63,988 bases of DNA, filler included, from Candidatus Huberarchaeum crystalense (GCA_002790315.1; 5 parts of 5 records of this genome joined end to end with filler, not necessarily neighbours in it); one strand, 5' to 3'. Shown: positions 1 to 63,988, counted from the first letter of the whole stretch. Program-made: numbers and translations. The notes: generated by a model from the letters alone, not told the origin.

Positions 1-81
1 GCTGGGCGGGATTCAATCCGCAAAATCCTCTGGATTTTGCTCAAAGAAAGTTCGGATTTCGTCCAACAAACACCACTATTT

Positions 82-365
82 ATTAGTTGCTGCTGTTTTG
101 CTTTTTTGTAAAAAAGAGAATTAAAATAATATTTTTTTTCTCAGATTTATTGAGTTCAGAATACAACTCAAAAGCAAATTTATTATTAGCATTTACTATT
201 TCTTGGATTCCTTGTGGGGTTGAGCCAACTTCATTTAATTTTAGGGTTGTTTTAGTTCATAAAGAAAAAGAAACAATATTATTATAGCAATTAAAATAGC
301 AACTGTTAAAAATACTATTCTAAAATTTTTTTGTTTGTTTTTATTATATTATATTTATTTATCAT
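82..365 (-). pseudogene. Truncated, frameshifted serpin (I4 protease inhibitor) remnant
   Basis: Manual minus-strand translation gives a hydrophobic anchor ...AILIAIIILFLFLYELKQP*, then after a frameshift near 243 LNEVGSTPQGIQEIVNANNKFAFELYSELNKSEKKNII. This matches the serpin helix A region, and the frame ends at a premature stop. Confidence 0.7.
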
Positions 366-456
366 ATTATTATTTAAATTATAATTAAAAATTAAAAAAT
401 TTGATTTAGGATATAAAGAATAGTGCGCGCTTTGGAAAAACTTATCAATTATAATA

Positions 457-528
457 AATAAGGGTTTGGTTAGCAGCACTCACAAAATCATGCTTTTAAT
501 AGGATTTTGAAGATAAAAAGGGCTTAAT
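457..528 (+). repeat. Dispersed ~70-bp intergenic repeat, copy 1
   Basis: Near-identical to 13777-13846, with identical core CATGCTTTTAATAGGATTTTGAAGATAAAAA. Confidence 0.85.
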
Positions 529-759
529 GATGCGGAAAATGTGGAAAACAAAGAGATTTAAGAAAAATTAAGAAGATAAAAATTTTTATCTTTGAACTGT
601 AAGTCAATTAGCATATGGTTTTGCTTAAAAAAAGTTTTGACATTCTCTATCAAACAAAGTATTTGCGCGCTCCTTTTTTTTACTTTATTTTTTATTTATA
701 AAAATATATAACTTGTTTTTTTTTGTTTTTTCATTTTAAACCACATTACTAAATATATT

Positions 760-2901
760 ATGAAAAATACCTCCATTCTTTTTTTTTTGTCGCTTGCTCT
801 TGTTGTTTTGGTAGCATCTTTTGCAATTGTAAATGCCAATGAGCTTGAAATTACACTTGACGAAAAAATTAGTGTGCAAGCAGAAGGTGATGGAATGTAT
901 GTTGCATATTATAATGTGACAGGGGGTCAAGTTTCAATTATAATTAACAATTCTAATTCTGATTATATGTCTGGCGTATCTGACACCCAGCTTGCTGATA
1001 TTTGGGTACCTATCAATGATTCAAAAAGCACGCTTTTGTTTTCTACTTGCCGTGTAAATAATGCGAGCACAGCAACAACAGACGGAATTATTTCTAATAC
1101 GAGCAATTATCCGTGTGCAGCGCAAATATGTAAAATAGTTAGTGGCGGTTTATCTGATTGTTTTTGTCTTGGAGATGGAGCAGCGACAACTGTAAATAAA
1201 ATAGAAGTGCTTGATTATAATGAGCATTTAAATGGAACTTCTAATTATGATTATGTTATTCATATCAATCAACTTAATAGTAGCAAGCAAGCCACAATTC
1301 TTTGCAATCTCAACACAACAGCAATGCAAAACAATAATAATGTTGTTTTTTCTTTTGCAGAGACATACACTCCTGCTAAAATTATCAACCGCGGATGCAC
1401 AGATGTTAGTGTTGTTTTAAATGTTACAAACAATTATTCTTCATCTTGCAATATTTCAGCAACAATTCAAAAGAAATTAGCAACGCGCGGAACAGGAACT
1501 TCTTGGAGTAATTTAACATTTAATTCAGCAACTAGTGCGACTATAAACAACACTAATAATGGGGCTTCTGCTCAGTGGAATAATTTAATTTTTACACCAA
1601 GCCAAACCCAAACATTTAATTTTACAATAAGCGCCTGTCCAAATATGACTGCTAATACATCAAAACTTGAAATGGGGCGCGTGCATATTTCTTTTAGTTT
1701 AGCAAATAATTCTTGCGCAAACGAAACAAAAACAGGCCTAAAAATAGGCCATGTTTCAGCAGTTGGTTCTGGTAGAATTGAGCCGCAAAAAGGATATAAT
1801 GGAACAGATTGGAATGAAACATCAACTTTTTACAATACTGCAACTGATTTGAATTATACTGTTTACAGTATGCGGGTTTGGGCTACAAATGGAACAGTTC
1901 CTTCTGCAAGCCCTAATGATGTATCAATTTCTGGTAGTGAATGGGCAAATTGCTTGGCAACATCTCCTTCTTTTGTTACTAATGGTTCAAGTGTTGGCTG
2001 CAATGGTGTACAAAGCTTTAAATTTAATGGAACACCTGTTGTGTGGGCGCGACCACTATTTGAATTGTCTCAAGGTGGAAATCGTGGTTGGCAAACCTAT
2101 ATTCAATTTGGAAACAGCGAAAATGCAAGTTATGCTTTGGGTTCTGATTATATGTTTATTGAAAAAATATGGGTTGTAAATGATTATCTTATACGCACAG
2201 CAAAACGAGTTATCCCTATTTCTCAACCAGGTTGCTATAATATTTCAATAAATGTAACAAATATGGGGCCAAGCTGTTCGCCGTATGTTTATATATATGA
2301 TATTGTTCCGCGCAAATTTAATGAAAGTATTTCTAACTTAGTTGTATTTAAAGACGACAGTGCAGGGAATGGAGTTTTTAGTAATACTTGCGATAATATA
2401 GCAAAACCAGGCAACACAGTAACAAATGTATCGCAAGGATATTTGCTTTCATTTGCAGATTCATCTGCAAGCGAAACTTGGAGTTTAGTGAGTTGCACAA
2501 ATACTTTCAATAAATCTCAATACACAGGAAAGCAAACAATGAGCGGTAAGTATAATGGAACGGGCTATTATTGGAAATTATTCCCTCTTGCTGGCTCTGT
2601 AAGTGGTGGAGAGTGTGTAGATGGAAAGTATCAAAACCTTGAAAATATGAGTATTGAGCAAAGTGTAATGATAAGTTATACAACATGCGCAGATGAAAAT
2701 GCTACTTATTATGCAAGCGACTTGTTTATTATTGGTGTAGACCCTGCAAATGCTGAAGGCAACGCAGCACCCCCACTTTTAGCAGGAATGGGAATAATAA
2801 GTTCAAGTAGTTTATCTGAAATTCTTTTGATTTTAGCATTGGCTGCTATTTTTGGCATAATTATCTTTGTTTATAGAAGGAATCAAAAGAAAAATGAATA
2901 A
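760..2901 (+). CDS. Secreted, C-terminally anchored cell-surface glycoprotein (713 aa)
   Basis: N-terminal signal peptide, many N-x-S/T sequons, paired Cys, C-terminal TM helix followed by a basic tail. Confidence 0.8.
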   Translation: MKNTSILFFLSLALVVLVASFAIVNANELEITLDEKISVQAEGDGMYVAYYNVTGGQVSIIINNSNSDYMSGVSDTQLADIWVPINDSKSTLLFSTCRVNNASTATTDGIISNTSNYPCAAQICKIVSGGLSDCFCLGDGAATTVNKIEVLDYNEHLNGTSNYDYVIHINQLNSSKQATILCNLNTTAMQNNNNVVFSFAETYTPAKIINRGCTDVSVVLNVTNNYSSSCNISATIQKKLATRGTGTSWSNLTFNSATSATINNTNNGASAQWNNLIFTPSQTQTFNFTISACPNMTANTSKLEMGRVHISFSLANNSCANETKTGLKIGHVSAVGSGRIEPQKGYNGTDWNETSTFYNTATDLNYTVYSMRVWATNGTVPSASPNDVSISGSEWANCLATSPSFVTNGSSVGCNGVQSFKFNGTPVVWARPLFELSQGGNRGWQTYIQFGNSENASYALGSDYMFIEKIWVVNDYLIRTAKRVIPISQPGCYNISINVTNMGPSCSPYVYIYDIVPRKFNESISNLVVFKDDSAGNGVFSNTCDNIAKPGNTVTNVSQGYLLSFADSSASETWSLVSCTNTFNKSQYTGKQTMSGKYNGTGYYWKLFPLAGSVSGGECVDGKYQNLENMSIEQSVMISYTTCADENATYYASDLFIIGVDPANAEGNAAPPLLAGMGIISSSSLSEILLILALAAIFGIIIFVYRRNQKKNE

Positions 2902-3697
2902 ATCAATTTTATATTTATTTATTGCAACCTTTTTAACAGGAATATTACTAACCACAATCTCACCTATATATGGGCTTGATACTGATGATTCATCAGATAT
3001 TTATTTTGAACAACAAAATTATCTTATTAATTTGAATAAGAATAATGATAGTACTATCTCTCTTTTTACTACATTAAAGAACAATGGAAAAGATGCTCGC
3101 ATTTTTGGATATTTTACTTATTATTCAAACTTGCCTTTAAAAGATGTTGTATTAATTATAAATGGAGAACAAGCAGATGCGAAGAAATTGCGCGTAGAAA
3201 ATTCAATACTTACTTATGAGGGTTTATGGGAGCCATTGCCATCAGGACAAACATTAAATATATTTTTAACTCATTCTGTAGATTTTAATCCCAAAGGCAT
3301 TTTGTTTAAAGAAATTGAAATTATTCCCGGAAAATTTTATTTTAAGGATTTTTCTAACATATCTATAAAATTTGCCACGATAGCAATACAAACTCCAAAC
3401 AAAATAACATATAGCAATTATCCTAAATTTGAGATTAACTCAGCAGATGAGTATTCTGTTATTTGGCAAGATGATGGCTCTAATCGCCAATACATAGTTG
3501 AATATTCAGCAATTCCTTTTTTTAAAAATCATATTGTGCAGGGTTATTTTATTTTTTGGGTGTTTTTGTTTTTAGTTGCAGTAGGTGTGTTTTATATGTA
3601 TGAAAAAAAAGTGAGGCAAAAAGATTTTGTTGGTGTTGATCCTTTTATAGAAAAAAGTGCAGCCAAAAAGAAGAAAAAAAATAAACCAAGTAAGTAG
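2894..3697 (+). CDS. Secreted/membrane-anchored hypothetical protein
   Basis: Signal peptide MNKSILYLF..., C-terminal TM and Lys-rich tail; overlaps the upstream stop. Confidence 0.75.
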   Translation: MNKSILYLFIATFLTGILLTTISPIYGLDTDDSSDIYFEQQNYLINLNKNNDSTISLFTTLKNNGKDARIFGYFTYYSNLPLKDVVLIINGEQADAKKLRVENSILTYEGLWEPLPSGQTLNIFLTHSVDFNPKGILFKEIEIIPGKFYFKDFSNISIKFATIAIQTPNKITYSNYPKFEINSADEYSVIWQDDGSNRQYIVEYSAIPFFKNHIVQGYFIFWVFLFLVAVGVFYMYEKKVRQKDFVGVDPFIEKSAAKKKKKNKPSK

Positions 3698-3812
3698 AAA
3701 GAGAAAGCAAAGCAAAAAGTAAATATATTGTGTGTGTTAAACATATTAAATAAATTTTGGCTGAAAAAAACTTTAATTTTTTAAACTTTAACAAATATAA
3801 TAATTTTAGTTT

Positions 3813-3894
3813 TTATACATTAATTAGATTTAGTTATACATTAATTAGATTTAGTTATACATTAATTAGATTTAGTTATACATTAATTAGATTT
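3813..3894. repeat. Tandem repeat, 21-bp unit x~4
   Basis: TTATACATTAATTAGATTTAG repeated between convergent genes. Confidence 0.95.
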
Positions 3895-3938
3895 ACTCTA
3901 TGTTTTTCTAATTTGGAATATATTATTTAGTAAAATAA

Positions 3939-5801
3939 CTATTTTTTTGCTGTTTTTTTCTCATTTGTAGAATGTGGCGCGCCATCTTTAACCACAATCA
4001 TATAAGCAACTAAAAGAACAAAATAAGATATTAAAAAGTATAAAACTACACATAACATATTGCAAGTAGTAGGCAAAAGAGGAAGAATGGGTAAGCAAGC
4101 GATGATTGCGATTGCTAGCAAGATTCTCCAAGATTTTTTTTGTTTTACTGATAAAAGCACACAACCTAAAATTAAAAGTAAAATAACAAAAGGAAGAAAT
4201 TCAGATTTTATGATGCAAAATTGCGCGCAAAACGTTTTTTCTTGATATATATAATTAATCATTGTGCTGTATGCTGTCATTGATGTATAAATAGTATATT
4301 TTCCACTTTCGCTAAGTTCAAGATAATATATTCCATTTTCATTTGTTGTAATATTTTGTTTTTTTCCAGAAAGGAACATATAAGTTAAATTAAAAAAGGG
4401 CAAAGGTTCTCCATATTGGTCTTTGACAAAAATAATTAAAATTTTATCATCTTGCCGCAATGTAATATTTGGGATTATTGTTTGTTTTTGCAAGTACACA
4501 CTAAAATTTGCTTGGTTATAACAAGTTCTGTTTATACTTGGGGCAGTAATTGAGAAATTATAAATGCCGAGTTCATTAGCTAAAAATTGCAATGTTTTGT
4601 TTTGGTAATAATAATCTATAATTTTATTTCCTGATGGAAAGATTATTTCAACACGCGCATCGTATATTGGTTGGTTGTAAACATTAAAAATATTCAATGT
4701 TGAGTTTTTGAGATAGTTGATTTTTAGTTCATAATAGATAGTCTCATTTTTTAAACAAGATTTGTATTTTTGTCGGGAAACAGAATAATGCCTTTGCTTT
4801 AGCTTAACTTGAATTGTTGGCTCTTTTATTTTTCCAGTATAATTTACAAAAAAATTTTGATCAAAAATAATGCTAAATTTTGGCAAAGACCAAAACACAG
4901 GAACATAATTTACAGAGTAATTTACAATAGGAGAATTCCAACTTTGACCTGGATTTAAAATTGTGTTTGGTGTGAAAATAAAATATTGGTTGGCATTGCA
5001 AGGTTGAGAATTACAAATAGATGTTTCATTTCCTTCCCACAAACGAATTTCTGTTAAATTTATTTGGGTTTCTGAAGGATTTGAGAAAATTGCAGATGCT
5101 TTCCAAATGTCGCCCTCGCGCGATTTTTCAACAATATTTTCAGCAGTTGTTAATGCAGAACCAAAGTAATTTTCTGTGCTATTATGTGAAGAAAGTATTT
5201 CTATTTCAGCATCTGCAAGTTGATGTGATGGCAACTTATAGGAATTTTCAAAATAAGCATAAAATGTTGTTGATGCGCTTTTATTTAAAGTTTGTTTCCA
5301 AATTACTTGGTTTTCTGAAATATTTCCATTACTTTCTTTTATTTTTCCAGGCAATGTTTTTTTAAGTGTTAGGTTTATTGGTTTGTTTAATTTGTTTTGT
5401 ATTGTGATTGCTAAATTTATGCCTGTTTTTTCATTTTCAGTTACTTGTGAGGGAACTATGCTTTCAGAGATATGCAAAATGCTTTGCGATTTGTTTCCAA
5501 AAAACTGTTTTTTTTCGCCAGATTGCAATTCATTAATAAAAATAGGGCATATTATTGTGTTGTTTTGACTATCTTTCCAATTTACAGAAGCATCGCAAGA
5601 CAGATTTATGTTCCAAATGCGGCTATTAGTAGGGTTATATATTTCAAGAGTGATTTGTTTTTCTACAATATATCGGTTATTTTGCTCAACAATATTCCCT
5701 GATTCTACAATGTTTATTTGTGGATTTAGAGCGTGCGCCGATGTAAAAATTATTAAACTCAACAAACTGAAACTCAAAAATAGTGCAATATTGTTTTTCA
5801 T
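3939..5801 (-). CDS. Secreted surface protein with C-terminal TM helices (620 aa), likely paralog of 760-2901
   Basis: Signal peptide, ~3 C-terminal TMs, and motifs shared with the 713-aa protein (EIRLWEG/SMRVWAT; VPVFWSLPKF/TPVVWARPLF). Confidence 0.75.
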   Translation of the reverse strand: MKNNIALFLSFSLLSLIIFTSAHALNPQINIVESGNIVEQNNRYIVEKQITLEIYNPTNSRIWNINLSCDASVNWKDSQNNTIICPIFINELQSGEKKQFFGNKSQSILHISESIVPSQVTENEKTGINLAITIQNKLNKPINLTLKKTLPGKIKESNGNISENQVIWKQTLNKSASTTFYAYFENSYKLPSHQLADAEIEILSSHNSTENYFGSALTTAENIVEKSREGDIWKASAIFSNPSETQINLTEIRLWEGNETSICNSQPCNANQYFIFTPNTILNPGQSWNSPIVNYSVNYVPVFWSLPKFSIIFDQNFFVNYTGKIKEPTIQVKLKQRHYSVSRQKYKSCLKNETIYYELKINYLKNSTLNIFNVYNQPIYDARVEIIFPSGNKIIDYYYQNKTLQFLANELGIYNFSITAPSINRTCYNQANFSVYLQKQTIIPNITLRQDDKILIIFVKDQYGEPLPFFNLTYMFLSGKKQNITTNENGIYYLELSESGKYTIYTSMTAYSTMINYIYQEKTFCAQFCIIKSEFLPFVILLLILGCVLLSVKQKKSWRILLAIAIIACLPILPLLPTTCNMLCVVLYFLISYFVLLVAYMIVVKDGAPHSTNEKKTAKK

Positions 5802-5879
5802 ATACTATTTGTAAAAAATATTTATGCAATTACTCCACTTTGTTTCGTAATTTATAAATATTTTTCTTTAAAAATATTT

Positions 5880-7424
5880 ATGCTTAAAAAACCATTGCAA
5901 TTGCGCGCATATCAACAAAACATTTTGACAAATATTTTAAACAAAAATTCGCTTGTTATTTTACCAACAGGAACAGGAAAAACCTTTCTTGCTTTGGCTT
6001 TGGCAGTTGAAAAGTTAAAAACCCACCCAAATCAAAAAATTTTAATAATGGCTCCGTCAAAACCATTAGTGCACCAGCATTTTTTGACATTTGTTGAGTT
6101 TTTAGATGCTGAAATTGTTGAAATTACAGGTCAGGTTCCTGCTTTTAATAGAGAGAAAATATATGCACAAGCAGACATTATTATAGCCACACCGCAGACA
6201 ATTGAGAATGATCTTATTACTGGTCGCTTGGACTCTAATAATTTGTCGTTTGTTGTGTTTGACGAAGCGCATCATGCGGTTTCTAATTACAGTTATGTAT
6301 TTATTTCAAAGTTTTTTCAAACAAAGGATTCAAAACCGCAACATCTTGGACTTACTGCTTCTCCTGGTAGCAACCAAGAAAAAATTGATGAAATTATAAA
6401 CAATTTGTTTATCAAACACATAGAAATTAGAAGCGAGGAAGATAAAGATATGAGTTTGTATATAATGAAAAAACAAATAGAGTGGAGAAAAATAAATTTG
6501 CCGGAACAATTTTTGAGCATAAAAAAAGCACTAACTGTTGCTTCAAAAACTTTACAAAAGCAATTATATAACTTAGGTTTTTCTGTTGAAAATAACAGCA
6601 AACGAGACTTAATCTTGCTGCAAAACAAACTTCACAACCTTGTAGCAAATAGTGGTGAAAAAACAGTTTTTCGCGCACTATCTTTGCTTGCTGGACTTAT
6701 AAAAGTAGAATATGCAATTGAACTTTTAGAAACGCAAGGGATTAGCGCACTTTTAGGGTTTTTTGAGAAATTAAAAAAGCAAAAATCAAAAGCAGCAAAA
6801 TCGCTTTTATCTGATGAAAATTTTAAATTTGCTTGTGAAAAAGCACAATATTTATCAACAGAAAAGTTGGAACACCCAAAAATACCAGAGTTAGTGAAAA
6901 TTATTGAAGAAAACAAGAACAAGCAAATCATTATATTTTCGCAATACCGTTCTACTGTTGATGTGATTATTAACTCGATTTGCGCGGTTTGTGTTCCTGT
7001 TAAGCTTATCGGGCAAAAAGAAGGGATGACACAAAAACAACAACAAGCAGCAGTTGAGCGATTTAGGCAAGGAAAATCAAATGTGCTTGTTTGCACTTCT
7101 GTTGGCGAAGAAGGCTTAGATATTTTGGGGGTAGATATTGCTATTTTTTTTGAAGCAGTTCCGTCTGAAATCCGCGCAATTCAACGCGCAGGCAGAGTGG
7201 CGCGCCACAAAGTTGGCAAAATAATTATTTTCTTGGCAAAAGGAACGCGCGACGAGGTTTATTTTTGGAGCGCGCAATGGAAAAAAAAGCAAATGAAAAA
7301 AACAATAGATATTTTAAAAAATAACAACTTTGCTGATAAATCTTGGCAACCAGATAAAAATTCTTTTGCTGATAAATCTTCATCTTCAAGCAAAAGTCAT
7401 AAGAATCTTTTGGATTTTGAATAA
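5880..7424 (+). CDS. hef: Hef/FANCM-like SF2 DEAH helicase (helicase half only)
   Basis: LRAYQ, PTGTGKT, FDEAHHA, LTASPG, TSVGEEGLDI, QRAGRVAR motifs; no nuclease domain. Confidence 0.9.
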   Translation: MLKKPLQLRAYQQNILTNILNKNSLVILPTGTGKTFLALALAVEKLKTHPNQKILIMAPSKPLVHQHFLTFVEFLDAEIVEITGQVPAFNREKIYAQADIIIATPQTIENDLITGRLDSNNLSFVVFDEAHHAVSNYSYVFISKFFQTKDSKPQHLGLTASPGSNQEKIDEIINNLFIKHIEIRSEEDKDMSLYIMKKQIEWRKINLPEQFLSIKKALTVASKTLQKQLYNLGFSVENNSKRDLILLQNKLHNLVANSGEKTVFRALSLLAGLIKVEYAIELLETQGISALLGFFEKLKKQKSKAAKSLLSDENFKFACEKAQYLSTEKLEHPKIPELVKIIEENKNKQIIIFSQYRSTVDVIINSICAVCVPVKLIGQKEGMTQKQQQAAVERFRQGKSNVLVCTSVGEEGLDILGVDIAIFFEAVPSEIRAIQRAGRVARHKVGKIIIFLAKGTRDEVYFWSAQWKKKQMKKTIDILKNNNFADKSWQPDKNSFADKSSSSSKSHKNLLDFE

Positions 7425-7439
7425 GTGTAGGTATTAATA

Positions 7440-7610
7440 TGTTTAGTTTGAATAAGCAATAATTAATAGTGAAATGTTTAGATTTGTTAATAAGCAACAA
7501 TTAATAATAAAACATTTAGATTTGTTAATAAGCAACAATTAATAATAAAATATTTAGATTTGTTAATATAAAATACTTAGTGGTAAAATGTTTAGTTTGT
7601 TAATAAGCAT
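7440..7610. repeat. Imperfect tandem repeat, ~38-bp unit
   Basis: TTTAGATTTGTTAATAAGCAACAATTAATAATAAAA at 7477 and 7515, partial at 7553, with degenerate flanking copies. Confidence 0.85.
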
Positions 7611-7650
7611 TATGATAGGCGAAATAGAAATAAACAACATAATAAGTAAA

Positions 7651-8460
7651 ATGAAAAATAATGATTATGTTAAGACTTTCAAAAATATGATTAAACACAA
7701 CATCACAAACCAAGCCCAAAAACAAGAAGTAGCAGTGGCTTTTTCTGGCGGCGTTGATAGTTCTGTTTTATCAAAATTATTAAAGGATTTGGGTTATACA
7801 CAAACTTGCTATGTTGTTGGTGTAAGTGGTTGTAGTGATTTTAAGATAGCAGAATTGTCTTGCTGTGAGATAGGTATTAAATTAAAAAAAATAATTGTCT
7901 CTGAAAAAGAAATTAGTGATGCAGTTGAAATTTTGGGTAAAATTTTGAGCGCGCTCTATGAAAAGCATAAAGACGAATTTTTGCGTCCTACTCTACTTTC
8001 AATTTCTTATAATCTGCCTTTGTTTTTTGTTGCAAAATATGCTGTTGAAAATATTGTTTTTGTTGGTCAAGGACCTGACGAACTTCTTGGAGGTTATAGT
8101 CGCCACAGCAAAATGTTATTTGACGCAGCAGTTAAAGAAATAGCAAAAGATACAAACAATTTACACTTTGTTTTGCTTCAAAACAAAGCAATATTTGATT
8201 ATTTTGATAAGAAGTGCGCGCTTCCCTATATAAGCACAGAAATTGCAGATTTTTGCCTTGATTTGTTGTTTGAACTCAAAATAAATAACAAAACCAACAA
8301 ATACCTTTTAAGGTTGCTGGCAAAACATCTTAGATTGAGCAATGAAATTGCTTTTAGGAAAAAGAAAGCGAGCCAATATGGATCAGGAATGTGGAAAATT
8401 GTAAACAAACATCTTAAAAATAGTTCTGCTTTTGTATGTTTTTTGTTAGCTTGTGGATAA
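7651..8460 (+). CDS. Asparagine synthase C-terminal-like PP-loop ATPase (no glutaminase domain)
   Basis: AFSGGVDSS, GQGPDELLGGY, RKKKASQYGSG motifs; start uncertain (7588/7612/7651). Confidence 0.8.
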   Translation: MKNNDYVKTFKNMIKHNITNQAQKQEVAVAFSGGVDSSVLSKLLKDLGYTQTCYVVGVSGCSDFKIAELSCCEIGIKLKKIIVSEKEISDAVEILGKILSALYEKHKDEFLRPTLLSISYNLPLFFVAKYAVENIVFVGQGPDELLGGYSRHSKMLFDAAVKEIAKDTNNLHFVLLQNKAIFDYFDKKCALPYISTEIADFCLDLLFELKINNKTNKYLLRLLAKHLRLSNEIAFRKKKASQYGSGMWKIVNKHLKNSSAFVCFLLACG

Positions 8461-8475
8461 ATCTTCAAAAATTAT

Positions 8476-9120
8476 ATGTCTGTTCCTGAATTTATTCCAA
8501 AAATAATTATAGATTCGCGCGAATTTCATTCGCTTGTTACGCGCGAACTTGCTTTACTTGGCGCGAAAATTGAAATGAAGCCTTTAGATGTTGGTGATTA
8601 TGTTGTTTCTTGCGATGTTGTTGTAGAAAGAAAAGAAATAGGAGATTTTATTTTATCTATTTTAGACAACCGCCTGTTTGAGCAACTAGCGAATTTAAGG
8701 AAAGCAGAGTCACCAATTTTACTCATAGAGGGAACAAATTCTACACACAATCTTGGCCCAAATGCATTTTTTGGAGCATTAGCATCTGTGGCTGTTGATT
8801 TTAAAATTCCAATATTGTGGATGAAAAATAGTAATGAAAGCGCGCGCTTTTTGTTTCAGCTTGCCAAACGCGAGCAGTTTGATTTAAAAAAAGAAGTAGT
8901 AGTCAGGTGTCAAAAGAAAATATCAACAATTCAAGATACGCAAGAGTTTTTTATCGCTGGTTTGCCTAATATAAATACTGTGTTGGCGCGTCGACTTCTT
9001 AAAAAATTTAAAACACCTAAAAAAATTGTTGTTGCTTCCAATGAAAAACTTCAAAAAGTTGAAGGGATTGGCAAGAAAAAAGCAGAACAGATAAGAGAGG
9101 TTTTAGATAAATGCTATTAA
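8476..9120 (+). CDS. ERCC4/XPF nuclease with HhH2 domain (nuclease half of Hef)
   Basis: IIDSRE, GDY..VERK..DF nuclease motif, GLPNI and VEGIGKKKA helix-hairpin-helix. Confidence 0.9.
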   Translation: MSVPEFIPKIIIDSREFHSLVTRELALLGAKIEMKPLDVGDYVVSCDVVVERKEIGDFILSILDNRLFEQLANLRKAESPILLIEGTNSTHNLGPNAFFGALASVAVDFKIPILWMKNSNESARFLFQLAKREQFDLKKEVVVRCQKKISTIQDTQEFFIAGLPNINTVLARRLLKKFKTPKKIVVASNEKLQKVEGIGKKKAEQIREVLDKCY

Positions 9121-9172
9121 ATATGTAGAAAGTAAAACGTTTTGAAAGTTTTGATCCAATAAAAACATACCA

Positions 9173-9281
9173 TAACAAAATAGTTTATAATTATAATATT
9201 ACCAAATTAATATATTTCCCTAACAAAATAGTTTATAATTATAATATTACCAAATTAATATATTCCCCAACAAAATAGTTT
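9173..9281. repeat. 48-bp tandem duplication ending at the start codon of the next gene
   Basis: TAACAAAATAGTTTATAATTATAATATTACCAAATTAATATAT.. at 9173 and 9221; a third partial copy runs into ATG 9282. Confidence 0.9.
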
Positions 9282-9875
9282 ATGACTAAAACAGCGTTAG
9301 ACTATGTCAAAACATATTTTACTTATGCTATAATTGTATTTATTTTAATGCTTTTGATTAAGCAGATTATCACAACATCTTTTCCAACAATATCATTTAT
9401 TCCTATTGATAATACTCCAACACCAACAGCAGAAATTCAGATGCAGGAATTAAAGAAGCAAATAGCAGCCCATAAGCAGTTAACTTTTGCGCGCGCAGTT
9501 GAAAATACTATTTTTGATTTTAAGGATTATTTATTTTCTCAAGTGATGTATAGCTTAAAAATTGAAAGCAATAAACAGCTTGTGTTTTTTTACGGAAGAA
9601 TTCCTGTGTGCGAAGGTGATAAAGTAGTTTATAGGGGAGCTAATTTAATATATGATTTTGATGAAAAAAAGCCAAAATACCTTGAAATTTTTAATTCTCG
9701 AGTTGAATTTGGTTGTAATATTCACTTTGCCATAGAACAAGCAGACATTATTGCTAGTGAAGTTAAATCCAAATGCCTTGCTTTTGATCCTGAGCCGATG
9801 TGGATGTTTGTATGTGGAAATAAAACCTTTTTAGTAGATGTTAAGACCTGCCAGTTAAAACCTTCTGTTGATTAG
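9282..9875 (+). CDS. Hypothetical protein with N-terminal TM anchor
   Basis: 197-aa ORF with one TM segment and several Cys. Confidence 0.7.
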   Translation: MTKTALDYVKTYFTYAIIVFILMLLIKQIITTSFPTISFIPIDNTPTPTAEIQMQELKKQIAAHKQLTFARAVENTIFDFKDYLFSQVMYSLKIESNKQLVFFYGRIPVCEGDKVVYRGANLIYDFDEKKPKYLEIFNSRVEFGCNIHFAIEQADIIASEVKSKCLAFDPEPMWMFVCGNKTFLVDVKTCQLKPSVD

Positions 9876-10064
9876 TGTATATTTAGTAGATGTTAAGACC
9901 TGCCAGTTAAAATCTACTGTCTCTTAGTAAATAGATTTATGAATAAAACTATAAAAAACAAGCTAAAATTATAAACAATATATTTTTCTATTGTGTTTCT
10001 TTATAAAATATATAAAAGTTGTTTCAAACTTTTTATATTATTTTTAACTTTGTTAAAATATCTT

Positions 10065-10604
10065 ATGGCTAAATACAAAACTTTACGAAGATTAGCGAGC
10101 GACATTTTGAAAGTTGGCGAAACTAAAATAAAGTTTGACGCAGGGTATGCTGATGATTTCAAGAGTTCTGTTACGCGCGAAGATGTTAAAGCGTTAATCA
10201 AAGCAGGCGCGATTTTCAAAGTAAAGAAAGTTGTCAAAAGTAAAGAAAAACAAGCAAAAAAAAATAAAAAGCAAGGCCAAGGACGAAAAAGAGGCACTAA
10301 AAATGCAAGAACCCCACGAAAAGAACAATGGGTGAAAAAAGTGCGCGCACAACGTGACGAATTAAAAAAAGCAGTAGAAAGTCTTAAACTTACTTCAAAA
10401 ACAAAGCGAAAATTTTATTCTCAAATTTCAGGAGGCAAATTTAAATCAAGAGCTGATCTGCGAAGGGGCCTTGAGTCAGAAAGAATGTCAGAAGAAAAAG
10501 ACAACCTTTCTAAATCAAAAGACAAAAAAACAAGATTAGGAAGAAATCAAGATGAAAGCCAAACAAAAAGACAAAAAAATAAGGAAGAAGGAAAATTAAG
10601 ATGA
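10065..10604 (+). CDS. rpl19e: 50S ribosomal protein eL19
   Basis: RRLASDILKVG, TREDVKALI, GQGRKRGTKNAR, WVKKVRAQR; charged C-terminal extension; start moved to ATG 10065. Confidence 0.92.
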   Translation: MAKYKTLRRLASDILKVGETKIKFDAGYADDFKSSVTREDVKALIKAGAIFKVKKVVKSKEKQAKKNKKQGQGRKRGTKNARTPRKEQWVKKVRAQRDELKKAVESLKLTSKTKRKFYSQISGGKFKSRADLRRGLESERMSEEKDNLSKSKDKKTRLGRNQDESQTKRQKNKEEGKLR

Positions 10605-11029
10605 AAGCAAGGCAAATTTACAAAAGACGGCGCAAAGGCAAGACATATTATCAAAAGCGAATAAAACTTTTGCTTTCAAGATTGCCAAGATTAGTTGTTA
10701 GATTTACAAACAAACACATTATTTGCCAAATAGTTGAATATAAAGAAAAAGGAGATCTTGTAAAAGCAACTTGTTTTGATAATAAAAATCAAGAGGGCTG
10801 CCAAAAAGCAGGTGTAAAAATTGGAGAAAAGGCAAAAGAGCTTGGAATTAAAAAAATGATTTTGGATTTAGGGCTTGGGAAAAATAAAGCAAGAGTTGTA
10901 GCGTGCGCGCGCGGTGTTTTAAGCACAGATGTTGATTTGCCATTTTCATTTGATGAAAGTAAAAAAGAAGATAAAGATAAAACTAAAAAAAATGAAGAAA
11001 AACCAAAAGTAAAGAAAGAGCAGAATTAG
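10601..11029 (+). CDS. rpl18: 50S ribosomal protein uL18
   Basis: KRRRKGKTYYQKRIKLL, PRLVVRFTNKHIICQ, ILDLGL; follows eL19. Confidence 0.9.
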   Translation: MKARQIYKRRRKGKTYYQKRIKLLLSRLPRLVVRFTNKHIICQIVEYKEKGDLVKATCFDNKNQEGCQKAGVKIGEKAKELGIKKMILDLGLGKNKARVVACARGVLSTDVDLPFSFDESKKEDKDKTKKNEEKPKVKKEQN

Positions 11030-11071
11030 TTGGCATGGTAGAGCGCGCCTTTTTACTTTGTTAAAAAATAT

Positions 11072-11963
11072 ATGGTTGATTTAGACAATAAAAATAACAG
11101 AGGAACAAAAGAAAAAGAGAGCGGTGTTGAAGCAGAGAAATTATCTGATTCAAAAATATCAACAATATCTCTGCCTAAAAATCAAGAAAACCAAACCCCT
11201 GATAGTGTTTTTGTTAAAAAAGCTGCTGAAAATATAGCAGAACCTGAAAAACAAGATAATATAGCAGAACCTGAANNNNNNNNNAAGAAATTTTTCAAGT
11301 AATCGCCGCGAACCAGAACAAAGCGCGCCAATTGTTGTTAAAACGCGCCTCGGAAAGCAAGCAATAGAAGGAAAAATAACAGAAGAGCAACTGCTTGAAA
11401 AAAGAAAGCAAATTTTAGAAACTGCAATAGTTGATAAAGTTTTTCCTGAATTGGAACACCAATATATTGAACTTGGCTATATTATTGGAAAAGGAGGAGC
11501 AGGTGTTAGAGGAATATTTTTGAACACACAGCGAAAGCATAAGAGCGGAAACAGAACCTCATCTAAAACTTTGTGTGTGGTCGGAAATAAAAAAGGAGTT
11601 ATAGGTTATGGTTATGCAAGTGGCGGGGCAGATAAGATGCGTGCAAAAGACAAGAGTTTAACTGTTGCAAAAAAAAGCATTTTTAAATTTAATAGAGGAA
11701 GCGGTTCTTGGGAAACCAGCGATGCAAAAGAAGAACATAGCTTGCCATTTAAAGTTGAAGGCAAAGTCGGCGCAGTCAGAGTTATTTTGATTCCTGCTCC
11801 AAAAGGTACAGGTATTGTTGCGTCAAAAGAATTGAAAAAAGTTATTCAATTAGCAGGTATTGAAGATGTTTATTGTAATGTGCGTGGGTCCTTGAAAAAC
11901 AGATTGGGTGCAACAAAAGCACTAATTAAGGCCTTGGACAAAACAACAAGGATGCGGGGCTAA
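11072..11963 (+). CDS. rps5: 30S ribosomal protein uS5 (spans N gap; long N-terminal extension)
   Basis: After the gap KTRLGK..EGKI, VVGNKKGVIGYG, GSGSWE, HSLPFKVEGK, PAPKGTGIVA; N-terminal NIAEPEKQD repeat at the gap. Confidence 0.9.
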
Positions 11964-11964
11964 A

Positions 11965-12522
11965 ATGTTAAAAAAACTCGCAAAAAACACAAAGTTTGTG
12001 GCAAAAAAACCAATAAGCATTATAACCAACATCAAAACACCAGAAACAGCAAAATTGTTGTTTGTCTACCGCATCAGAGGAACAGTTAGTGTGAGGGATA
12101 CTATTCGAGAGACAATGAGGGTGCTTAATCTTCAATATTCTCATCGCGCAACTCTTTTGTCAAATACAAAGCAAACCCGGGGTTTTTTAAAGAAAATTAA
12201 GGATTTTATAACATATGGGGCATTATCTAAGGAAGCAGTAAAACTACTACTTGAAAAAAGGGCGCGCATTCTTGGAGACAAATTGCTTACAGAAGAATAT
12301 TTATCTAAAAACACAAAATACAAAACATTTGACAAACTCGCAGACGCACTATTTAAAGGAGAACTTTTGTACAAGGATATTCCAAATATTAAGAACTATT
12401 TTAAACTACCTCCTGCTAAAGGCGGATTTGGACGAAAAGGTGTTAAAAAAACATATCCTATTGGTGGCGCGCTCGGAGACCGTGGGGTTAAAATTGATGA
12501 ATTTATTAAAAGAGTTGTATAA
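11965..12522 (+). CDS. rpl30: 50S ribosomal protein uL30
   Basis: RIRGTV, KIKDFITYG, FKLPPAKGGF, GGALGDRG; follows uS5. Confidence 0.9.
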   Translation: MLKKLAKNTKFVAKKPISIITNIKTPETAKLLFVYRIRGTVSVRDTIRETMRVLNLQYSHRATLLSNTKQTRGFLKKIKDFITYGALSKEAVKLLLEKRARILGDKLLTEEYLSKNTKYKTFDKLADALFKGELLYKDIPNIKNYFKLPPAKGGFGRKGVKKTYPIGGALGDRGVKIDEFIKRVV

Positions 12523-12782
12523 GTTTGTAAGCATATTTTACTATAGATTTTGTTAATTTTTCAATATATTGGTTGTTTGGATTAAGATATGTAAAATCTA
12601 CTTTGATATTGTAAGGTAAGGATATATTCTTCTTTGAATTTTTATTGCGTTTAATATTGTATTTAAGAATGTTGTCAAGGAAGTTAAACATAATATTCGT
12701 TAGATAGTAATACTTCTAATTAAAGACAAATAAACTTTTGCTAAATAAGTTAAAAATAGATAAACTTTTGCTAAATATATTA

Positions 12783-12897
12783 TGTTAACGACCATAGCAT
12801 AGAGGAAACACCTGGTCCCATTCTGAACCCAGAAGTTAAGCTCTGCGCGCGCGTATTTGTACTGCCTACGGGTGGGAAGATTTGCGTGTTGTTAACA
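12783..12897 (+). rRNA. rrf: 5S rRNA (stand-alone)
   Basis: GACCATAGC, ACACCTGGTCCCATTCTGAACCCAGAAGTTAAGC and GTACTG..GGGAA motifs; terminal helix TGTTAAC/GTTAACA. Confidence 0.9.
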
Positions 12898-12990
12898 TAT
12901 TTTTGTTTTTGATTCTTATTTTTCTACAAAATATTATTGCTAAAAAATTTAGTGTTAGTATTATTCAAAAACAAAATAAACTAACACAAT

Positions 12991-13737
12991 ATGTTTTTTG
13001 TCAAAAATTACACCCAAAATCCTTTAAATTGTTTCCTTTTTAAANNNNNNNNNNNNAATGATATTTTAAAAGAGGCAAAATTCAAGATGACCAATGATGG
13101 TGTTCATATGTCTGCCACTGACCCTGCGAAAATTATAATGATTGTGCTTGATATTCCCCGAACTGGCTTTGACGAATATATTTGTGAAAAAGAAGTAGAA
13201 TTAGGGGTTAGTATTGAAGAATTTTACAATGTGCTGAAGCGCGCAAATAAAGGTGAAACAGTGCAAATTGAAAATATTGACAATAAACTTAAAATTATAA
13301 CTACAGGTAAAGTTACGCGCGAATTTGTGCTTCCTTTGATTGAATCAATTGAAGATGCTCCGAAAATAACAACAGGAGAATTTTCAGCAAAAATAGTTGC
13401 AGAAACAGACATTATTGTTACTGCTATTGATGATGCTTCAATTATTTCTGATGAGTTGGTTTTTAAAGCCACACAGGGGAATTTTGAAGTTGCTGCAAAA
13501 AGCGAATTTCACTCAACAAATCTCAATCTAATCAAAGACAAATTAATTGATCTAAATGTTAAAGAGAGCGCGCAATCTACTTTCTCTATTGACTATTTGC
13601 GCAGAATTTTTGCCACTTCAAAACTCGCGCCAGTCGCAGAACTTAATATTAGCACTAACCATATAGGTAAATTTTCGTTTAGCGCGACAGATATGTTTAG
13701 AATGTATTTCCTGCTTGCTCCAAGAACAACAGATTAA
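12991..13737 (+). CDS. pcn: PCNA sliding clamp (N-terminus crosses N gap)
   Basis: ATDPAKIIMI, LKRANKGE, REFVLPLI, STFSIDYL, FLLAPR. Confidence 0.9.
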   Translation: MFFVKNYTQNPLNCFLFKXXXXNDILKEAKFKMTNDGVHMSATDPAKIIMIVLDIPRTGFDEYICEKEVELGVSIEEFYNVLKRANKGETVQIENIDNKLKIITTGKVTREFVLPLIESIEDAPKITTGEFSAKIVAETDIIVTAIDDASIISDELVFKATQGNFEVAAKSEFHSTNLNLIKDKLIDLNVKESAQSTFSIDYLRRIFATSKLAPVAELNISTNHIGKFSFSATDMFRMYFLLAPRTTD

Positions 13738-13776
13738 ATTAATTGAAAATATTAAAAATAAAAATTCTCTGATTTT

Positions 13777-13846
13777 AATAAGGTTTGGTTAGTATCACTC
13801 ATAAACCATGCTTTTAATAGGATTTTGAAGATAAAAATGGCTTAAT
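13777..13846 (+). repeat. Dispersed ~70-bp intergenic repeat, copy 2
   Basis: Matches 457-528. Confidence 0.85.
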
Positions 13847-13904
13847 AATATAAACTTTTTCCTAAAACAATATATAAAATATATAAATATATGCTAAATA
13901 ACAT

Positions 13905-14240
13905 ATGCCGAGGAGATCAGGAGGTTTAAGATCAGGTACGCGCTATAAATTGCGAATTAAAAGCAGAGATAAAGGAGCACATAATATTGCAAAACAATTG
14001 CAAGATTTTAAAAAAGAGGATATTGTTATGATTAGAACAATTGCAAATTGTCATTCTGGAATGCCAAATTCTCGCTTTTTGGGCAAGCAAGGGAAAATTG
14101 TTGGTAAAAAAGGTAGATGTTATGCTGTTTCGGTTTTAGATGGTAGCAAGGCAAAAATAGTAGTTGCACATCCAGTACATCTTCAAAAGCTTGGCGGACT
14201 AGCAGTACAAATAAGTAAAACTAATGAGGGAGTAGTATAA
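13905..14240 (+). CDS. rpl21e: 50S ribosomal protein eL21
   Basis: MPRRSGGLRSGTRYKL, GMPNSRFLGKQG, AHPVHL. Confidence 0.92.
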   Translation: MPRRSGGLRSGTRYKLRIKSRDKGAHNIAKQLQDFKKEDIVMIRTIANCHSGMPNSRFLGKQGKIVGKKGRCYAVSVLDGSKAKIVVAHPVHLQKLGGLAVQISKTNEGVV

Positions 14241-14269
14241 ATGGTGAAAATTAGTAGGAGTATGATTTA

Positions 14270-14593
14270 ATGGGAGATATTCTTGAAATAAAAAACATTA
14301 CAGTTGCTGAAGCAAAAGAAATTATAAATACTCAATTGAAAGATAAAAAAGATTTGTCGCTTGCTGAGGGAAAAATTAAGGATTTTTTTAACAAAACAAC
14401 AACACCTTCTGTTGAAAAAGTTAGGGTGCAGGCAAAAGAACTTGACTCTTTAGGTTTGCCTTTTGAGTTGGTTGTTCAACTTTTAGACATGCAACCGCAA
14501 GACACAGATGATTTGCGTTTAGCATTTTCAAAGCAGCTTGTTGATTATGATTCATCAATGCAAACAAAGATACTTAAAGTATTTAGGGCGTGA
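14270..14593 (+). CDS. rpo4: RNA polymerase subunit Rpo4 (F)
   Basis: ITVAEAKEII, LLDMQPQDTDDLR; conserved eL21-Rpo4-DUF655 synteny. Confidence 0.8.
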   Translation: MGDILEIKNITVAEAKEIINTQLKDKKDLSLAEGKIKDFFNKTTTPSVEKVRVQAKELDSLGLPFELVVQLLDMQPQDTDDLRLAFSKQLVDYDSSMQTKILKVFRA

Positions 14594-15159
14594 AAATGAT
14601 TGAAGGAAAGGACGAAATTGGTTATGTACTTGATTTTTTTATGCCAACAGATAGAAAGTCATTTAGATCAAAACACACTTCATTAGTTCAAATAATAGGA
14701 AACAAGACCTTTTATTTGCTAGAATGCGTGCCACGGCTTGGTGCTACTTTTATACCTGGCGAGAAAATATATATTGGAGACCAGAAGCGAGATAAAATTC
14801 AATATATTGCAGGAACTGTATTTCCGTCAAGCATGACACGGAGCGCGCGCCTAAATTTGCTTGATGTTTGCAAAAAAATTGTTGCAGATAATGAGCAGAA
14901 ATTTATTAAATTTATTAATATTGCTCCTCCAATTTCAGCACAGCACCACAGTTTAGGAATGCTTCATGGAATAGGGCCACACAATTTGAGAGATATTTTG
15001 GAAGAGCGCGCAAAAAAGCCTTTTGAGAGTTATGATGATTTTAAAGTACGTACTGATATAAATATTAAACCAATACTTGCAGAACGATTAAAGCGCGAGA
15101 TAGAGGGAAATGAAATTGTTTGTTTATTTGTTACGCGCAGAACACCAGAAGAAAGGTAG
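14590..15159 (+). CDS. DUF655 putative RNA-binding protein
   Basis: VLDF, QIIG..FYLLE, KIYIG..RDKI, HSLGMLHGIG, PFESYDD; synteny. Confidence 0.88.
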   Translation: MKMIEGKDEIGYVLDFFMPTDRKSFRSKHTSLVQIIGNKTFYLLECVPRLGATFIPGEKIYIGDQKRDKIQYIAGTVFPSSMTRSARLNLLDVCKKIVADNEQKFIKFINIAPPISAQHHSLGMLHGIGPHNLRDILEERAKKPFESYDDFKVRTDINIKPILAERLKREIEGNEIVCLFVTRRTPEER

Positions 15160-15207
15160 TTGCGATTTTGTTTAAGATTGTATTTTAGAAAAAATTTTAA
15201 AAACTTT

Positions 15208-15759
15208 ATGAACAATTATTTTATTGCCATTAAGTTGCCATCTGATATTGTAGCAAGCGTTTTCTCTGTTGGCGCGCAAATCAATGAGTTTAGCAAATCA
15301 ACAATTGTGTCTTATGAAAATTTACATATTTCTCTTAAATTTTTAGGTGGAGCACTTTCTGATAGACAAGTTGAAGAAGTAAAGAGCGCGCTGCAATCAA
15401 TCAAATCAAAAATATTTTTGATTCAACTGCGCGGCATAGGTGCATTTCCTTCACAGCAATTTGCGCGTGTTATATGGCTTGGAGTTGAAGAATCAAAACC
15501 GCTTTTTGGTTTAAGAAAGCAAATTGATGCTGTTTTGCCACCATTATCTCAAGCAGATGTTCACAACTTTGTTCCACATTTGACACTCAGTAGAATAATT
15601 TCTGTTTTTGATAAATTAAAAATGGCGCGCTTTTTCAAGCTCTATAAAAAAACAGATTTTGGAGTTTTTGAGGTTAAGGAGTTTTATTTTATGATGAGCA
15701 AAACCTCAAAGATAAGAACAACATATGAAGTTTTGGCAAGTTATAGTCTTGTGAATTAA
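15208..15759 (+). CDS. thpR: RNA 2',3'-cyclic phosphodiesterase (2H family, ThpR/LigT)
   Basis: Two HxT/S motifs: LHISLKFLG and PHLTLSR; GAFP..ARVIW. Confidence 0.88.
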   Translation: MNNYFIAIKLPSDIVASVFSVGAQINEFSKSTIVSYENLHISLKFLGGALSDRQVEEVKSALQSIKSKIFLIQLRGIGAFPSQQFARVIWLGVEESKPLFGLRKQIDAVLPPLSQADVHNFVPHLTLSRIISVFDKLKMARFFKLYKKTDFGVFEVKEFYFMMSKTSKIRTTYEVLASYSLVN

Positions 15760-15827
15760 TAGAGCATTTATGAATTTGGCAAGTTATAGTCTTGTGAATT
15801 AATAGAGCATTTATGAATTTGGCAAGT
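15734..15827. repeat. 43-bp tandem repeat starting inside the thpR 3' end, cut by N gap
   Basis: TGGCAAGTTATAGTCTTGTGAATTAATAGAGCATTTATGAATT at 15734 and 15777, partial at 15820. Confidence 0.9.
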
Positions 15828-15837
15828 NNNNNNNNNN

Positions 15838-16406
15838 CCTTTTGTTTGTTTTGTTTCAGTTATTTCATTATGTCGCTGCTGTTCTTTTAATTTTTTTTTT
15901 CCATTATCAGCAAACCCATTAAAACAAGTTTCATATTTTTCAATAAGTTTGTCTGTTTTATTAGAGTATTCATTTATTTTATTTATATATTCATTTAATA
16001 TATCTTTGATTTTGTCTTTATTTGAGATTATATAAGACACTCCAACCAAAGGACTTGTTAACGCATTTGAAATAAGAAGCCATTTTGTTATTTCATAATC
16101 GCCTGTTGCTGTCGCGCCAATAACGCTACCAATATATGTCAAAAGCCCTAATTTGTATGCTTTTAGAGAAACATTTGTTTTTGTGTCTTCTTTCATGTCG
16201 CAGTAAAACTTCCACGCAAACGGAAAACATATTGCGCTTAGTGAAAAGCCACCACTAGCCCCGCCTAAATAATACCACAAGTTCTTGATATATTTATTGC
16301 TTGTTGCTCTTTCTGATATGTTGTATTCAACAACGTTTTTTAATTTTTTTTTTTTGTTGGTTTTTAATTGGTTGTATCTTTTTGTTTTATTATTTAACCA
16401 AGCCAT
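15838..16406 (-). CDS. Hypothetical membrane protein (3' end in N gap)
   Basis: ORF with 2-3 Gly-rich hydrophobic segments and a coiled-coil tail. Confidence 0.6.
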
Positions 16407-16457
16407 ATTATATTTGTATTAAAAAGGAGTTTTTAAACTATTGTATTATAATATATT

Positions 16458-17189
16458 ATGAAAGAAGAAATAAACTATGAAGATGAAGTAAAAAAATATC
16501 TACAATCACCAACCCCAAGAGTGGAGAAAGTAAATAAAATACTTTAATATATAGAAAAAAAACAATATATTTCTGCTTATGATTCAATTTTTTCTTTAGA
16601 ACCTGAAGAACAAAAAGATTTAAAAGAGAGATTAGGAGAGAAAGGGTTAAAGAAGTTAACCTATGAGATAGCAAAGAAAGCTTTCTATATGTCTATTTAT
16701 TATTTAGGTAAAATGGCTAAAAGTAAGAATATTGAGGATATTAATAAGAATTATTGTCTTGCAGTAGATGGAATAGGAATGATAGATAGAATAGTATCTT
16801 GTGCTTTTCTTTTCTATAGAATACCTAAAGAGGGGGGAGAGTTTAAAGCTTTGAATGAAGAAGGAAGGAGAATAATTGCAAACTATATAGAAAAAACCAA
16901 ATCCTCACTATTACCAGAAGCAAGTTCAACAAAAGTTTTTTACGAAAATTTAATAGATCTTCTTAATGATACTCATGCTTTTGTTATGGAAAAACAAAAA
17001 AACTATAACCTTGCTGTTCAAGAAAAAACCGACACAGACAACATAAACAAAATACCTATTCAAGGAGAAAACAACACAAAAGATAACAGCGGTGTAACAA
17101 TGGTTTTGTTTGTTTTTGTTCTGGTATTAGCAGTATTTTTAATAGGTTCAGCAATCCTAACGAGCTTGCCATTCACTATGTTTGATTAA
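16458..17189 (+). pseudogene. Tail-anchored hypothetical protein interrupted by one in-frame TAA (16545-16547)
   Basis: ATG 16458 MKEEINYEDEVKKYLQSPTPRVEKVNKIL*YIEKKQY... continues in frame into ORF 16689-17189; C-terminal TM. Confidence 0.65.
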
Positions 17190-17229
17190 GACAAAGACAA
17201 CAACATAAAACAACTTTAAAAATTAAAAC

Positions 17230-18573
17230 TTATTCAAACTGCTGCTCCATTGCGCGCATCATATTTTTGTATTTTTTTGGCATTTTTCCGTCTTGTGCTT
17301 CTCCAAGCATTGTTTTCATTAGTTTAAACTGCTTAAAAAACTCTGCAACCTCACGCTCAGGAACCCCGCTTCCTTGCGCGATTCGTTTTATTCTTGATAA
17401 ATTGATTATCTCGGGGTTTTTTCTCTCATCTTTTGTGCAAGAATCAATAACAAATTTGTATTTTTTCAATTTTTCTTCGCCAACTTCAAGCATATCATCA
17501 GGAATTTTTTGCGAAAAAAGAGGAAGCTTACTGATAATACTTTTAAGCGGACCTAATTTTTTCATTGAGTTCATTTGGCTATAAAAAGTGTTTAAATCAA
17601 ACTGACTAATGTCGCTAATGTTTGTATCTTCTAGTTCTTTGCTTTTTTTCAAATCTTCAATTTTTTCCATTAATGTCTGAATATCTCCGTATCCTAGAAG
17701 CTCTGAAACAAATCTTTGCGAATTAAATTGCTCAAATTGCTCCATTTTTTCACCTGTTCCAATAAAATACACTGGCGCGCCAGTCATTGCACTTGCAGTG
17801 ATTGCTCCTCCGCCTTTGGCAGAAGAGTCCATTTTTGTTAAGATTACTCCATTAATTCCAACAGCATTTTTAAATAGTTCTGCTTGTTTTTTTGCACTTT
17901 GCCCAATGTCTGCACCAAGAACCAAAAAGCGATAGTCTGGTCTTATTTCTTTTGTTATATATTTTATTTCTTCAACAAGCCCTTTGTCAAGCATTGATCT
18001 TCCTGCTGTATCAAAAATCAAAACATCAAAATTATTTTTATAAGTGTTGATTTCGCTTTTCCATTTTTCTACAACCTGCTTAATGTCTTTGCTTTTTTTA
18101 TCAATAAATACAGGAACTTCAATTTGTTGTCCTATTTGCTCGATCTGGTCCATTGCCCCCGGCCTTGTTGTGTCAAGTCCAAACAAAGCTGCGCGCTTTC
18201 CTTTTCGCTTGAAATATAGCGCAAGTTTACCTGCTGTTGTTGTCTTGCCATTTCCAAACAGCCCACAAAGCAAAATAGAAATAGGTTTTCCTTTTTTTAA
18301 TTCAAATTTTGTTTCAGCTCCGCAAATTTTTGCAAGCTCTTTGTATAAAGTAGTAATAAGGTGGTCGCTCGCAGTAGAAATCGCATTTTCTTTTAGTACA
18401 GTTGATTTAATCTTTTCGCTGAGTTGAAACACAAGTTCTACATCAACATCTGCGCGAATAAGAGCGCGCTGCAATTCCAAAATCACTTTCTCAACTTCTT
18501 GTTTATTCAGCTGATTTTTTCCACTAATATTTTCTATAATTTTGCAAAGAGATTTGCTTAGATTGTCTAACAT
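17230..18573 (-). CDS. srp54: Signal recognition particle protein SRP54
   Basis: ALIRADV, GLFGNGKTTT, DTAGR, TKMDSSAKGGG, Met-rich M domain with SRIKRIAQGSG. Confidence 0.96.
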   Translation of the reverse strand: MLDNLSKSLCKIIENISGKNQLNKQEVEKVILELQRALIRADVDVELVFQLSEKIKSTVLKENAISTASDHLITTLYKELAKICGAETKFELKKGKPISILLCGLFGNGKTTTAGKLALYFKRKGKRAALFGLDTTRPGAMDQIEQIGQQIEVPVFIDKKSKDIKQVVEKWKSEINTYKNNFDVLIFDTAGRSMLDKGLVEEIKYITKEIRPDYRFLVLGADIGQSAKKQAELFKNAVGINGVILTKMDSSAKGGGAITASAMTGAPVYFIGTGEKMEQFEQFNSQRFVSELLGYGDIQTLMEKIEDLKKSKELEDTNISDISQFDLNTFYSQMNSMKKLGPLKSIISKLPLFSQKIPDDMLEVGEEKLKKYKFVIDSCTKDERKNPEIINLSRIKRIAQGSGVPEREVAEFFKQFKLMKTMLGEAQDGKMPKKYKNMMRAMEQQFE

Positions 18574-18951
18574 ATGTTTTTTAATTTTTGAGTATTTTTG
18601 TGTTTAATTTTATTACTAATATCTTGCGAGGATAAAGTTAATTGTTGTTATATTAATAATTTGTTTATGATATTTATTATACTATAGCAAACCCAACAAT
18701 CTATTTTTCTTTAGGTTTAGTTAAATTTGCTAAAGTTGTGTTAAAGTGACAATAGTTATTAAAAGGAAGGTATTTATAAGAGCAGATTTATTATTTTTTG
18801 TATATATTCTTTAGTCACATTATCTATCACATCTGACTTAAATATTTTTTGTATATTTTTTTCAAATGTTAAAAAGGGTTCGTAGGTTGTGGTTGAGTCA
18901 GTTGAATTATGATTTATATATTTTTTAGCAATATTGATTTATAAAAAAAAT

Positions 18952-19440
18952 ATGGTTTATAAAAGGCCTTCTTGGGATGAGTATTTTATGAAAATTGTAG
19001 ACGTTGTTGGCTTGCGATCCACTTGTGACAGAGGGCGCGCAGGTTGCGTAATTGTAAAAAATAACCATATTTTATCTATAGGTTATGTTGGCTCTCCGCC
19101 AGGGTTACCACATTGCGATGAAATAGGGCATTTAATAATCAAATCAACAGAAGAAGGTGATAATTCAGGAAAATTGCATGATCATTGTGTTCGTACAATA
19201 CACGCAGAACAAAATGCCATATGTCACGCAGCTAGAATGGGGGTGGCGTTAGAAGGAGCAACACTTTATGTTAAAATGGAGCCTTGTCCTGTTTGCTGCC
19301 ATCTAATAATTGCTGTGGGTATAAAAAGAGTTGTGTGTCAATATAAATATCACACTGCTAAACAAACTAGAGATTTGTTTAGACAAGCAAAGATTCAACT
19401 CGTTGTTTTGGAAAATAAAGAAGTGGAATATAAAAAATAG
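18952..19440 (+). CDS. dCMP deaminase family protein
   Basis: RPSWDEYFM, RSTC, HAEQNAI, PCPVC zinc motifs. Confidence 0.92.
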   Translation: MVYKRPSWDEYFMKIVDVVGLRSTCDRGRAGCVIVKNNHILSIGYVGSPPGLPHCDEIGHLIIKSTEEGDNSGKLHDHCVRTIHAEQNAICHAARMGVALEGATLYVKMEPCPVCCHLIIAVGIKRVVCQYKYHTAKQTRDLFRQAKIQLVVLENKEVEYKK

Positions 19441-19456
19441 TTTTTTTTGCTTTCTG

Positions 19457-20248
19457 TTATTTTATGTTTTTTGTGGGTTTGATTTTCATTTTTTTCATAA
19501 CTTCATCAACTTGCTTGTGGCTATTCTCTAAACTTCCCGAATTGTCAATAAAATAATCAGATATTGCTAAAATATTTCCCATTCCTTGTTTTAGTTCGCG
19601 CCGAGTGCGTTTGTTGAAATTTGCGCGCGAATCAGCGCCTTCATCATCATATCTGTTGCGATTCTTTGATCTTTTATACCGCATATCTGCGTCTAAATTT
19701 ACTGCGAGCTGTTTGAAAGGGCCTAACAATTTGTTTAGTTGTTTATAAGAGTATATTGTTTTAATTCCAGAAACTACAAACTTTTTTATATCCCTCTTTT
19801 TTTGCTTTTCAATTTTTTCAATTACTTTGTCAATAATGTATTTGTCTTTGTATTTTTTAAATAAATAGGTTGCTGCCCACAACACATTTTTTTTATTTGC
19901 AACACTCCTTTCTTGTTTAGCAAAATCCCTGACAATATTTCCTGTTTCAATATGGTAAAAACCATATTTTTCGGCAAGATGTTTTGCGATTGATGATTTT
20001 CCAGAAGAGGGCAAGCCAACAACAGCTACAACTGTTATTTTGTCTTTTGTTTTAGTGGTTTTTGTATTGCTTCCTATATTTTTAATCTTTAATTGTTTCT
20101 TGACAAGATTTTCAGCAAGGTTGTTTTTTATCTCCATATTTTTAATCTTTAATTGTTTCTTGACAAGATTTTCAGTAAATTTATTTTTATTTAATCTAAT
20201 TTTTGTTATTTTTAATTTCTTGTTATCTTTAATTTTCGCTACCATCAA
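19457..20248 (-). CDS. P-loop nucleotide kinase (dephospho-CoA kinase-like), Lys-rich repeated N-terminus
   Basis: VVGLPSSGKS Walker A, GNIVR, DYFIDNSG; ENLVKKQLKIKN repeated (60-bp period). Confidence 0.75.
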   Translation of the reverse strand: MMVAKIKDNKKLKITKIRLNKNKFTENLVKKQLKIKNMEIKNNLAENLVKKQLKIKNIGSNTKTTKTKDKITVVAVVGLPSSGKSSIAKHLAEKYGFYHIETGNIVRDFAKQERSVANKKNVLWAATYLFKKYKDKYIIDKVIEKIEKQKKRDIKKFVVSGIKTIYSYKQLNKLLGPFKQLAVNLDADMRYKRSKNRNRYDDEGADSRANFNKRTRRELKQGMGNILAISDYFIDNSGSLENSHKQVDEVMKKMKIKPTKNIK

Positions 20249-21069
20249 ACAAACCCTAAAATTTTATAAATCAAATAGTTGTTGAAAATCTCTAATTTTC
20301 TTAGATCATCTGATGAGAATGCAATTATATTCTCTTTGCTAACATCTATGCCTGTATTTTTTAAAGTTGCGTAAATTATTACAAAAGTTCCAGAGCTTTT
20401 GTTTGCCAATTTAATTAATTCTGTGTCTGTCTCGATACTACAGGTTGCGTTGAGATATCTATACTCTCCGTTTGCACAAAAAGATCCAAACTCAAACAAA
20501 GGAATAAGTCCTTCTGACGGATTGTTTTTTTCAGTTATTATATATATTCGCTTCGCGCTTTTTATTCCATCAACAGACAAATTTGCGAAATTTGGCTCAT
20601 TTTTTAGATTAAGCACATCTTGACAATTAGCATAAAGAGTCACATTTTTTTTGTTTAGTGTTAGATTAGATATTTGGTAAATATTAAATTGATTTTTTGT
20701 GTTAAATTGCCAGGGCGTGCCATCTATAATAAAGCTTGCAGAGGTTGCGTTTTCTTTGATCAACTGACATATTGGGGGTTGCTGATCTTGTTGAGCAAAC
20801 AGCAAATAACAACACGCAACAATGCAAATTAGTCCAAATAATCCTAATATAATAAGATTTTCTTTTAAAAAACAAATTAATATAGAGGGTTGGTTTTGTG
20901 GGCAGGGTTTAGTGTTTTGATTTTTTTTATTGATTTGTTGAGATTTGTTTTTTTTATTTTTAACAAGAGTAGGAATATTTTGTTGCAAGATTTCATCTTT
21001 TTTATTTTTAATTTGAAGAGATTTGTTTTTTTGTTTAGGAGATTTTTGTTTTTTCTTTTTGCTAACCAT
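20245..21069 (-). CDS. Hypothetical single-TM protein
   Basis: Basic low-complexity N-terminus, one TM, extracellular domain with sequons. Confidence 0.7.
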   Translation of the reverse strand: MVSKKKKQKSPKQKNKSLQIKNKKDEILQQNIPTLVKNKKNKSQQINKKNQNTKPCPQNQPSILICFLKENLIILGLFGLICIVACCYLLFAQQDQQPPICQLIKENATSASFIIDGTPWQFNTKNQFNIYQISNLTLNKKNVTLYANCQDVLNLKNEPNFANLSVDGIKSAKRIYIITEKNNPSEGLIPLFEFGSFCANGEYRYLNATCSIETDTELIKLANKSSGTFVIIYATLKNTGIDVSKENIIAFSSDDLRKLEIFNNYLIYKILGFV

Positions 21070-21089
21070 AGTATTTTTACAAATATATT

Positions 21090-21506
21090 ATGGTTCAGAT
21101 TAATGTTTCTTACAAAGGCAAAACGCGCGCCTTTAAAATTGAAGGAGAAAATGAAAAAAAGTTATTTAACTCTAAAATTGGCGACAAAATACAGGGTGGT
21201 AGTGTTGTTTCAGATTTGTATGGCTATGAATTGCAAGTTGCTGGAGGCTCAGATAAATCAGGTGTTCCTATGAACAAATCAGTTTTGGGAATTCAGCGAA
21301 AGGGTCTGCTTTTAAATAAAAATACTGTTGGCTATGTTGGGCATGGCGAAAGAAAAGGAACCCGTCGCAGAAAACTCGTAATAGGAACCACTGTTTTTAA
21401 AGGCACTGCTCAAATTAATTGCATTGTAGTTAAAGAAGGTGAAAAGAAATTTGATGAAATTTTTGAAGCAACAAAGCAAGACAATAAAAAAGAGGTAAAG
21501 AAATGA
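21090..21506 (+). CDS. rps6e: 30S ribosomal protein eS6
   Basis: KIGDKI, GYELQVAGGSDKSGVPM, GTRRRKLV.G, AQIN. Confidence 0.93.
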   Translation: MVQINVSYKGKTRAFKIEGENEKKLFNSKIGDKIQGGSVVSDLYGYELQVAGGSDKSGVPMNKSVLGIQRKGLLLNKNTVGYVGHGERKGTRRRKLVIGTTVFKGTAQINCIVVKEGEKKFDEIFEATKQDNKKEVKK

Positions 21507-21573
21507 TATGTGGCGTTTTTGAGAGCAAGATGAATGTTTTTGCTTTTGATAAAACTAAATTAAGGAAAGCAAA

Positions 21574-22062
21574 ATGAGTATCATCTCTTCTTTTGATGCT
21601 TTTATATATATTTTGGTGTTGGTGTTGATCTTAGAGGCAATTACACTTGTTTTGCAATATTTTTTAGTTGATTTTGAAGGTGTTCAAAAGGCAAAGAAAG
21701 AAATTAAAGCACTTCAAGAAAAAGCAAAACAAGCAAGCTCTAAAAAACAAACAGAAATATCTAAACAAGTGCTTATGTCTACTTTTTCAATGATGAAATA
21801 TCAAAAACAATATCTTATTGCATCTTTCATATTGTTTCCTTTATTCTTTTTCTTGCTTCAAAACCCTGTTTTTATGAGCATTTTTTCTAGTATTTTGACT
21901 TTAAATGTTGATTCTATTAGGCAAGTAATTTGTTCAGGAGAAGGATGCATCAGAGGACCGGTGCTTTTTATTTTTGGAGTATCGCTTAGTTGGTTTTGGA
22001 CTTATATTTTGCTTTTTATGGCAGCTTCAATAATAGGATCAAAATTGTTTTTGAAGTATTAA
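21574..22062 (+). CDS. EMC3/TMCO1-like (DUF106, Oxa1 superfamily) membrane insertase
   Basis: TM1, coiled coil, TM2, and a C-terminal SWFWTYIL motif. Confidence 0.78.
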   Translation: MSIISSFDAFIYILVLVLILEAITLVLQYFLVDFEGVQKAKKEIKALQEKAKQASSKKQTEISKQVLMSTFSMMKYQKQYLIASFILFPLFFFLLQNPVFMSIFSSILTLNVDSIRQVICSGEGCIRGPVLFIFGVSLSWFWTYILLFMAASIIGSKLFLKY

Positions 22063-22227
22063 TTAGTTGATTATAGTGTTAGCAACATATTAGATTCTTT
22101 TGTTGTTTTTGAATATTAATTGTAAGGTGTAGGCAAATATGTTTGTTGTTTTTGAATTTGATTATTTTAGAGTTTTAAGGGTTTTAAATTAAACATTATT
22201 AATTACAACAAATTACAACAATAATAT

Positions 22228-22389
22228 ATGGTAGATTTCACAATCTTTTTGCAACCACTTTATCCTGTACTCATTGCTATCTTTTTTATGGCGTTGTTGT
22301 ATGGAGTTTTATCTGCATCTAAAATATTTTCAGCAAGTATTGTTACAAATGCTATACTATCTGCTACTTTTGGTTTGTTGGTTCTTTTA
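22228..22389 (+). CDS. Membrane protein, truncated at scaffold end
   Basis: Hydrophobic ORF (ALLYGVLSASKIF) running into the linker. Confidence 0.6.
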
Positions 22390-22489
22390 NNNNNNNNNNN
22401 NNNNNNNNNNNNNNNNNNNNNNNNNNNNNNNNNTTAATTAATTAANNNNNNNNNNNNNNNNNNNNNNNNNNNNNNNNNNNNNNNNNNNN
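22390..22489. other. Artificial scaffold linker (N44-TTAATTAATTAA-N44)
   Basis: Six-frame stop linker flanked by equal N runs. Confidence 0.97.
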
Positions 22490-22490
22490 A

Positions 22491-23363
22491 CAAAATAGAC
22501 TTCTTAAATATGAAAAAGAAGATGGTAAGGCAGAAAGCTTTTGTAATAATGGTTTGGGGATATTAGGGATATATAAAACTCAGATTGAAAGTATAGAAGA
22601 AATAAAATATAAATTAGATATAATAATATCGCCTTTTCTTGAAAATAAAGAAAATACCTACAACACCTCACTTTTTACACAGACAATAATAAAACCAAAA
22701 GAAAATCTTGATCTTATTCTAATTGAATATTTAGAGATTTATTCTGACTTTGGAAAAGTTATAGAAAGAAATAGGCGATCTATAAAGAAGACACATACAC
22801 AATTAAAGTATTCCTTAGGTATAGAAAAAACTAAATTTGAAAGTAGAAAAAAGGATGTAAACAAATCATTGGTAAAAAGTATAGAGATAATCAGCAGAGA
22901 AGCTATAAATACTACTTATATAACTGTCCTTGATAAAGAAATAGATGATCAAATCAAGGTTATAGGGGAGGTGATAGAAGACAAGGCAAAGATAGATGAA
23001 AAAATAATAAGACGCCTTATTATTATGGCGGAAATAGCGGGAGATGTGTTGAAATTATTATATATTGTGAAAGAGGAGACAAATAAATTAGGTAACCAAG
23101 AAGGAGTAACAGATAGTATTGAATATTGGAATGATAATAAAAAATCTATTTTAGGTAAATATAAAGAGTTAGATAATATTTGGACAGAAGAAAGAGATAT
23201 ATGTTTAGATGAATTAAACAAAATAGATATTACTTTAAACACCAGGTGCAAGAAATGGAAGGGCTATGTAGAATCGACAAAAAAAGAGATGGGCGGGGTG
23301 AGTGGAAAGCTAAAAGAAAATTTAAGTACATTTATTAAATCTTTGGATGAGAAGAAGAAATAA
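22491..23363 (+). CDS. Coiled-coil hypothetical protein, 5'-truncated
   Basis: Frame open from the scaffold edge; K/E/I-rich. Confidence 0.65.
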   Translation, partial: QNRLLKYEKEDGKAESFCNNGLGILGIYKTQIESIEEIKYKLDIIISPFLENKENTYNTSLFTQTIIKPKENLDLILIEYLEIYSDFGKVIERNRRSIKKTHTQLKYSLGIEKTKFESRKKDVNKSLVKSIEIISREAINTTYITVLDKEIDDQIKVIGEVIEDKAKIDEKIIRRLIIMAEIAGDVLKLLYIVKEETNKLGNQEGVTDSIEYWNDNKKSILGKYKELDNIWTEERDICLDELNKIDITLNTRCKKWKGYVESTKKEMGGVSGKLKENLSTFIKSLDEKKK

Positions 23364-23554
23364 TAATATTTTTATATTTGTTTGTTTTGGGGGGTTTTGA
23401 TTTTTGAAAAGGGTTTTAATTGTCAAATCATACCAAGAAAAAATAAAGCATATTTGTTTTTTACAAAGGCAAGATAATAATATATTGTTAAATTGATAAA
23501 CAAATACAAATACACACGATTTAATAAATGTTTTGTTTAATTTTGTTTAATTGA

Positions 23555-23719
23555 CTAGCTAAGCGGGCTTCCTTGCTTAAATCCTAAAAGAAATGCAATA
23601 AGTATAGATAAAACAACTAAAACAGCAAATGCAGTTATATCTTGATTTACCCATATTTCCCAATATTTTACTATTGGAACTTCTGCGAACATGTTGACAA
23701 CAGTATTTCCTTCAACCAT
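23555..23719 (-). CDS. Small single-TM protein (54 aa; not in ORF track)
   Basis: MVEGNTVVNMFAEVPIVKYWEIWVNQDITAFAVLVVLSILIAFLLGFKQGSPLS*; same upstream pattern (AATAATAT-ATG) as other genes. Confidence 0.6.
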   Translation of the reverse strand: MVEGNTVVNMFAEVPIVKYWEIWVNQDITAFAVLVVLSILIAFLLGFKQGSPLS

Positions 23720-23753
23720 ATATTATTTAATAAAGTATTTAAAAACAAACTAC

Positions 23754-24635
23754 TCATATTGTCAAGTGCAAGAATATACATATAAATAGAAGCACAAGAT
23801 CAAAAAGATTGACTATTTTTGGCTGTTTGAAAAATTCTTGGCTGGCTTTTACACCTTTTGCAATGCTTTTGTTTGCTTGTTTATAAACCCCATATTCTTG
23901 TAGTAATATAAATATTCCAACCAGCGAGAGCAAAGCAATTAGAATTAAAGGAGTATTTAATTTAAAAAGAACAACTGCGAGTCCGATTATTCCAAAACCA
24001 GTTATTATGACTCCTAAGGTTGTTGTTTTTTTTACTCCAAATGCGACTGCTGTTGTTTTTATTCCTTGCTTTTTGTCTTCAAAATAATCATCTATGTTGT
24101 TGATTAAGGAGACACCTGTTCGAAAAAGTGAATAGAATATTAACAAAGCAACAAAACCCCAAACAATATTTTCAACCAAAGCAAAATATACAAACATTGG
24201 CGGTAAAATATACACTGAAAGAGACAAAGACACTACATGCAAAATCCCGCGCCCTTTAAATCTCAATGGCTCTACTGAGTAACCGAGCATAAAAAAGCCA
24301 GCAATTCCTCCTAAAATCCACACAACAAAATTAGAACCAAAAAGCACAACAGCACCTGCTGCTATAAAAATAAATTCTGCAACAATTAAGAGTTTTAGAA
24401 ATTTTATTTTCGAAACAGCATCAGAGATGCTTTTTTTTCTTAAATTTGAAATATCTGATTTTGCATCACTATAACTGTTTATCGCGTTTCCAAACGCAAA
24501 AACAAGTAAAACAAAACCGATCACAGCCAGCGAATTTTGCAAAGGTGGGGCTGCCAAAATCACAGGAAATAAAAGAATCACAAAATAAGCAATTAAAAAT
24601 TCAACTCGATGTATTTTTTTTAAAGATTGCAGCAT
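23754..24635 (-). CDS. UbiA-family prenyltransferase
   Basis: Multi-TM, NSYSDAKSD, YSVEPLRFK, NNIDDYFEDKKQGIKTTAV. Confidence 0.88.
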   Translation of the reverse strand: MLQSLKKIHRVEFLIAYFVILLFPVILAAPPLQNSLAVIGFVLLVFAFGNAINSYSDAKSDISNLRKKSISDAVSKIKFLKLLIVAEFIFIAAGAVVLFGSNFVVWILGGIAGFFMLGYSVEPLRFKGRGILHVVSLSLSVYILPPMFVYFALVENIVWGFVALLIFYSLFRTGVSLINNIDDYFEDKKQGIKTTAVAFGVKKTTTLGVIITGFGIIGLAVVLFKLNTPLILIALLSLVGIFILLQEYGVYKQANKSIAKGVKASQEFFKQPKIVNLFDLVLLFICIFLHLTI

Positions 24636-24744
24636 ATTTTGTTTGAAAAATATTTTTTAGTTGTAAAAAATAGTGCAAAAAACAACCACAACAGTTTTAT
24701 TTATAGTGTGTTTAAAATGTTTGATAATCTAACACAAAAAAGAT

Positions 24745-25317
24745 ATGGTTAAATTACGAAGAAATAAGACTACGCGCACTTTAAAACGTGCATACACAAG
24801 AACTGCGCGCAAAGTGGCAGGAAAGTCTTATATTAAAAAAGTTCCAGCTACACAAGTGCATAGATATGAGTTTGGTGATTTAAAAGGCGAAAAAGAATGC
24901 ACAAAAATTGTTTTGTATGTGCGCGATCCGTGCGTGATTAGAACAAATTCAATAGAAGCAGCGAGAAAGGTTATTGTAGGTTTTTTTGACAAAGTATTTT
25001 TGTCTGAAAAAAATAAAGCACATCATCATATAAAAATTTTGAGATATGCTCACCATATTGTTAGACAGCATATTTTCGCAAGTGGTGCTGGTGCTGATAG
25101 GATTTCGCAGGGTATGAGCCATTCTTTTGGAAAGTCAGGCTGTGTTGCTATTAGATTTAAGTCCAAAAACAAGCCACTGATTGCAATATGGATATCTGCT
25201 ACACCAATCCAAGAAGAAAAAATTATAAAAGCTATTAAATGCGTGCGAAAAAAAATTGGCGCGCAAACATATGTGCAAGTTGAGCGTGGATTATTTAAAA
25301 TTGGAGATATACGATGA
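24745..25317 (+). CDS. rpl10e: 50S ribosomal protein uL16 (L10e)
   Basis: RAYTR, IRTNSIEAAR, GAGADRISQGMSHSFGK. Confidence 0.93.
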   Translation: MVKLRRNKTTRTLKRAYTRTARKVAGKSYIKKVPATQVHRYEFGDLKGEKECTKIVLYVRDPCVIRTNSIEAARKVIVGFFDKVFLSEKNKAHHHIKILRYAHHIVRQHIFASGAGADRISQGMSHSFGKSGCVAIRFKSKNKPLIAIWISATPIQEEKIIKAIKCVRKKIGAQTYVQVERGLFKIGDIR

Positions 25318-25381
25318 TATTTATAAACCAAATTTTTTATGATATTTTCACTAATGCGCGCATTTTTGTAGAGATATTTTA

Positions 25382-25978
25382 ATGAATCTGAAAACCAAAG
25401 AGCGAATATTTGCTGTTGCATTGATTCTGACAGGTGTTTTGTTGGGCTTGTTTGCTTACAATTATTTTTTATTACCACAAAATGCAACGCATAATTATGG
25501 AAATATTTCTGTTTCTGTAATTAATGACAGAGATTATTTTGAATCTGTACACGCGCTTTTAGAGAGTGCAAATTCAAGTATTTATTTAATTATGTTTATG
25601 GCTAAATATTATCCAACAAACCCACAGGCAAAGTCAAATAAGTTGTATGAAGACCTAATTCGAGCAAAAAACCGAGGGGTAGATGTGCAGGTTGTTTTAG
25701 AAGGAGGTGGTGATGGTTTTTATAAATCAATCAAAGAAGGCAATACATTAACATTTAATTATTTAAAAAAAAATGGAATTGATGTAAAGTTTGATTGCCC
25801 GAAACAAACGACACACGCAAAACTGTTTGTAGTGGATAGTAGTTGCGTTGTGGTTGGCTCAACAAATTTTGGTATAAGTTCAATAGATAGTAATCACGAG
25901 ATAAATATAATTGTATGCTCATCAGCAGTAGCAGCAACATTTCAAGATTATTTTTTTAGTGTTAAGAATCAGTGTTAA
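25382..25978 (+). CDS. Membrane-anchored phospholipase D-family protein (single HKD)
   Basis: N-terminal TM; RGVDVQV, HAKLFVVD..VGSTN, NHE. Confidence 0.87.
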   Translation: MNLKTKERIFAVALILTGVLLGLFAYNYFLLPQNATHNYGNISVSVINDRDYFESVHALLESANSSIYLIMFMAKYYPTNPQAKSNKLYEDLIRAKNRGVDVQVVLEGGGDGFYKSIKEGNTLTFNYLKKNGIDVKFDCPKQTTHAKLFVVDSSCVVVGSTNFGISSIDSNHEINIIVCSSAVAATFQDYFFSVKNQC

Positions 25979-25996
25979 ATTTTATTATTTTATTTA

Positions 25997-26090
25997 TGTT
26001 CATTTATTAAGTTTGTTCATTTATTAAGTTTGTTCATTTATTAAGTTTGTTCATTTATTAAGTTTGTTCATTTATTAAGTTTGTTCATTT
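25997..26090. repeat. Tandem repeat, 17-bp unit x>=5, cut by N gap
   Basis: TGTTCATTTATTAAGTT repeated. Confidence 0.95.
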
Positions 26091-26149
26091 NNNNNNNNNN
26101 NTTTTATTCTTTTATTTGATGTTTAAAAAAAATATGCATATGCTAATAT

Positions 26150-26222
26150 AGCCCCGTGGTGTAGAGGTCTAGCATTTCGGGCTTTGGACCCGGAGACAAA
26201 GGTTCGAATCCTTTCGGGGCTA
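26150..26222 (+). tRNA. tRNA-Gln(UUG)
   Basis: Acceptor AGCCCCG/CGGGGCT, anticodon loop CTTTGGA, T-loop GGTTCGAATCC; no encoded CCA. Confidence 0.95.
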
Positions 26223-26303
26223 TTCATTATTTGTTTTTACTTTTTAAATATTATTTTTGTTTTATTTTTGTTGTTCCTTTTAAATAACCTGCTCAAATAG
26301 ATT

Positions 26304-27203
26304 ATGGTTGGATCTAAATTAAACAAAAAAGGAGACGTGTCTTTTGACTGGGTAGTTATTATTATTATTTTACTTATTGCATTGTTTTTAGTAGGGTATT
26401 TTATTGTTTCTTTTATTCTTGGACAACAAACTAAGGTTGCTGGGACATCTAATGATTTGATGTATATAGCTTCAATAAATGAAGTGTCAACAAAAATACA
26501 AGCAGCGTGCACCCGTTGGGAAAAGATAGTGTGGAGAACAGACATGGGCGAATATAAAATAAATGTTAAGCCAGTATTTGATGAATATAAATTACCTACT
26601 TATGAGGTAGTCTGCGATGTTATGAGTGGGAAGTATGGAGTAAGTACCGGTACAATTATAGTATCTTTAGATAGAACAACATATAGTTTGTCTTCAAATT
26701 CTACTATCAAGTTAACAAATACAGGCAAGGAACCTATTACAAGCTTAGCTGTATTTTCTTATAATAATTCTAATGCTATATATATTTCTGGTAGAGATGA
26801 GTCGGTTAATCCTATATATTTATCTGATTCAGCTTTAAATATACAAGGAAAGAAACTATTTTTAGAAGGATATTCAATATCAGAAACAAATCCTTTAAAT
26901 AAAGGTGAAAATGTTTATTTTACTATAAGTCCCGAGATAAATTTATTAAATACAACATCTACTGCTGATGACACTTTTTCAGGAGATAGTATTGTTGATT
27001 ATATGAACCAAAAACAATATATTAAAGCAGCAAATGCTTTAAAAAATGAAAAATCTAATTTGTTTGGGGGATTTGATAGCAAGTATCCTTATGCAATTAT
27101 TGATCCTAAATCAGGCGAAATTAATTACTATATTTATATTGCAATGTTGGATAAAAAAACAAATGAATATGTTCCTATAAAAACAATAGAGATGAAGAAA
27201 TAA
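26304..27203 (+). CDS. Class III signal peptide (type IV pilin-like) protein
   Basis: MVGSKLNKKG/DVSFDWVVIIIILLIALF: basic leader, Gly at -1, hydrophobic helix. Confidence 0.65.
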   Translation: MVGSKLNKKGDVSFDWVVIIIILLIALFLVGYFIVSFILGQQTKVAGTSNDLMYIASINEVSTKIQAACTRWEKIVWRTDMGEYKINVKPVFDEYKLPTYEVVCDVMSGKYGVSTGTIIVSLDRTTYSLSSNSTIKLTNTGKEPITSLAVFSYNNSNAIYISGRDESVNPIYLSDSALNIQGKKLFLEGYSISETNPLNKGENVYFTISPEINLLNTTSTADDTFSGDSIVDYMNQKQYIKAANALKNEKSNLFGGFDSKYPYAIIDPKSGEINYYIYIAMLDKKTNEYVPIKTIEMKK

Positions 27204-27207
27204 AAAT

Positions 27208-27373
27208 CAATATTTTTGTTTTCTTTGCTCTGGTTTTCAGTGTTTTGTATATGGTGTATTATAAAATCCCAAATATTTAATTTAGCTGACTAAGATGTGT
27301 TTTGTATATGGTGTATTATAAAATCCCAAATNNNNNNNNNNNNNNNTACTATTTAAAACCTCAAGTATTTAAT
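27208..27373 (+). repeat. Inverted copy of the 3' end and downstream region of gene 36438-37112
   Basis: Reverse complement of ~36362-36508; contains an internal 57-bp duplication and an N gap. Confidence 0.9.
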
Positions 27374-27478
27374 TTATCTAAAATATATTTATTCTAACAT
27401 CTTATGTTATTTCTCACAATAACTATCAAATTTAACCAATTATATAGCCACTTTACTATAAAACACACCATAAATTAA

Positions 27479-28063
27479 TCAAAAATCAATAGAAGAAATA
27501 ATATAATTATCAAACAGCAAAGTATTTCTAAACAATGCATTAGAATCTATTTTATCTGATGCCAACAAAATTCTAAGTTCAAAAGTCATATCTATAACAT
27601 CTTCACCTCTCCAAGGAATGTGTTGCCCAACTATTTTACAGATTAGTAGAGGTATTTTTTTTTGTAAAAGAAATTGTTCGCCAAATTCTGCGTGCCTAAT
27701 TGTGTTGTCAATGACTATTACTTTATTTTTTCCTTTAATATAAGCATAGTCATAAATTTTCATAATGTCGTGAAGCAAACAACTAGCCACAAGATAATCT
27801 ATATTAATGTCCTCATTGTAAATTTCTTTGAGTGTTATGGCAATTTCTAAAGACAGTGTAGTAACAGTAAAAAGATGATCAACTAATCCTCCGCGATAAG
27901 TGTGATGCCATGGTCCGCCAGGGCAATCTTCAAGTGAAACAGGCTCATTAGGGTAGTTATTGTTTTGTGGATTTTTGAGTATATTGACTACTTGCGCGCG
28001 CAACTTTTTGTTCTTAATGTGAGCAGTTAATTTTATTAAATCTTTGAATATTTTTAAAGACAT
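27479..28063 (-). CDS. HD-domain hydrolase (YhaM/HDIG-like)
   Basis: HHTYRGGLVDH, LLHDIMK, HAEFG, SDKID. Confidence 0.85.
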   Translation of the reverse strand: MSLKIFKDLIKLTAHIKNKKLRAQVVNILKNPQNNNYPNEPVSLEDCPGGPWHHTYRGGLVDHLFTVTTLSLEIAITLKEIYNEDINIDYLVASCLLHDIMKIYDYAYIKGKNKVIVIDNTIRHAEFGEQFLLQKKIPLLICKIVGQHIPWRGEDVIDMTFELRILLASDKIDSNALFRNTLLFDNYIISSIDF

Positions 28064-28080
28064 ATCTTTTTTTATTTATT

Positions 28081-29100
28081 TTATTCCCAAACACCATCAA
28101 GCTTTTCGCTGCAAAACGCGCACTTTCCATCTTTAACAAAATCTTTGTTAACAGAAAAATTCGTTCTGGTAATGAGCCTTTTTCCGCACTTTTGACAAAA
28201 AGTGTATTTTTGCTGAATAATATTTCCTACGTAAATATAAATCAAGCCCATTTCTTTGCCTATTTTAATTGCTTTTTCAATATCTGATATTGTTGTTGGT
28301 TTGTGATTCATCATTTTATAGCAAGGGTAAAATGCAAGAATATGCCAAGGAATCTTTTTGTCAATTGAAGCAAGTGCTGCTGCAATTTTTCTAATTTGCT
28401 TTTCATTATTATTTTCACCCAGAATAAGCAAGGTCTCAACTTCAACCCATTTTCCTGCTTGTCGCAAAATCTTAATATTTTTCAAGACAATCTCAAAAGC
28501 ATCTTTTTTTACTCCAACAATTTGTTCATAAAAAGATTCATCTCCTTTTAAATCAATGCTAAATCCATCAATCCAAGAAAAATTAACAGCATCTAAATTC
28601 ATAAATCCATTGGTCACAAAAACATTTTTTAGACCTTTGACTTTGGCTAATTTTCCAATTTTTTCAAAATACTCCCAAGCAATTGTTGGTTCAGTATATG
28701 TATATGCAATGACTTTGCAATCGCTTTTTTTTGCATCATCAATTATTTTATCTGGCGACACATCTTGACAACGCAAATATCTATTAAGCACTTCATCTCG
28801 GATGTTAGATATTTGTGAAATTTCCCAATTTTGGCAATATTTACAGGAAAAATTGCATCCAAAAACACCAATTGAAAAAGCATGGGTCCCAGGCAAAAAA
28901 TGAAAAAAAGGCTTTTTCTCAATTGGATCAACACAGACACTCGCAATATGAGCATCTAAAAATAGCGCGCCATTCTCATTCAAGCGAACACCACAACGGC
29001 CTTTTTTTCCTTCTGCAATCGTGCAATTATTGTGACAAAGTATACACACAACTTCTTTGTTTTTTTTGTTTCCAATTTTCCAATATTTTGTTTTTAACAT
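28081..29100 (-). CDS. AmmeMemoRadiSam system radical SAM enzyme
   Basis: CILCHNNC..CGVR, DPIEKKPFFHF, GCNFSCKYCQNWEISQ, YTYTEP, YIYVGN. Confidence 0.93.
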   Translation of the reverse strand: MLKTKYWKIGNKKNKEVVCILCHNNCTIAEGKKGRCGVRLNENGALFLDAHIASVCVDPIEKKPFFHFLPGTHAFSIGVFGCNFSCKYCQNWEISQISNIRDEVLNRYLRCQDVSPDKIIDDAKKSDCKVIAYTYTEPTIAWEYFEKIGKLAKVKGLKNVFVTNGFMNLDAVNFSWIDGFSIDLKGDESFYEQIVGVKKDAFEIVLKNIKILRQAGKWVEVETLLILGENNNEKQIRKIAAALASIDKKIPWHILAFYPCYKMMNHKPTTISDIEKAIKIGKEMGLIYIYVGNIIQQKYTFCQKCGKRLITRTNFSVNKDFVKDGKCAFCSEKLDGVWE

Positions 29101-29122
29101 ATTATTTTTGCACTAAAAACAT

Positions 29123-29466
29123 ATAGTTGAGCGCGAGGTTTTAGATAGAACAATTTTAGACAATTTTGTCATTGATTTTGTAAAAATTTTAGATAAGCAT
29201 AAGTCAAATATATTATTGTATCTGGTTTTGTTGCGATTGCACATGGCCGCGCAAGAGGAACAATAGACATTGACTTAATTATGGAAAAAATGAGCAAAAC
29301 AAAATTTACAAAAGTATTTAATAAAATATTAGAACAAGGATTTATATGTATGCAATCCTCTAACCCAAATATTGTATATTTTGAATATTTGCTTCAAAAA
29401 CTTAGCGTTCGATTTTATAGAAAAAATTCATTTATTCCTGAGATAGAAATAAAATTAAAAAGTTGA
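29123..29466 (+). pseudogene. Degraded nucleotidyltransferase-fold gene
   Basis: ATA-VEREVLDRTILDNFVIDFVKILDKH, frameshift near 29202, then VKYIIVSGFVAIAHGRARGTIDIDLI (G..DxD NTase motif); no ATG at the expected start; short C-terminus. Confidence 0.7.
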
Positions 29467-29468
29467 TG

Positions 29469-31148
29469 TCACTTAGAAAATGAAAGATCAAAAATTTCAT
29501 CAATATTTAATTCAAATCCTGCTACAGGAACCTTTATACCCCAATTTTCTAAGACTTTTTTGTTAAATTCTCCAATTATCCCTACTTCTTTATCTTTAAC
29601 AATAATCTTTCCTTGTTTTTCTGCATCAAAGGATAGATGCTCTGATAACAACACTTTATAATCAACACCCAGTAATCTCAACAAAGCATCTAAATTTTGC
29701 TTTGCTTGATTAAAATCAGCATTAGTGTTTGCAATTAAACAAGACGCTTTTCTAACATCTCTACACAAAACATCTTTGACATTTTCATCAGGAATCACAA
29801 CAAAACCAACTTCAAAAATTTTCTGTGGGTATTGGTGGTGTTGGTTGTTTTTAAGAACTTTGAAAAGCTCAGGAATAATCCAAGTCCTTAGAGAATTTAT
29901 TGTGTTTTCTGTTGCATTAGTAATAGAAACATGCGGTTCTTTTTCTATATTCATTTGTTTGTATTGGTTTTGCCTGCTTGTTGAAATATAAGTAACTGTC
30001 TCTTGAAATCCCAAACCCACAAATATTTCAGCAATTTTTTCTCCAAAATCTGACTTTGGAAGTGTTTTTCCAACTGTGCTAATGTTTGGAAATGTTGGTT
30101 TTATATTATCATATTTGTAGGCTCTTCCAACATCATCAATAACATCTATTTCATGCCAAAGGTCTGTCCTAAAAAAAGGCGCGAGAACAGTAATTTTATC
30201 TTCACTGCATTCTGCTTCAACAATATCATATAACATTCTTTTTAAAAGTTCTTTAACTTTGTCAGATGAAACATTTATTCCTAAAAGTTGGTTGATTTTT
30301 TTAACACTAACTTTTCGTTTAATTGGCGCAACATCAGGACAAATCACTATTTTGTCACTATACTTTATATCTAATGAATAAATCTCACCACCCATATCTG
30401 CGAATATGGCTGCAAATATGTTTGCAACTTGTTTCAATTGCACTAAATTAGGCCCCGTTGCTTCAAAAAATATATCTTTTGTGTGTTCGTCAATTTTTCC
30501 AACAAGATGTGAATTTATAATCGGCGGCATTGACATAATTGTTCCTGCTGAATCAACAAACAAAGGGTATTTTTCTTCTCCTTCTAAAATATGTGCATAT
30601 TTTCGTCCTGTTGGATGTTGAGACAAAATTTGGCGGCCAGTAATTTCGCGATCAAATTCAAGTGGCCGAAAAACAATTTCATCTAGTTTGCGCGCAGTAA
30701 ATATAACAGGAAATTTAATTTTTTCAAGAGGATAAATTCCTATTCCTCCTTTTTTGCGTTTTTTAAGCAGGAGATCTCCTATTTTTTCTTGAATCTGAAT
30801 TATTTCTTTAATTTTTTCATCATCAAACTTCAAACCCCTGACTGCAAAAGCAACAACAGATGGCCATTTTTCTATTGGATTTTCTACTTTGACAAATGAA
30901 GGGTGTTTTACAACTTTGTATTTTGGAAGACCTGTTTCTATTTCAATATAAGCGCGAAAGGCGCGCCCCAAACCTTGAACAGACAACATATCATATCTAT
31001 CAGGAGTTAGTTCTACTTTTACATTTTCTCCATCAAAGCCCTTTACATCTATTCCAAAATCAAATAAAATATCTTCAAGTTCTTTATAGCTAATTTTTTT
31101 TCCAAGTGTCTTACTGATTTCTGTTAAAGATGTGTCTAATATTCCCAT
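29469..31148 (-). CDS. pheT: Phenylalanyl-tRNA synthetase beta subunit
   Basis: TPDRYDMLS, SMPPIINS, RTDLWHEIDVIDDVGRAY, YPQKIFEVG. Confidence 0.95.
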   Translation of the reverse strand: MGILDTSLTEISKTLGKKISYKELEDILFDFGIDVKGFDGENVKVELTPDRYDMLSVQGLGRAFRAYIEIETGLPKYKVVKHPSFVKVENPIEKWPSVVAFAVRGLKFDDEKIKEIIQIQEKIGDLLLKKRKKGGIGIYPLEKIKFPVIFTARKLDEIVFRPLEFDREITGRQILSQHPTGRKYAHILEGEEKYPLFVDSAGTIMSMPPIINSHLVGKIDEHTKDIFFEATGPNLVQLKQVANIFAAIFADMGGEIYSLDIKYSDKIVICPDVAPIKRKVSVKKINQLLGINVSSDKVKELLKRMLYDIVEAECSEDKITVLAPFFRTDLWHEIDVIDDVGRAYKYDNIKPTFPNISTVGKTLPKSDFGEKIAEIFVGLGFQETVTYISTSRQNQYKQMNIEKEPHVSITNATENTINSLRTWIIPELFKVLKNNQHHQYPQKIFEVGFVVIPDENVKDVLCRDVRKASCLIANTNADFNQAKQNLDALLRLLGVDYKVLLSEHLSFDAEKQGKIIVKDKEVGIIGEFNKKVLENWGIKVPVAGFELNIDEIFDLSFSK

Positions 31149-31191
31149 TTAAAACTTCTCCAATTGTTTTGTAATGCAATTAAACAAAATA

Positions 31192-32712
31192 TTAATTCTC
31201 ATCACTCAATTCTCCTTCGATTAATTTTCTTTTGCGAAGCCAATCCAAATTACAAAAAGGGCCCAAAGTATCTCTCATATCTTTTGTTTTTGTCAGCAAC
31301 ATTACAAGACGATTAAAACCCATACCCCAAGCAATTACTGGTTTTGTTATTCCATAAGGTGCTAATGCCTCTGGTCTAAATATCCCTGAATTAATTAAAG
31401 CATCCCATTTCTTTAACTTTTCATCATAATAATATGCTTGCATCGATGGTTCGGTATAAGGATTATAGACTGGCTTAAATTTAATTTTTGTAACACCTAA
31501 TTTTGCATAGAACTCTTTGATAAATCCCTTTAAATGGGATAATGTAAGTTTGTCAGCCATAACAAAACCCTCTACCTGGGCAAATTCTGAAAGATGAGTC
31601 GCATCTATTGCCTCATTTCTAAAAATGCGCGCAATATAAAAATATTTACACTTTTCAACATCTTTTAATTTATCAAAATAAAATTTTCTAAATGTTGTTG
31701 CTGTTGAGTGTGTGCGTAAAATCAAATCAGATGCAATGTCTTTGCTCCAAGGTATTTGATAACCAGTTGAACCAGTATTTCCTCCATTTTCTTGAACTTC
31801 TTGAATTTCCTGAACTAACTTTTTGTCAGGTAACCCTCCTTTTTTTCCAACAAAATATGTATCTTGAACATCGCGCGCAGGATGGTCTTGTGGAATAAAC
31901 ATTGAGTCCATGCACCAAAAGGCTGTCTCAACCATTGGACCTTCCATCTCTTGAAAACCCATTTCAAGAAAAATTTTTGTAACTATTTTAGCAACCTCAT
32001 TATAAGGATGTCTTCTGCCAGGATAAATTAATGTAACTGGCGCTGAAACATCAAATTGTATTTCACTTTTTATTTTACTAATATTTATTTCTTTTCCTTT
32101 TTTTGTTAGGCAAATTTTTTTAATTTTTGCAAGAACAAGAATACCTCTCTGAAGTAAAATTGTTTGCGAATCATCTGTTGATTCTACAGAATATATAAAT
32201 AATTCACTGTCTTTTTTTATTTCTTCTGAGCGCGTTATTGGAAAAATAGAATATAAATAGTTTTGAGTTGGTATAAGAAGTTTATCTTTTTTCAGCAAAA
32301 CAATCATTCCACTGCCAACTTGGATAAACCCTTTTTGTTTAAGATAGCCAAGAGCAACACTAAATTCTACATGAGTAAGATTTATTTTTTCTTTAACTTC
32401 TTTAAGAGGAATGCCTATAATAGATGTTTTATTGTTTTGCTGAATTATCTCAACTATTTTTATTATCTTATCATACAACTGCTGTTCAGGTAGGTATTTT
32501 TGCTTGTATTGTTCTCCTTTTTCACCGATGATTATTTCTTTACTCTCAATTTCTTCTACTAACTCTTTTTTTATTAGTTTTAAAACTGCGCGGCTGACTG
32601 TTGGATTTAGCATTTTTGTTTTGTTAGCAATATCTTTTATTTCATAACTACCTATTACACTGTTTTGCAAAAAGTCCAAAACTTGTTTTTCTTGTGATGT
32701 TAATGAGAGCAT
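31192..32712 (-). CDS. pheS: Phenylalanyl-tRNA synthetase alpha subunit
   Basis: GRRHP, PQDHPARDVQDT, LRTHST, FRNEAIDATHLSEF, PYTEPS, AWGMG. Confidence 0.96.
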   Translation of the reverse strand: MLSLTSQEKQVLDFLQNSVIGSYEIKDIANKTKMLNPTVSRAVLKLIKKELVEEIESKEIIIGEKGEQYKQKYLPEQQLYDKIIKIVEIIQQNNKTSIIGIPLKEVKEKINLTHVEFSVALGYLKQKGFIQVGSGMIVLLKKDKLLIPTQNYLYSIFPITRSEEIKKDSELFIYSVESTDDSQTILLQRGILVLAKIKKICLTKKGKEINISKIKSEIQFDVSAPVTLIYPGRRHPYNEVAKIVTKIFLEMGFQEMEGPMVETAFWCMDSMFIPQDHPARDVQDTYFVGKKGGLPDKKLVQEIQEVQENGGNTGSTGYQIPWSKDIASDLILRTHSTATTFRKFYFDKLKDVEKCKYFYIARIFRNEAIDATHLSEFAQVEGFVMADKLTLSHLKGFIKEFYAKLGVTKIKFKPVYNPYTEPSMQAYYYDEKLKKWDALINSGIFRPEALAPYGITKPVIAWGMGFNRLVMLLTKTKDMRDTLGPFCNLDWLRKRKLIEGELSDEN

Positions 32713-32844
32713 ATATTATTTGCTATCATTTATTGCTGTTTTGTGTTTAAATAAGAGCACGTATTTATTTATTGCTGTTTATATAAAATTAGTGCAAAAA
32801 CAAGCAATTCAAAAGTTATAGTAATGATTGAATTGCATGCTAAC

Positions 32845-32948
32845 TATTTTAATTAGTTGTGATATTTATAAATGTATATTAATTATTTTAATTAGTTGTG
32901 ATATTTATAAATGTATATTAATTATTTTAATTAGTTGTGATATTTACA
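32845..32948. repeat. 39-bp tandem repeat, cut by N gap
   Basis: TATTTTAATTAGTTGTGATATTTATAAATGTATATTAAT x~2.5. Confidence 0.9.
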
Positions 32949-32975
32949 NNNNNNNCGTTTTTGATTAAAAATAAG

Positions 32976-33218
32976 ATGTATCTTAAAAAAAGCACTTTTA
33001 AACACATACTTTATGCAATTATGAGCTTTTTTGGTTCATTTATATTGATTGCGCACAGCATTATTCTTGACTTTGATCTTAATGCATTCAGCAGAATTAC
33101 TTGGCAAGGTGTTATTCTTTCAACAATTGCGATTTATATAATTATGTATATATATGAACTAGTTCATGAATATGATGATTCTAAATGTTTTGATAAATCA
33201 AAAATTAAAGCAACCTAA
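32976..33218 (+). CDS. Small 2-TM membrane protein
   Basis: MYLKKSTFKHILYAIM..., two hydrophobic helices. Confidence 0.6.
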   Translation: MYLKKSTFKHILYAIMSFFGSFILIAHSIILDFDLNAFSRITWQGVILSTIAIYIIMYIYELVHEYDDSKCFDKSKIKAT

Positions 33219-33298
33219 ATATAAAACCCGCACAATTAAGTCCAACACAATGTAATTTTTTAGAGAATTTTTAAAAACACCAAACATTTAAATATATT

Positions 33299-34396
33299 AT
33301 GGCAGCAAAAACATCGCAAAAAAAGAAAAAATTTGAGGTTGACAAAAACCAAATAAAACTATTAAAAAAGTTAACTGAAACACCTGGGCCATCAGGAGGA
33401 GAAGAAAAAATCTCAGCAATTATCCAAAATGAGATTAAGCCTTATATAAATAAAATGAAGATTGATCTTATGGGTAATATTATTGCTGAAAAAAAAGGAA
33501 ACACAAAAGGACCAAAAATTATGCTTGTTGCACATATGGATGAAATAGGATTAGTTGTAAAATATATTGATGATGCGGGTTTTATTAGATTTGTAAAAAT
33601 TGGTGGGATTGACGATCGTGGTTTGCTAAATGAAAAGGTTGCGATTCATACAAAAAACAAATCTTTTCGAGGAATTATTGGTTCAAAAGCAGTACATTTG
33701 CAAAAATCTGAAGAAACAAAAAAAGTAATTAATTATGAAGATTTGTATATTGATATTGGCGCAAAAGACAAAAAAGATGTAGAAAAAATAGGTGTGCAAA
33801 ACGGCGACTATATTTCCTTTTTATCTGAATTAGAACTTCTTCCAAATAATTTTGTGTGTGGAAAAAGTTTAGATAATAATATAGGTGTGTTGGTTTTGAT
33901 TGAGGTTTTGAAAAAAATTAAGAACTTTCCAGGTACAATTTACGCTGTTTTTTCAACGCAAGAAGAGGTTGGATTAAAGGGCGCGCGCACAGCAGCCTAT
34001 ACAATTCAGCCAGATTTTGCTTTGGCAATTGATACAACAATCGCAGGAGATACGCCAGGAATTGACCCAAAAGAAAGCAATGTTAAACTAGGGAAAGGAC
34101 CTGCCATTACTTTTGTCGAAGCATCAGGAATAGGAGCAATCGTGCCAAAAAAAGTGCGCGATTTGCTAACACAAACAGCAAAAAAAGAAAAAATCCCTTA
34201 TCAAATAGAAATATTGTCTGGAGGAATGACTGATATTGCCATAATTCAACTTGTTAGGAGCGGAACCCTTTCAGGCGGCATAGGAATTCCAACCCGTAAC
34301 CTTCACACACCTGTTGAAATATCATCTTTAGAAGATGTTGATCTGACAATCAAATTTGTTGAAAAAATTGTTCAAAATCTGCCAAAATATTTATAA
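33299..34396 (+). CDS. M42 family aminopeptidase (TET/FrvX-like)
   Basis: PGPSGGE, AHMDEIG, KSLDN, QEEVGLKGA, AIDT, HTPVE. Confidence 0.95.
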   Translation: MAAKTSQKKKKFEVDKNQIKLLKKLTETPGPSGGEEKISAIIQNEIKPYINKMKIDLMGNIIAEKKGNTKGPKIMLVAHMDEIGLVVKYIDDAGFIRFVKIGGIDDRGLLNEKVAIHTKNKSFRGIIGSKAVHLQKSEETKKVINYEDLYIDIGAKDKKDVEKIGVQNGDYISFLSELELLPNNFVCGKSLDNNIGVLVLIEVLKKIKNFPGTIYAVFSTQEEVGLKGARTAAYTIQPDFALAIDTTIAGDTPGIDPKESNVKLGKGPAITFVEASGIGAIVPKKVRDLLTQTAKKEKIPYQIEILSGGMTDIAIIQLVRSGTLSGGIGIPTRNLHTPVEISSLEDVDLTIKFVEKIVQNLPKYL

Positions 34397-34684
34397 GTTT
34401 CGCTCTTTTTTTAGATAAAATACATAACTTATATTGAGTTATGTATAACTTTATTATTTGTTTTCAAACAAGAAAAATACTACTACTCAAAGCCCACCAA
34501 AAGCGAAAAACAAAATTAAATCCAAAACACTAACCAAAATAAAAAATAAATATTAATTATAATTTAAAGGATGCATATTTTACTTTATTATATTCAAAGT
34601 TTTTAATCAAAACAAATAACATACAATCTAATTTTTATTAACTAAAACACAAAATTTTTAATCAAAACNNNNNNNNAACACAAG

Positions 34685-35545
34685 TTAACATATAGCACCA
34701 GCAAAATAACCTACAACATTGCTTTTATCGTTTGTAACATCTGCTGAAGTTGTGTAAAAAAGCGACATGGGTTTTCTGTCACAGCTCGCAAGCAAACAGC
34801 AAATAGGGATATATCCACATGCAGAAATATGGTTTTCTTCAACAACTTTTTTCAAGTTTTTCCAATCACCTTTGAGGAAGGAATTTATTAAAAGTTTATC
34901 TTTATTTTCTGCTTCATCCTGAGAAACATAATGCGACATATCGCTTGACGCCACAACAATAAGCAGATGGTCTTTTGGCAAACTTGCTGATGCAGACTTA
35001 ATTTTTTCAGATATTTCTTCAATCACGCGCGGGTCTGTTGTTCCCAAAATAATTGGCACAATATTATATTCTATTTTTTTGCTGTTTTTTTCCAAAAGCA
35101 TATGAATATACTGAATAAATGGCAACTGGACTTCAACAGCATGCTCGTTTGCAAATGCCACAATATCTTCTTGCAAATAGCGGCTGGTTTTTAAAAAACT
35201 TTGCACAATTTCAGAACATATATTGACTTCTCCAAAAGGCAATTGCCAAACAGCGTTATTTGAAATTGCATTTGCTTTCCCTAAACCAGTGTGATTTGGA
35301 GCAAGAATAATATAATTTATTTTGCTTGCTGTTGTTGTTTCCAAAAACTGATAGAGTGTTTTATAAGCATATGCTGCTGTTTTTCCTGAGTAAACATAAC
35401 CTGCATGAGGAACAACAATTCCCTGAATTTGATTTACTGTTGGAAGGTCTTTTATTTTGCTAAAAAAAGATGATAGCATTAATTCAAGTTTATCTTTATC
35501 TTCAGGATAAAATTTTCCTTTGGCAACAAGCGGTTGTATGTACAT
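34685..35545 (-). CDS. AmmeMemoRadiSam protein B (MEMO1 family)
   Basis: GKFYP, VPHAGYVYSG, PNHTG, EHAVEVQLPF, ASSDMSHY, ACG, VVGY. Confidence 0.93.
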   Translation of the reverse strand: MYIQPLVAKGKFYPEDKDKLELMLSSFFSKIKDLPTVNQIQGIVVPHAGYVYSGKTAAYAYKTLYQFLETTTASKINYIILAPNHTGLGKANAISNNAVWQLPFGEVNICSEIVQSFLKTSRYLQEDIVAFANEHAVEVQLPFIQYIHMLLEKNSKKIEYNIVPIILGTTDPRVIEEISEKIKSASASLPKDHLLIVVASSDMSHYVSQDEAENKDKLLINSFLKGDWKNLKKVVEENHISACGYIPICCLLASCDRKPMSLFYTTSADVTNDKSNVVGYFAGAIC

Positions 35546-35546
35546 T

Positions 35547-36275
35547 TTACTCCCAACCGCACGAATTTTTCAAATTTTTGAGTTTAGAATTGAGTGCATT
35601 GATCTCTTTTTCAAGTGATGAAATGCTTGCAACATCGCATAATGATGTATCTATATGTTCTGATGGAATTGTTGTTTGTGATTTTGTAAAGGGTTGTTGT
35701 TTTTGTTCTGCTGTTTGAAACATTGGTGCTAGAATTTGGGGTGAGATTAGCTCTTTTTTTTGTTGCTCTTGTGGTTTTGGCTGGTGAGGAATAGTATTAT
35801 TTTGTTCTTTTTTAACTTCAGCTGCTTGGGTTGCCACTTGCATAGCAATACTCAAAACAGTGGAAAGCTCGTCAAACACACTTTTAAGAAAAGGGTCAGG
35901 ATTTTCTTGAGAATATCCTTGTATAGATGCAGTGTCTTTTTCAGGAGAACCGTAGCGAGGAATAAGCTGGAAAAAAAGATGTTGAACTTGCGCGCCCGAG
36001 CCAGGCCCTTCATTAGACAACACCATAAACCCATTGCAATTAGCATATGTTGCCTTAATTGCACTCATAACTTTTGCAATAGCAACAAACAATCCCTGAA
36101 ACTCGCCCCCATTAAGTTCGTACAAATATGTTATATGGCGTTTAGCAATCACATTCATAGTTCCTTTTGTTCGAGGATATTTGTCTAAAAAGGCAATGAC
36201 AAATTGGTCTTCATACACTTTAAATGCAGGAACTTGTCCTGTAACGATCTGGCAAAAAATACATTGTGGGTCCAT
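35547..36275 (-). CDS. HIT-family protein with degenerate histidine triad and C-terminal extension
   Basis: CIFCQIV.G..PAFKVYED, AFLD, KRH; the triad region reads QHLFFQLIPR. Confidence 0.85.
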   Translation of the reverse strand: MDPQCIFCQIVTGQVPAFKVYEDQFVIAFLDKYPRTKGTMNVIAKRHITYLYELNGGEFQGLFVAIAKVMSAIKATYANCNGFMVLSNEGPGSGAQVQHLFFQLIPRYGSPEKDTASIQGYSQENPDPFLKSVFDELSTVLSIAMQVATQAAEVKKEQNNTIPHQPKPQEQQKKELISPQILAPMFQTAEQKQQPFTKSQTTIPSEHIDTSLCDVASISSLEKEINALNSKLKNLKNSCGWE

Positions 36276-36437
36276 ATTTTTTATTGTTAAGAGCGCAAAA
36301 TTTCAAAGTTTAAATAAAGTGCTCACTTTTGTTAGTAAGATTTACTATATATTTTAAACAGATTAAATACTTGGGATTTTAAATAGTATATACATTTTAT
36401 AATACACCATATACAAAACACATCTTAGTCATCTAAA

Positions 36438-37112
36438 TTAGATATTTGGGATTTTATAATACACCATATACAAAACACTGAAAACCAGAGCAAAGAAAAC
36501 AAATATTGCAAGCTCTTTTTGAAGCAATTTACTCAACAACACAAAAAACCACAAAAAGTAAAGCAACAAGAGCCATAAATAAGGTGTTTTAACTGCTTTT
36601 ATTTTTACATATGCAAAAGAAACCAAAGGAGCAATTTGCCAAAAAGCAAAAATCGCGCCACCAAAAAACACATAAGAAATAAAGGAATTTTGTGGAAGGA
36701 ACAGCAAAATTACAAGAAACAGCAAATAAATTTCACTTCCAAGGAGATAAATATATCCTTCTTTTTGCTGACCATAGTTTGGGGTTATATATTTTTTCGT
36801 ATAATTGTCATTAAGACGCTCTCTGCTTACAATAGCAATAGGTAGGTGAAGCAGAGCCCCAGCAACAAAAGAAACGAGCGCAGGTTTCCAAAGAAATTCA
36901 TGCTCGTGGATATAATCATATTTTGTGGCAAGATACCTAAAAACAAAGTAATATATACTAACTATAATAATAGCAACCAGTGCGCTAAAAACAAGCCATT
37001 CTATATTAAATTTTGATGTAAGTGAAAAAATTCCTCCCCAAAAAAGAAACGCAAAAATCATTGAGAGCAAAAGAGATGATAAGATTGTTTTGGAGTATTT
37101 ATTCTGAACCAT
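36438..37112 (-). CDS. Multi-TM hypothetical membrane protein
   Basis: ~6-7 hydrophobic segments; overlaps the eS1 stop region. Confidence 0.7.
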   Translation of the reverse strand: MVQNKYSKTILSSLLLSMIFAFLFWGGIFSLTSKFNIEWLVFSALVAIIIVSIYYFVFRYLATKYDYIHEHEFLWKPALVSFVAGALLHLPIAIVSRERLNDNYTKKYITPNYGQQKEGYIYLLGSEIYLLFLVILLFLPQNSFISYVFFGGAIFAFWQIAPLVSFAYVKIKAVKTPYLWLLLLYFLWFFVLLSKLLQKELAIFVFFALVFSVLYMVYYKIPNI

Positions 37113-37662
37113 ATATTTNNNNNNNNAAAGGATAGAGTTTGTGGCTAACTTTTTTCATTTCATATGGGAGGTCTTTATTAAGAATTGATTTGACAGCATC
37201 AGTGTAAGTTAGTTCGCTGATCTTTTTAGTTAAAAAATCACGGAGCGCGCTCCGAATCAAAGTCTCTTTTGTTTTTGTTGTTTTTTTAATTGTTGCTGCG
37301 CTATAACTTAATTTTACAAGTATACCTTCTTTTGTTTTATAAACTTGATTATCCTCAATTAAGTTTGTTTTTGATAAAATTATGTTTTGTTTTTGTGAAG
37401 CCAATATTTGAATGCCTTCTAACTCTGTTAATATTGTTTTTTCTTCTATTTTGCTAATTTTAAATGTTCCGTCATATTTGTAGTATTTTGGTTGATTCAT
37501 CACTAATCCAATATTATATTGTATTTTTTTTCCAATCGCGTTTTGCAACCCAGACAAGTATATTTCTCCAATCACGGTGTTTCCACAAATGTCTTGCGGT
37601 GCTCTTACTTCTTCCCATCGCTTTTTTATTATTTTTTTTGCTTGTTGTTTTTTAGATGCCAT
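37099..37662 (-). CDS. rps3ae: 30S ribosomal protein eS1 (S3Ae); C-terminus crosses N gap
   Basis: KKRWEEVRAP, IGE, KTKEG, KKVSHKLYP. Confidence 0.82.
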   Translation of the reverse strand: MASKKQQAKKIIKKRWEEVRAPQDICGNTVIGEIYLSGLQNAIGKKIQYNIGLVMNQPKYYKYDGTFKISKIEEKTILTELEGIQILASQKQNIILSKTNLIEDNQVYKTKEGILVKLSYSAATIKKTTKTKETLIRSALRDFLTKKISELTYTDAVKSILNKDLPYEMKKVSHKLYPXXXXIYGSE

Positions 37663-37691
37663 AATGTTTTTGTAATATTGCTAAAAATTAT

Positions 37692-39092
37692 ATGAATATT
37701 AAGAAAATTGTAGAAAAAGTTAGTCCTAACACTCAAGAAAAAAAGCAAGTAAAAGAAGTTAAATTAAAAATTGAAAGAGCATTGTGTAAAATTGTTAAAA
37801 AATATACATTAATAGATAGATATGTTTTTGCTGGCTCGTTTGCCAAGAATACATGGATAGCAGGCCATAATGAGTTTGATGTTTTTTTGGTTTTTTCAAA
37901 AAAAGCAAATATTATTCAACTTGAAAAACAAGGTTTAGATTGCGGAAAAAAGTTAGCAGTAGCACTTAAAGGAAAACAACACCTAGTTTATGCATCTCAT
38001 CCTTACTCACTTATAACTCTTCCAAACAGATTTTCTTTAGATTTAGTTCCTTGTTATGCTGTTAATAATAGTGAAAAAATTATTTCTGCTGTAGACCGCT
38101 CTCCCCTTCATGTTGATTTTGTCAAAAAAGCAATACATAAAAACCCACAAATAGTTGTTGAAATTCGGCTACTCAAGCAATTTTTGAAAAGATTTGATTT
38201 GTATGGCGCAGACGATGTTGTTCAAGGATTTTCAGGATATTTGGCAGAATTGTTGATAATTTATTATAAAACTTTTGAAAAAACAATCAAAAATTTTGCA
38301 AAGTGGCGAGGTAAAGAACATATATGTTTTGGTTCTAACAAGCAAAAAAAACAGATTGCACAAAAAAAGTACTTTGGTAGCGCGCCATTTGTTGTTATTG
38401 ATCCAACCGACGAAAACCGAAATGTAGCAGCTAATGTTTCTAAAGAGGTTTTTGATAAATTTGTATTGTACTCAAATTTATATTTAACTGCACCTAAAAA
38501 CCAAAAAGAAGCCTATTTTTTCAAGAAAATCCCCTATTTAAAAAATCTTAAAACAATTATTAAGCAACGCAAAACATCCTGGGTATTTTTAAAAATTGAT
38601 TTGTCAAAAGAAAGTTTGCAAATAAACATTGTTCCAAAAATTCGAAGATTGCTAAAAGGTATTGAGCGCACTTTAAATAGCTTTGAATTTACTTGTCTCA
38701 ATTCGTGGTTTTTTGTTGAGAAAAAACAAGCTGTTTTGGCGTTTGAGTTTCCTTCAACAACCCTTAGTTTTTTTGAACGCAAAATTGGCCCTCAACTTTA
38801 CAACCACCAGCATCTATTAGTATTTTTAAACCAACATAAAGATGCAATGAGATTTTATACTCAAGATAGTAGAATTTGTGCAGATGTTGCGCGCTCTCAC
38901 TCTGACGCATTGCTTTTAATTACTTTGCTTTTACAGCAAAAGAAAGTTGGAATGAACGCCTCTCTTGCAGAAGCAATTAATACTCGCAGATTTGGTTTTG
39001 TCAAATTTTCACAGTTAACCAAACATTGCAGAGAGAGTTTGGCAGATGTTTTGAGCGACAAGTTTGAAGATTTATATTTATTTCCAGACTAA
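37692..39092 (+). CDS. cca: Class I (archaeal) CCA-adding enzyme
   Basis: GSFAKNTW...EFDVF, YASHPY, DLVPC, SAVDRSPLH, LYGAD..QGFSGYLAELL, DPTDENRNVAA. Confidence 0.95.
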   Translation: MNIKKIVEKVSPNTQEKKQVKEVKLKIERALCKIVKKYTLIDRYVFAGSFAKNTWIAGHNEFDVFLVFSKKANIIQLEKQGLDCGKKLAVALKGKQHLVYASHPYSLITLPNRFSLDLVPCYAVNNSEKIISAVDRSPLHVDFVKKAIHKNPQIVVEIRLLKQFLKRFDLYGADDVVQGFSGYLAELLIIYYKTFEKTIKNFAKWRGKEHICFGSNKQKKQIAQKKYFGSAPFVVIDPTDENRNVAANVSKEVFDKFVLYSNLYLTAPKNQKEAYFFKKIPYLKNLKTIIKQRKTSWVFLKIDLSKESLQINIVPKIRRLLKGIERTLNSFEFTCLNSWFFVEKKQAVLAFEFPSTTLSFFERKIGPQLYNHQHLLVFLNQHKDAMRFYTQDSRICADVARSHSDALLLITLLLQQKKVGMNASLAEAINTRRFGFVKFSQLTKHCRESLADVLSDKFEDLYLFPD

Positions 39093-39163
39093 AAACACAA
39101 TCCNNNNNNNNNNNAGAGAAGTATTAACAAACTAAAAAATAAAAAACAAAAATTATAAAAAAT

Positions 39164-39967
39164 ATGACAATAGATATTAAAAAAAGACAAATAGTTTTGC
39201 CTGGCGACAAATTAGCTACAAAAGGGAGCGAATATATTCTTGGAAAAGGAGTGTATGATAAAGATGACACAATATTTTCTGCTGTGCTAGGATTAGCAGA
39301 GCCTGATGAAAGAAAAGTAAGCGTAATTCCTTTTACACAAGTATATCTCCCGCAAAAATACCAGCAAATTATTGGAAAGATTGTTGGAACAAATCAAAAT
39401 GGTTGGTGGGTAAATATTGGAACTCCTACTAATGCTTTTTTACATTATACTGAAGGTGGAATGTTTTTAAGAGATGAAGACAGATCAAATCTCGAAAGAT
39501 TTTATGCAATAGATAGTTATGTTTGCGTTAAGATAAAAGAGATAAATTACCCTCACGTTGATTTAACAATGAGGGGGTTGTTTTTCAAAGAGATTGTTGC
39601 AGGAAAAATCTTAAGCATTAATCCATCAAAAGTTCCGCGCGTCTTAGGGAAGCACAACTCTATGATCTCTGCATTGCAGGCATATTCAAAAGCAAAAATA
39701 ATTGTAGGATATAATGGTTATATTTATATTAGAGGCACGCCAACAGCAGAAGACAACATAATTCAGATTTTAGATTTTATTGAAAAAAATGCGCACAAAG
39801 ATGGTATAACTAATATTGTTGAAGAAAAATTGAAATCTATTTTTGGAGAAATTAGTGGAAGTACAAATAGTGATTTTTCAAATGGTGAATATGAACAAGA
39901 TGAACAAGAAAATAATTCAGAAGTAAAAGAAAAAACAACAATAATAAGAAGAAGGGGGGAAAGATAA
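39164..39967 (+). CDS. rrp4: Exosome RNA-binding subunit Rrp4
   Basis: IVLPGD, S1 domain, KVPRVLGK..SMI, IIVGYNGYIYI (KH). Confidence 0.92.
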   Translation: MTIDIKKRQIVLPGDKLATKGSEYILGKGVYDKDDTIFSAVLGLAEPDERKVSVIPFTQVYLPQKYQQIIGKIVGTNQNGWWVNIGTPTNAFLHYTEGGMFLRDEDRSNLERFYAIDSYVCVKIKEINYPHVDLTMRGLFFKEIVAGKILSINPSKVPRVLGKHNSMISALQAYSKAKIIVGYNGYIYIRGTPTAEDNIIQILDFIEKNAHKDGITNIVEEKLKSIFGEISGSTNSDFSNGEYEQDEQENNSEVKEKTTIIRRRGER

Positions 39968-39969
39968 TA

Positions 39970-40698
39970 ATGGCTCAAAAACCAAAAGGACTTGTTTTGT
40001 GGAATGGCAAGAAACGAAGCGATGGACGGGGAGTTAATGAACTTAGAAATATTTCAATGCAAGTAGGAGTACTTCCTCAAGTTACTGGCTCTGCGATGGT
40101 AACTTTTGGAAAAACAAAAGTAATTGCGAGTGTATATGGTCCAAAGCTTGTTGTTCCATCACATCTAAGCGATTCAAGCAAAGCAATTGTTAATGTTGAA
40201 TATACTATGGCACCTTTTTCAACAAAAGAAAGAATAGATCCAAGATTTTCACGCAGAAGCCAAGAACTTTCAAAAATTCTTTCGCGCGCATTTGAAGCAG
40301 CTATTTTTACTGATATGTATCCTGAAACTGAAATTAACATTTTTGTGCAAGTAATTAATGCTGATGCAGGAACAAGAATCGCTTGCTTAAATGCTGCTTC
40401 GCTTGCTTTGTGTCAAGCAGGTGTTGAAATGCGCGATTTGGTTGTTGGCATAACAGCAGGAAAAGTTGATGGAAAAGTTGTTTTAGATTTAGATAATCCT
40501 GAAGATAACTACGGAGAAGCCGATTTTGCTTTTGCTATGATGCCAACAAAAAATGAAATTGTTTTGTTGCAAATGGATGGTAATTTGACAAAAGAAGAAT
40601 GTGATGAGGCTATGAAACTAATGAAAAATGGAATTCAAAAAATTTACCAAATGCAGCGCGATGCTTTGCTTGCAGACTATAAGGAGGAATCTAAATAA
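39970..40698 (+). CDS. rrp41: Exosome exonuclease Rrp41
   Basis: RSDGR..ELR, GSAMV, APFSTKER, RRSQELS, ADAGTR, EDNYGEAD. Confidence 0.95.
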   Translation: MAQKPKGLVLWNGKKRSDGRGVNELRNISMQVGVLPQVTGSAMVTFGKTKVIASVYGPKLVVPSHLSDSSKAIVNVEYTMAPFSTKERIDPRFSRRSQELSKILSRAFEAAIFTDMYPETEINIFVQVINADAGTRIACLNAASLALCQAGVEMRDLVVGITAGKVDGKVVLDLDNPEDNYGEADFAFAMMPTKNEIVLLQMDGNLTKEECDEAMKLMKNGIQKIYQMQRDALLADYKEESK

Positions 40699-41474
40699 TG
40701 GTAAAACTTGAAGCAAACCTTGATTTAGTGTTTAGTTATTCTAGAAAAGATAGAAAAATAGATGATTTTCGAAAAATCACAATCACGTGCGGACTTATTG
40801 AGCATGCAGAAGGAAGCGCTCAAGTTGAACTTGGAAAAACAAAAGTAATTGCAGGCATTAAGCTTAGTGTAAAAGAGCCATATCTCGATGCTTCTGAGGA
40901 AGGAATTTTGATGGTTGGCGTGACGCAAGCAGAAATTATAAGACATATGAGTTTTGAACCTACTCGCAGCAGTTTTGCAGATGTTGAAGTGGCGCGCTTA
41001 GTTGATCGCGGTTTGCGCGAAGGTGGTGCAATTGATGTTAAAAAACTTGTGATTAAACCAAAAGAATTAGTGTGGTGCATAAATATAGATGTTGTTGTTG
41101 TGAACAACGACGGAAATCTAATTGACGCCTGCTCTTTGGCTGCAATGGCTGCTTTGCAAGATGCTAAAATGCTTAAAGTTGACACTGAAACCAACCGAGT
41201 TGTTTTGGGTGAGAAAACAAAAGAGTTATTGCCACTTATGAAAATTATAACAACCACAACTTTTCAAAAAATAAAAAAAACAATCGTGCTTGACCCTGCT
41301 ATTGAAGAAGAGAGTCCAAAAAATTGTAAATTTACAATTTCTCTTTGTGATGATAATAACATATGCTCAATGCAAAAAGGAGGAAGCAGCACAATGACTG
41401 AAGATGATTTTGAAGAGATGTATAAAATTGCTGTAAAAAAGCGAAAAGAATTATTGAAGATTTTAAAAAATTAA
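40698..41474 (+). CDS. rrp42: Exosome subunit Rrp42
   Basis: AEGSAQVELGKTKV, ARLVDRGLRE, DGNLIDA, DP..EEE, QKGG. Confidence 0.94.
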   Translation: MVKLEANLDLVFSYSRKDRKIDDFRKITITCGLIEHAEGSAQVELGKTKVIAGIKLSVKEPYLDASEEGILMVGVTQAEIIRHMSFEPTRSSFADVEVARLVDRGLREGGAIDVKKLVIKPKELVWCINIDVVVVNNDGNLIDACSLAAMAALQDAKMLKVDTETNRVVLGEKTKELLPLMKIITTTTFQKIKKTIVLDPAIEEESPKNCKFTISLCDDNNICSMQKGGSSTMTEDDFEEMYKIAVKKRKELLKILKN

Positions 41475-41581
41475 CTATTAATTTAAATTTAATTTTATAA
41501 TTTAGTAATTTGCTATTCTTAACTTTACGATCTTTTACAACCCAATATTTTATTGTTAAAATTCGCTGTGTAAAATAATAT

Positions 41582-41896
41582 ATGGCAAAAAAACAATCAA
41601 AAGACCAAAAACCAAAATCTACAACAAAAATAGCACCAGGAGCAGCACAAGCAAAACAAGCAGCAGAAGTAGTAACAGAAATAAAAAAGAAAAAGGAAAA
41701 AAAAGGAAAAAAAGCTCCAAAACAAACAATTTCTCCTCAAAAATGGAAAGCATATGAATTAAAAGATGGAAAACTTGTGAAAAAAAACAAAGTTTGCCCA
41801 AAATGCGGAGCAGGTGTTTTCCTTTCAATACATAAAGACAGAATGCACTGTGGAAAGTGTGGGTATATTGAGAAGATTAAAGTTCAAATAAGTTAG
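41582..41896 (+). CDS. rps27ae: 30S ribosomal protein eS31 (S27ae) with Lys/Ala-rich N-terminal extension
   Basis: CPKCGAGVFLSIHKDRMHCGKCGY. Confidence 0.92.
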   Translation: MAKKQSKDQKPKSTTKIAPGAAQAKQAAEVVTEIKKKKEKKGKKAPKQTISPQKWKAYELKDGKLVKKNKVCPKCGAGVFLSIHKDRMHCGKCGYIEKIKVQIS

Positions 41897-42058
41897 ATAA
41901 AGTTCCAATTTAAAGTTCAAATAAGTTAGATAAAGTTNNNNNNNNATTTATTTATTTTAATTTGATTAAGTGTTATTGTTTTTTTATTTTATTTATTTTT
42001 GGTTTTATATGTTATTTGTTTATTAACTTTATTTGTTTTTATTTTTTTAACTTTATTA

Positions 42059-42511
42059 TTATTGGCTGCTATCTTCATCATCTTGCGCGACTTTTTTAAT
42101 TTCACTTGTTTTTAATGTTAAAGGTATTGAAACAAAAGTATTCTGAAGTTCAAGCGTGCATTCTTTTTTTGCTTCATTTACTGCTTTCACTGTTGCGAAA
42201 TCATTTTTAAATGCGCCCTTTAGAATTTGCACTTTGTCGCCAATATTGAGTTGAATTGGTTTTTCTTCTTTTGTTAGAAAGGTGTCAAGTTCGCTTGGTT
42301 TCATTTCTCCGACAATTCGATGAACATTTAGCAAAGAAGGTACAATCTTTTGAATATCATCATTGTCACCTTCAATAACAAGATATCCTTTAAGTTTAGG
42401 CAAAATCGCTGCGCTGTATATTTTATAACCAAGACGTTCTGTTAATCGCACTATTTGTTCGATAATGAGTCGTTCTTTTTTTGATTGCACTTTCAAAACA
42501 TAAAGTCCCAT
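42059..42511 (-). CDS. spt5: Transcription elongation factor Spt5 (NusG)
   Basis: NGN domain (LKGYLVIEG) plus KOW (GDKVQILKGAFK). Confidence 0.9.
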   Translation of the reverse strand: MGLYVLKVQSKKERLIIEQIVRLTERLGYKIYSAAILPKLKGYLVIEGDNDDIQKIVPSLLNVHRIVGEMKPSELDTFLTKEEKPIQLNIGDKVQILKGAFKNDFATVKAVNEAKKECTLELQNTFVSIPLTLKTSEIKKVAQDDEDSSQ

Positions 42512-42557
42512 AATTTTATTTAATCAAAAGCTTGTTTGCAGGATTAATAAAAAGGTT

Positions 42558-43229
42558 ATGTTTGAAAGCATTTTGGGGAAAACTCTTAAAACACCATTAT
42601 TTAACCTAATAGAGCCAATACCAAAAATTGTAACCACTTATTATGGAAAGCCATCAACAGGAAAGACAAATATTTTGCTATCTTTATCTGTTAATTATGC
42701 TCAGCAAGGCAAGAAAGTTCTGTTTGTTGATGTTGACGGCGGATTTTCTATTGCGCGCATAAAGCAAATGCTTGGAAAAAATGATGTTGAGAGTGTGCTT
42801 AATAATATTTATGTTGCAAGCCCGCGCACTTTTGAAGAACAAATGCGCGAGATCAAAAATTTAAGAAAAACTGTTGAAAGAGATCAAATTTCACTTGTGA
42901 TTATAGATTCAATTATTCTTCTTTATCGTTTAGAATTAGGTGAAAATTTTCAAGATATTAACCGTGAGCTTGGCAAGCAGCTGGCAGGGTTGTGCGATGT
43001 TGCAAGAACATTTAAAATACCTGTGATAGTAACAAACCAAGTTAGGGAATGGAATAATAAAGAGGAAATGGTTGGGGGTGATATTTTAAAATATTGGAGT
43101 AAGATTATTTTTAAAGTTGAAAAAACAAATAAAGCATACAACATATCTGTTTTGCGACACATAACTTTGCCGCAAGGCGTTGGTTGTGATTTTCGAATTG
43201 TTGATGCTGGCTTAGAGGAGATTGTATGA
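42558..43229 (+). CDS. radB: RadB recombination protein
   Basis: YGKPSTGKT, IDSIILLYR, VIVTNQV, GGDILKYWSK. Confidence 0.88.
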   Translation: MFESILGKTLKTPLFNLIEPIPKIVTTYYGKPSTGKTNILLSLSVNYAQQGKKVLFVDVDGGFSIARIKQMLGKNDVESVLNNIYVASPRTFEEQMREIKNLRKTVERDQISLVIIDSIILLYRLELGENFQDINRELGKQLAGLCDVARTFKIPVIVTNQVREWNNKEEMVGGDILKYWSKIIFKVEKTNKAYNISVLRHITLPQGVGCDFRIVDAGLEEIV

Positions 43230-43330
43230 TAGGGCGTATTTGGAAAAAAGGATTGATTTTGGTTGTCTGTTTTTATCAAGAAAACAACATAAAATATATT
43301 TGGAAGAATAAAGAAAACAACNNNNNNNNN

Positions 43331-44905
43331 TATTTTGAATTGAAAAAATTAGTAGAAACAGCGCAACCCCTAATAAAAGATGTGTTTGTTGATAAAATAG
43401 ATATTATTAATAAAAAAACACTACAAATCCGTCTAAATCAAAAAATTGAGCAGCGCAAATTAGTTTTAATTGCTAAGCCACAGGAATTTTTTTTTATTGG
43501 CGAACAACGACTTGAAGCTCCTAAACAACCATTATCAGCGACAAGTGCATTTAGAAAATATTTAAATAATTGCATTTTGAAAGATGTTGAAATAATACCT
43601 AACAACCGAATTGTTAAAATATCTTTTAAAAAACATTGTATTGTTTCTCATGACATAGATTTTACATCCACAAAACCCCAAACATTTTATCTTTTTATTG
43701 AATTTTTCAGTTCATGTAGTTTTATTTTGACAAATGCAGATTTAGAAATTCTGGCACTTTCAAGATATTATAAAGATAAAAACCGAGAATTAAAAGTTCA
43801 CAATTTATATATTGTTCCTGAAAGCAAAGAAATTCCACTACCCGTTGTTGCTCCTGCAAGCAATATACACCTTTTACAAAAACAACAACAAACAAAGGCT
43901 TTCAACAATATTTTTGACGAACAAAAAAAACAATTTTGGGAGAATTTTGAAAAATCACAATCATCTGCTTCACTTAAAGGCGAGGAAAAAATTGAAATGT
44001 TTCAAAAAGCAACACTTAAAAAATATTTGAGGCAAAAAGACGAATTTGCAAAAAAAGGAAAATTTATTTTAGATAATTTATACAAAATCCAGCAAGAATT
44101 TGAAGAGGCAAAAAAAGATTTAAAAGAGTGCATTAATTTAGATATAGAGGGAGTAATTTTAAGTTTAGATCTAAATAAAACTCCTCAAAAACAAGCCCGT
44201 GATTTTTTTGAGAAAAGCAAAAAAACAAAAGAAAAAATAGCAAAAATTGAGCAAATGTTAAAAAAAGCAGAAAAAAACAAAAGAAAAAAAGAAAGCCAAA
44301 AATCTTCTAAAAAACTGCTTGAAATTAAAGAATGCACTGAATTTTACACTAAATATCATTGGTTTTTCTCTTCGAGCGGTTTTTTGTGCTTTGGAGGTAG
44401 AAGCGCAGAGCAAAATGAAGATATTTTGAGAAATTTAGTGAAAAAAGATGATATTATATTGCATACAGATACTCCTGGCTCGCCATTTTTTATTATTAGG
44501 TCAGACATCAGAAAAATTGATGAACAAACAATTCAAGAAGCAAGCCAAGCAACTGTAAGTTATTCGAGATATTGGAAAAATAATTATTCTGCAGGCATTG
44601 CTAATGTTTTTGCTCCATATCAAGTTAAAAAAGAAAAAAACTTGCCACTAGGCACATTTTTAGTTGAAGGAAAAATTAGAAAAATGCGCGCAATTCTTGA
44701 GATCGCAATCGGAATTGATAAAACTAATCAAGTTATAGGCGGACCAACTTCAGCAATTTTGCAAGAAGCCAAAAATTATGTTATTTTACAGCCAGGCAAA
44801 AAAAGCAAGTCAGAAATTATGAAAATAATTAGTGAAAAACTTAAAATTCCAAAGCCAGCAATTGAAAAATTTTTGCCAAGTGGAGAGTATAAAATTATTT
44901 CTTGA
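43331..44905 (+). CDS. NFACT/Rqc2 (RqcH) ribosome quality control protein; true start hidden in N gap
   Basis: FRKYL, RIVKI, FYTKYHWFFSSSG, GGRSAEQNE, HTDTPGSPF, VSYSRYWK. Confidence 0.9.
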   Translation, partial: YFELKKLVETAQPLIKDVFVDKIDIINKKTLQIRLNQKIEQRKLVLIAKPQEFFFIGEQRLEAPKQPLSATSAFRKYLNNCILKDVEIIPNNRIVKISFKKHCIVSHDIDFTSTKPQTFYLFIEFFSSCSFILTNADLEILALSRYYKDKNRELKVHNLYIVPESKEIPLPVVAPASNIHLLQKQQQTKAFNNIFDEQKKQFWENFEKSQSSASLKGEEKIEMFQKATLKKYLRQKDEFAKKGKFILDNLYKIQQEFEEAKKDLKECINLDIEGVILSLDLNKTPQKQARDFFEKSKKTKEKIAKIEQMLKKAEKNKRKKESQKSSKKLLEIKECTEFYTKYHWFFSSSGFLCFGGRSAEQNEDILRNLVKKDDIILHTDTPGSPFFIIRSDIRKIDEQTIQEASQATVSYSRYWKNNYSAGIANVFAPYQVKKEKNLPLGTFLVEGKIRKMRAILEIAIGIDKTNQVIGGPTSAILQEAKNYVILQPGKKSKSEIMKIISEKLKIPKPAIEKFLPSGEYKIIS

Positions 44906-45140
44906 TTTCTAAGAATCCTTCTTGTTCGCCGATTTCAACCCAAGCCCATGCCCAAACAACTGCTTCAAATGCGCGCACAAAATCCTCTTTTTCAGTGAAG
45001 TAGTGGCTATCTTTAATATATGCTTTAATGTTTTTTAGAAAGCCATGCTTTTTAGGATTTTTCAATTTAATATCAAGATTGTCTAATTTGTTTAACCATT
45101 TGATTGTTTCTTTTTTTAGATGTTCTTTTGTAGAGACCAT
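44895..45140 (-). CDS. DUF357 family protein
   Basis: NIKAYIKDSHYF..DFVRAFEAVVWAWAW. Confidence 0.85.
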   Translation of the reverse strand: MVSTKEHLKKETIKWLNKLDNLDIKLKNPKKHGFLKNIKAYIKDSHYFTEKEDFVRAFEAVVWAWAWVEIGEQEGFLEIKK

Positions 45141-45152
45141 ATTTTTGTTTGC

Positions 45153-45282
45153 TTTTTGATTATTTTAATATTTTTGATTATTTTAATATTTTTGATTATT
45201 TTAATATTTTTGATTATTTTAATATTTTTGATTATTTTAATATTTTTGATTTTTTAATATTTTTGATTATTTTAATATTTTT
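45153..45282. repeat. Tandem repeat, 18-bp unit x~7
   Basis: TTTTTGATTATTTTAATA repeated just upstream of DUF357. Confidence 0.95.
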
Positions 45283-45593
45283 AAAAAGCATTATTACTTT
45301 TATTTTTAATAAAAATTTTACTTGAATTTATGAATTTTAGGCAAACCAAAATTTTGTTATATTATTAGAATATTAAATATTACTTAGATTATCTGATTAC
45401 ATCTGTTTTTTTAAATATTATTTAAATTATTTGATTACCTTTGTTTTTTAGGCATAATTTTACAAAAATTTTGAAAATATACTAAAAACTGCAAGTTTTT
45501 AAATAAGAGTAAAATAAATTTATTTTTAAATATGTTTAAAATAAATATACAACTAAAGCGAGTGTATTTTTAGAGTAGTTGAACAATTACTTT

Positions 45594-45994
45594 TTATTTT
45601 ACTTTTTCTGCAATTTGTTTTCCATAATTTCTGCACTGTTCTTTTTCTTCATCACCAGGAGTTAAATGAATTGTCAGGCCGCCCCCAATAACATTAAAGC
45701 CATTTTTTTTAAGCTGTTTAACAAAATCTCTCATCCACTGTCCGCTACCCCAACCATGACTTCCAAATGCGCCTGCAATCTTGTTTTTTATTCCTTCTTT
45801 TTCCATTTGACTTACAAAATCTTCCATTTCATCTGCAAGGACTTCATCACCCATTGCCGGTGAGCCAAGAATTACTGCTTTTGCATCTTTTACATCATCA
45901 ATCGTTGCTATGTCAACCAATTTTATTGAAACATCAATTCCTGTACTTTCAACACCTTCTTTTATTGCTTCTGCCATTATTTCTGTGTTTCCTG
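45594..45994 (-). CDS. Short-chain flavodoxin (N-terminus in N gap)
   Basis: GNTEIMAEAI, LGSPAMG, AFGSHGWGSG. Confidence 0.9.
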
Positions 45995-46271
45995 NNNNNN
46001 NNGATTTGGGATTTATGAATTTCTAAATTTCCTTAAATTTTTAATGATTTTTATTAAATTCTTTTCAAAGTTTGTTTTTGTGATTTAACTTTTGAGAGTT
46101 TTTTTGTGTTTTTGAAGGTATTAATTATATTTTTGTATAAATTGCTTTCACATCTGTTTTAAAACTCTTTTTTCGCGCATATATCAAAATATTATCTCTT
46201 GTTTTTTAATTCAGAGAATATTTTTTGCTTTTTTATAAAAAAACTGCTAGTAAAACTTGCTTAAATAAGTT

Positions 46272-47714
46272 ATGAAACTTACAAAATATCACTTTGTTCC
46301 CACAATTTTTTTATTACTTTTAGCACTTGGAATTTTTGCAATTTTGTTTAACTCTTCTATTACAGGTTTTTTTGCCGCAGTTTCAGTAAACAATATAGAT
46401 GCTTTACCTGTTTTTTACGACAACCAAACCATAGATTTTAATTTTATAACCACATCACACAATATTTCCTACTGCGCGCTCTTCTTAAATTATGACTTGG
46501 CTGACTTCCAAATAACTGCGAGCAAAACATTTATTTTGAGCAATCTTTCAGAGGGTGATTATGACTGGCTTATTGCATGCACAAATAAAACAGATGTTGA
46601 AATTGCAGCAGCAGGCGCATTTAAAGTGTTAGCGAGCAATCAGCAGCAGGAAAATCAGACAATAGGCAATCAAACAAACCAGACAGAAGACCAAAACCAA
46701 ACAAGCGACCAACAAAATAANNNNNNNNNNNNNNNNNNNNNNNNNNNNNNNNNNNNNNNNNNNNNNNNNNNNACAATAATCAAACTAATCAAACACAAGA
46801 GAATCAAAACCAAACAAGCGACCAACAAAATAATCAAATCAATCAAATAGAAAATCAAAAGAGTGAAGAAACCAAAAAGGATAGCAACAAAGACAAAGAA
46901 AGTGGTAATAAAGACAAAGAAATCAACAATAATACAGATGACAGCAACAAAGATAAAGAAATCAACAAAAGACATCTTACAGGACTTTTCTTAGCTAGTG
47001 GCGCGCCAGAAACTTTAAAAGATAACAAAAAGCAAAATAATGAGCTGAGCAAGACAACATCTGAGTTTAATTTAACTAAAATAGCTAAAAAGGTTTTTTT
47101 TGTTGGACAAAACATAAAATATGACTTTTCTGATAGTTCTTTGTCCAAAAACTTTGTTTTTGTGGTTTTGACACTTGATAAAAAAATAAAATATATTAAT
47201 GTATCGAGCGGAATTTTAGTTATAGAAGAAAACGCAACAACCAAAGGAAAATATACACTTTTTATTTTTGACAAAAAGATTAAATATCGTTTTGGAAAGT
47301 ATAGTTTTGAAAAAATTTATAATCAAGAAATNNNNNNNNNNNNNNTAAATGAGTCAGGGGTTTTGCTAAAATTTAATGATAGCGATGCATTGTTTGACAC
47401 TTTTGAGATTTTTGATGTTTTGGATTTGCAGCAGCCAATTAGAGTAAAAGAAATAGAATCGAGTCCAACCCCGCGATTTCAGCGAATGTATGCAATCGAT
47501 CCAACTGGCGCGAACTTTTTAAGTGCAAAATTAAGGGTTAAAAATGCGACCACAAGCCAGCTTTATAAGTGCGCGGACTGGAACTTTACAACACAGACTT
47601 GCGAAGGAAAATGGGCTTTTCTCAAAAGCATAACACCTGGCGAAGATTACACTATTGTTTTAACACCTGATGACCCTGGCTATGGTGAATCAGACCCAAA
47701 CACAGGAACAGCAT
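46272..47714 (+). CDS. Large secreted surface protein, partial (N gaps; Q/N-rich linker)
   Basis: Signal peptide, Ig-like segment, NQT repeats; the frame after the gap is continuous into ORF 47141; truncated by the linker. Confidence 0.7.
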
Positions 47715-47814
47715 NNNNNNNNNNNNNNNNNNNNNNNNNNNNNNNNNNNNNNNNNNNNTTAATTAATTAANNNNNNNNNNNNNNNNNNNNNNNNNNNNNN
47801 NNNNNNNNNNNNNN
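47715..47814. other. Artificial scaffold linker
   Basis: N44-TTAATTAATTAA-N44. Confidence 0.97.
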
Positions 47815-50800
47815 AGAATACATCCAGTAGTGGCATATATTACAAAGCCTTTTGTATATATTCAAGGATGTTATTCTGAAATGTTTGCTTATTCAGACGG
47901 TACTCCTGGATATAGATTAAGTTGCACTCTTTCAAATCCAGATTTTTATTGGGGAATAGGAAACTCATATCGCTGTAAATCTTGCAGTAGTGTTTCTACT
48001 ATAAATAACACAGCTAATAGTCAATGGCATGTTATAATAACAGGTAAAAATGTTGATGGAAGCACAAGCACTAGACTTGACAAAACAGAAGACATCGGGG
48101 TAAATATTCCTTGTGGTACTAAAATAACAAAAAAAATAGAAAAAGAAATACCTATTTCAGAATTAGCTACATCAGAGGGGGTAGATACAGTAAATATTAT
48201 TACTTTATCCGATGGAAAAAAAGATACTCAAACACAACAATTTTATAGTGTAAAGAACTTTCTTTTTCCAATCGGGGATAAATTTGAAATGTGTACTAGT
48301 ATGAGTGAGGCATATATTAGATTTAGTGCTGCTAATATTGATTATAAATCGCAAAGCGCCACAATTGATTGTATGAGTGGAGCAAACTGCGCGCAAACCA
48401 ATATTTTTGATATTCCTTTGTGGGGATCTCTTGTTGGAACTGTTCATGCAAAAGGGTTGACAGGAGGTACTAATGGTGCTACATACACACTACGTGTAAA
48501 GGGAGAAATTCCATTAGGCACTAGTAAGCGCACAGATAAAAAGGAAATAACTATTACAAAGAATGATTATGTGTGTGGTCAGAATATAATGGTAACTCGT
48601 TTTTGGCCTAATACTTCTTGCGAATTAGGAAAACCAATTAAATTTACAGCTGAATTACGGTCAACTAGTAGCAATAAAATAAGCGAGAAGTTTTATAATC
48701 AATTTAAAATTGGAAGTCTATACAGTGAGCATTTATATTTAACAGAGAATCAATTTCAAAACTTAACAAACTACAACTTAACATATATTGATTATAATTG
48801 GATACCATCATCAGCAGGACCATATTCTGCTTGTATTATTGCAGATAGCAATAACAACATAATAAAAGAAACAGACGAATCTGATAATCGTGCGTGTTCT
48901 ACTTTTTATTGCACTGGATTTTTAGGCTTTGTAGATAAATCAGTGGATAAGATAACAGCTGAACCGCACCAATTAATAAAATATACAATTCCTTATGGAA
49001 ATATTAAGGGGGGGGTTAATTTAACAAACGTAAAAATTAGTGATACTTTGCCAGCAGGAACTACTTATGTTAATTCATCTCCAGAAGGCATAATGAGAAA
49101 TAATGTTATTACATGGAATCTTGGAAATCTTGAGGCAGGAGATGGAGGTACACTTAGTTTAATACTAAATATATCAACTTGTTATACAAAAGGTACAATA
49201 ATTCCAAATTCAGCTAAACTCACAGCAGGAGATAATATGGGAAATTCTTATTCTACAGATTCCCCTTCTGTTTCTACTAGAATTGTTTGTTCTAAAGACA
49301 CTGATAATGATGGTCTTTGTGATGTATGTGATCTTGTTTTTTGTGGAAATGGTGGGTGTGATGCAGGCGAAACTTGTGCTACTTGTCCTTTTGATTGTGC
49401 TTGTGTTTCTCCAGATGTTTGTTGTGGATCTGGATCTAGTGCAAAATGTTTTACTCTTGCTTGTATTTCAAATTCAGATTGTAGATACCTCGATGCTGCG
49501 TGTAGAAAGTATAGTTGTGTGTTTGGAGGCACATGTAATGCAAAATGCAATATTTCCTCAGAAATAACACATTGTAATAATAGTACTAAAGATGGTTGTT
49601 GTCCTCCTGGTTGCACGACTGCAAATGATGCTGATTGCCTTGCTACTTGTGGAAATGGTATTTGTGATAAACTGAGTGAAAATTGTAATAATTGCCCTAG
49701 AGATTGTGGTTGTAATGCTACTTATGAATATTGTAGTAAAAAAGGTGTTTGTGAACCATTGTGTGGAGATGGTAGGTGTGATAGGGGTAGTGGTGAAAAT
49801 GAAATTTCTTGTTGTATAGATTGCTCTTGTTCTGCAAACCTCTGTTTAGGATCAACATATATAACTCATAATTGCCCTTTTAAAAATGGTCTTGGTGGGT
49901 GTGCAACTAATCATGATGATTGTAGTGATTGCTCTTGTTCTTGTGGGGGATATAATCGCACAGAAAAACCGTCTGATGGTTCTTGCAATGATAAAAAAGA
50001 TAATAATTGTGATGGAGAGTGTGATTATGATACATCTGGTGGATGTATAAAAGGAGATAAAGGATGTTCTATTGAAATAACTAACATAGCAGTATCTGCG
50101 TCAACTGTTTGCCCTGGTGAATATGTTTATGTTAACTGCACTTCTTCTGTTCCAAATGTAAATAGTGTTGAGGTATCTGTTGATGGAGATTCTACAAAGT
50201 GTAGTTGGACAGCATGGAATGGAAATAAAGCAAACTTTAGGTGTTATGTAAGCGAGACCACAAAAACACAAACAATAAACTGCGCAGTAAATACAAACAA
50301 GTCATATAAACAAGGATCAGATAAAAACCAAACAATTACAGTAGGAGGACAGGTGTGCTGTTCAGATTATAAAACAAGTGCTGTTTGTGGTAATGACAAC
50401 AAATGTGAATGGTGTCATACATGTAAAGGAACAAAATATAGCGGGGGTGGTGATAGATGTATAAGTAAAGGTAATTGTATTTTTTCTTGCAACAAAAGAA
50501 TGTGTAGTGCAACTTGTGATGCAGCACAAGGTGGTTGTGGTCAGGTTTATGACTATACTGTTTGGGATAGTTGTAAAAATAATACTGTAAAAGAAGGAAC
50601 AAGATATTGTAATATTACAACTTGTGATAGTAATTCTTGCTCTTGCAAATATGACTCTGCTGGGGTGTGTGATGTTGCATCTGAAACTCTTTCTTGCGAT
50701 TCTGATTCAGTATGTGTAGGAGGACAATGTAAAAAAGACACAGATAAAGATGGAGTTCCTGATGACTCTGATAATTGTATATATGTATCAAATCCAGATC

Positions 50801-53800
50801 AAAATGATTCTGATAATGATGGTGTTGGTAATGCATGTGATAATTGTAGATATGTCCTTAATTCAAACCAAAAAGACACAGATAATGATTGTTCTCGTCC
50901 ACCATATGTATACTGTCCTTTGTGTGGAGATATGTGTGATTCAGAAAATATATGTTCTTGTTATACTTGTACAGAATGTACTAATATGCTTTGGAATGAA
51001 AGTTGTAAAATTGTTCTTTTAAAAGTAAATTTGCAACCCGCAGCTTCTTGTATTACAGGTCCAACAGGAATATACTCTGCAGATTTATCTTTGATTTTTG
51101 ATTCAAAGAGATTTGACTGCCAAAACCACTCAATAATAGGTAGTGGAAAAGGAAATGGAATTGAATTAAAGGGTAATGGGGGTGTTGGTGGAAATAATTT
51201 AATTGAAAATTGCATAATTGAAAACTTTGAAAAAGGAATTAGTGTGACAAATTCAAACACCAATGTTTTTTATAATAATCAAATACAAAATAATAAGATA
51301 GTTGGAATTGAAATCGACACTTCTTCAAAAAACAACACCTTACATTATAATGTTATTTGCAATAATACGAGAGATATTTTAGATAGAGGTATTAATAATA
51401 AAGGATTAGAAAATTATTGTTCTGTTTTTGGTAATTGGAATGATGTTGGCGGAGCTTATAAATTAGGGTGCAGCCACAAATGTATTGAAAAGTATTGTGT
51501 AGATGCTGATAATGATGGATATTTTGCTGTTTCTTGTGGGGGAGATGACTGCGATGATAACAATTCATCAATTAATCCAAGAGTATCAGAAAAATGCAAT
51601 ACATCTATAGATGAGAATTGTAATGGTCTAATAGATGAAGAGGGTTGTATGAATATTTCTGATTGTATAGATGAAGACAGAGATGGATTTGTTAGTTGTA
51701 CTTATTGTGCTAATTGTTCTACTTGTAATATGAGTAAATGCGATTGCAATGACAACAATCCACATATTAGCCCGAGTCAAAAAGAAATTTGTAATGATGG
51801 TATTGATAATAATTGTAATGGCCTTATTGATGAAAACACATTAGATAACCCCTGTGTCAATTCTCAAACTATTTGTATTGATTCAAGTGGTGATAGATAT
51901 TATAGATATACAAAAGGAGATCCTTTGGTTTGTCAAGAAATGGGGGAGGATTGTGATGATACAAGGGCAGATATTGGTCCAAACCAGGGAGAAATTTGTG
52001 ATGATGGTATTGATAATAATTGCGATACTTTGATTGATTTAGATGACCCAGAATGCCAGTGTAAAGATGAAGACAAAGACGGCTTTTTTGCATGTTCGCC
52101 CCTTTGCTTGCTTATAACAACAAAATGTGATTGCAATGATAAAAATGCTAATATTAATCCAAATGCAACTGAGATCTGCAATGGAATTGATGATAATTGT
52201 GATGGCTCTATTGATACTGGTTGTCCTTGTTCGCCTGTAGGTATTACTCAAATATGTAGTAAAAATGTTGGTATTTGTAAAGAAGGAAATCAAATATGCC
52301 AGAGCGATTATACGTGGGGTGAGTGTGATGGTGTGTTGCCTATGGAAGAAATTCCTGATAATGGTATTGATGAAGATTGTGATGGACAAGATTTAATAAC
52401 TAAAAAAGAAAAGAGCGAGGGTGGGGGTTTAAGCAGACCAGTATCTTTTCATAAGATAGGCAAAATTCAATATATATTTACTCCTGTTGATATATCTAAA
52501 ATTTGCTTAAGAGAAACAATATGTATTACTTTTATTGATGTAGATGAAGTTTCTGTTTCAGATAATGTTAGATTGTTAGGTGTTAGTTCAAACAACAAAT
52601 TTTGTTTTAAAGTTGAAAATATAGGGGTTCAATCTATTCAAATGAAAAAGCTCGGTTATATGCCTGTCTATGAATCATTAAGTGTCATAGATTGTAAAAA
52701 GTGTGGAGATGGTGTTTGCTCTTCAGAAACAGGAGAAAACTCAATAACATGTTGTGAAGATTGTGGTTCAAAATGCGGAGACGAAGTTTGTAATTGTAAT
52801 GAAAACAATCAGACTTGTGTAAAAGATTGTAATCCTTGCTCAGAATATGGGTGTGGAGATGGTGTTTGCGGGGCAGAGTGTGGAGAAACATCTGAAACTT
52901 GTATAGAAGATTGCGGAAAACCCGTCCTTCTTGTTAAAGATTGCACTTGTGACTTTACATCTCCAAATTGGCACACACCCATTTTAGCAATATTATCATT
53001 AATTTTAATATTTTTAACTTACTCTTTTACAGCACTTAAAAACCGTTGCCCTTTATCTGAGAAATCTGACGAAAATACATTAAAAAATTATCTTTCTAAA
53101 GCCCTTATAGAACAAGGAACAGAATACAAATTGCCCCAAAACATCTTATCAACAAAATATTCACTAACTTCTTTACTTCCAGTACTGCTTTTAAAAGGTT
53201 GGACAAATAATCAAATCACTAATGCTATTAAAAGTATAGAGCAATATAAAAATGACTATATTCAACTGATTGCTGGCATTATTGTTTTTGCAATTTCGGT
53301 TGGTTTAACTTATCTTGCATACAATGGAAAATTAGTTATTTACTCATCCACAATGCTTTGCGATGCTTGTTTGCTTTTTTACCTTGTTCCATCACTTTTG
53401 TCAATTGTTTTGGTTTATTTGGCTTCAAACCAAATTTATCGCATTCCAAATAAAAACAATTCAGAACAAGATGTTTTAAGCAATTATTTAGCAAAAGCAC
53501 TAAAATCCCAAGAACAAGACACACTCAGTTCTACATATTCAAATAAAGAATTATTGTCAAAAATAAAAACCATGCAGTTTGACAAACAGTTATTAAGCGA
53601 CATATTTTCAAGAATTAAAAATATGTTTTCTCATATTTTGAGCGTGTTAAAAAATACAGCTTTTCCCCGATTTTCAGAAGAACAACTGCTTCCACTTGCT
53701 ATATATAAAGGATGGACAAAAGCAGAATTTAATAAGGCAAAACTATCGGTTATTAAGCCACAATATGATTTTATACAACTAATCATAACAATAATTACAG

Positions 53801-54141
53801 CAATGGTTTTAGTATGTGTTTTAATTTTTATAGGTTGTTGTAAATCTCTTGTTTTGCCGTGGATGATTGTTTTGCTGTCTGGCGCGCATATTTTCTACAA
53901 GATTTTACAAAACAAAAAACTTGAAGAAATGCCAATTAGCAGTGATTTGCAAGTTAATGTTTCTAAAATTTTAGAAATTTCTGTGAAGATATTAGAGAGC
54001 AAACAAATATTTGTTCAACAAAAAGAGTTATTACCAGAAAAAATTGAATATCAGGGACAACAATTTTGGAGAGTTCTGACAAAAGATAAAAACCACGAAG
54101 TCATACTTGATTTAAAAGGAAAAGTGTTGAGAGTTATTTAA
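47815..54141 (+). CDS. Giant Cys-rich surface protein (>2100 aa, 5'-truncated): CARDB-like, DUF11-like, TSP3 repeats, beta-helix, MopE-like repeats, C-terminal TMs
   Basis: IKETDESDN; ISDTLPAGTTYV; DTDKDGVPDDSDNC..NPDQ.DSDNDGVGNACD; repeated DC.D....I.P...EIC.DGIDNNC; CGDG.C....E....C..DC repeats. Confidence 0.85.
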   Translation, partial: RIHPVVAYITKPFVYIQGCYSEMFAYSDGTPGYRLSCTLSNPDFYWGIGNSYRCKSCSSVSTINNTANSQWHVIITGKNVDGSTSTRLDKTEDIGVNIPCGTKITKKIEKEIPISELATSEGVDTVNIITLSDGKKDTQTQQFYSVKNFLFPIGDKFEMCTSMSEAYIRFSAANIDYKSQSATIDCMSGANCAQTNIFDIPLWGSLVGTVHAKGLTGGTNGATYTLRVKGEIPLGTSKRTDKKEITITKNDYVCGQNIMVTRFWPNTSCELGKPIKFTAELRSTSSNKISEKFYNQFKIGSLYSEHLYLTENQFQNLTNYNLTYIDYNWIPSSAGPYSACIIADSNNNIIKETDESDNRACSTFYCTGFLGFVDKSVDKITAEPHQLIKYTIPYGNIKGGVNLTNVKISDTLPAGTTYVNSSPEGIMRNNVITWNLGNLEAGDGGTLSLILNISTCYTKGTIIPNSAKLTAGDNMGNSYSTDSPSVSTRIVCSKDTDNDGLCDVCDLVFCGNGGCDAGETCATCPFDCACVSPDVCCGSGSSAKCFTLACISNSDCRYLDAACRKYSCVFGGTCNAKCNISSEITHCNNSTKDGCCPPGCTTANDADCLATCGNGICDKLSENCNNCPRDCGCNATYEYCSKKGVCEPLCGDGRCDRGSGENEISCCIDCSCSANLCLGSTYITHNCPFKNGLGGCATNHDDCSDCSCSCGGYNRTEKPSDGSCNDKKDNNCDGECDYDTSGGCIKGDKGCSIEITNIAVSASTVCPGEYVYVNCTSSVPNVNSVEVSVDGDSTKCSWTAWNGNKANFRCYVSETTKTQTINCAVNTNKSYKQGSDKNQTITVGGQVCCSDYKTSAVCGNDNKCEWCHTCKGTKYSGGGDRCISKGNCIFSCNKRMCSATCDAAQGGCGQVYDYTVWDSCKNNTVKEGTRYCNITTCDSNSCSCKYDSAGVCDVASETLSCDSDSVCVGGQCKKDTDKDGVPDDSDNCIYVSNPDQNDSDNDGVGNACDNCRYVLNSNQKDTDNDCSRPPYVYCPLCGDMCDSENICSCYTCTECTNMLWNESCKIVLLKVNLQPAASCITGPTGIYSADLSLIFDSKRFDCQNHSIIGSGKGNGIELKGNGGVGGNNLIENCIIENFEKGISVTNSNTNVFYNNQIQNNKIVGIEIDTSSKNNTLHYNVICNNTRDILDRGINNKGLENYCSVFGNWNDVGGAYKLGCSHKCIEKYCVDADNDGYFAVSCGGDDCDDNNSSINPRVSEKCNTSIDENCNGLIDEEGCMNISDCIDEDRDGFVSCTYCANCSTCNMSKCDCNDNNPHISPSQKEICNDGIDNNCNGLIDENTLDNPCVNSQTICIDSSGDRYYRYTKGDPLVCQEMGEDCDDTRADIGPNQGEICDDGIDNNCDTLIDLDDPECQCKDEDKDGFFACSPLCLLITTKCDCNDKNANINPNATEICNGIDDNCDGSIDTGCPCSPVGITQICSKNVGICKEGNQICQSDYTWGECDGVLPMEEIPDNGIDEDCDGQDLITKKEKSEGGGLSRPVSFHKIGKIQYIFTPVDISKICLRETICITFIDVDEVSVSDNVRLLGVSSNNKFCFKVENIGVQSIQMKKLGYMPVYESLSVIDCKKCGDGVCSSETGENSITCCEDCGSKCGDEVCNCNENNQTCVKDCNPCSEYGCGDGVCGAECGETSETCIEDCGKPVLLVKDCTCDFTSPNWHTPILAILSLILIFLTYSFTALKNRCPLSEKSDENTLKNYLSKALIEQGTEYKLPQNILSTKYSLTSLLPVLLLKGWTNNQITNAIKSIEQYKNDYIQLIAGIIVFAISVGLTYLAYNGKLVIYSSTMLCDACLLFYLVPSLLSIVLVYLASNQIYRIPNKNNSEQDVLSNYLAKALKSQEQDTLSSTYSNKELLSKIKTMQFDKQLLSDIFSRIKNMFSHILSVLKNTAFPRFSEEQLLPLAIYKGWTKAEFNKAKLSVIKPQYDFIQLIITIITAMVLVCVLIFIGCCKSLVLPWMIVLLSGAHIFYKILQNKKLEEMPISSDLQVNVSKILEISVKILESKQIFVQQKELLPEKIEYQGQQFWRVLTKDKNHEVILDLKGKVLRVI

Positions 54142-54526
54142 TTGTTATGTTGTCACAATAAAAATAATTTTCAAATCAAGCATACTTTAAAATCTCTGAA
54201 CAATAACAGAATGATTTTTAAATTTATTGAAAAATATGAGAGCAAAGTGATTTCAAACCTTGTCTGAAATACACAAACAATATTGAGCGCAACTTATTTC
54301 AAAATTTATTAAATATTAAAAATATGTAGGATTTTCAAACAAGGCGAGATAATAAGATTTACCCGCGATTTTCAAAACATAAAATTTTGAAAATACATCT
54401 ACAAACAGAACGCAAAAGCAAAAAATAATTTGTTTGTTTTTTAGGCAGATGAATAGGTATATTAAAATATTTTTTAATGGTCTCTTAGAACATCTTTGAC
54501 TTTCTAGGATTATTATACAAAACAAT

Positions 54527-54877
54527 ATGGCCAACAAATCAACCAAACTCTTGTTTTTTGTATGTGTACTTATAACCCTTTTTTTGTTTTCTTGGACTGC
54601 GAATGCATTCCTTATTATCCAACCCTGTTATATTGGAGATGAAGCAGGATGTACTTGTGAATGTGACTCTTGTGAAGATTGCACAAATGCATTAAATTCT
54701 ACTTCTTGTAAGAACATTAAATTACAAAAAAATATAAGCATCTCATCAGAAACCTGCATTAATAATCCTGAAAATTTCAATAACAAAACATTTGATTGTC
54801 AAGGACATACAATTGAAGGAAATGGTTCTGGATCTGATTATGGAATTTATTTAAATGGAAAATCAGGAAATATGATT
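54527..54877 (+). CDS. Secreted Cys-rich/beta-helix protein, 3'-truncated
   Basis: Signal peptide; CECDSCEDCTNAL...FDCQGHTIEG matches a module of the giant protein. Confidence 0.75.
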
Positions 54878-54977
54878 NNNNNNNNNNNNNNNNNNNNNNN
54901 NNNNNNNNNNNNNNNNNNNNNTTAATTAATTAANNNNNNNNNNNNNNNNNNNNNNNNNNNNNNNNNNNNNNNNNNNN
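54878..54977. other. Artificial scaffold linker
   Basis: N44-TTAATTAATTAA-N44. Confidence 0.97.
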
Positions 54978-55085
54978 CCATATCAAGAACCAAACTACAA
55001 CAATTACATAATCATAACAATAATTTTAATTACAATTCTACTAACTGTATTTGTAATTTGGTATAAAAAATTTAGAAGAAAATAA
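54978..55085 (+). CDS. C-terminal TM anchor of a 5'-truncated protein
   Basis: PYQEPNYNNYIIITIILITILLTVFVIWYKKFRRK*. Confidence 0.55.
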   Translation, partial: PYQEPNYNNYIIITIILITILLTVFVIWYKKFRRK

Positions 55086-55271
55086 AGAATACGGAATAGG
55101 GGATTATTTATTAAAAGTTAAAGCATGTGATTCTGCAGGAAATTTTTCTAATACTGTTGGTGTTGTTTGTGGATTTTTAAAATAAAGGTTTTACACCTAA
55201 AAAGCAAAACAATTATTAATTTTTCTAACAACTAATGCTATTTGAATTAGAACAACAACATCTTAAAATTA

Positions 55272-55353
55272 TGCGAAGGGCAGGATTCGAACCTGCAAGT
55301 CCTCACGGACACTTGGTCTCAAGCCAAGCGCGTTGCCGTTCTGCCACCTCCGC
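55272..55353 (-). tRNA. tRNA-Ser(UGA)
   Basis: Anticodon stem CTTGG/CCAAG with loop CT-TGA-GA, long variable arm, GGTTCGAATCC. Confidence 0.9.
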
Positions 55354-55423
55354 GAATATTTAGTTTGCATTAGAGTGTTGTTGTCAATAGACAACTCACA
55401 CACCATCATAACATTTTTGAATA

Positions 55424-56956
55424 TTATAAAGAATATATTTTCTTTTTCATATAAAATTTGTTAAATATATAGCCTAATTTTTTGTAATATTCGCGCGCTC
55501 CAACACCGCTCATCACCCAAATTTCTGTTTTTTTGTTTTTTTTGCAAATTTCTTCTGCTTTTTTAAGCAAACAGCGTCCCCAACCAAAATGTTGATATTC
55601 TCCTTTGTTGCTCTTTTTTTTACCAATACGCACGCTTTTACCATATATATGAAGTTCGCGCACAATTGCAATATTTTTGTTGTTTGACAAAAACCTAAGC
55701 CGGAGATAACCAACCAAAACATTTTTAGCAGAATCTTCTACTGAAATAAAAAACTCCTTACCTCTAGAAGCAACATATTCAAAAACATTTAATTTGAGAT
55801 TTAACTGTCCATCATAGATCCTATGACCAACTTCTCTAAATCTAATCTCTTTTGTATTTATGCTTGCTTTATTTACTTCTCTCTCTACAATCTCGCGCAA
55901 ATTGCTCTTTTTAGGTCCTGCTTCAATGAAATTAGCAGGAATATCTCGCTGAATTCTCATAATCCGCACATATTGTGGAAGAAAACAATAAATTTTTTTT
56001 AATAAATCAACAACATATTTTTCATCAATAGGCACATATTTCCCTAGTTTCCACATTTTGTAAAGTTCAGTGCCTTTGATAACAAGTGTTGGATATATTT
56101 TAAGCAAATCTGGCTTAAAAGAAGAATCTTCAAACATTTTTATAAATGTATTTAAATCATCATCAAAATCACTTCCAGGAAGGCCAAGCATTATGTGATA
56201 ATTGATTTTAAATCCAAAATCTTTTAATATTTTTGTTGCGTTTTTTACTGTTTTAACTTTATGATTTCGTTTGATTTTTGCTAAAACTTGATTATTTAAT
56301 GACTGAACTCCAATTTCAATTCTTGTTGCTCCTAATTCTAAAAATTGCTCTGGAAAAACAAAATCAGGTCTTGTCTCAATTGTAAGTCCAACAACTCTGT
56401 GCTCTGCTGTTTCATTTATTTTTTGTGCTTCTTTTAATGAATGCGTTGAGCCCTTTGATTTGTTGTTAAATGCTTCAAACGCATTTTGAATAAACTTTTT
56501 TTGAAATTCAAAAGGTTGTGCTGGAAAAGTCCCACCCATAATTATTAGTTCGCATTTTTCAGGATAGTGACCTATTGCTTGAAGTTGTTCTAAACGATTT
56601 TTAACTTGAAGATAAGCATCATACTGGTTTAACTTTCCGCGTCTTGCTGCTGGCTCAAAACCAACATAACTTTGTGGGGAATTTTCGCCAACAGGACAAT
56701 AAATGCATTTTCCAGGGCAAGGTGATGGGGGAGTCATAATCGCAATCGCAGATATGCCTGAACCAGATCGAGTTGGCTTTTTTAGCAAACACTCTTTTAA
56801 TTTTATCCTATCTTTATTACTGGCGGCTGCAAGAATTTCACTGTTTAAAGGGTGTCTTTTAAGTGCGCGACCTTTAGCCCATTTTATTTTCAATGTTTCA
56901 ATTTCGTTTTTTGTAGGATTTTTCAACAAAATAATCTTTTTTATTAGTGTTTTCAT
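55424..56956 (-). CDS. elp3: Elp3 tRNA U34 carboxymethyltransferase (radical SAM + KAT)
   Basis: KPTRSGSG, CPGKCIYCP, MGGTF, ETRPD, KIYPT, RIQRDIP, VRELHIYG, QHFGWG. Confidence 0.96.
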   Translation of the reverse strand: MKTLIKKIILLKNPTKNEIETLKIKWAKGRALKRHPLNSEILAAASNKDRIKLKECLLKKPTRSGSGISAIAIMTPPSPCPGKCIYCPVGENSPQSYVGFEPAARRGKLNQYDAYLQVKNRLEQLQAIGHYPEKCELIIMGGTFPAQPFEFQKKFIQNAFEAFNNKSKGSTHSLKEAQKINETAEHRVVGLTIETRPDFVFPEQFLELGATRIEIGVQSLNNQVLAKIKRNHKVKTVKNATKILKDFGFKINYHIMLGLPGSDFDDDLNTFIKMFEDSSFKPDLLKIYPTLVIKGTELYKMWKLGKYVPIDEKYVVDLLKKIYCFLPQYVRIMRIQRDIPANFIEAGPKKSNLREIVEREVNKASINTKEIRFREVGHRIYDGQLNLKLNVFEYVASRGKEFFISVEDSAKNVLVGYLRLRFLSNNKNIAIVRELHIYGKSVRIGKKKSNKGEYQHFGWGRCLLKKAEEICKKNKKTEIWVMSGVGAREYYKKLGYIFNKFYMKKKIYSL

Positions 56957-57025
56957 TATTTTTTTAGATTTGTTATGATAAAACTAACAACACAATATCA
57001 AATAATAGACTAGATATGATGCAAG

Positions 57026-57098
57026 CGAGCCAGGTGGGGCTCGAACCCACAATCTGCAACTTAGGAGGTTGCCGCCATATCCATTAGGCTACTGGCTC
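57026..57098 (-). tRNA. tRNA-Arg(CCU)
   Basis: Acceptor GAGCCAG/CTGGCTC, anticodon stem GCAAC/GTTGC with loop CT-CCT-AA. Confidence 0.95.
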
Positions 57099-57136
57099 TT
57101 ATGGTTTTTTCAATATATATTCTATATAAAAGATTT

Positions 57137-57364
57137 ATGGTAAAAAAGATAAAAGAAGCGTATGATCGTATTTTTAAGAACGTGTTTGTATGCATGCGTT
57201 GTAATGCAACAATAAAGGCAAACCCCAAAAAAGTAAATACAAAAAGTATATATTGTAGAAAATGCGGTATTAATCAATTGCGACCCAAAAACGCAGAAAG
57301 GCGCGTGGTTTCAGTAGCAACTGCTTCTCCTCCTAGTGGCGATGCAAAACCATCAAAGAAATAG
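57137..57364 (+). CDS. rpl40e: 50S ribosomal protein eL40
   Basis: EAYDRIFKNVFVCMRCNA...CRKCG..LRPK. Confidence 0.88.
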   Translation: MVKKIKEAYDRIFKNVFVCMRCNATIKANPKKVNTKSIYCRKCGINQLRPKNAERRVVSVATASPPSGDAKPSKK

Positions 57365-57389
57365 ATTGTCGGTTAATAGCAATAGGAAA

Positions 57390-59102
57390 TTAATAAGCAA
57401 AAACCGCTATAATATTGTCTTTTTCAATTTTTTCAATTCTAGCATAACCAACTCTCTCAAATTGCACAATATCGCTGACTTTGAGATTAGAAGCAAATGG
57501 CTCAACCAAGCCCTTTTTTATAGTTCTGTTTGTCATTAAAATTTGACAATGAAAATTTTCTTTGCTTTTAGGTAACCAATGGATTTTCTTTAACTTAATT
57601 TCATCTTTTAAATATGGCAAATGCATATTTTCAAAAATAAATTTATTATTGTTTTTTCTCACATTAAATCCATCTTTTAATCTAAACACATCGCCATCTT
57701 TTAGCTCATCAAAATCTTTTTTCGCGATAAAAACAGAAGATCCTATTTCAAGAGATCTTAACCTACTATTTTTATTTTTTGGATTAGCAAGAATTTCAAT
57801 TTTTTCAGGTCCGCTATAAGTTTCAACTTCAATTAGTACAGGATTTTCAACAAAAAACAAATGAGTGCAGATTGGTTCAATGATTTTTGTGTTTTCTTTG
57901 TAAAGAGCCATTTTATCAAAAACAATATTATTTTTTGTGATTTCAAGAGATAGTAAATAGTTTTTGATTGCGTATGGAAAGATGCCGCGCCTGAAGAGTG
58001 CGCGCAAAGTCCAGAGTTGGGGGTCGTCAAAACCACTGTATTTTCTTTCTTTTATATCTTTGATAATTTTTGATTTGCTTAGCTCAACACCTTTTAGTTT
58101 AAGCAAACCATATAAATTAAAAACTGGCTTTTCCCATCCAAAAGAATCATAAATAAGTTTTTGTGCTTCTGTGTTTGTTAAGTGGTCCATTCCTCTTAAA
58201 ATATGTGTAACTCCTGTTAAATGATCATCAATAGTTACAGAAAAATTCATCATAGGATACCAATTATAAGGATTTTTTTTATAGGGATGCTCTATTTTTT
58301 TAAATCGCATTATAGAAAATTCGCGCAAAGCAGGGTTGTTTGTTTCTGGTGTTTTAAATCGAACAACTGCACCTCTTTTTAGTTTTGTATTGTCAAATAA
58401 TTTTAAATTTTCCTCTATTTTGCGCTGCCTGCAAGCGCAATACTTATTTTTATGTTTTAATTTACTGAAATCTTCTGATAAACAAGTACAAACATATGCT
58501 TTTCCTTCTGAAATTAGTTGTTTGCACAAATTATAATATATTTCCCAACGATCAGATTGATAAATTAATACATCATATTCAACACAAAATTCTTTTAAAT
58601 CTTCTAAAATCAAATTATATGCTGGCATATAAACTCTTTCAGGATCTGTATCTTCAATTCTGCAAATTAGTTTTCCTTTGTATTTCTTGGTAAAAAAATC
58701 ATTGAGTACAATCATTCTAGCATGCCCAAAGTGCAATGGACCTGATGGATTTGGAGCAATTCGCATAATAACTTTACTTGTGTCTCCTTCAAGTTTAAGT
58801 TCTTTGTTTTCCTCTTTTGCTTTTGTTAGTTCTACGCCTTTTTTATTAAGAATTTTTTCAGCATCCTCTATACTCATTTTTTCAGAGTTTTTGAGTTCTT
58901 TTTTTATCTCATCAACAATCTCTTTGATGCTGTTCTTTGCCTCAGGAAACGCGCCAATTATTTTGTTAAGCACACTATTTAGATCAACAGAGCCATATTT
59001 TACCTTTGCGCGCAAAATTTCGTCCTTTATTTTGTTATTATATATTGACACAGATCTCTCTTGCGACATTTTTTTATATTTTGTATATATTTGATTGCTC
59101 AT
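57390..59102 (-). CDS. gltX: Glutamyl-tRNA synthetase
   Basis: RIAPNPSGPLHFGHAR, RIEDTDP, YVCTC, DDHLTGVTHILRG, LSKS, QFERVGY; start moved to 59102. Confidence 0.95.
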   Translation of the reverse strand: MSNQIYTKYKKMSQERSVSIYNNKIKDEILRAKVKYGSVDLNSVLNKIIGAFPEAKNSIKEIVDEIKKELKNSEKMSIEDAEKILNKKGVELTKAKEENKELKLEGDTSKVIMRIAPNPSGPLHFGHARMIVLNDFFTKKYKGKLICRIEDTDPERVYMPAYNLILEDLKEFCVEYDVLIYQSDRWEIYYNLCKQLISEGKAYVCTCLSEDFSKLKHKNKYCACRQRKIEENLKLFDNTKLKRGAVVRFKTPETNNPALREFSIMRFKKIEHPYKKNPYNWYPMMNFSVTIDDHLTGVTHILRGMDHLTNTEAQKLIYDSFGWEKPVFNLYGLLKLKGVELSKSKIIKDIKERKYSGFDDPQLWTLRALFRRGIFPYAIKNYLLSLEITKNNIVFDKMALYKENTKIIEPICTHLFFVENPVLIEVETYSGPEKIEILANPKNKNSRLRSLEIGSSVFIAKKDFDELKDGDVFRLKDGFNVRKNNNKFIFENMHLPYLKDEIKLKKIHWLPKSKENFHCQILMTNRTIKKGLVEPFASNLKVSDIVQFERVGYARIEKIEKDNIIAVFAY

Positions 59103-59143
59103 AATGTTTTTGCTTGTTTTTAGATAATTTAATACAATATAAT

Positions 59144-59656
59144 ATGGATAAAAAAGATAAAAATAAAGAAAATGAACGAATAATTGATATTGATTTGCCT
59201 GTGCAGCGAATAAGCAAACAGCCAAAAACCGAAAAAATGAATTTTGATGTAAATTTTGGCGATGATTTTGATGAAAGACAGGATTTTTTCAGTAGAGGGT
59301 TTAGCAGCCAGTTTTCAGACATTTTTAAACTTTTAAAAAATTTACCTTTAAAAATGGAAAAGCAATTAGGATTTGAGCAAATGAAAATCGAAGATAAACC
59401 AGATGAAACAAGAATTACAGTAGCACTTCCTGGATTTGAGAAAAAAGACCTTCACATAACAGTGCAAAACAAAACAATATTTCTAAGCGCGCAGAAAAAA
59501 GGCGAAAACGAATTAAAGCGTGTTTCTAAGCAATTATGCTTAGGTGACGAGATTGATGTTAAAAATGTGCGCGCAGAGTATAAAAATGGTTTGCTTGTTT
59601 TGGTTATTCGCAAAAAAACCAGCAAGTCGACTGATTTTGATATAAACATAGAATAA
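59144..59656 (+). CDS. Small heat shock protein (Hsp20)
   Basis: VALPGFEKKDL, VRAEYKNGLLVL alpha-crystallin motif. Confidence 0.9.
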   Translation: MDKKDKNKENERIIDIDLPVQRISKQPKTEKMNFDVNFGDDFDERQDFFSRGFSSQFSDIFKLLKNLPLKMEKQLGFEQMKIEDKPDETRITVALPGFEKKDLHITVQNKTIFLSAQKKGENELKRVSKQLCLGDEIDVKNVRAEYKNGLLVLVIRKKTSKSTDFDINIE

Positions 59657-59857
59657 ATTTACTTATTCTTATTAAGAGTATTTAAACCGCGCGCTATAAA
59701 TAATATATAGATATTTAAGATAAAACCTTGATGTTCAGACCCTGGTTTTTCTTAATATAAACTATAAGTATTTTGCGCGAGCAAAATATATCTCACTATA
59801 AAATATAAAACATAATGGTTTTGCTAAGAAACTATTATTCTTAAAGGAGGAATCAAA

Positions 59858-60013
59858 ATGGTAACAGCAAGATGTATGAAATGCAGAAAAGAAGTTAATG
59901 TAAAAAATCCAACTATCGTAACAATGCCTAATAGCAGAAAGGCGCTGAAAGGCACTTGTCCTTATTGTGGAACAACTGTTTTTAAATTTGTTAGCAAAGA
60001 TTTTAAACTATAA
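59858..60013 (+). CDS. DUF5679-like small zinc-ribbon protein (51 aa; not in ORF track)
   Basis: MVTARCMKCRKEVNVKNPTIVTMPNSRKALKGTCPYCGTTVFKFVSKDFKL*; strong SD AAAGGAGG. Confidence 0.85.
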   Translation: MVTARCMKCRKEVNVKNPTIVTMPNSRKALKGTCPYCGTTVFKFVSKDFKL

Positions 60014-60018
60014 ATTTA

Positions 60019-60055
60019 CTAAATAATTCCCTAGTTCCCTAGGGAAATTATTTAG
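60019..60055 (+). terminator. Hairpin after the DUF5679-like gene
   Basis: CTAAATAATTCCCTAG-TTCC-CTAGGGAAATTATTTAG, followed by a T-rich tract. Confidence 0.6.
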
Positions 60056-60318
60056 ATATTTCTATATTTTTTATAGTTTTTCTTTATAAAAAATATATTT
60101 TTAAATTTTATATTATTTCATATTATAAAAATCAGAGATTCTACTTTGTTGCGCGCCCCACATAAATTTAACATAATGTTGCGTGCGTGCGTTTTAACAA
60201 ACCCAAAATTTTAAAAGAATTTGGCAATGTATTTACTGATTTGTTTAAACATTTCAATTAACTAAAATATTTTGTGCTTAAATATTGCAATGTATTAAAA
60301 TGTTTTCTTAAATATATT

Positions 60319-60513
60319 ATGTTATTTCCAATAAGATGTTTTTCGTGCGGCCGCGTCATAGCACACAAATGGGAAGAATATGAAAAGCGCGTTGAAAAGG
60401 GCGAAGATTCAATTAAGGTTCTTGATGAAATGGGATTTATTGATTATTGTTGCAAGCGGATGTTTTTGACGCATGGGCAGGATAAAATTGATTTGTTGGT
60501 GAAACGCGAGTAA
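60319..60513 (+). CDS. rpo10: RNA polymerase subunit Rpo10 (N)
   Basis: MLFPIRCFSCGRVI...VLDEMG..YCCKRM. Confidence 0.95.
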   Translation: MLFPIRCFSCGRVIAHKWEEYEKRVEKGEDSIKVLDEMGFIDYCCKRMFLTHGQDKIDLLVKRE

Positions 60514-60748
60514 AATCTATTAAAATTATCTGTTTTTGTGCTTTTTTTATCTTTTTTTGAAAGCAAAAAGGGCATATGTGCGCGCACCTTATTATATTTT
60601 AAAGGGGGTTTTAAATACCCTCGTATAAATATATTATAGGGAGTTTTTACTTTTCTATATTAAATCCCCTGTAAGACAGGAGATTTATAAAAGGTTTGCA
60701 ACGCAAACTTTCACACAAATAAAGGAAAACAAAATGAAAATAGGGGAA

Positions 60749-60848
60749 NNNNNNNNNNNNNNNNNNNNNNNNNNNNNNNNNNNNNNNNNNNNTTAATTAA
60801 TTAANNNNNNNNNNNNNNNNNNNNNNNNNNNNNNNNNNNNNNNNNNNN
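60749..60848. other. Artificial scaffold linker
   Basis: N44-TTAATTAATTAA-N44. Confidence 0.97.
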
Positions 60849-61358
60849 CCTAAATATTATGAGAATTTTGAAAATGCTTCTAAAAGAATTACTAAATCAT
60901 ACAAAGAAACACGAAGATACATATTAAAAAATGCAAATTTAAATTCAAAAGATACAGAAAGTATTGAAACACTTGAAACACAATACAATATAATAAAAAA
61001 GAAATATAATATCAATAATACTACTAATAATGCTGATCTTGAGATTGATATTAAGAAGTTGAATTATACACAAATACTACTCGACAAAGAAAAGGTTAAA
61101 TATGTCACTTATAATGATAAGGGAGACATAGGTAAAAGTTTTATTGAGGATATTAATATTCTTAGAGAGGATACTACTAAAGTAAATGTAAAAGAAAATA
61201 TAGATATATTTAATACAGAAGATATATTAATAACAAGATTATATGGATCATACCCTAACCAAAAATCTCCTACGCAAAAAAACACATTAACTATTTATAT
61301 TCCAAAATCTTGTATACACCTCCATAACGATTTAGTTGAAAATACTATATGTATGTAA
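60849..61358 (+). CDS. Hypothetical protein, 5'-truncated
   Basis: Frame open from the scaffold edge into ORF 61059. Confidence 0.55.
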   Translation, partial: PKYYENFENASKRITKSYKETRRYILKNANLNSKDTESIETLETQYNIIKKKYNINNTTNNADLEIDIKKLNYTQILLDKEKVKYVTYNDKGDIGKSFIEDINILREDTTKVNVKENIDIFNTEDILITRLYGSYPNQKSPTQKNTLTIYIPKSCIHLHNDLVENTICM

Positions 61359-61433
61359 AACTCACAAACATTGCCAAAAAGCATAATTATTAAAAATATT
61401 ACTTTTGTTTGCTTTATTGCTTTATAAAAATTT

Positions 61434-62342
61434 ATGGCTGTTTTATTTGGAACTGCTGGCGTGCCGATTTCTGCTAAACAAACAAAAACAACAGGTGGAA
61501 TTAAAGCAGTTAAAGATTTGGGTTTAGATGTTCTTGAAATTGAGTTTGTGCGCGGCATTTATCTTGATGAAAAAAAAGCAAATGAATGCAAAGAAATTGC
61601 ATCAAAAAACAATATTATTTTAACTGTTCATGCACCATATTTTATAAATTTCAATTCAGATGATTTAAATATTGTCAAAAAAAGCCAGGGATTCATATAC
61701 CAAAGCGCTAAAATAGGTTGGCTTGCTGGTGCAAAATGCGTTGTTTTTCACCCTGGCTTTTATGGAAAAAAAACAAAAGACGAAACATACAAAACAATAA
61801 AAACAAATTTACAATTTGTTATAAAACAAATTCAAAAAGAAAACATAAATATTACTTTCTGCCCTGAAACAATGGGAAGAGTAAGTCAATTTGGAACAAT
61901 AGATGAAATCTTACAATTAAGTGTTGATATACCAAATGTTAAGCCTTGCTTAGATTTTGCTCATATGTGGGCGCGCACAATGGCTAAAACAACAACCTTT
62001 TCTGAAAAATGCGTGAGTGAAATGGCTAAAACAACAACTTTTTTAGAAAATACAGAAAAAGCAAAAGAGGTTGACGGCCGCGTATTTGCAACAGAAATCC
62101 TTGAAAAAATTGAAAAAACACTTGGAAAAGATGCGCTCAAGCATCTACACATTCATATGGCTGGTGTGGCTTACAATAAAAATGGCGAACACAACCACGA
62201 AACACTTGAAGAGTCAAAATTTCCTTGGCGCGAAATTTTAGATGTTTTGAAAGAAAAGGAAATAAGTGGCACTATTATCAGCGAGTCCCCAAATATAGAA
62301 CTTGATGCTATTCGCATGAAAGAATATTGGAAAAAACATTAA
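61434..62342 (+). CDS. nfo: Endonuclease IV-like TIM-barrel protein
   Basis: FGTAG, HAPYFIN, HPGFY, PETMG, DFAH, HIH, ISESP; internal 14-aa duplication. Confidence 0.85.
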   Translation: MAVLFGTAGVPISAKQTKTTGGIKAVKDLGLDVLEIEFVRGIYLDEKKANECKEIASKNNIILTVHAPYFINFNSDDLNIVKKSQGFIYQSAKIGWLAGAKCVVFHPGFYGKKTKDETYKTIKTNLQFVIKQIQKENINITFCPETMGRVSQFGTIDEILQLSVDIPNVKPCLDFAHMWARTMAKTTTFSEKCVSEMAKTTTFLENTEKAKEVDGRVFATEILEKIEKTLGKDALKHLHIHMAGVAYNKNGEHNHETLEESKFPWREILDVLKEKEISGTIISESPNIELDAIRMKEYWKKH

Positions 62343-62413
62343 GCGCTTGTGGTCTAGTGGCAAGACAAGAGCTTCCCAAGCTTTTAACCTGAGTTCAAAT
62401 CTCAGCAGGCGCA
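62343..62413 (+). tRNA. tRNA-Gly(CCC)
   Basis: Acceptor GCGCTTG/CAGGCGC, anticodon loop TT-CCC-AA, AGTTCAAATC; begins immediately after the nfo stop. Confidence 0.92.
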
Positions 62414-62434
62414 TCAAATTTGTTATAAAAATAT

Positions 62435-62584
62435 ATGGCGAGCAACAAAATTCTTATGCCTGGCGAAACTGCTGGGTTAATGTCTTTTAGTGAAAATACT
62501 TTGTCAAAAATTCAAATTCCTCCGCTTATTATTATTGGAATATGTCTTCTTTTAATCGCAATTTTTTGGCTTTTTCGCTATTAG
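62435..62584 (+). CDS. secG: Sec61beta/SecG translocase subunit (not in ORF track)
   Basis: MASNKILMPGETAGLMSFSENTLSKIQIPPLIIIGICLLLIAIFWLFRY*: AGL..F..SKI.I.P plus a C-terminal TM. Confidence 0.75.
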   Translation: MASNKILMPGETAGLMSFSENTLSKIQIPPLIIIGICLLLIAIFWLFRY

Positions 62585-62892
62585 TTTTCTCAATTTTGTA
62601 ACAAATCTATTAATAATTGTTTTTTATGTATAGTTGGATTTGTTATCTGTTATCAGAAACGACATTTGTTATTAAAAAAATTGTTGTTCAAAAAGTAAAA
62701 TTAATTGAGTTCTTTTAAACAAACATAATAAAATTATGATATTACATGCACATCAAAATAAAGTTTGTACGAGCAAGAGGGTACTAATGGCATTGAAACA
62801 AAGTTTCAAAACATTATTTTCTAAGGAAAGAAAATAATGGCATTGAAAAATGTAATTTTTCAAAACATTATTTTTTTAGGAGATAAAAAATA

Positions 62893-63315
62893 ATGGCAAA
62901 AAAAGCAAGAAAAGGAGGGCATATTATGAAAGGCTTTCCTAGCCGTAGTTTGCCGAAAAATTCATTTGTTAAAGTGGTTGATAACTCAGGAGCTAAAGAA
63001 ATTAAAATTATTGCAGTTAAAGGTCATGTAACTACTAAAAAACGAATGCCTGCAGCCAGAGTTGGAGATATGGTTTGGGGTAGCATAACTGCCGGTGATG
63101 TCAAAATTAAAGGAACTGTGTTAAATGGTGTTGTTGTAAGAGCAAAAAAAGAATACCGCCGCGCAAACGGATGGCATGTTAAATTTGAAAGCAATGGAAT
63201 TATTTTAATTAATGCAGACGGAACACCAAAAGGCACAATTATTAAAGGACCTGTGGCGCGCGAAGCAATTGAATTTTTCCCTGAAATAGGCAAGATTGCA
63301 AAGAGTGTTGTGTAA
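62893..63315 (+). CDS. rpl14: 50S ribosomal protein uL14
   Basis: VVDNSGAK, AARVGD, RAKKEYRRANG..VKFESN, PKGT.IKGPVARE. Confidence 0.95.
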   Translation: MAKKARKGGHIMKGFPSRSLPKNSFVKVVDNSGAKEIKIIAVKGHVTTKKRMPAARVGDMVWGSITAGDVKIKGTVLNGVVVRAKKEYRRANGWHVKFESNGIILINADGTPKGTIIKGPVAREAIEFFPEIGKIAKSVV

Positions 63316-63900
63316 AAACAAACAAAATTGTGAAATTTAAATATTTTGAAAAATACAAAACAAAACAGGTTATTATCAGAAATTAAAATTAGAATATCTT
63401 ATCTAAATTAAATTTTATTAAGAAAAAATACTTAGATATAGAGAAATAAATATTATTGCATGGTATTTGAACAGAAGAGCATATGTAAGGAACAATAAAA
63501 ATTAATATTGGAAAAAATAGAAGAATACCTGAAATTCGCAAGAAATTTAAAAAAAGTAGAAAAGAATAAAGAAGTAGAAAAGAATAAAACATTAAAAGTA
63601 TTAAAAAAGATATTAAAATATACAAAAAACCAACCCTAAAATTATTTTAAAGTTCTTTCTTTTAAGTAAATTTATATTGGTTTTATTCGTAATAGTATAT
63701 AAGCAAGTGAACTAAATAAGTATATGGTAGTATAGTATCTAAGGGCATTATGCTTTTAATATTTGCTATCAGCTTACTTGGCTTTTTTTAAATTGCAGTC
63801 AAGACATACAAACTAATTTCAAACAAAAAAAGAATTCTAAACAATGATGCGAGTTGCAAAACAACAGCAACAATGAGAGAATTCAAAGGAGGACAATAAA

Positions 63901-63988
63901 ATGTCTAAATTAAAAAAAATAATTGGCGCAACTGCTTTGGTTGCTACTTTAGGCTTTGCTGGTGCAACAACTTTTGCAGCTGATTTAT
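63901..63988 (+). CDS. Probable S-layer protein, N-terminus only
   Basis: MSKLKKIIGATALVATLGFAGATTFAADL resembles S-layer signal peptides; strong SD AAAGGAGGA. Confidence 0.65.
   Translation, partial: MSKLKKIIGATALVATLGFAGATTFAADL

Follow-up and report, generated by a model that had tools for sequence, protein, structure and literature searches.

GCGCGC, a lineage-specific, HIP-like word acting at the DNA level in an AT-rich DPANN archaeon

HIP1, the cyanobacterial octamer GCGATCGC, is described as over-represented 15- to 300-fold, conserved throughout the phylum and between orthologues, and periodic at 10-90 kb (PMC5861425; PMC13756078). According to the same accounts, it is recognised by DmtA and DmtC and has recently been linked to natural transformation (Xu, Lawrence and Durand 2018, PMC5861425; Rodriguez-Cruz et al. 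2026, PMC13756078). The alternate HIPs, reported at densities of 500-2500 per Mb, include GGCGCC in Calothrix PCC 7103/D253, GCsGC in Cyanothece PCC 7822 and rCCGGy in Oscillatoria PCC 10802; the account that describes them ties HIPs to cognate methyltransferases and finds that HIP1 variants differing by one letter are most frequent when an outer letter is changed and least frequent when a central one is (Elhai 2015, PMC4390886). Of the phenomena described so far, HIP1 and the alternate HIPs come closest to the iterated hexamer GCGCGC analysed here, in line with a sequence-only reading of this DNA that had likened the hexamer to HIP1.

The window (the whole stretch of DNA analysed, 63,454 called bases with 31% G+C) consists of five contigs of 3-25 kb from a Woesearchaeota-like DPANN MAG, joined by N44-TTAATTAATTAA-N44 linkers. 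The archaeon, an uncultured inhabitant of groundwater, has Woesearchaeota MAGs as its nearest relatives and a genome of roughly 1 Mb; the attribution to an AT-rich archaeon is borne out by archaeal PheRS, SRP54, Elp3, L19e, L21e, S6e, PCNA and exosome subunits. When overlapping matches were counted, GCGCGC occurred 72 times at 65 separate places (1134 per Mb), an excess that is real and larger than the earlier estimate of about 60 copies. The related words CGCGCG, GCGCG and CGCGC were found 25, 119 and 113 times. The word is present at every position named previously (425 and the intergenic 665, 11043, 25356, 59689, 60151 and 60580), and the cluster of five related sites and the site in the 5S rRNA were also recovered. 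Density per contig was 1.65, 0.92, 0.28, 1.39 and 0.64 sites per kb, and spacing was Poisson-like, with a coefficient of variation of 0.99. The principal features are as follows.

425-63261, no strand: the 72 GCGCGC sites (65 places), on all five joined contigs
7173-7275, no strand: local cluster of CGCGC, CGCGC, GCGCGC, CGCGCG and GCGCGC within the Hef helicase gene (5880-7424)
8840-8847, no strand: (GC)4 run GCGCGCGC; the other four lie at 9489-9496, 14843-14850, 27994-28001 and 33981-33988
10905-10913, no strand: nine-letter alternating run GCGCGCGCG in the L18 gene
12845-12853, plus strand: GCGCGCGCG in the 5S rRNA gene (12784-12897), where the family consensus is already gcgc
17230-18573, minus strand: SRP54 gene with 4 sites, aligned with 14 metagenome relatives
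47830-54141, plus strand: surface-type ORF of 2103 aa with just 2 sites
59689-59694, no strand: intergenic GCGCGC immediately upstream of TATAAATA

A concatenation of MAG contigs with linkers could in principle owe such a pattern to an assembly or linker artefact, to contamination of the bin or to copies of a small repeat. However, the word lies on all five contigs in unrelated flanks, no shared flank sequence was found around the sites, and none of them touches a linker. Five metagenome contigs assembled independently from the same population showed the same sites and the same excess, and contigs of four public runs carried the sites as well. An artefact or mobile element can therefore be regarded as refuted, with a probability close to nil. 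This population is nearly clonal: the five contigs showed 17 variant places in about 15 kb and the four public runs showed 8 in 11.3 kb, none of them within a GCGCGC (about 0.1 expected).

As in the HIPs, a short G/C-rich palindrome is in large excess over both composition and codon expectation. The count expected per strand was 0.86 under a mononucleotide model and 1.9 under a Markov model of order 1, rising to 24, 43 and 76 at orders 2, 3 and 4, the high orders having the 5-mers of GCGCGC itself already built into the expectation. Dinucleotide-preserving shuffles gave a mean of 2.02 (sd 1.34, largest 6), and none of the 100 reached 72. For coding DNA, the reference was the 58 copies in 57 ORFs of at least 90 codons each: permuting synonymous codons within genes (n=1000) yielded a mean of 4.76 (sd 2.16, maximum 13), and a swap chain that left the amino acids, the codon usage and every dinucleotide count unchanged (150 samples) yielded 10.75 (sd 2.82, maximum 19). 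The sequence-only reading had named two outcomes that would count against it, loss of the enrichment under a codon- and dinucleotide-preserving shuffle and equal enrichment of other GC hexamers. Since the enrichment persisted in the former (58 versus 10.75) and the 32 classes of G/C-only hexamers that lack an alternating 5-mer core totalled only 102 against 70.2 expected, neither outcome was observed.

Neither reading frame nor coding status affects the occurrence of the word. All codon phases are used, as had been claimed, with 18, 23 and 17 sites in the three frames encoding 24 different peptides, and sites were as dense within coding DNA (1.13 per kb) as outside it (1.12 per kb), where 2 of the 14 'non-coding' sites (59487 and 59569) fall in an ORF missing from the gene list (59114-59656, plus strand). 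Such occupancy of coding DNA in all frames and of non-coding DNA is also a mark of HIPs, and the proposal that the pressure acts on DNA rather than protein holds. The sites might otherwise reflect a preference for an Ala-Arg peptide or for a particular codon pair, or else an RNA motif, given that Ala-Arg (35 versus 27.9 expected) and Arg-Ala (39 versus 27.9) are slightly over-represented and that a palindrome is present in transcripts from either strand. Yet the frames are alike, the density is unchanged outside confident genes, the synonymous-permutation nulls fall short by 5- to 12-fold, and the aligned proteins contain no more Ala and Arg in total than those of the closest genome. A cause at the protein, codon or RNA level is thus largely refuted and very improbable.

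The evidence for proteins altered to suit the word is weak. There were 81 compatible peptides here versus 67 in the relative, and Arg was aligned to Lys at 9 of 30 positions at sites versus 58 of 298 elsewhere (p = 0.23). The first of the four SRP54 sites coincides with a conserved Q-R-A, a second lies on K-R-A where 12 of the 14 relatives have Y-K-V, a third is associated with a lineage-specific Gly and the remaining one is in an unaligned tail.

The sites track synonymous opportunity closely. Among 113 peptide positions able to hold GCGCGC synonymously, 58 (about half) do so, and use is distributed over genes: frame 1 accounts for 23 of 47 opportunities, frame 2 for 17 of 31, and 18 of the 35 Ala-Arg dipeptides are spelt GCGCGC, against the 1.8% predicted from codons lying outside the word. 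The 2103-aa surface-type ORF has few sites because its protein is poor in Ala and Arg and offers only 3 synonymous opportunities. When opportunities were sorted by the number of letters separating them from the word, 58 were exact (1.5 expected), 20 were one letter off (15.4), 9 were two off (42.5) and 23 were three off (50.3), indicating that the exact word is an attractor among synonymous spellings. Paths from the AT-rich GCAAGA mostly need transversions, so a T:G-repair bias alone cannot drive them. Used opportunities lay 494 bp and unused ones 351 bp from other sites (p = 0.065, not significant); together with the random spacing, this gives no pointer to a required spacing.

Specificity for the hexamer is sharp. 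In keeping with the earlier remark that no other all-GC palindrome is as frequent, GGCGCC and GCCGGC were absent, GGGCCC, CCCGGG and CCGCGG occurred once each and CGGCCG twice. The four G/C-only hexamer classes with an alternating 5-mer core totalled 160 against 7.6 expected. Isolated four-letter runs were at background (GCGC 45 versus 40.8 expected, CGCG 16 versus 14.2); above that length, the masked background was exceeded by 5-mers (61 versus 6.6), by GCGCGC (51 versus 0.76), where the excess is highest, and by CGCGCG (9 versus 0.27, about 34 times). The excess of CGCGCG means that the putative reader may recognise a five-letter core rather than the palindrome. Alternating runs of 4, 5, 6, 7, 8 and 9 letters numbered 61, 61, 60, 7, 5 and 2, an approximately eightfold fall past length 6, and five exact (GC)4 runs were found where the masked background predicts 0.014. 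One-letter variants of GCGCGC at the outer, middle and central letters reached, summed, 7.9, 3.8 and 1.9 times the order-1 expectation, and were thus rarest at the centre, as in HIPs. Every one-letter neighbour was 2-10 times over expectation except GCCCGC/GCGGGC (0.5), and the transition neighbours GCGCGT (6.1), GCGCAC (4.0) and GCGTGC (2.2) behaved like the transversion neighbours. A survey reports that alternating-GC hexamers are generally suppressed in prokaryotes (PMC4060949).

These counts bear on a structural explanation, in which GCGCGC would be a Z-DNA-prone tract, a G/C clamp in AT-rich DNA or an archaeal histone positioning signal. The word is made solely of GC and CG steps, is enriched in both alternating phases and occurs about once per kb throughout. 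On general nearest-neighbour energies, its duplex would rank with the most stable of any hexamer. However, longer runs would be better Z-formers and clamps, yet their number collapses from 60 to 7 between lengths 6 and 7; neighbours in which purines and pyrimidines still alternate are no more favoured than those in which they do not (GCGCGA 10.0, GCGCGG 7.0); equally G/C-rich words such as GGCGCC and GCCGGC are absent; and relatives of the same G+C lack the word. The Z-DNA signal raised in the sequence-only reading is therefore disfavoured, and its suggestion of a chromatin signal found no support in the flanks, which within 80 bp showed neither a composition signal nor a 10-bp period. Overall, a structural element is quite improbable.

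The same counts also bear on a neutral, context-dependent mutation or repair bias lacking any reader or function, in which a polymerase or mismatch quirk would extend and restore alternating G/C runs. Random spacing, usage that follows synonymous opportunity with no spacing rule, the parallel excess of CGCGCG, 5-mers and longer runs, and the elevated one-letter neighbours are all consistent with such a bias, as is a small genome in whose window no classical mismatch-repair gene was seen. Nevertheless, the run lengths are not geometric and start from a four-letter background, and slippage or extension would not halt at 6, which counts against neutral extension. Coding sites are in frame without indels, which points to substitutions rather than filler, and the two-letter-off class has been drained mostly through transversions, so that the bias would have to target the whole word. 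For HIP1, selection rather than biased repair was concluded by Xu et al. (2018, PMC5861425), which argues in the same direction by analogy only. We consider the neutral explanation unlikely, although it carries appreciable weight.

No comparable enrichment was found at any of 52 genome loci or 20 non-identical metagenome loci. The closest complete genome has 8 GCGCGC in 0.92 Mb, and the excess had no match in 39 genomes of its order or 401 sampled from the phylum; the 20 genomes singled out from these tallies because their count or their GCGCGC:CGCGCG ratio was high have 40-54% G+C and an observed/expected ratio of at most about 5. The excess is confined to one lineage and is hence an acquired trait. 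No relative in the collections fell into the gap from about 99% identity in DNA down to 45% in protein, the latter being the value for the next SRP54. At 27-54% protein identity, 7 of 43 sites fell on a compatible peptide in the relative, and the reverse rate was equal (10 of 67).

Compared with the alternate HIPs as described, GCGCGC is likewise a short G/C-rich palindrome in large excess in a single lineage, its density lies within their reported range and its variants are rarest at the central letters; unlike them, it is a different word in another domain, belonging to a DPANN archaeon whose genome is about 1 Mb. It resembles HIP1, as far as that word has been described, in exceeding codon usage, in lying inside and between genes and in having no evident peptide or expression role, but it is a hexamer of one lineage rather than a phylum-wide octamer. 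Restriction-site avoidance likewise acts on DNA, but with the opposite sign, since GCGCGC has been gained.

Such avoidance is a DNA-level pressure on short palindromes in prokaryotes. Other short palindromes are avoided by this genome, with CATG at 0.47, CTAG at 0.48, AGCT at 0.49 and GATC at 0.58 of expectation. The uptake sequences of Pasteurellaceae (USS) and Neisseriaceae (DUS) are 9-12 letters long, not palindromic and dependent on known competence machinery; they occur about once per kb, lie in genes in all frames and accumulate by fixation bias, not mutation. GCGCGC shares their density and their use of all frames, and a fixation bias is what we propose for it, although it is palindromic and has six letters. 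We know of no uptake system in this lineage, and the window holds no uptake receptor or competence genes.

On this evidence, we lean towards reading GCGCGC as a highly iterated palindrome of one DPANN lineage, a DNA-level recognition word probably maintained by reader-dependent selection or fixation bias. The word would have entered mainly through synonymous substitutions, coming to occupy about half of the possible coding positions and a like density between genes. A putative sequence-specific reader of double-stranded DNA would recognise the palindrome; the analogy with HIP1 would make its likeliest identity a cytosine methyltransferase specific for GCGCGC, GCGC or CGCG, or else a protein reading such a mark. 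Repair, recombination or DNA uptake may favour marked DNA, so that sites accumulate and persist, a process that would amount to selection or recognition-dependent fixation bias rather than raw mutation bias. A scan of 57 ORFs in the window and 9 more of the same population revealed no candidate reader, whether a C5 or N4 methyltransferase, Vsr, NucS or another protein, and lends no support to the idea of a methylase plus biased repair in the sequence-only reading. Vsr-type drive predicts depletion of transition neighbours and m5C decay predicts their excess; neither was found among the one-letter variants, so that neither m5C decay nor Vsr-type correction is apparent. The footprint of Vsr-type very-short-patch repair, an excess of the word with its T:G-derived transition neighbours depleted, was thus not seen.

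A more specific version of the recognition word, which we consider improbable, is that GCGCGC would be a 'self' tag of a host-dependent DPANN archaeon, with the reader distinguishing DNA of its own species from the AT-rich DNA of hosts and neighbours. The data speak neither for nor against the self-recognition or uptake mark suggested in the sequence-only reading. Such a reader might be a methyltransferase-coupled protein or an uptake or recombination protein, and tagged DNA would be preferentially taken up, recombined or spared. The highly iterated palindromes of cyanobacteria, themselves still unexplained, appear to have an archaeal counterpart in GCGCGC. If the word is indeed a self tag, Archaea would gain their first described sequence for uptake or self-recognition, and the HIP phenomenon an independent origin that could reveal what HIPs are for.

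GCGCGC occurs 72 times in the 63,988-base window when overlaps are included, at 65 separate places, in DNA with a G+C content of 30.9% over called bases (534 positions are N). The expected number is 0.86 under a mononucleotide model and 1.9 under a Markov model of order 1, and 100 dinucleotide-preserving shuffles gave a mean of 2.02 (s.d. 1.34; largest count, 6), which bears out the excess claimed by the sequence-only reading. Markov models of orders 2, 3 and 4 predict 24, 43 and 76 occurrences, respectively; these models contain the word's own sub-words and are therefore not fair nulls. Fifty-eight sites lie inside the 57 open reading frames (ORFs) of at least 90 codons, compared with 4.76 after within-gene permutation of synonymous codons (s.d. 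2.16; maximum, 13; n=1000) and 10.75 in a swap chain preserving proteins, codon usage and all dinucleotide counts (s.d. 2.82; maximum, 19; 150 samples). Both coding nulls are conservative because the GCG and CGC codons supplied by the word itself are retained, and the excess persists under each of them.

Other G/C hexamers were not equally enriched, in line with the sequence-only reading: the six other all-G/C palindromes occur 0–2 times each. When G/C-only hexamers were counted as 36 strand-symmetric classes, the four classes with an alternating 5-mer amounted to 160 occurrences (7.6 expected) and the remaining 32 classes to 102 (70.2 expected). A general habit of G/C-only runs was therefore rejected, the excess being limited to classes with an alternating 5-mer. 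Most 4-letter palindromes are rare relative to the maximal-order expectation (CATG 0.47, CTAG 0.48, AGCT 0.49, GATC 0.58 and TCGA 0.63), a pattern typical of restriction pressure, and CGCG is the sole over-represented one (1.70). Alternating-GC hexamers are described as generally suppressed in a survey of prokaryotic genomes (PMC4060949); the GCGCGC excess thus opposes both that suppression and the palindrome avoidance of the window itself.

The word is used in all three reading frames (18, 23 and 17 sites), where it encodes 24 different peptides, and its density is nearly equal within confident genes (1.13 per kb) and outside them (1.12 per kb); the 14 sites counted as non-coding include two in an ORF at 59114-59656 (+) that is missing from the gene list. 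With three frames used and equal density outside genes, the earlier proposal that the underlying force acts on DNA rather than protein holds. Among 35 Ala-Arg dipeptides, 18 are written GCGCGC, against a prediction of 1.8% from codon usage outside the word. Of the compatible tripeptides in the two remaining frames, 23 of 47 and 17 of 31 carry the word. Overall, 58 of 113 opportunities (peptide positions able to encode GCGCGC synonymously) are used, and these are distributed across genes. Sorted by distance from the word, the opportunities number 58 at zero letters (1.5 expected), 20 at one (15.4), 9 at two (42.5), 23 at three (50.3) and 3 at four (3.3). The sites have thus been recruited from spellings two and three steps distant, along paths that mostly include transversions (for example, GCA-AGA to GCG-CGC). 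That the sites arise from protein, codon or RNA causes is essentially excluded.

Sequence comparison gives a weak indication that proteins may have been altered to accommodate the word. Ala-Arg and Arg-Ala dipeptides are mildly over-represented (35 and 39, each against 27.9), and across 31 orthologue pairs the window has 81 GCGCGC-compatible peptides, compared with 67 in the closest complete genome. In an alignment of SRP54 with 14 metagenome relatives, one site falls on a conserved Q-R-A, another on K-R-A where 12 of the 14 relatives have Y-K-V, and of two further sites one involves a lineage-specific Gly and the other lies in the tail. Residue identity to the closest genome is alike for word-encoded residues (0.411) and other Ala and Arg residues (0.429), and Arg is aligned to Lys in 9 of 30 word-encoded cases and 58 of 298 elsewhere (p = 0.23); this comparison is saturated at 27–54% identity, with no significant sign of amino acids having shifted to suit the word.

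Spacing between sites is Poisson-like (coefficient of variation, 0.99), no spacing rule was found for the GCGCGC sites of the window, and the next-site distance does not differ significantly between used and unused opportunities (494 versus 351 bp, p = 0.065). The one long gap in the sites (48389-53882) falls within an ORF of 2103 aa, where 2 of 3 opportunities are used. Since this ORF offers few opportunities, local density is set by protein constraint and not by a spacing rule, in agreement with the Poisson-like spacing and the non-significant difference in distance. It is one of three ORFs that, judging from their domain signals, are probably cell-surface proteins, and that are poor in Ala-Arg and hence in GCGCGC:

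47830-54141, + strand, very large surface-type ORF (2103 aa) with DUF11/MopE-type signals
760-2901, + strand, large ORF of unassigned function with weak DUF11/CARDB-like leads
3939-5801, - strand, large ORF of unassigned function with weak DUF11/CARDB-like leads

The latter two were also considered as DNA enzymes; this was rejected, as the weak leads point to surface-type DUF11/CARDB proteins. Spacers of the form N44-TTAATTAATTAA-N44 (22390-22489, 47715-47814, 54878-54977 and 60749-60848) join the five MAG contigs, so that gene neighbourhood and spacing across these points are meaningless.

To define the unit in excess, the background was recomputed after masking alternating runs of at least 5 letters. 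Isolated GCGC (45 versus 40.8 expected) and CGCG (16 versus 14.2) are at this background level, and the excess begins abruptly at five letters, with 61 alternating 5-mers (6.6 expected), and has its maximum at the exact hexamer GCGCGC (51 versus 0.76), compared with 9 exact CGCGCG runs (0.27), 7 alternating 7-mers (0.12) and 5 (GC)4 runs (0.014). The numbers of alternating runs of lengths 4–9 (61, 61, 60, 7, 5 and 2) do not follow the geometric decay expected of slippage or extension. One-letter variants exceed the order-1 expectation, except GCCCGC/GCGGGC (0.5-fold), and when summed by position reach 7.9-fold at the outer, 3.8-fold at the middle and 1.9-fold at the central positions; compared with transversions, transition variants show no depletion and no excess. 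Around the sites there is a mild T...A preference, with TGCGCGCA at 16 of 72 sites, and no composition signal or 10-bp period was found in the flanks to 80 bp. At 59689-59702, an intergenic CGCGCGC abuts TATAAATA, a possible BRE/TATA promoter of the downstream zinc-ribbon gene; this is a single case, with no pattern shared across the other intergenic sites. A permissive Rfam search of the site-rich region 59200-61100 returned two matches far below gathering scores, which we took as chance.

This anatomy bears on two explanations. A mutation or repair bias favouring alternating G/C, acting without a sequence-specific reader, would account for the random spacing and for the excess seen in CGCGCG and 5-mers, but leaves the sharp six-letter maximum and the transversion draining of sites two letters off unaccounted for; we regard it as unlikely, albeit the stronger of the two. 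A structural element (Z-DNA, a clamp or chromatin) appears improbable: the alternating runs have a length cut-off, variants that keep the purine-pyrimidine alternation receive no preference, other equally G/C-rich hexamers are absent and the flanks are featureless. The Z-DNA and chromatin readings suggested earlier from the sequence are accordingly disfavoured.

The gene content of the window is archaeal and includes both PheRS subunits (archaeal type), archaeal GluRS, the CCA enzyme and Elp3; ribosomal proteins L19e, L18, S5, L30, L21e, S6e, S3Ae, S27a, L10e and L14; SRP54, RqcH, PCNA, exosome Rrp4/41/42, Spt5 and a RadB-like ATPase; and a Hef helicase, with an ERCC4 nuclease encoded separately. 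The RNA genes comprise one for 5S rRNA and four for tRNAs. Two nuclease loci are as follows:

5880-7424, 7588-8460 and 8476-9120, split Hef: an asparagine-synthase-like gene separates the helicase ORF from the ERCC4/HhH nuclease ORF
25382-25978, + strand, small stand-alone PLD-family nuclease whose best PADLOC matches are DrmC of DISARM (E = 7.6e-14)

No DISARM partners were found near the PLD-family nuclease. The nearest genome in the species collection (G001) is a Woesearchaeota MAG whose chromosome measures 919 kb; in it, unlike in the window, the two Hef parts adjoin (628934-630406 and 630537-631085). Its best match is Elp3 (54% identical), and 31 of the 57 window proteins are 27–54% identical to its counterparts, a distance that marks the organism as a deep-branching DPANN archaeon. 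In metagenomes, relatives comprise the same population and then sequences at 45%.

Five metagenome contigs of this population match the window at 99.3–100% identity in overlaps, with between 8 and 39 sites on each. In four of them (L054-L057), 6 to 9 of these sites lie in the first 6.2 kb, a stretch that mostly extends past the window's first contig. The window stretch is present nearly letter for letter in 24 public groundwater and aquifer runs, all of which carry a near-identical strain; the organism stands at roughly 100-140x word depth in runs X1 and X4. Population variants are too few to show gain, loss or conservation of sites. An artefact is essentially excluded as the source of the excess. 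Beyond window position 22389 the population has two arrangements (L055:1-6184 and L056:1-5067), one leading to IleRS-type and class I LysRS genes and the other to TrkA/TrkH, an eRF1/Pelota-like gene and prefoldin; GCGCGC is dense in both, and a strain-level rearrangement probably broke the assembly here. A tandem pair of 79-bp units, 100% identical (L055:5635-5791), is flanked on one side by the LysRS/prefoldin genes and on the other by the ORF entering the window's first contig.

Outside this population, the excess was found at none of 52 loci around Elp3 homologues and none of 20 around SRP54 homologues (43–48% identity), and the 0.92-Mb G001 genome has 8 sites. No second carrier was found among the 39 genomes of its order (maximum, 399 per 0.8 Mb, where the reversed word, used as a control, reached 301) or among 401 sampled genomes of its phylum, a tally that includes six genomes flagged unpublished, used in that tally only. 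In every phylum genome with at least 850 GCGCGC per Mb, the GCGCGC:CGCGCG ratio lies at 0.95–1.5. Twenty genomes selected for high count or ratio from the tallies of the order and the phylum have 40–54% G+C and observed/expected values of at most ~5, indicating that the highest-count genomes are merely richer in G+C.

The interpretation given in the sequence-only reading is partly supported, and the data fit a DNA-level word of the kind known from cyanobacteria as highly iterated palindromes (HIPs). Alternate HIPs have densities of 500-2500 per Mb, a range that includes the window's, and variants at the central positions are constrained, as here (Elhai 2015, PMC4390886). The order of the excess and its independence from peptide use match those given for HIP1, for which selection for a chromosome-level role is proposed (Xu et al. 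2018, PMC5861425); another proposal is that HIP1 serves DNA uptake in a way that depends on methylation (Rodriguez-Cruz et al. 2026, PMC13756078). In the main texts of openly accessible literature, we found no report of an archaeal iterated palindrome or GCGCGC excess, and HIPs in print are, as far as our searches show, confined to cyanobacteria. To our knowledge, the function of HIPs has been unsettled for three decades.

We lean towards a mechanism of the HIP class, in which a sequence-specific protein would read GCGCGC on double-stranded DNA, would most likely be linked to a methyltransferase, and sites would be retained through selection or recognition-dependent fixation bias. No DNA methyltransferase was detected in the 57 window ORFs and 9 same-population ORFs (Pfam, NCBIfam and PADLOC), nor Vsr or NucS among the scanned ORFs of both. 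By analogy with relatives, we take the genome to be ~1 Mb and the window perhaps 6% of it, so missing reader genes there mean little; a genome of this size also leaves few candidate readers.

The window therefore presents a HIP-like word in a domain of life other than that of the cyanobacteria. Its signal is very clean, with half of the synonymous opportunities used here and no such signal in relatives, and the small genome and sharply bounded trait would, given a complete genome, make the gene hunt tractable by presence/absence comparison.
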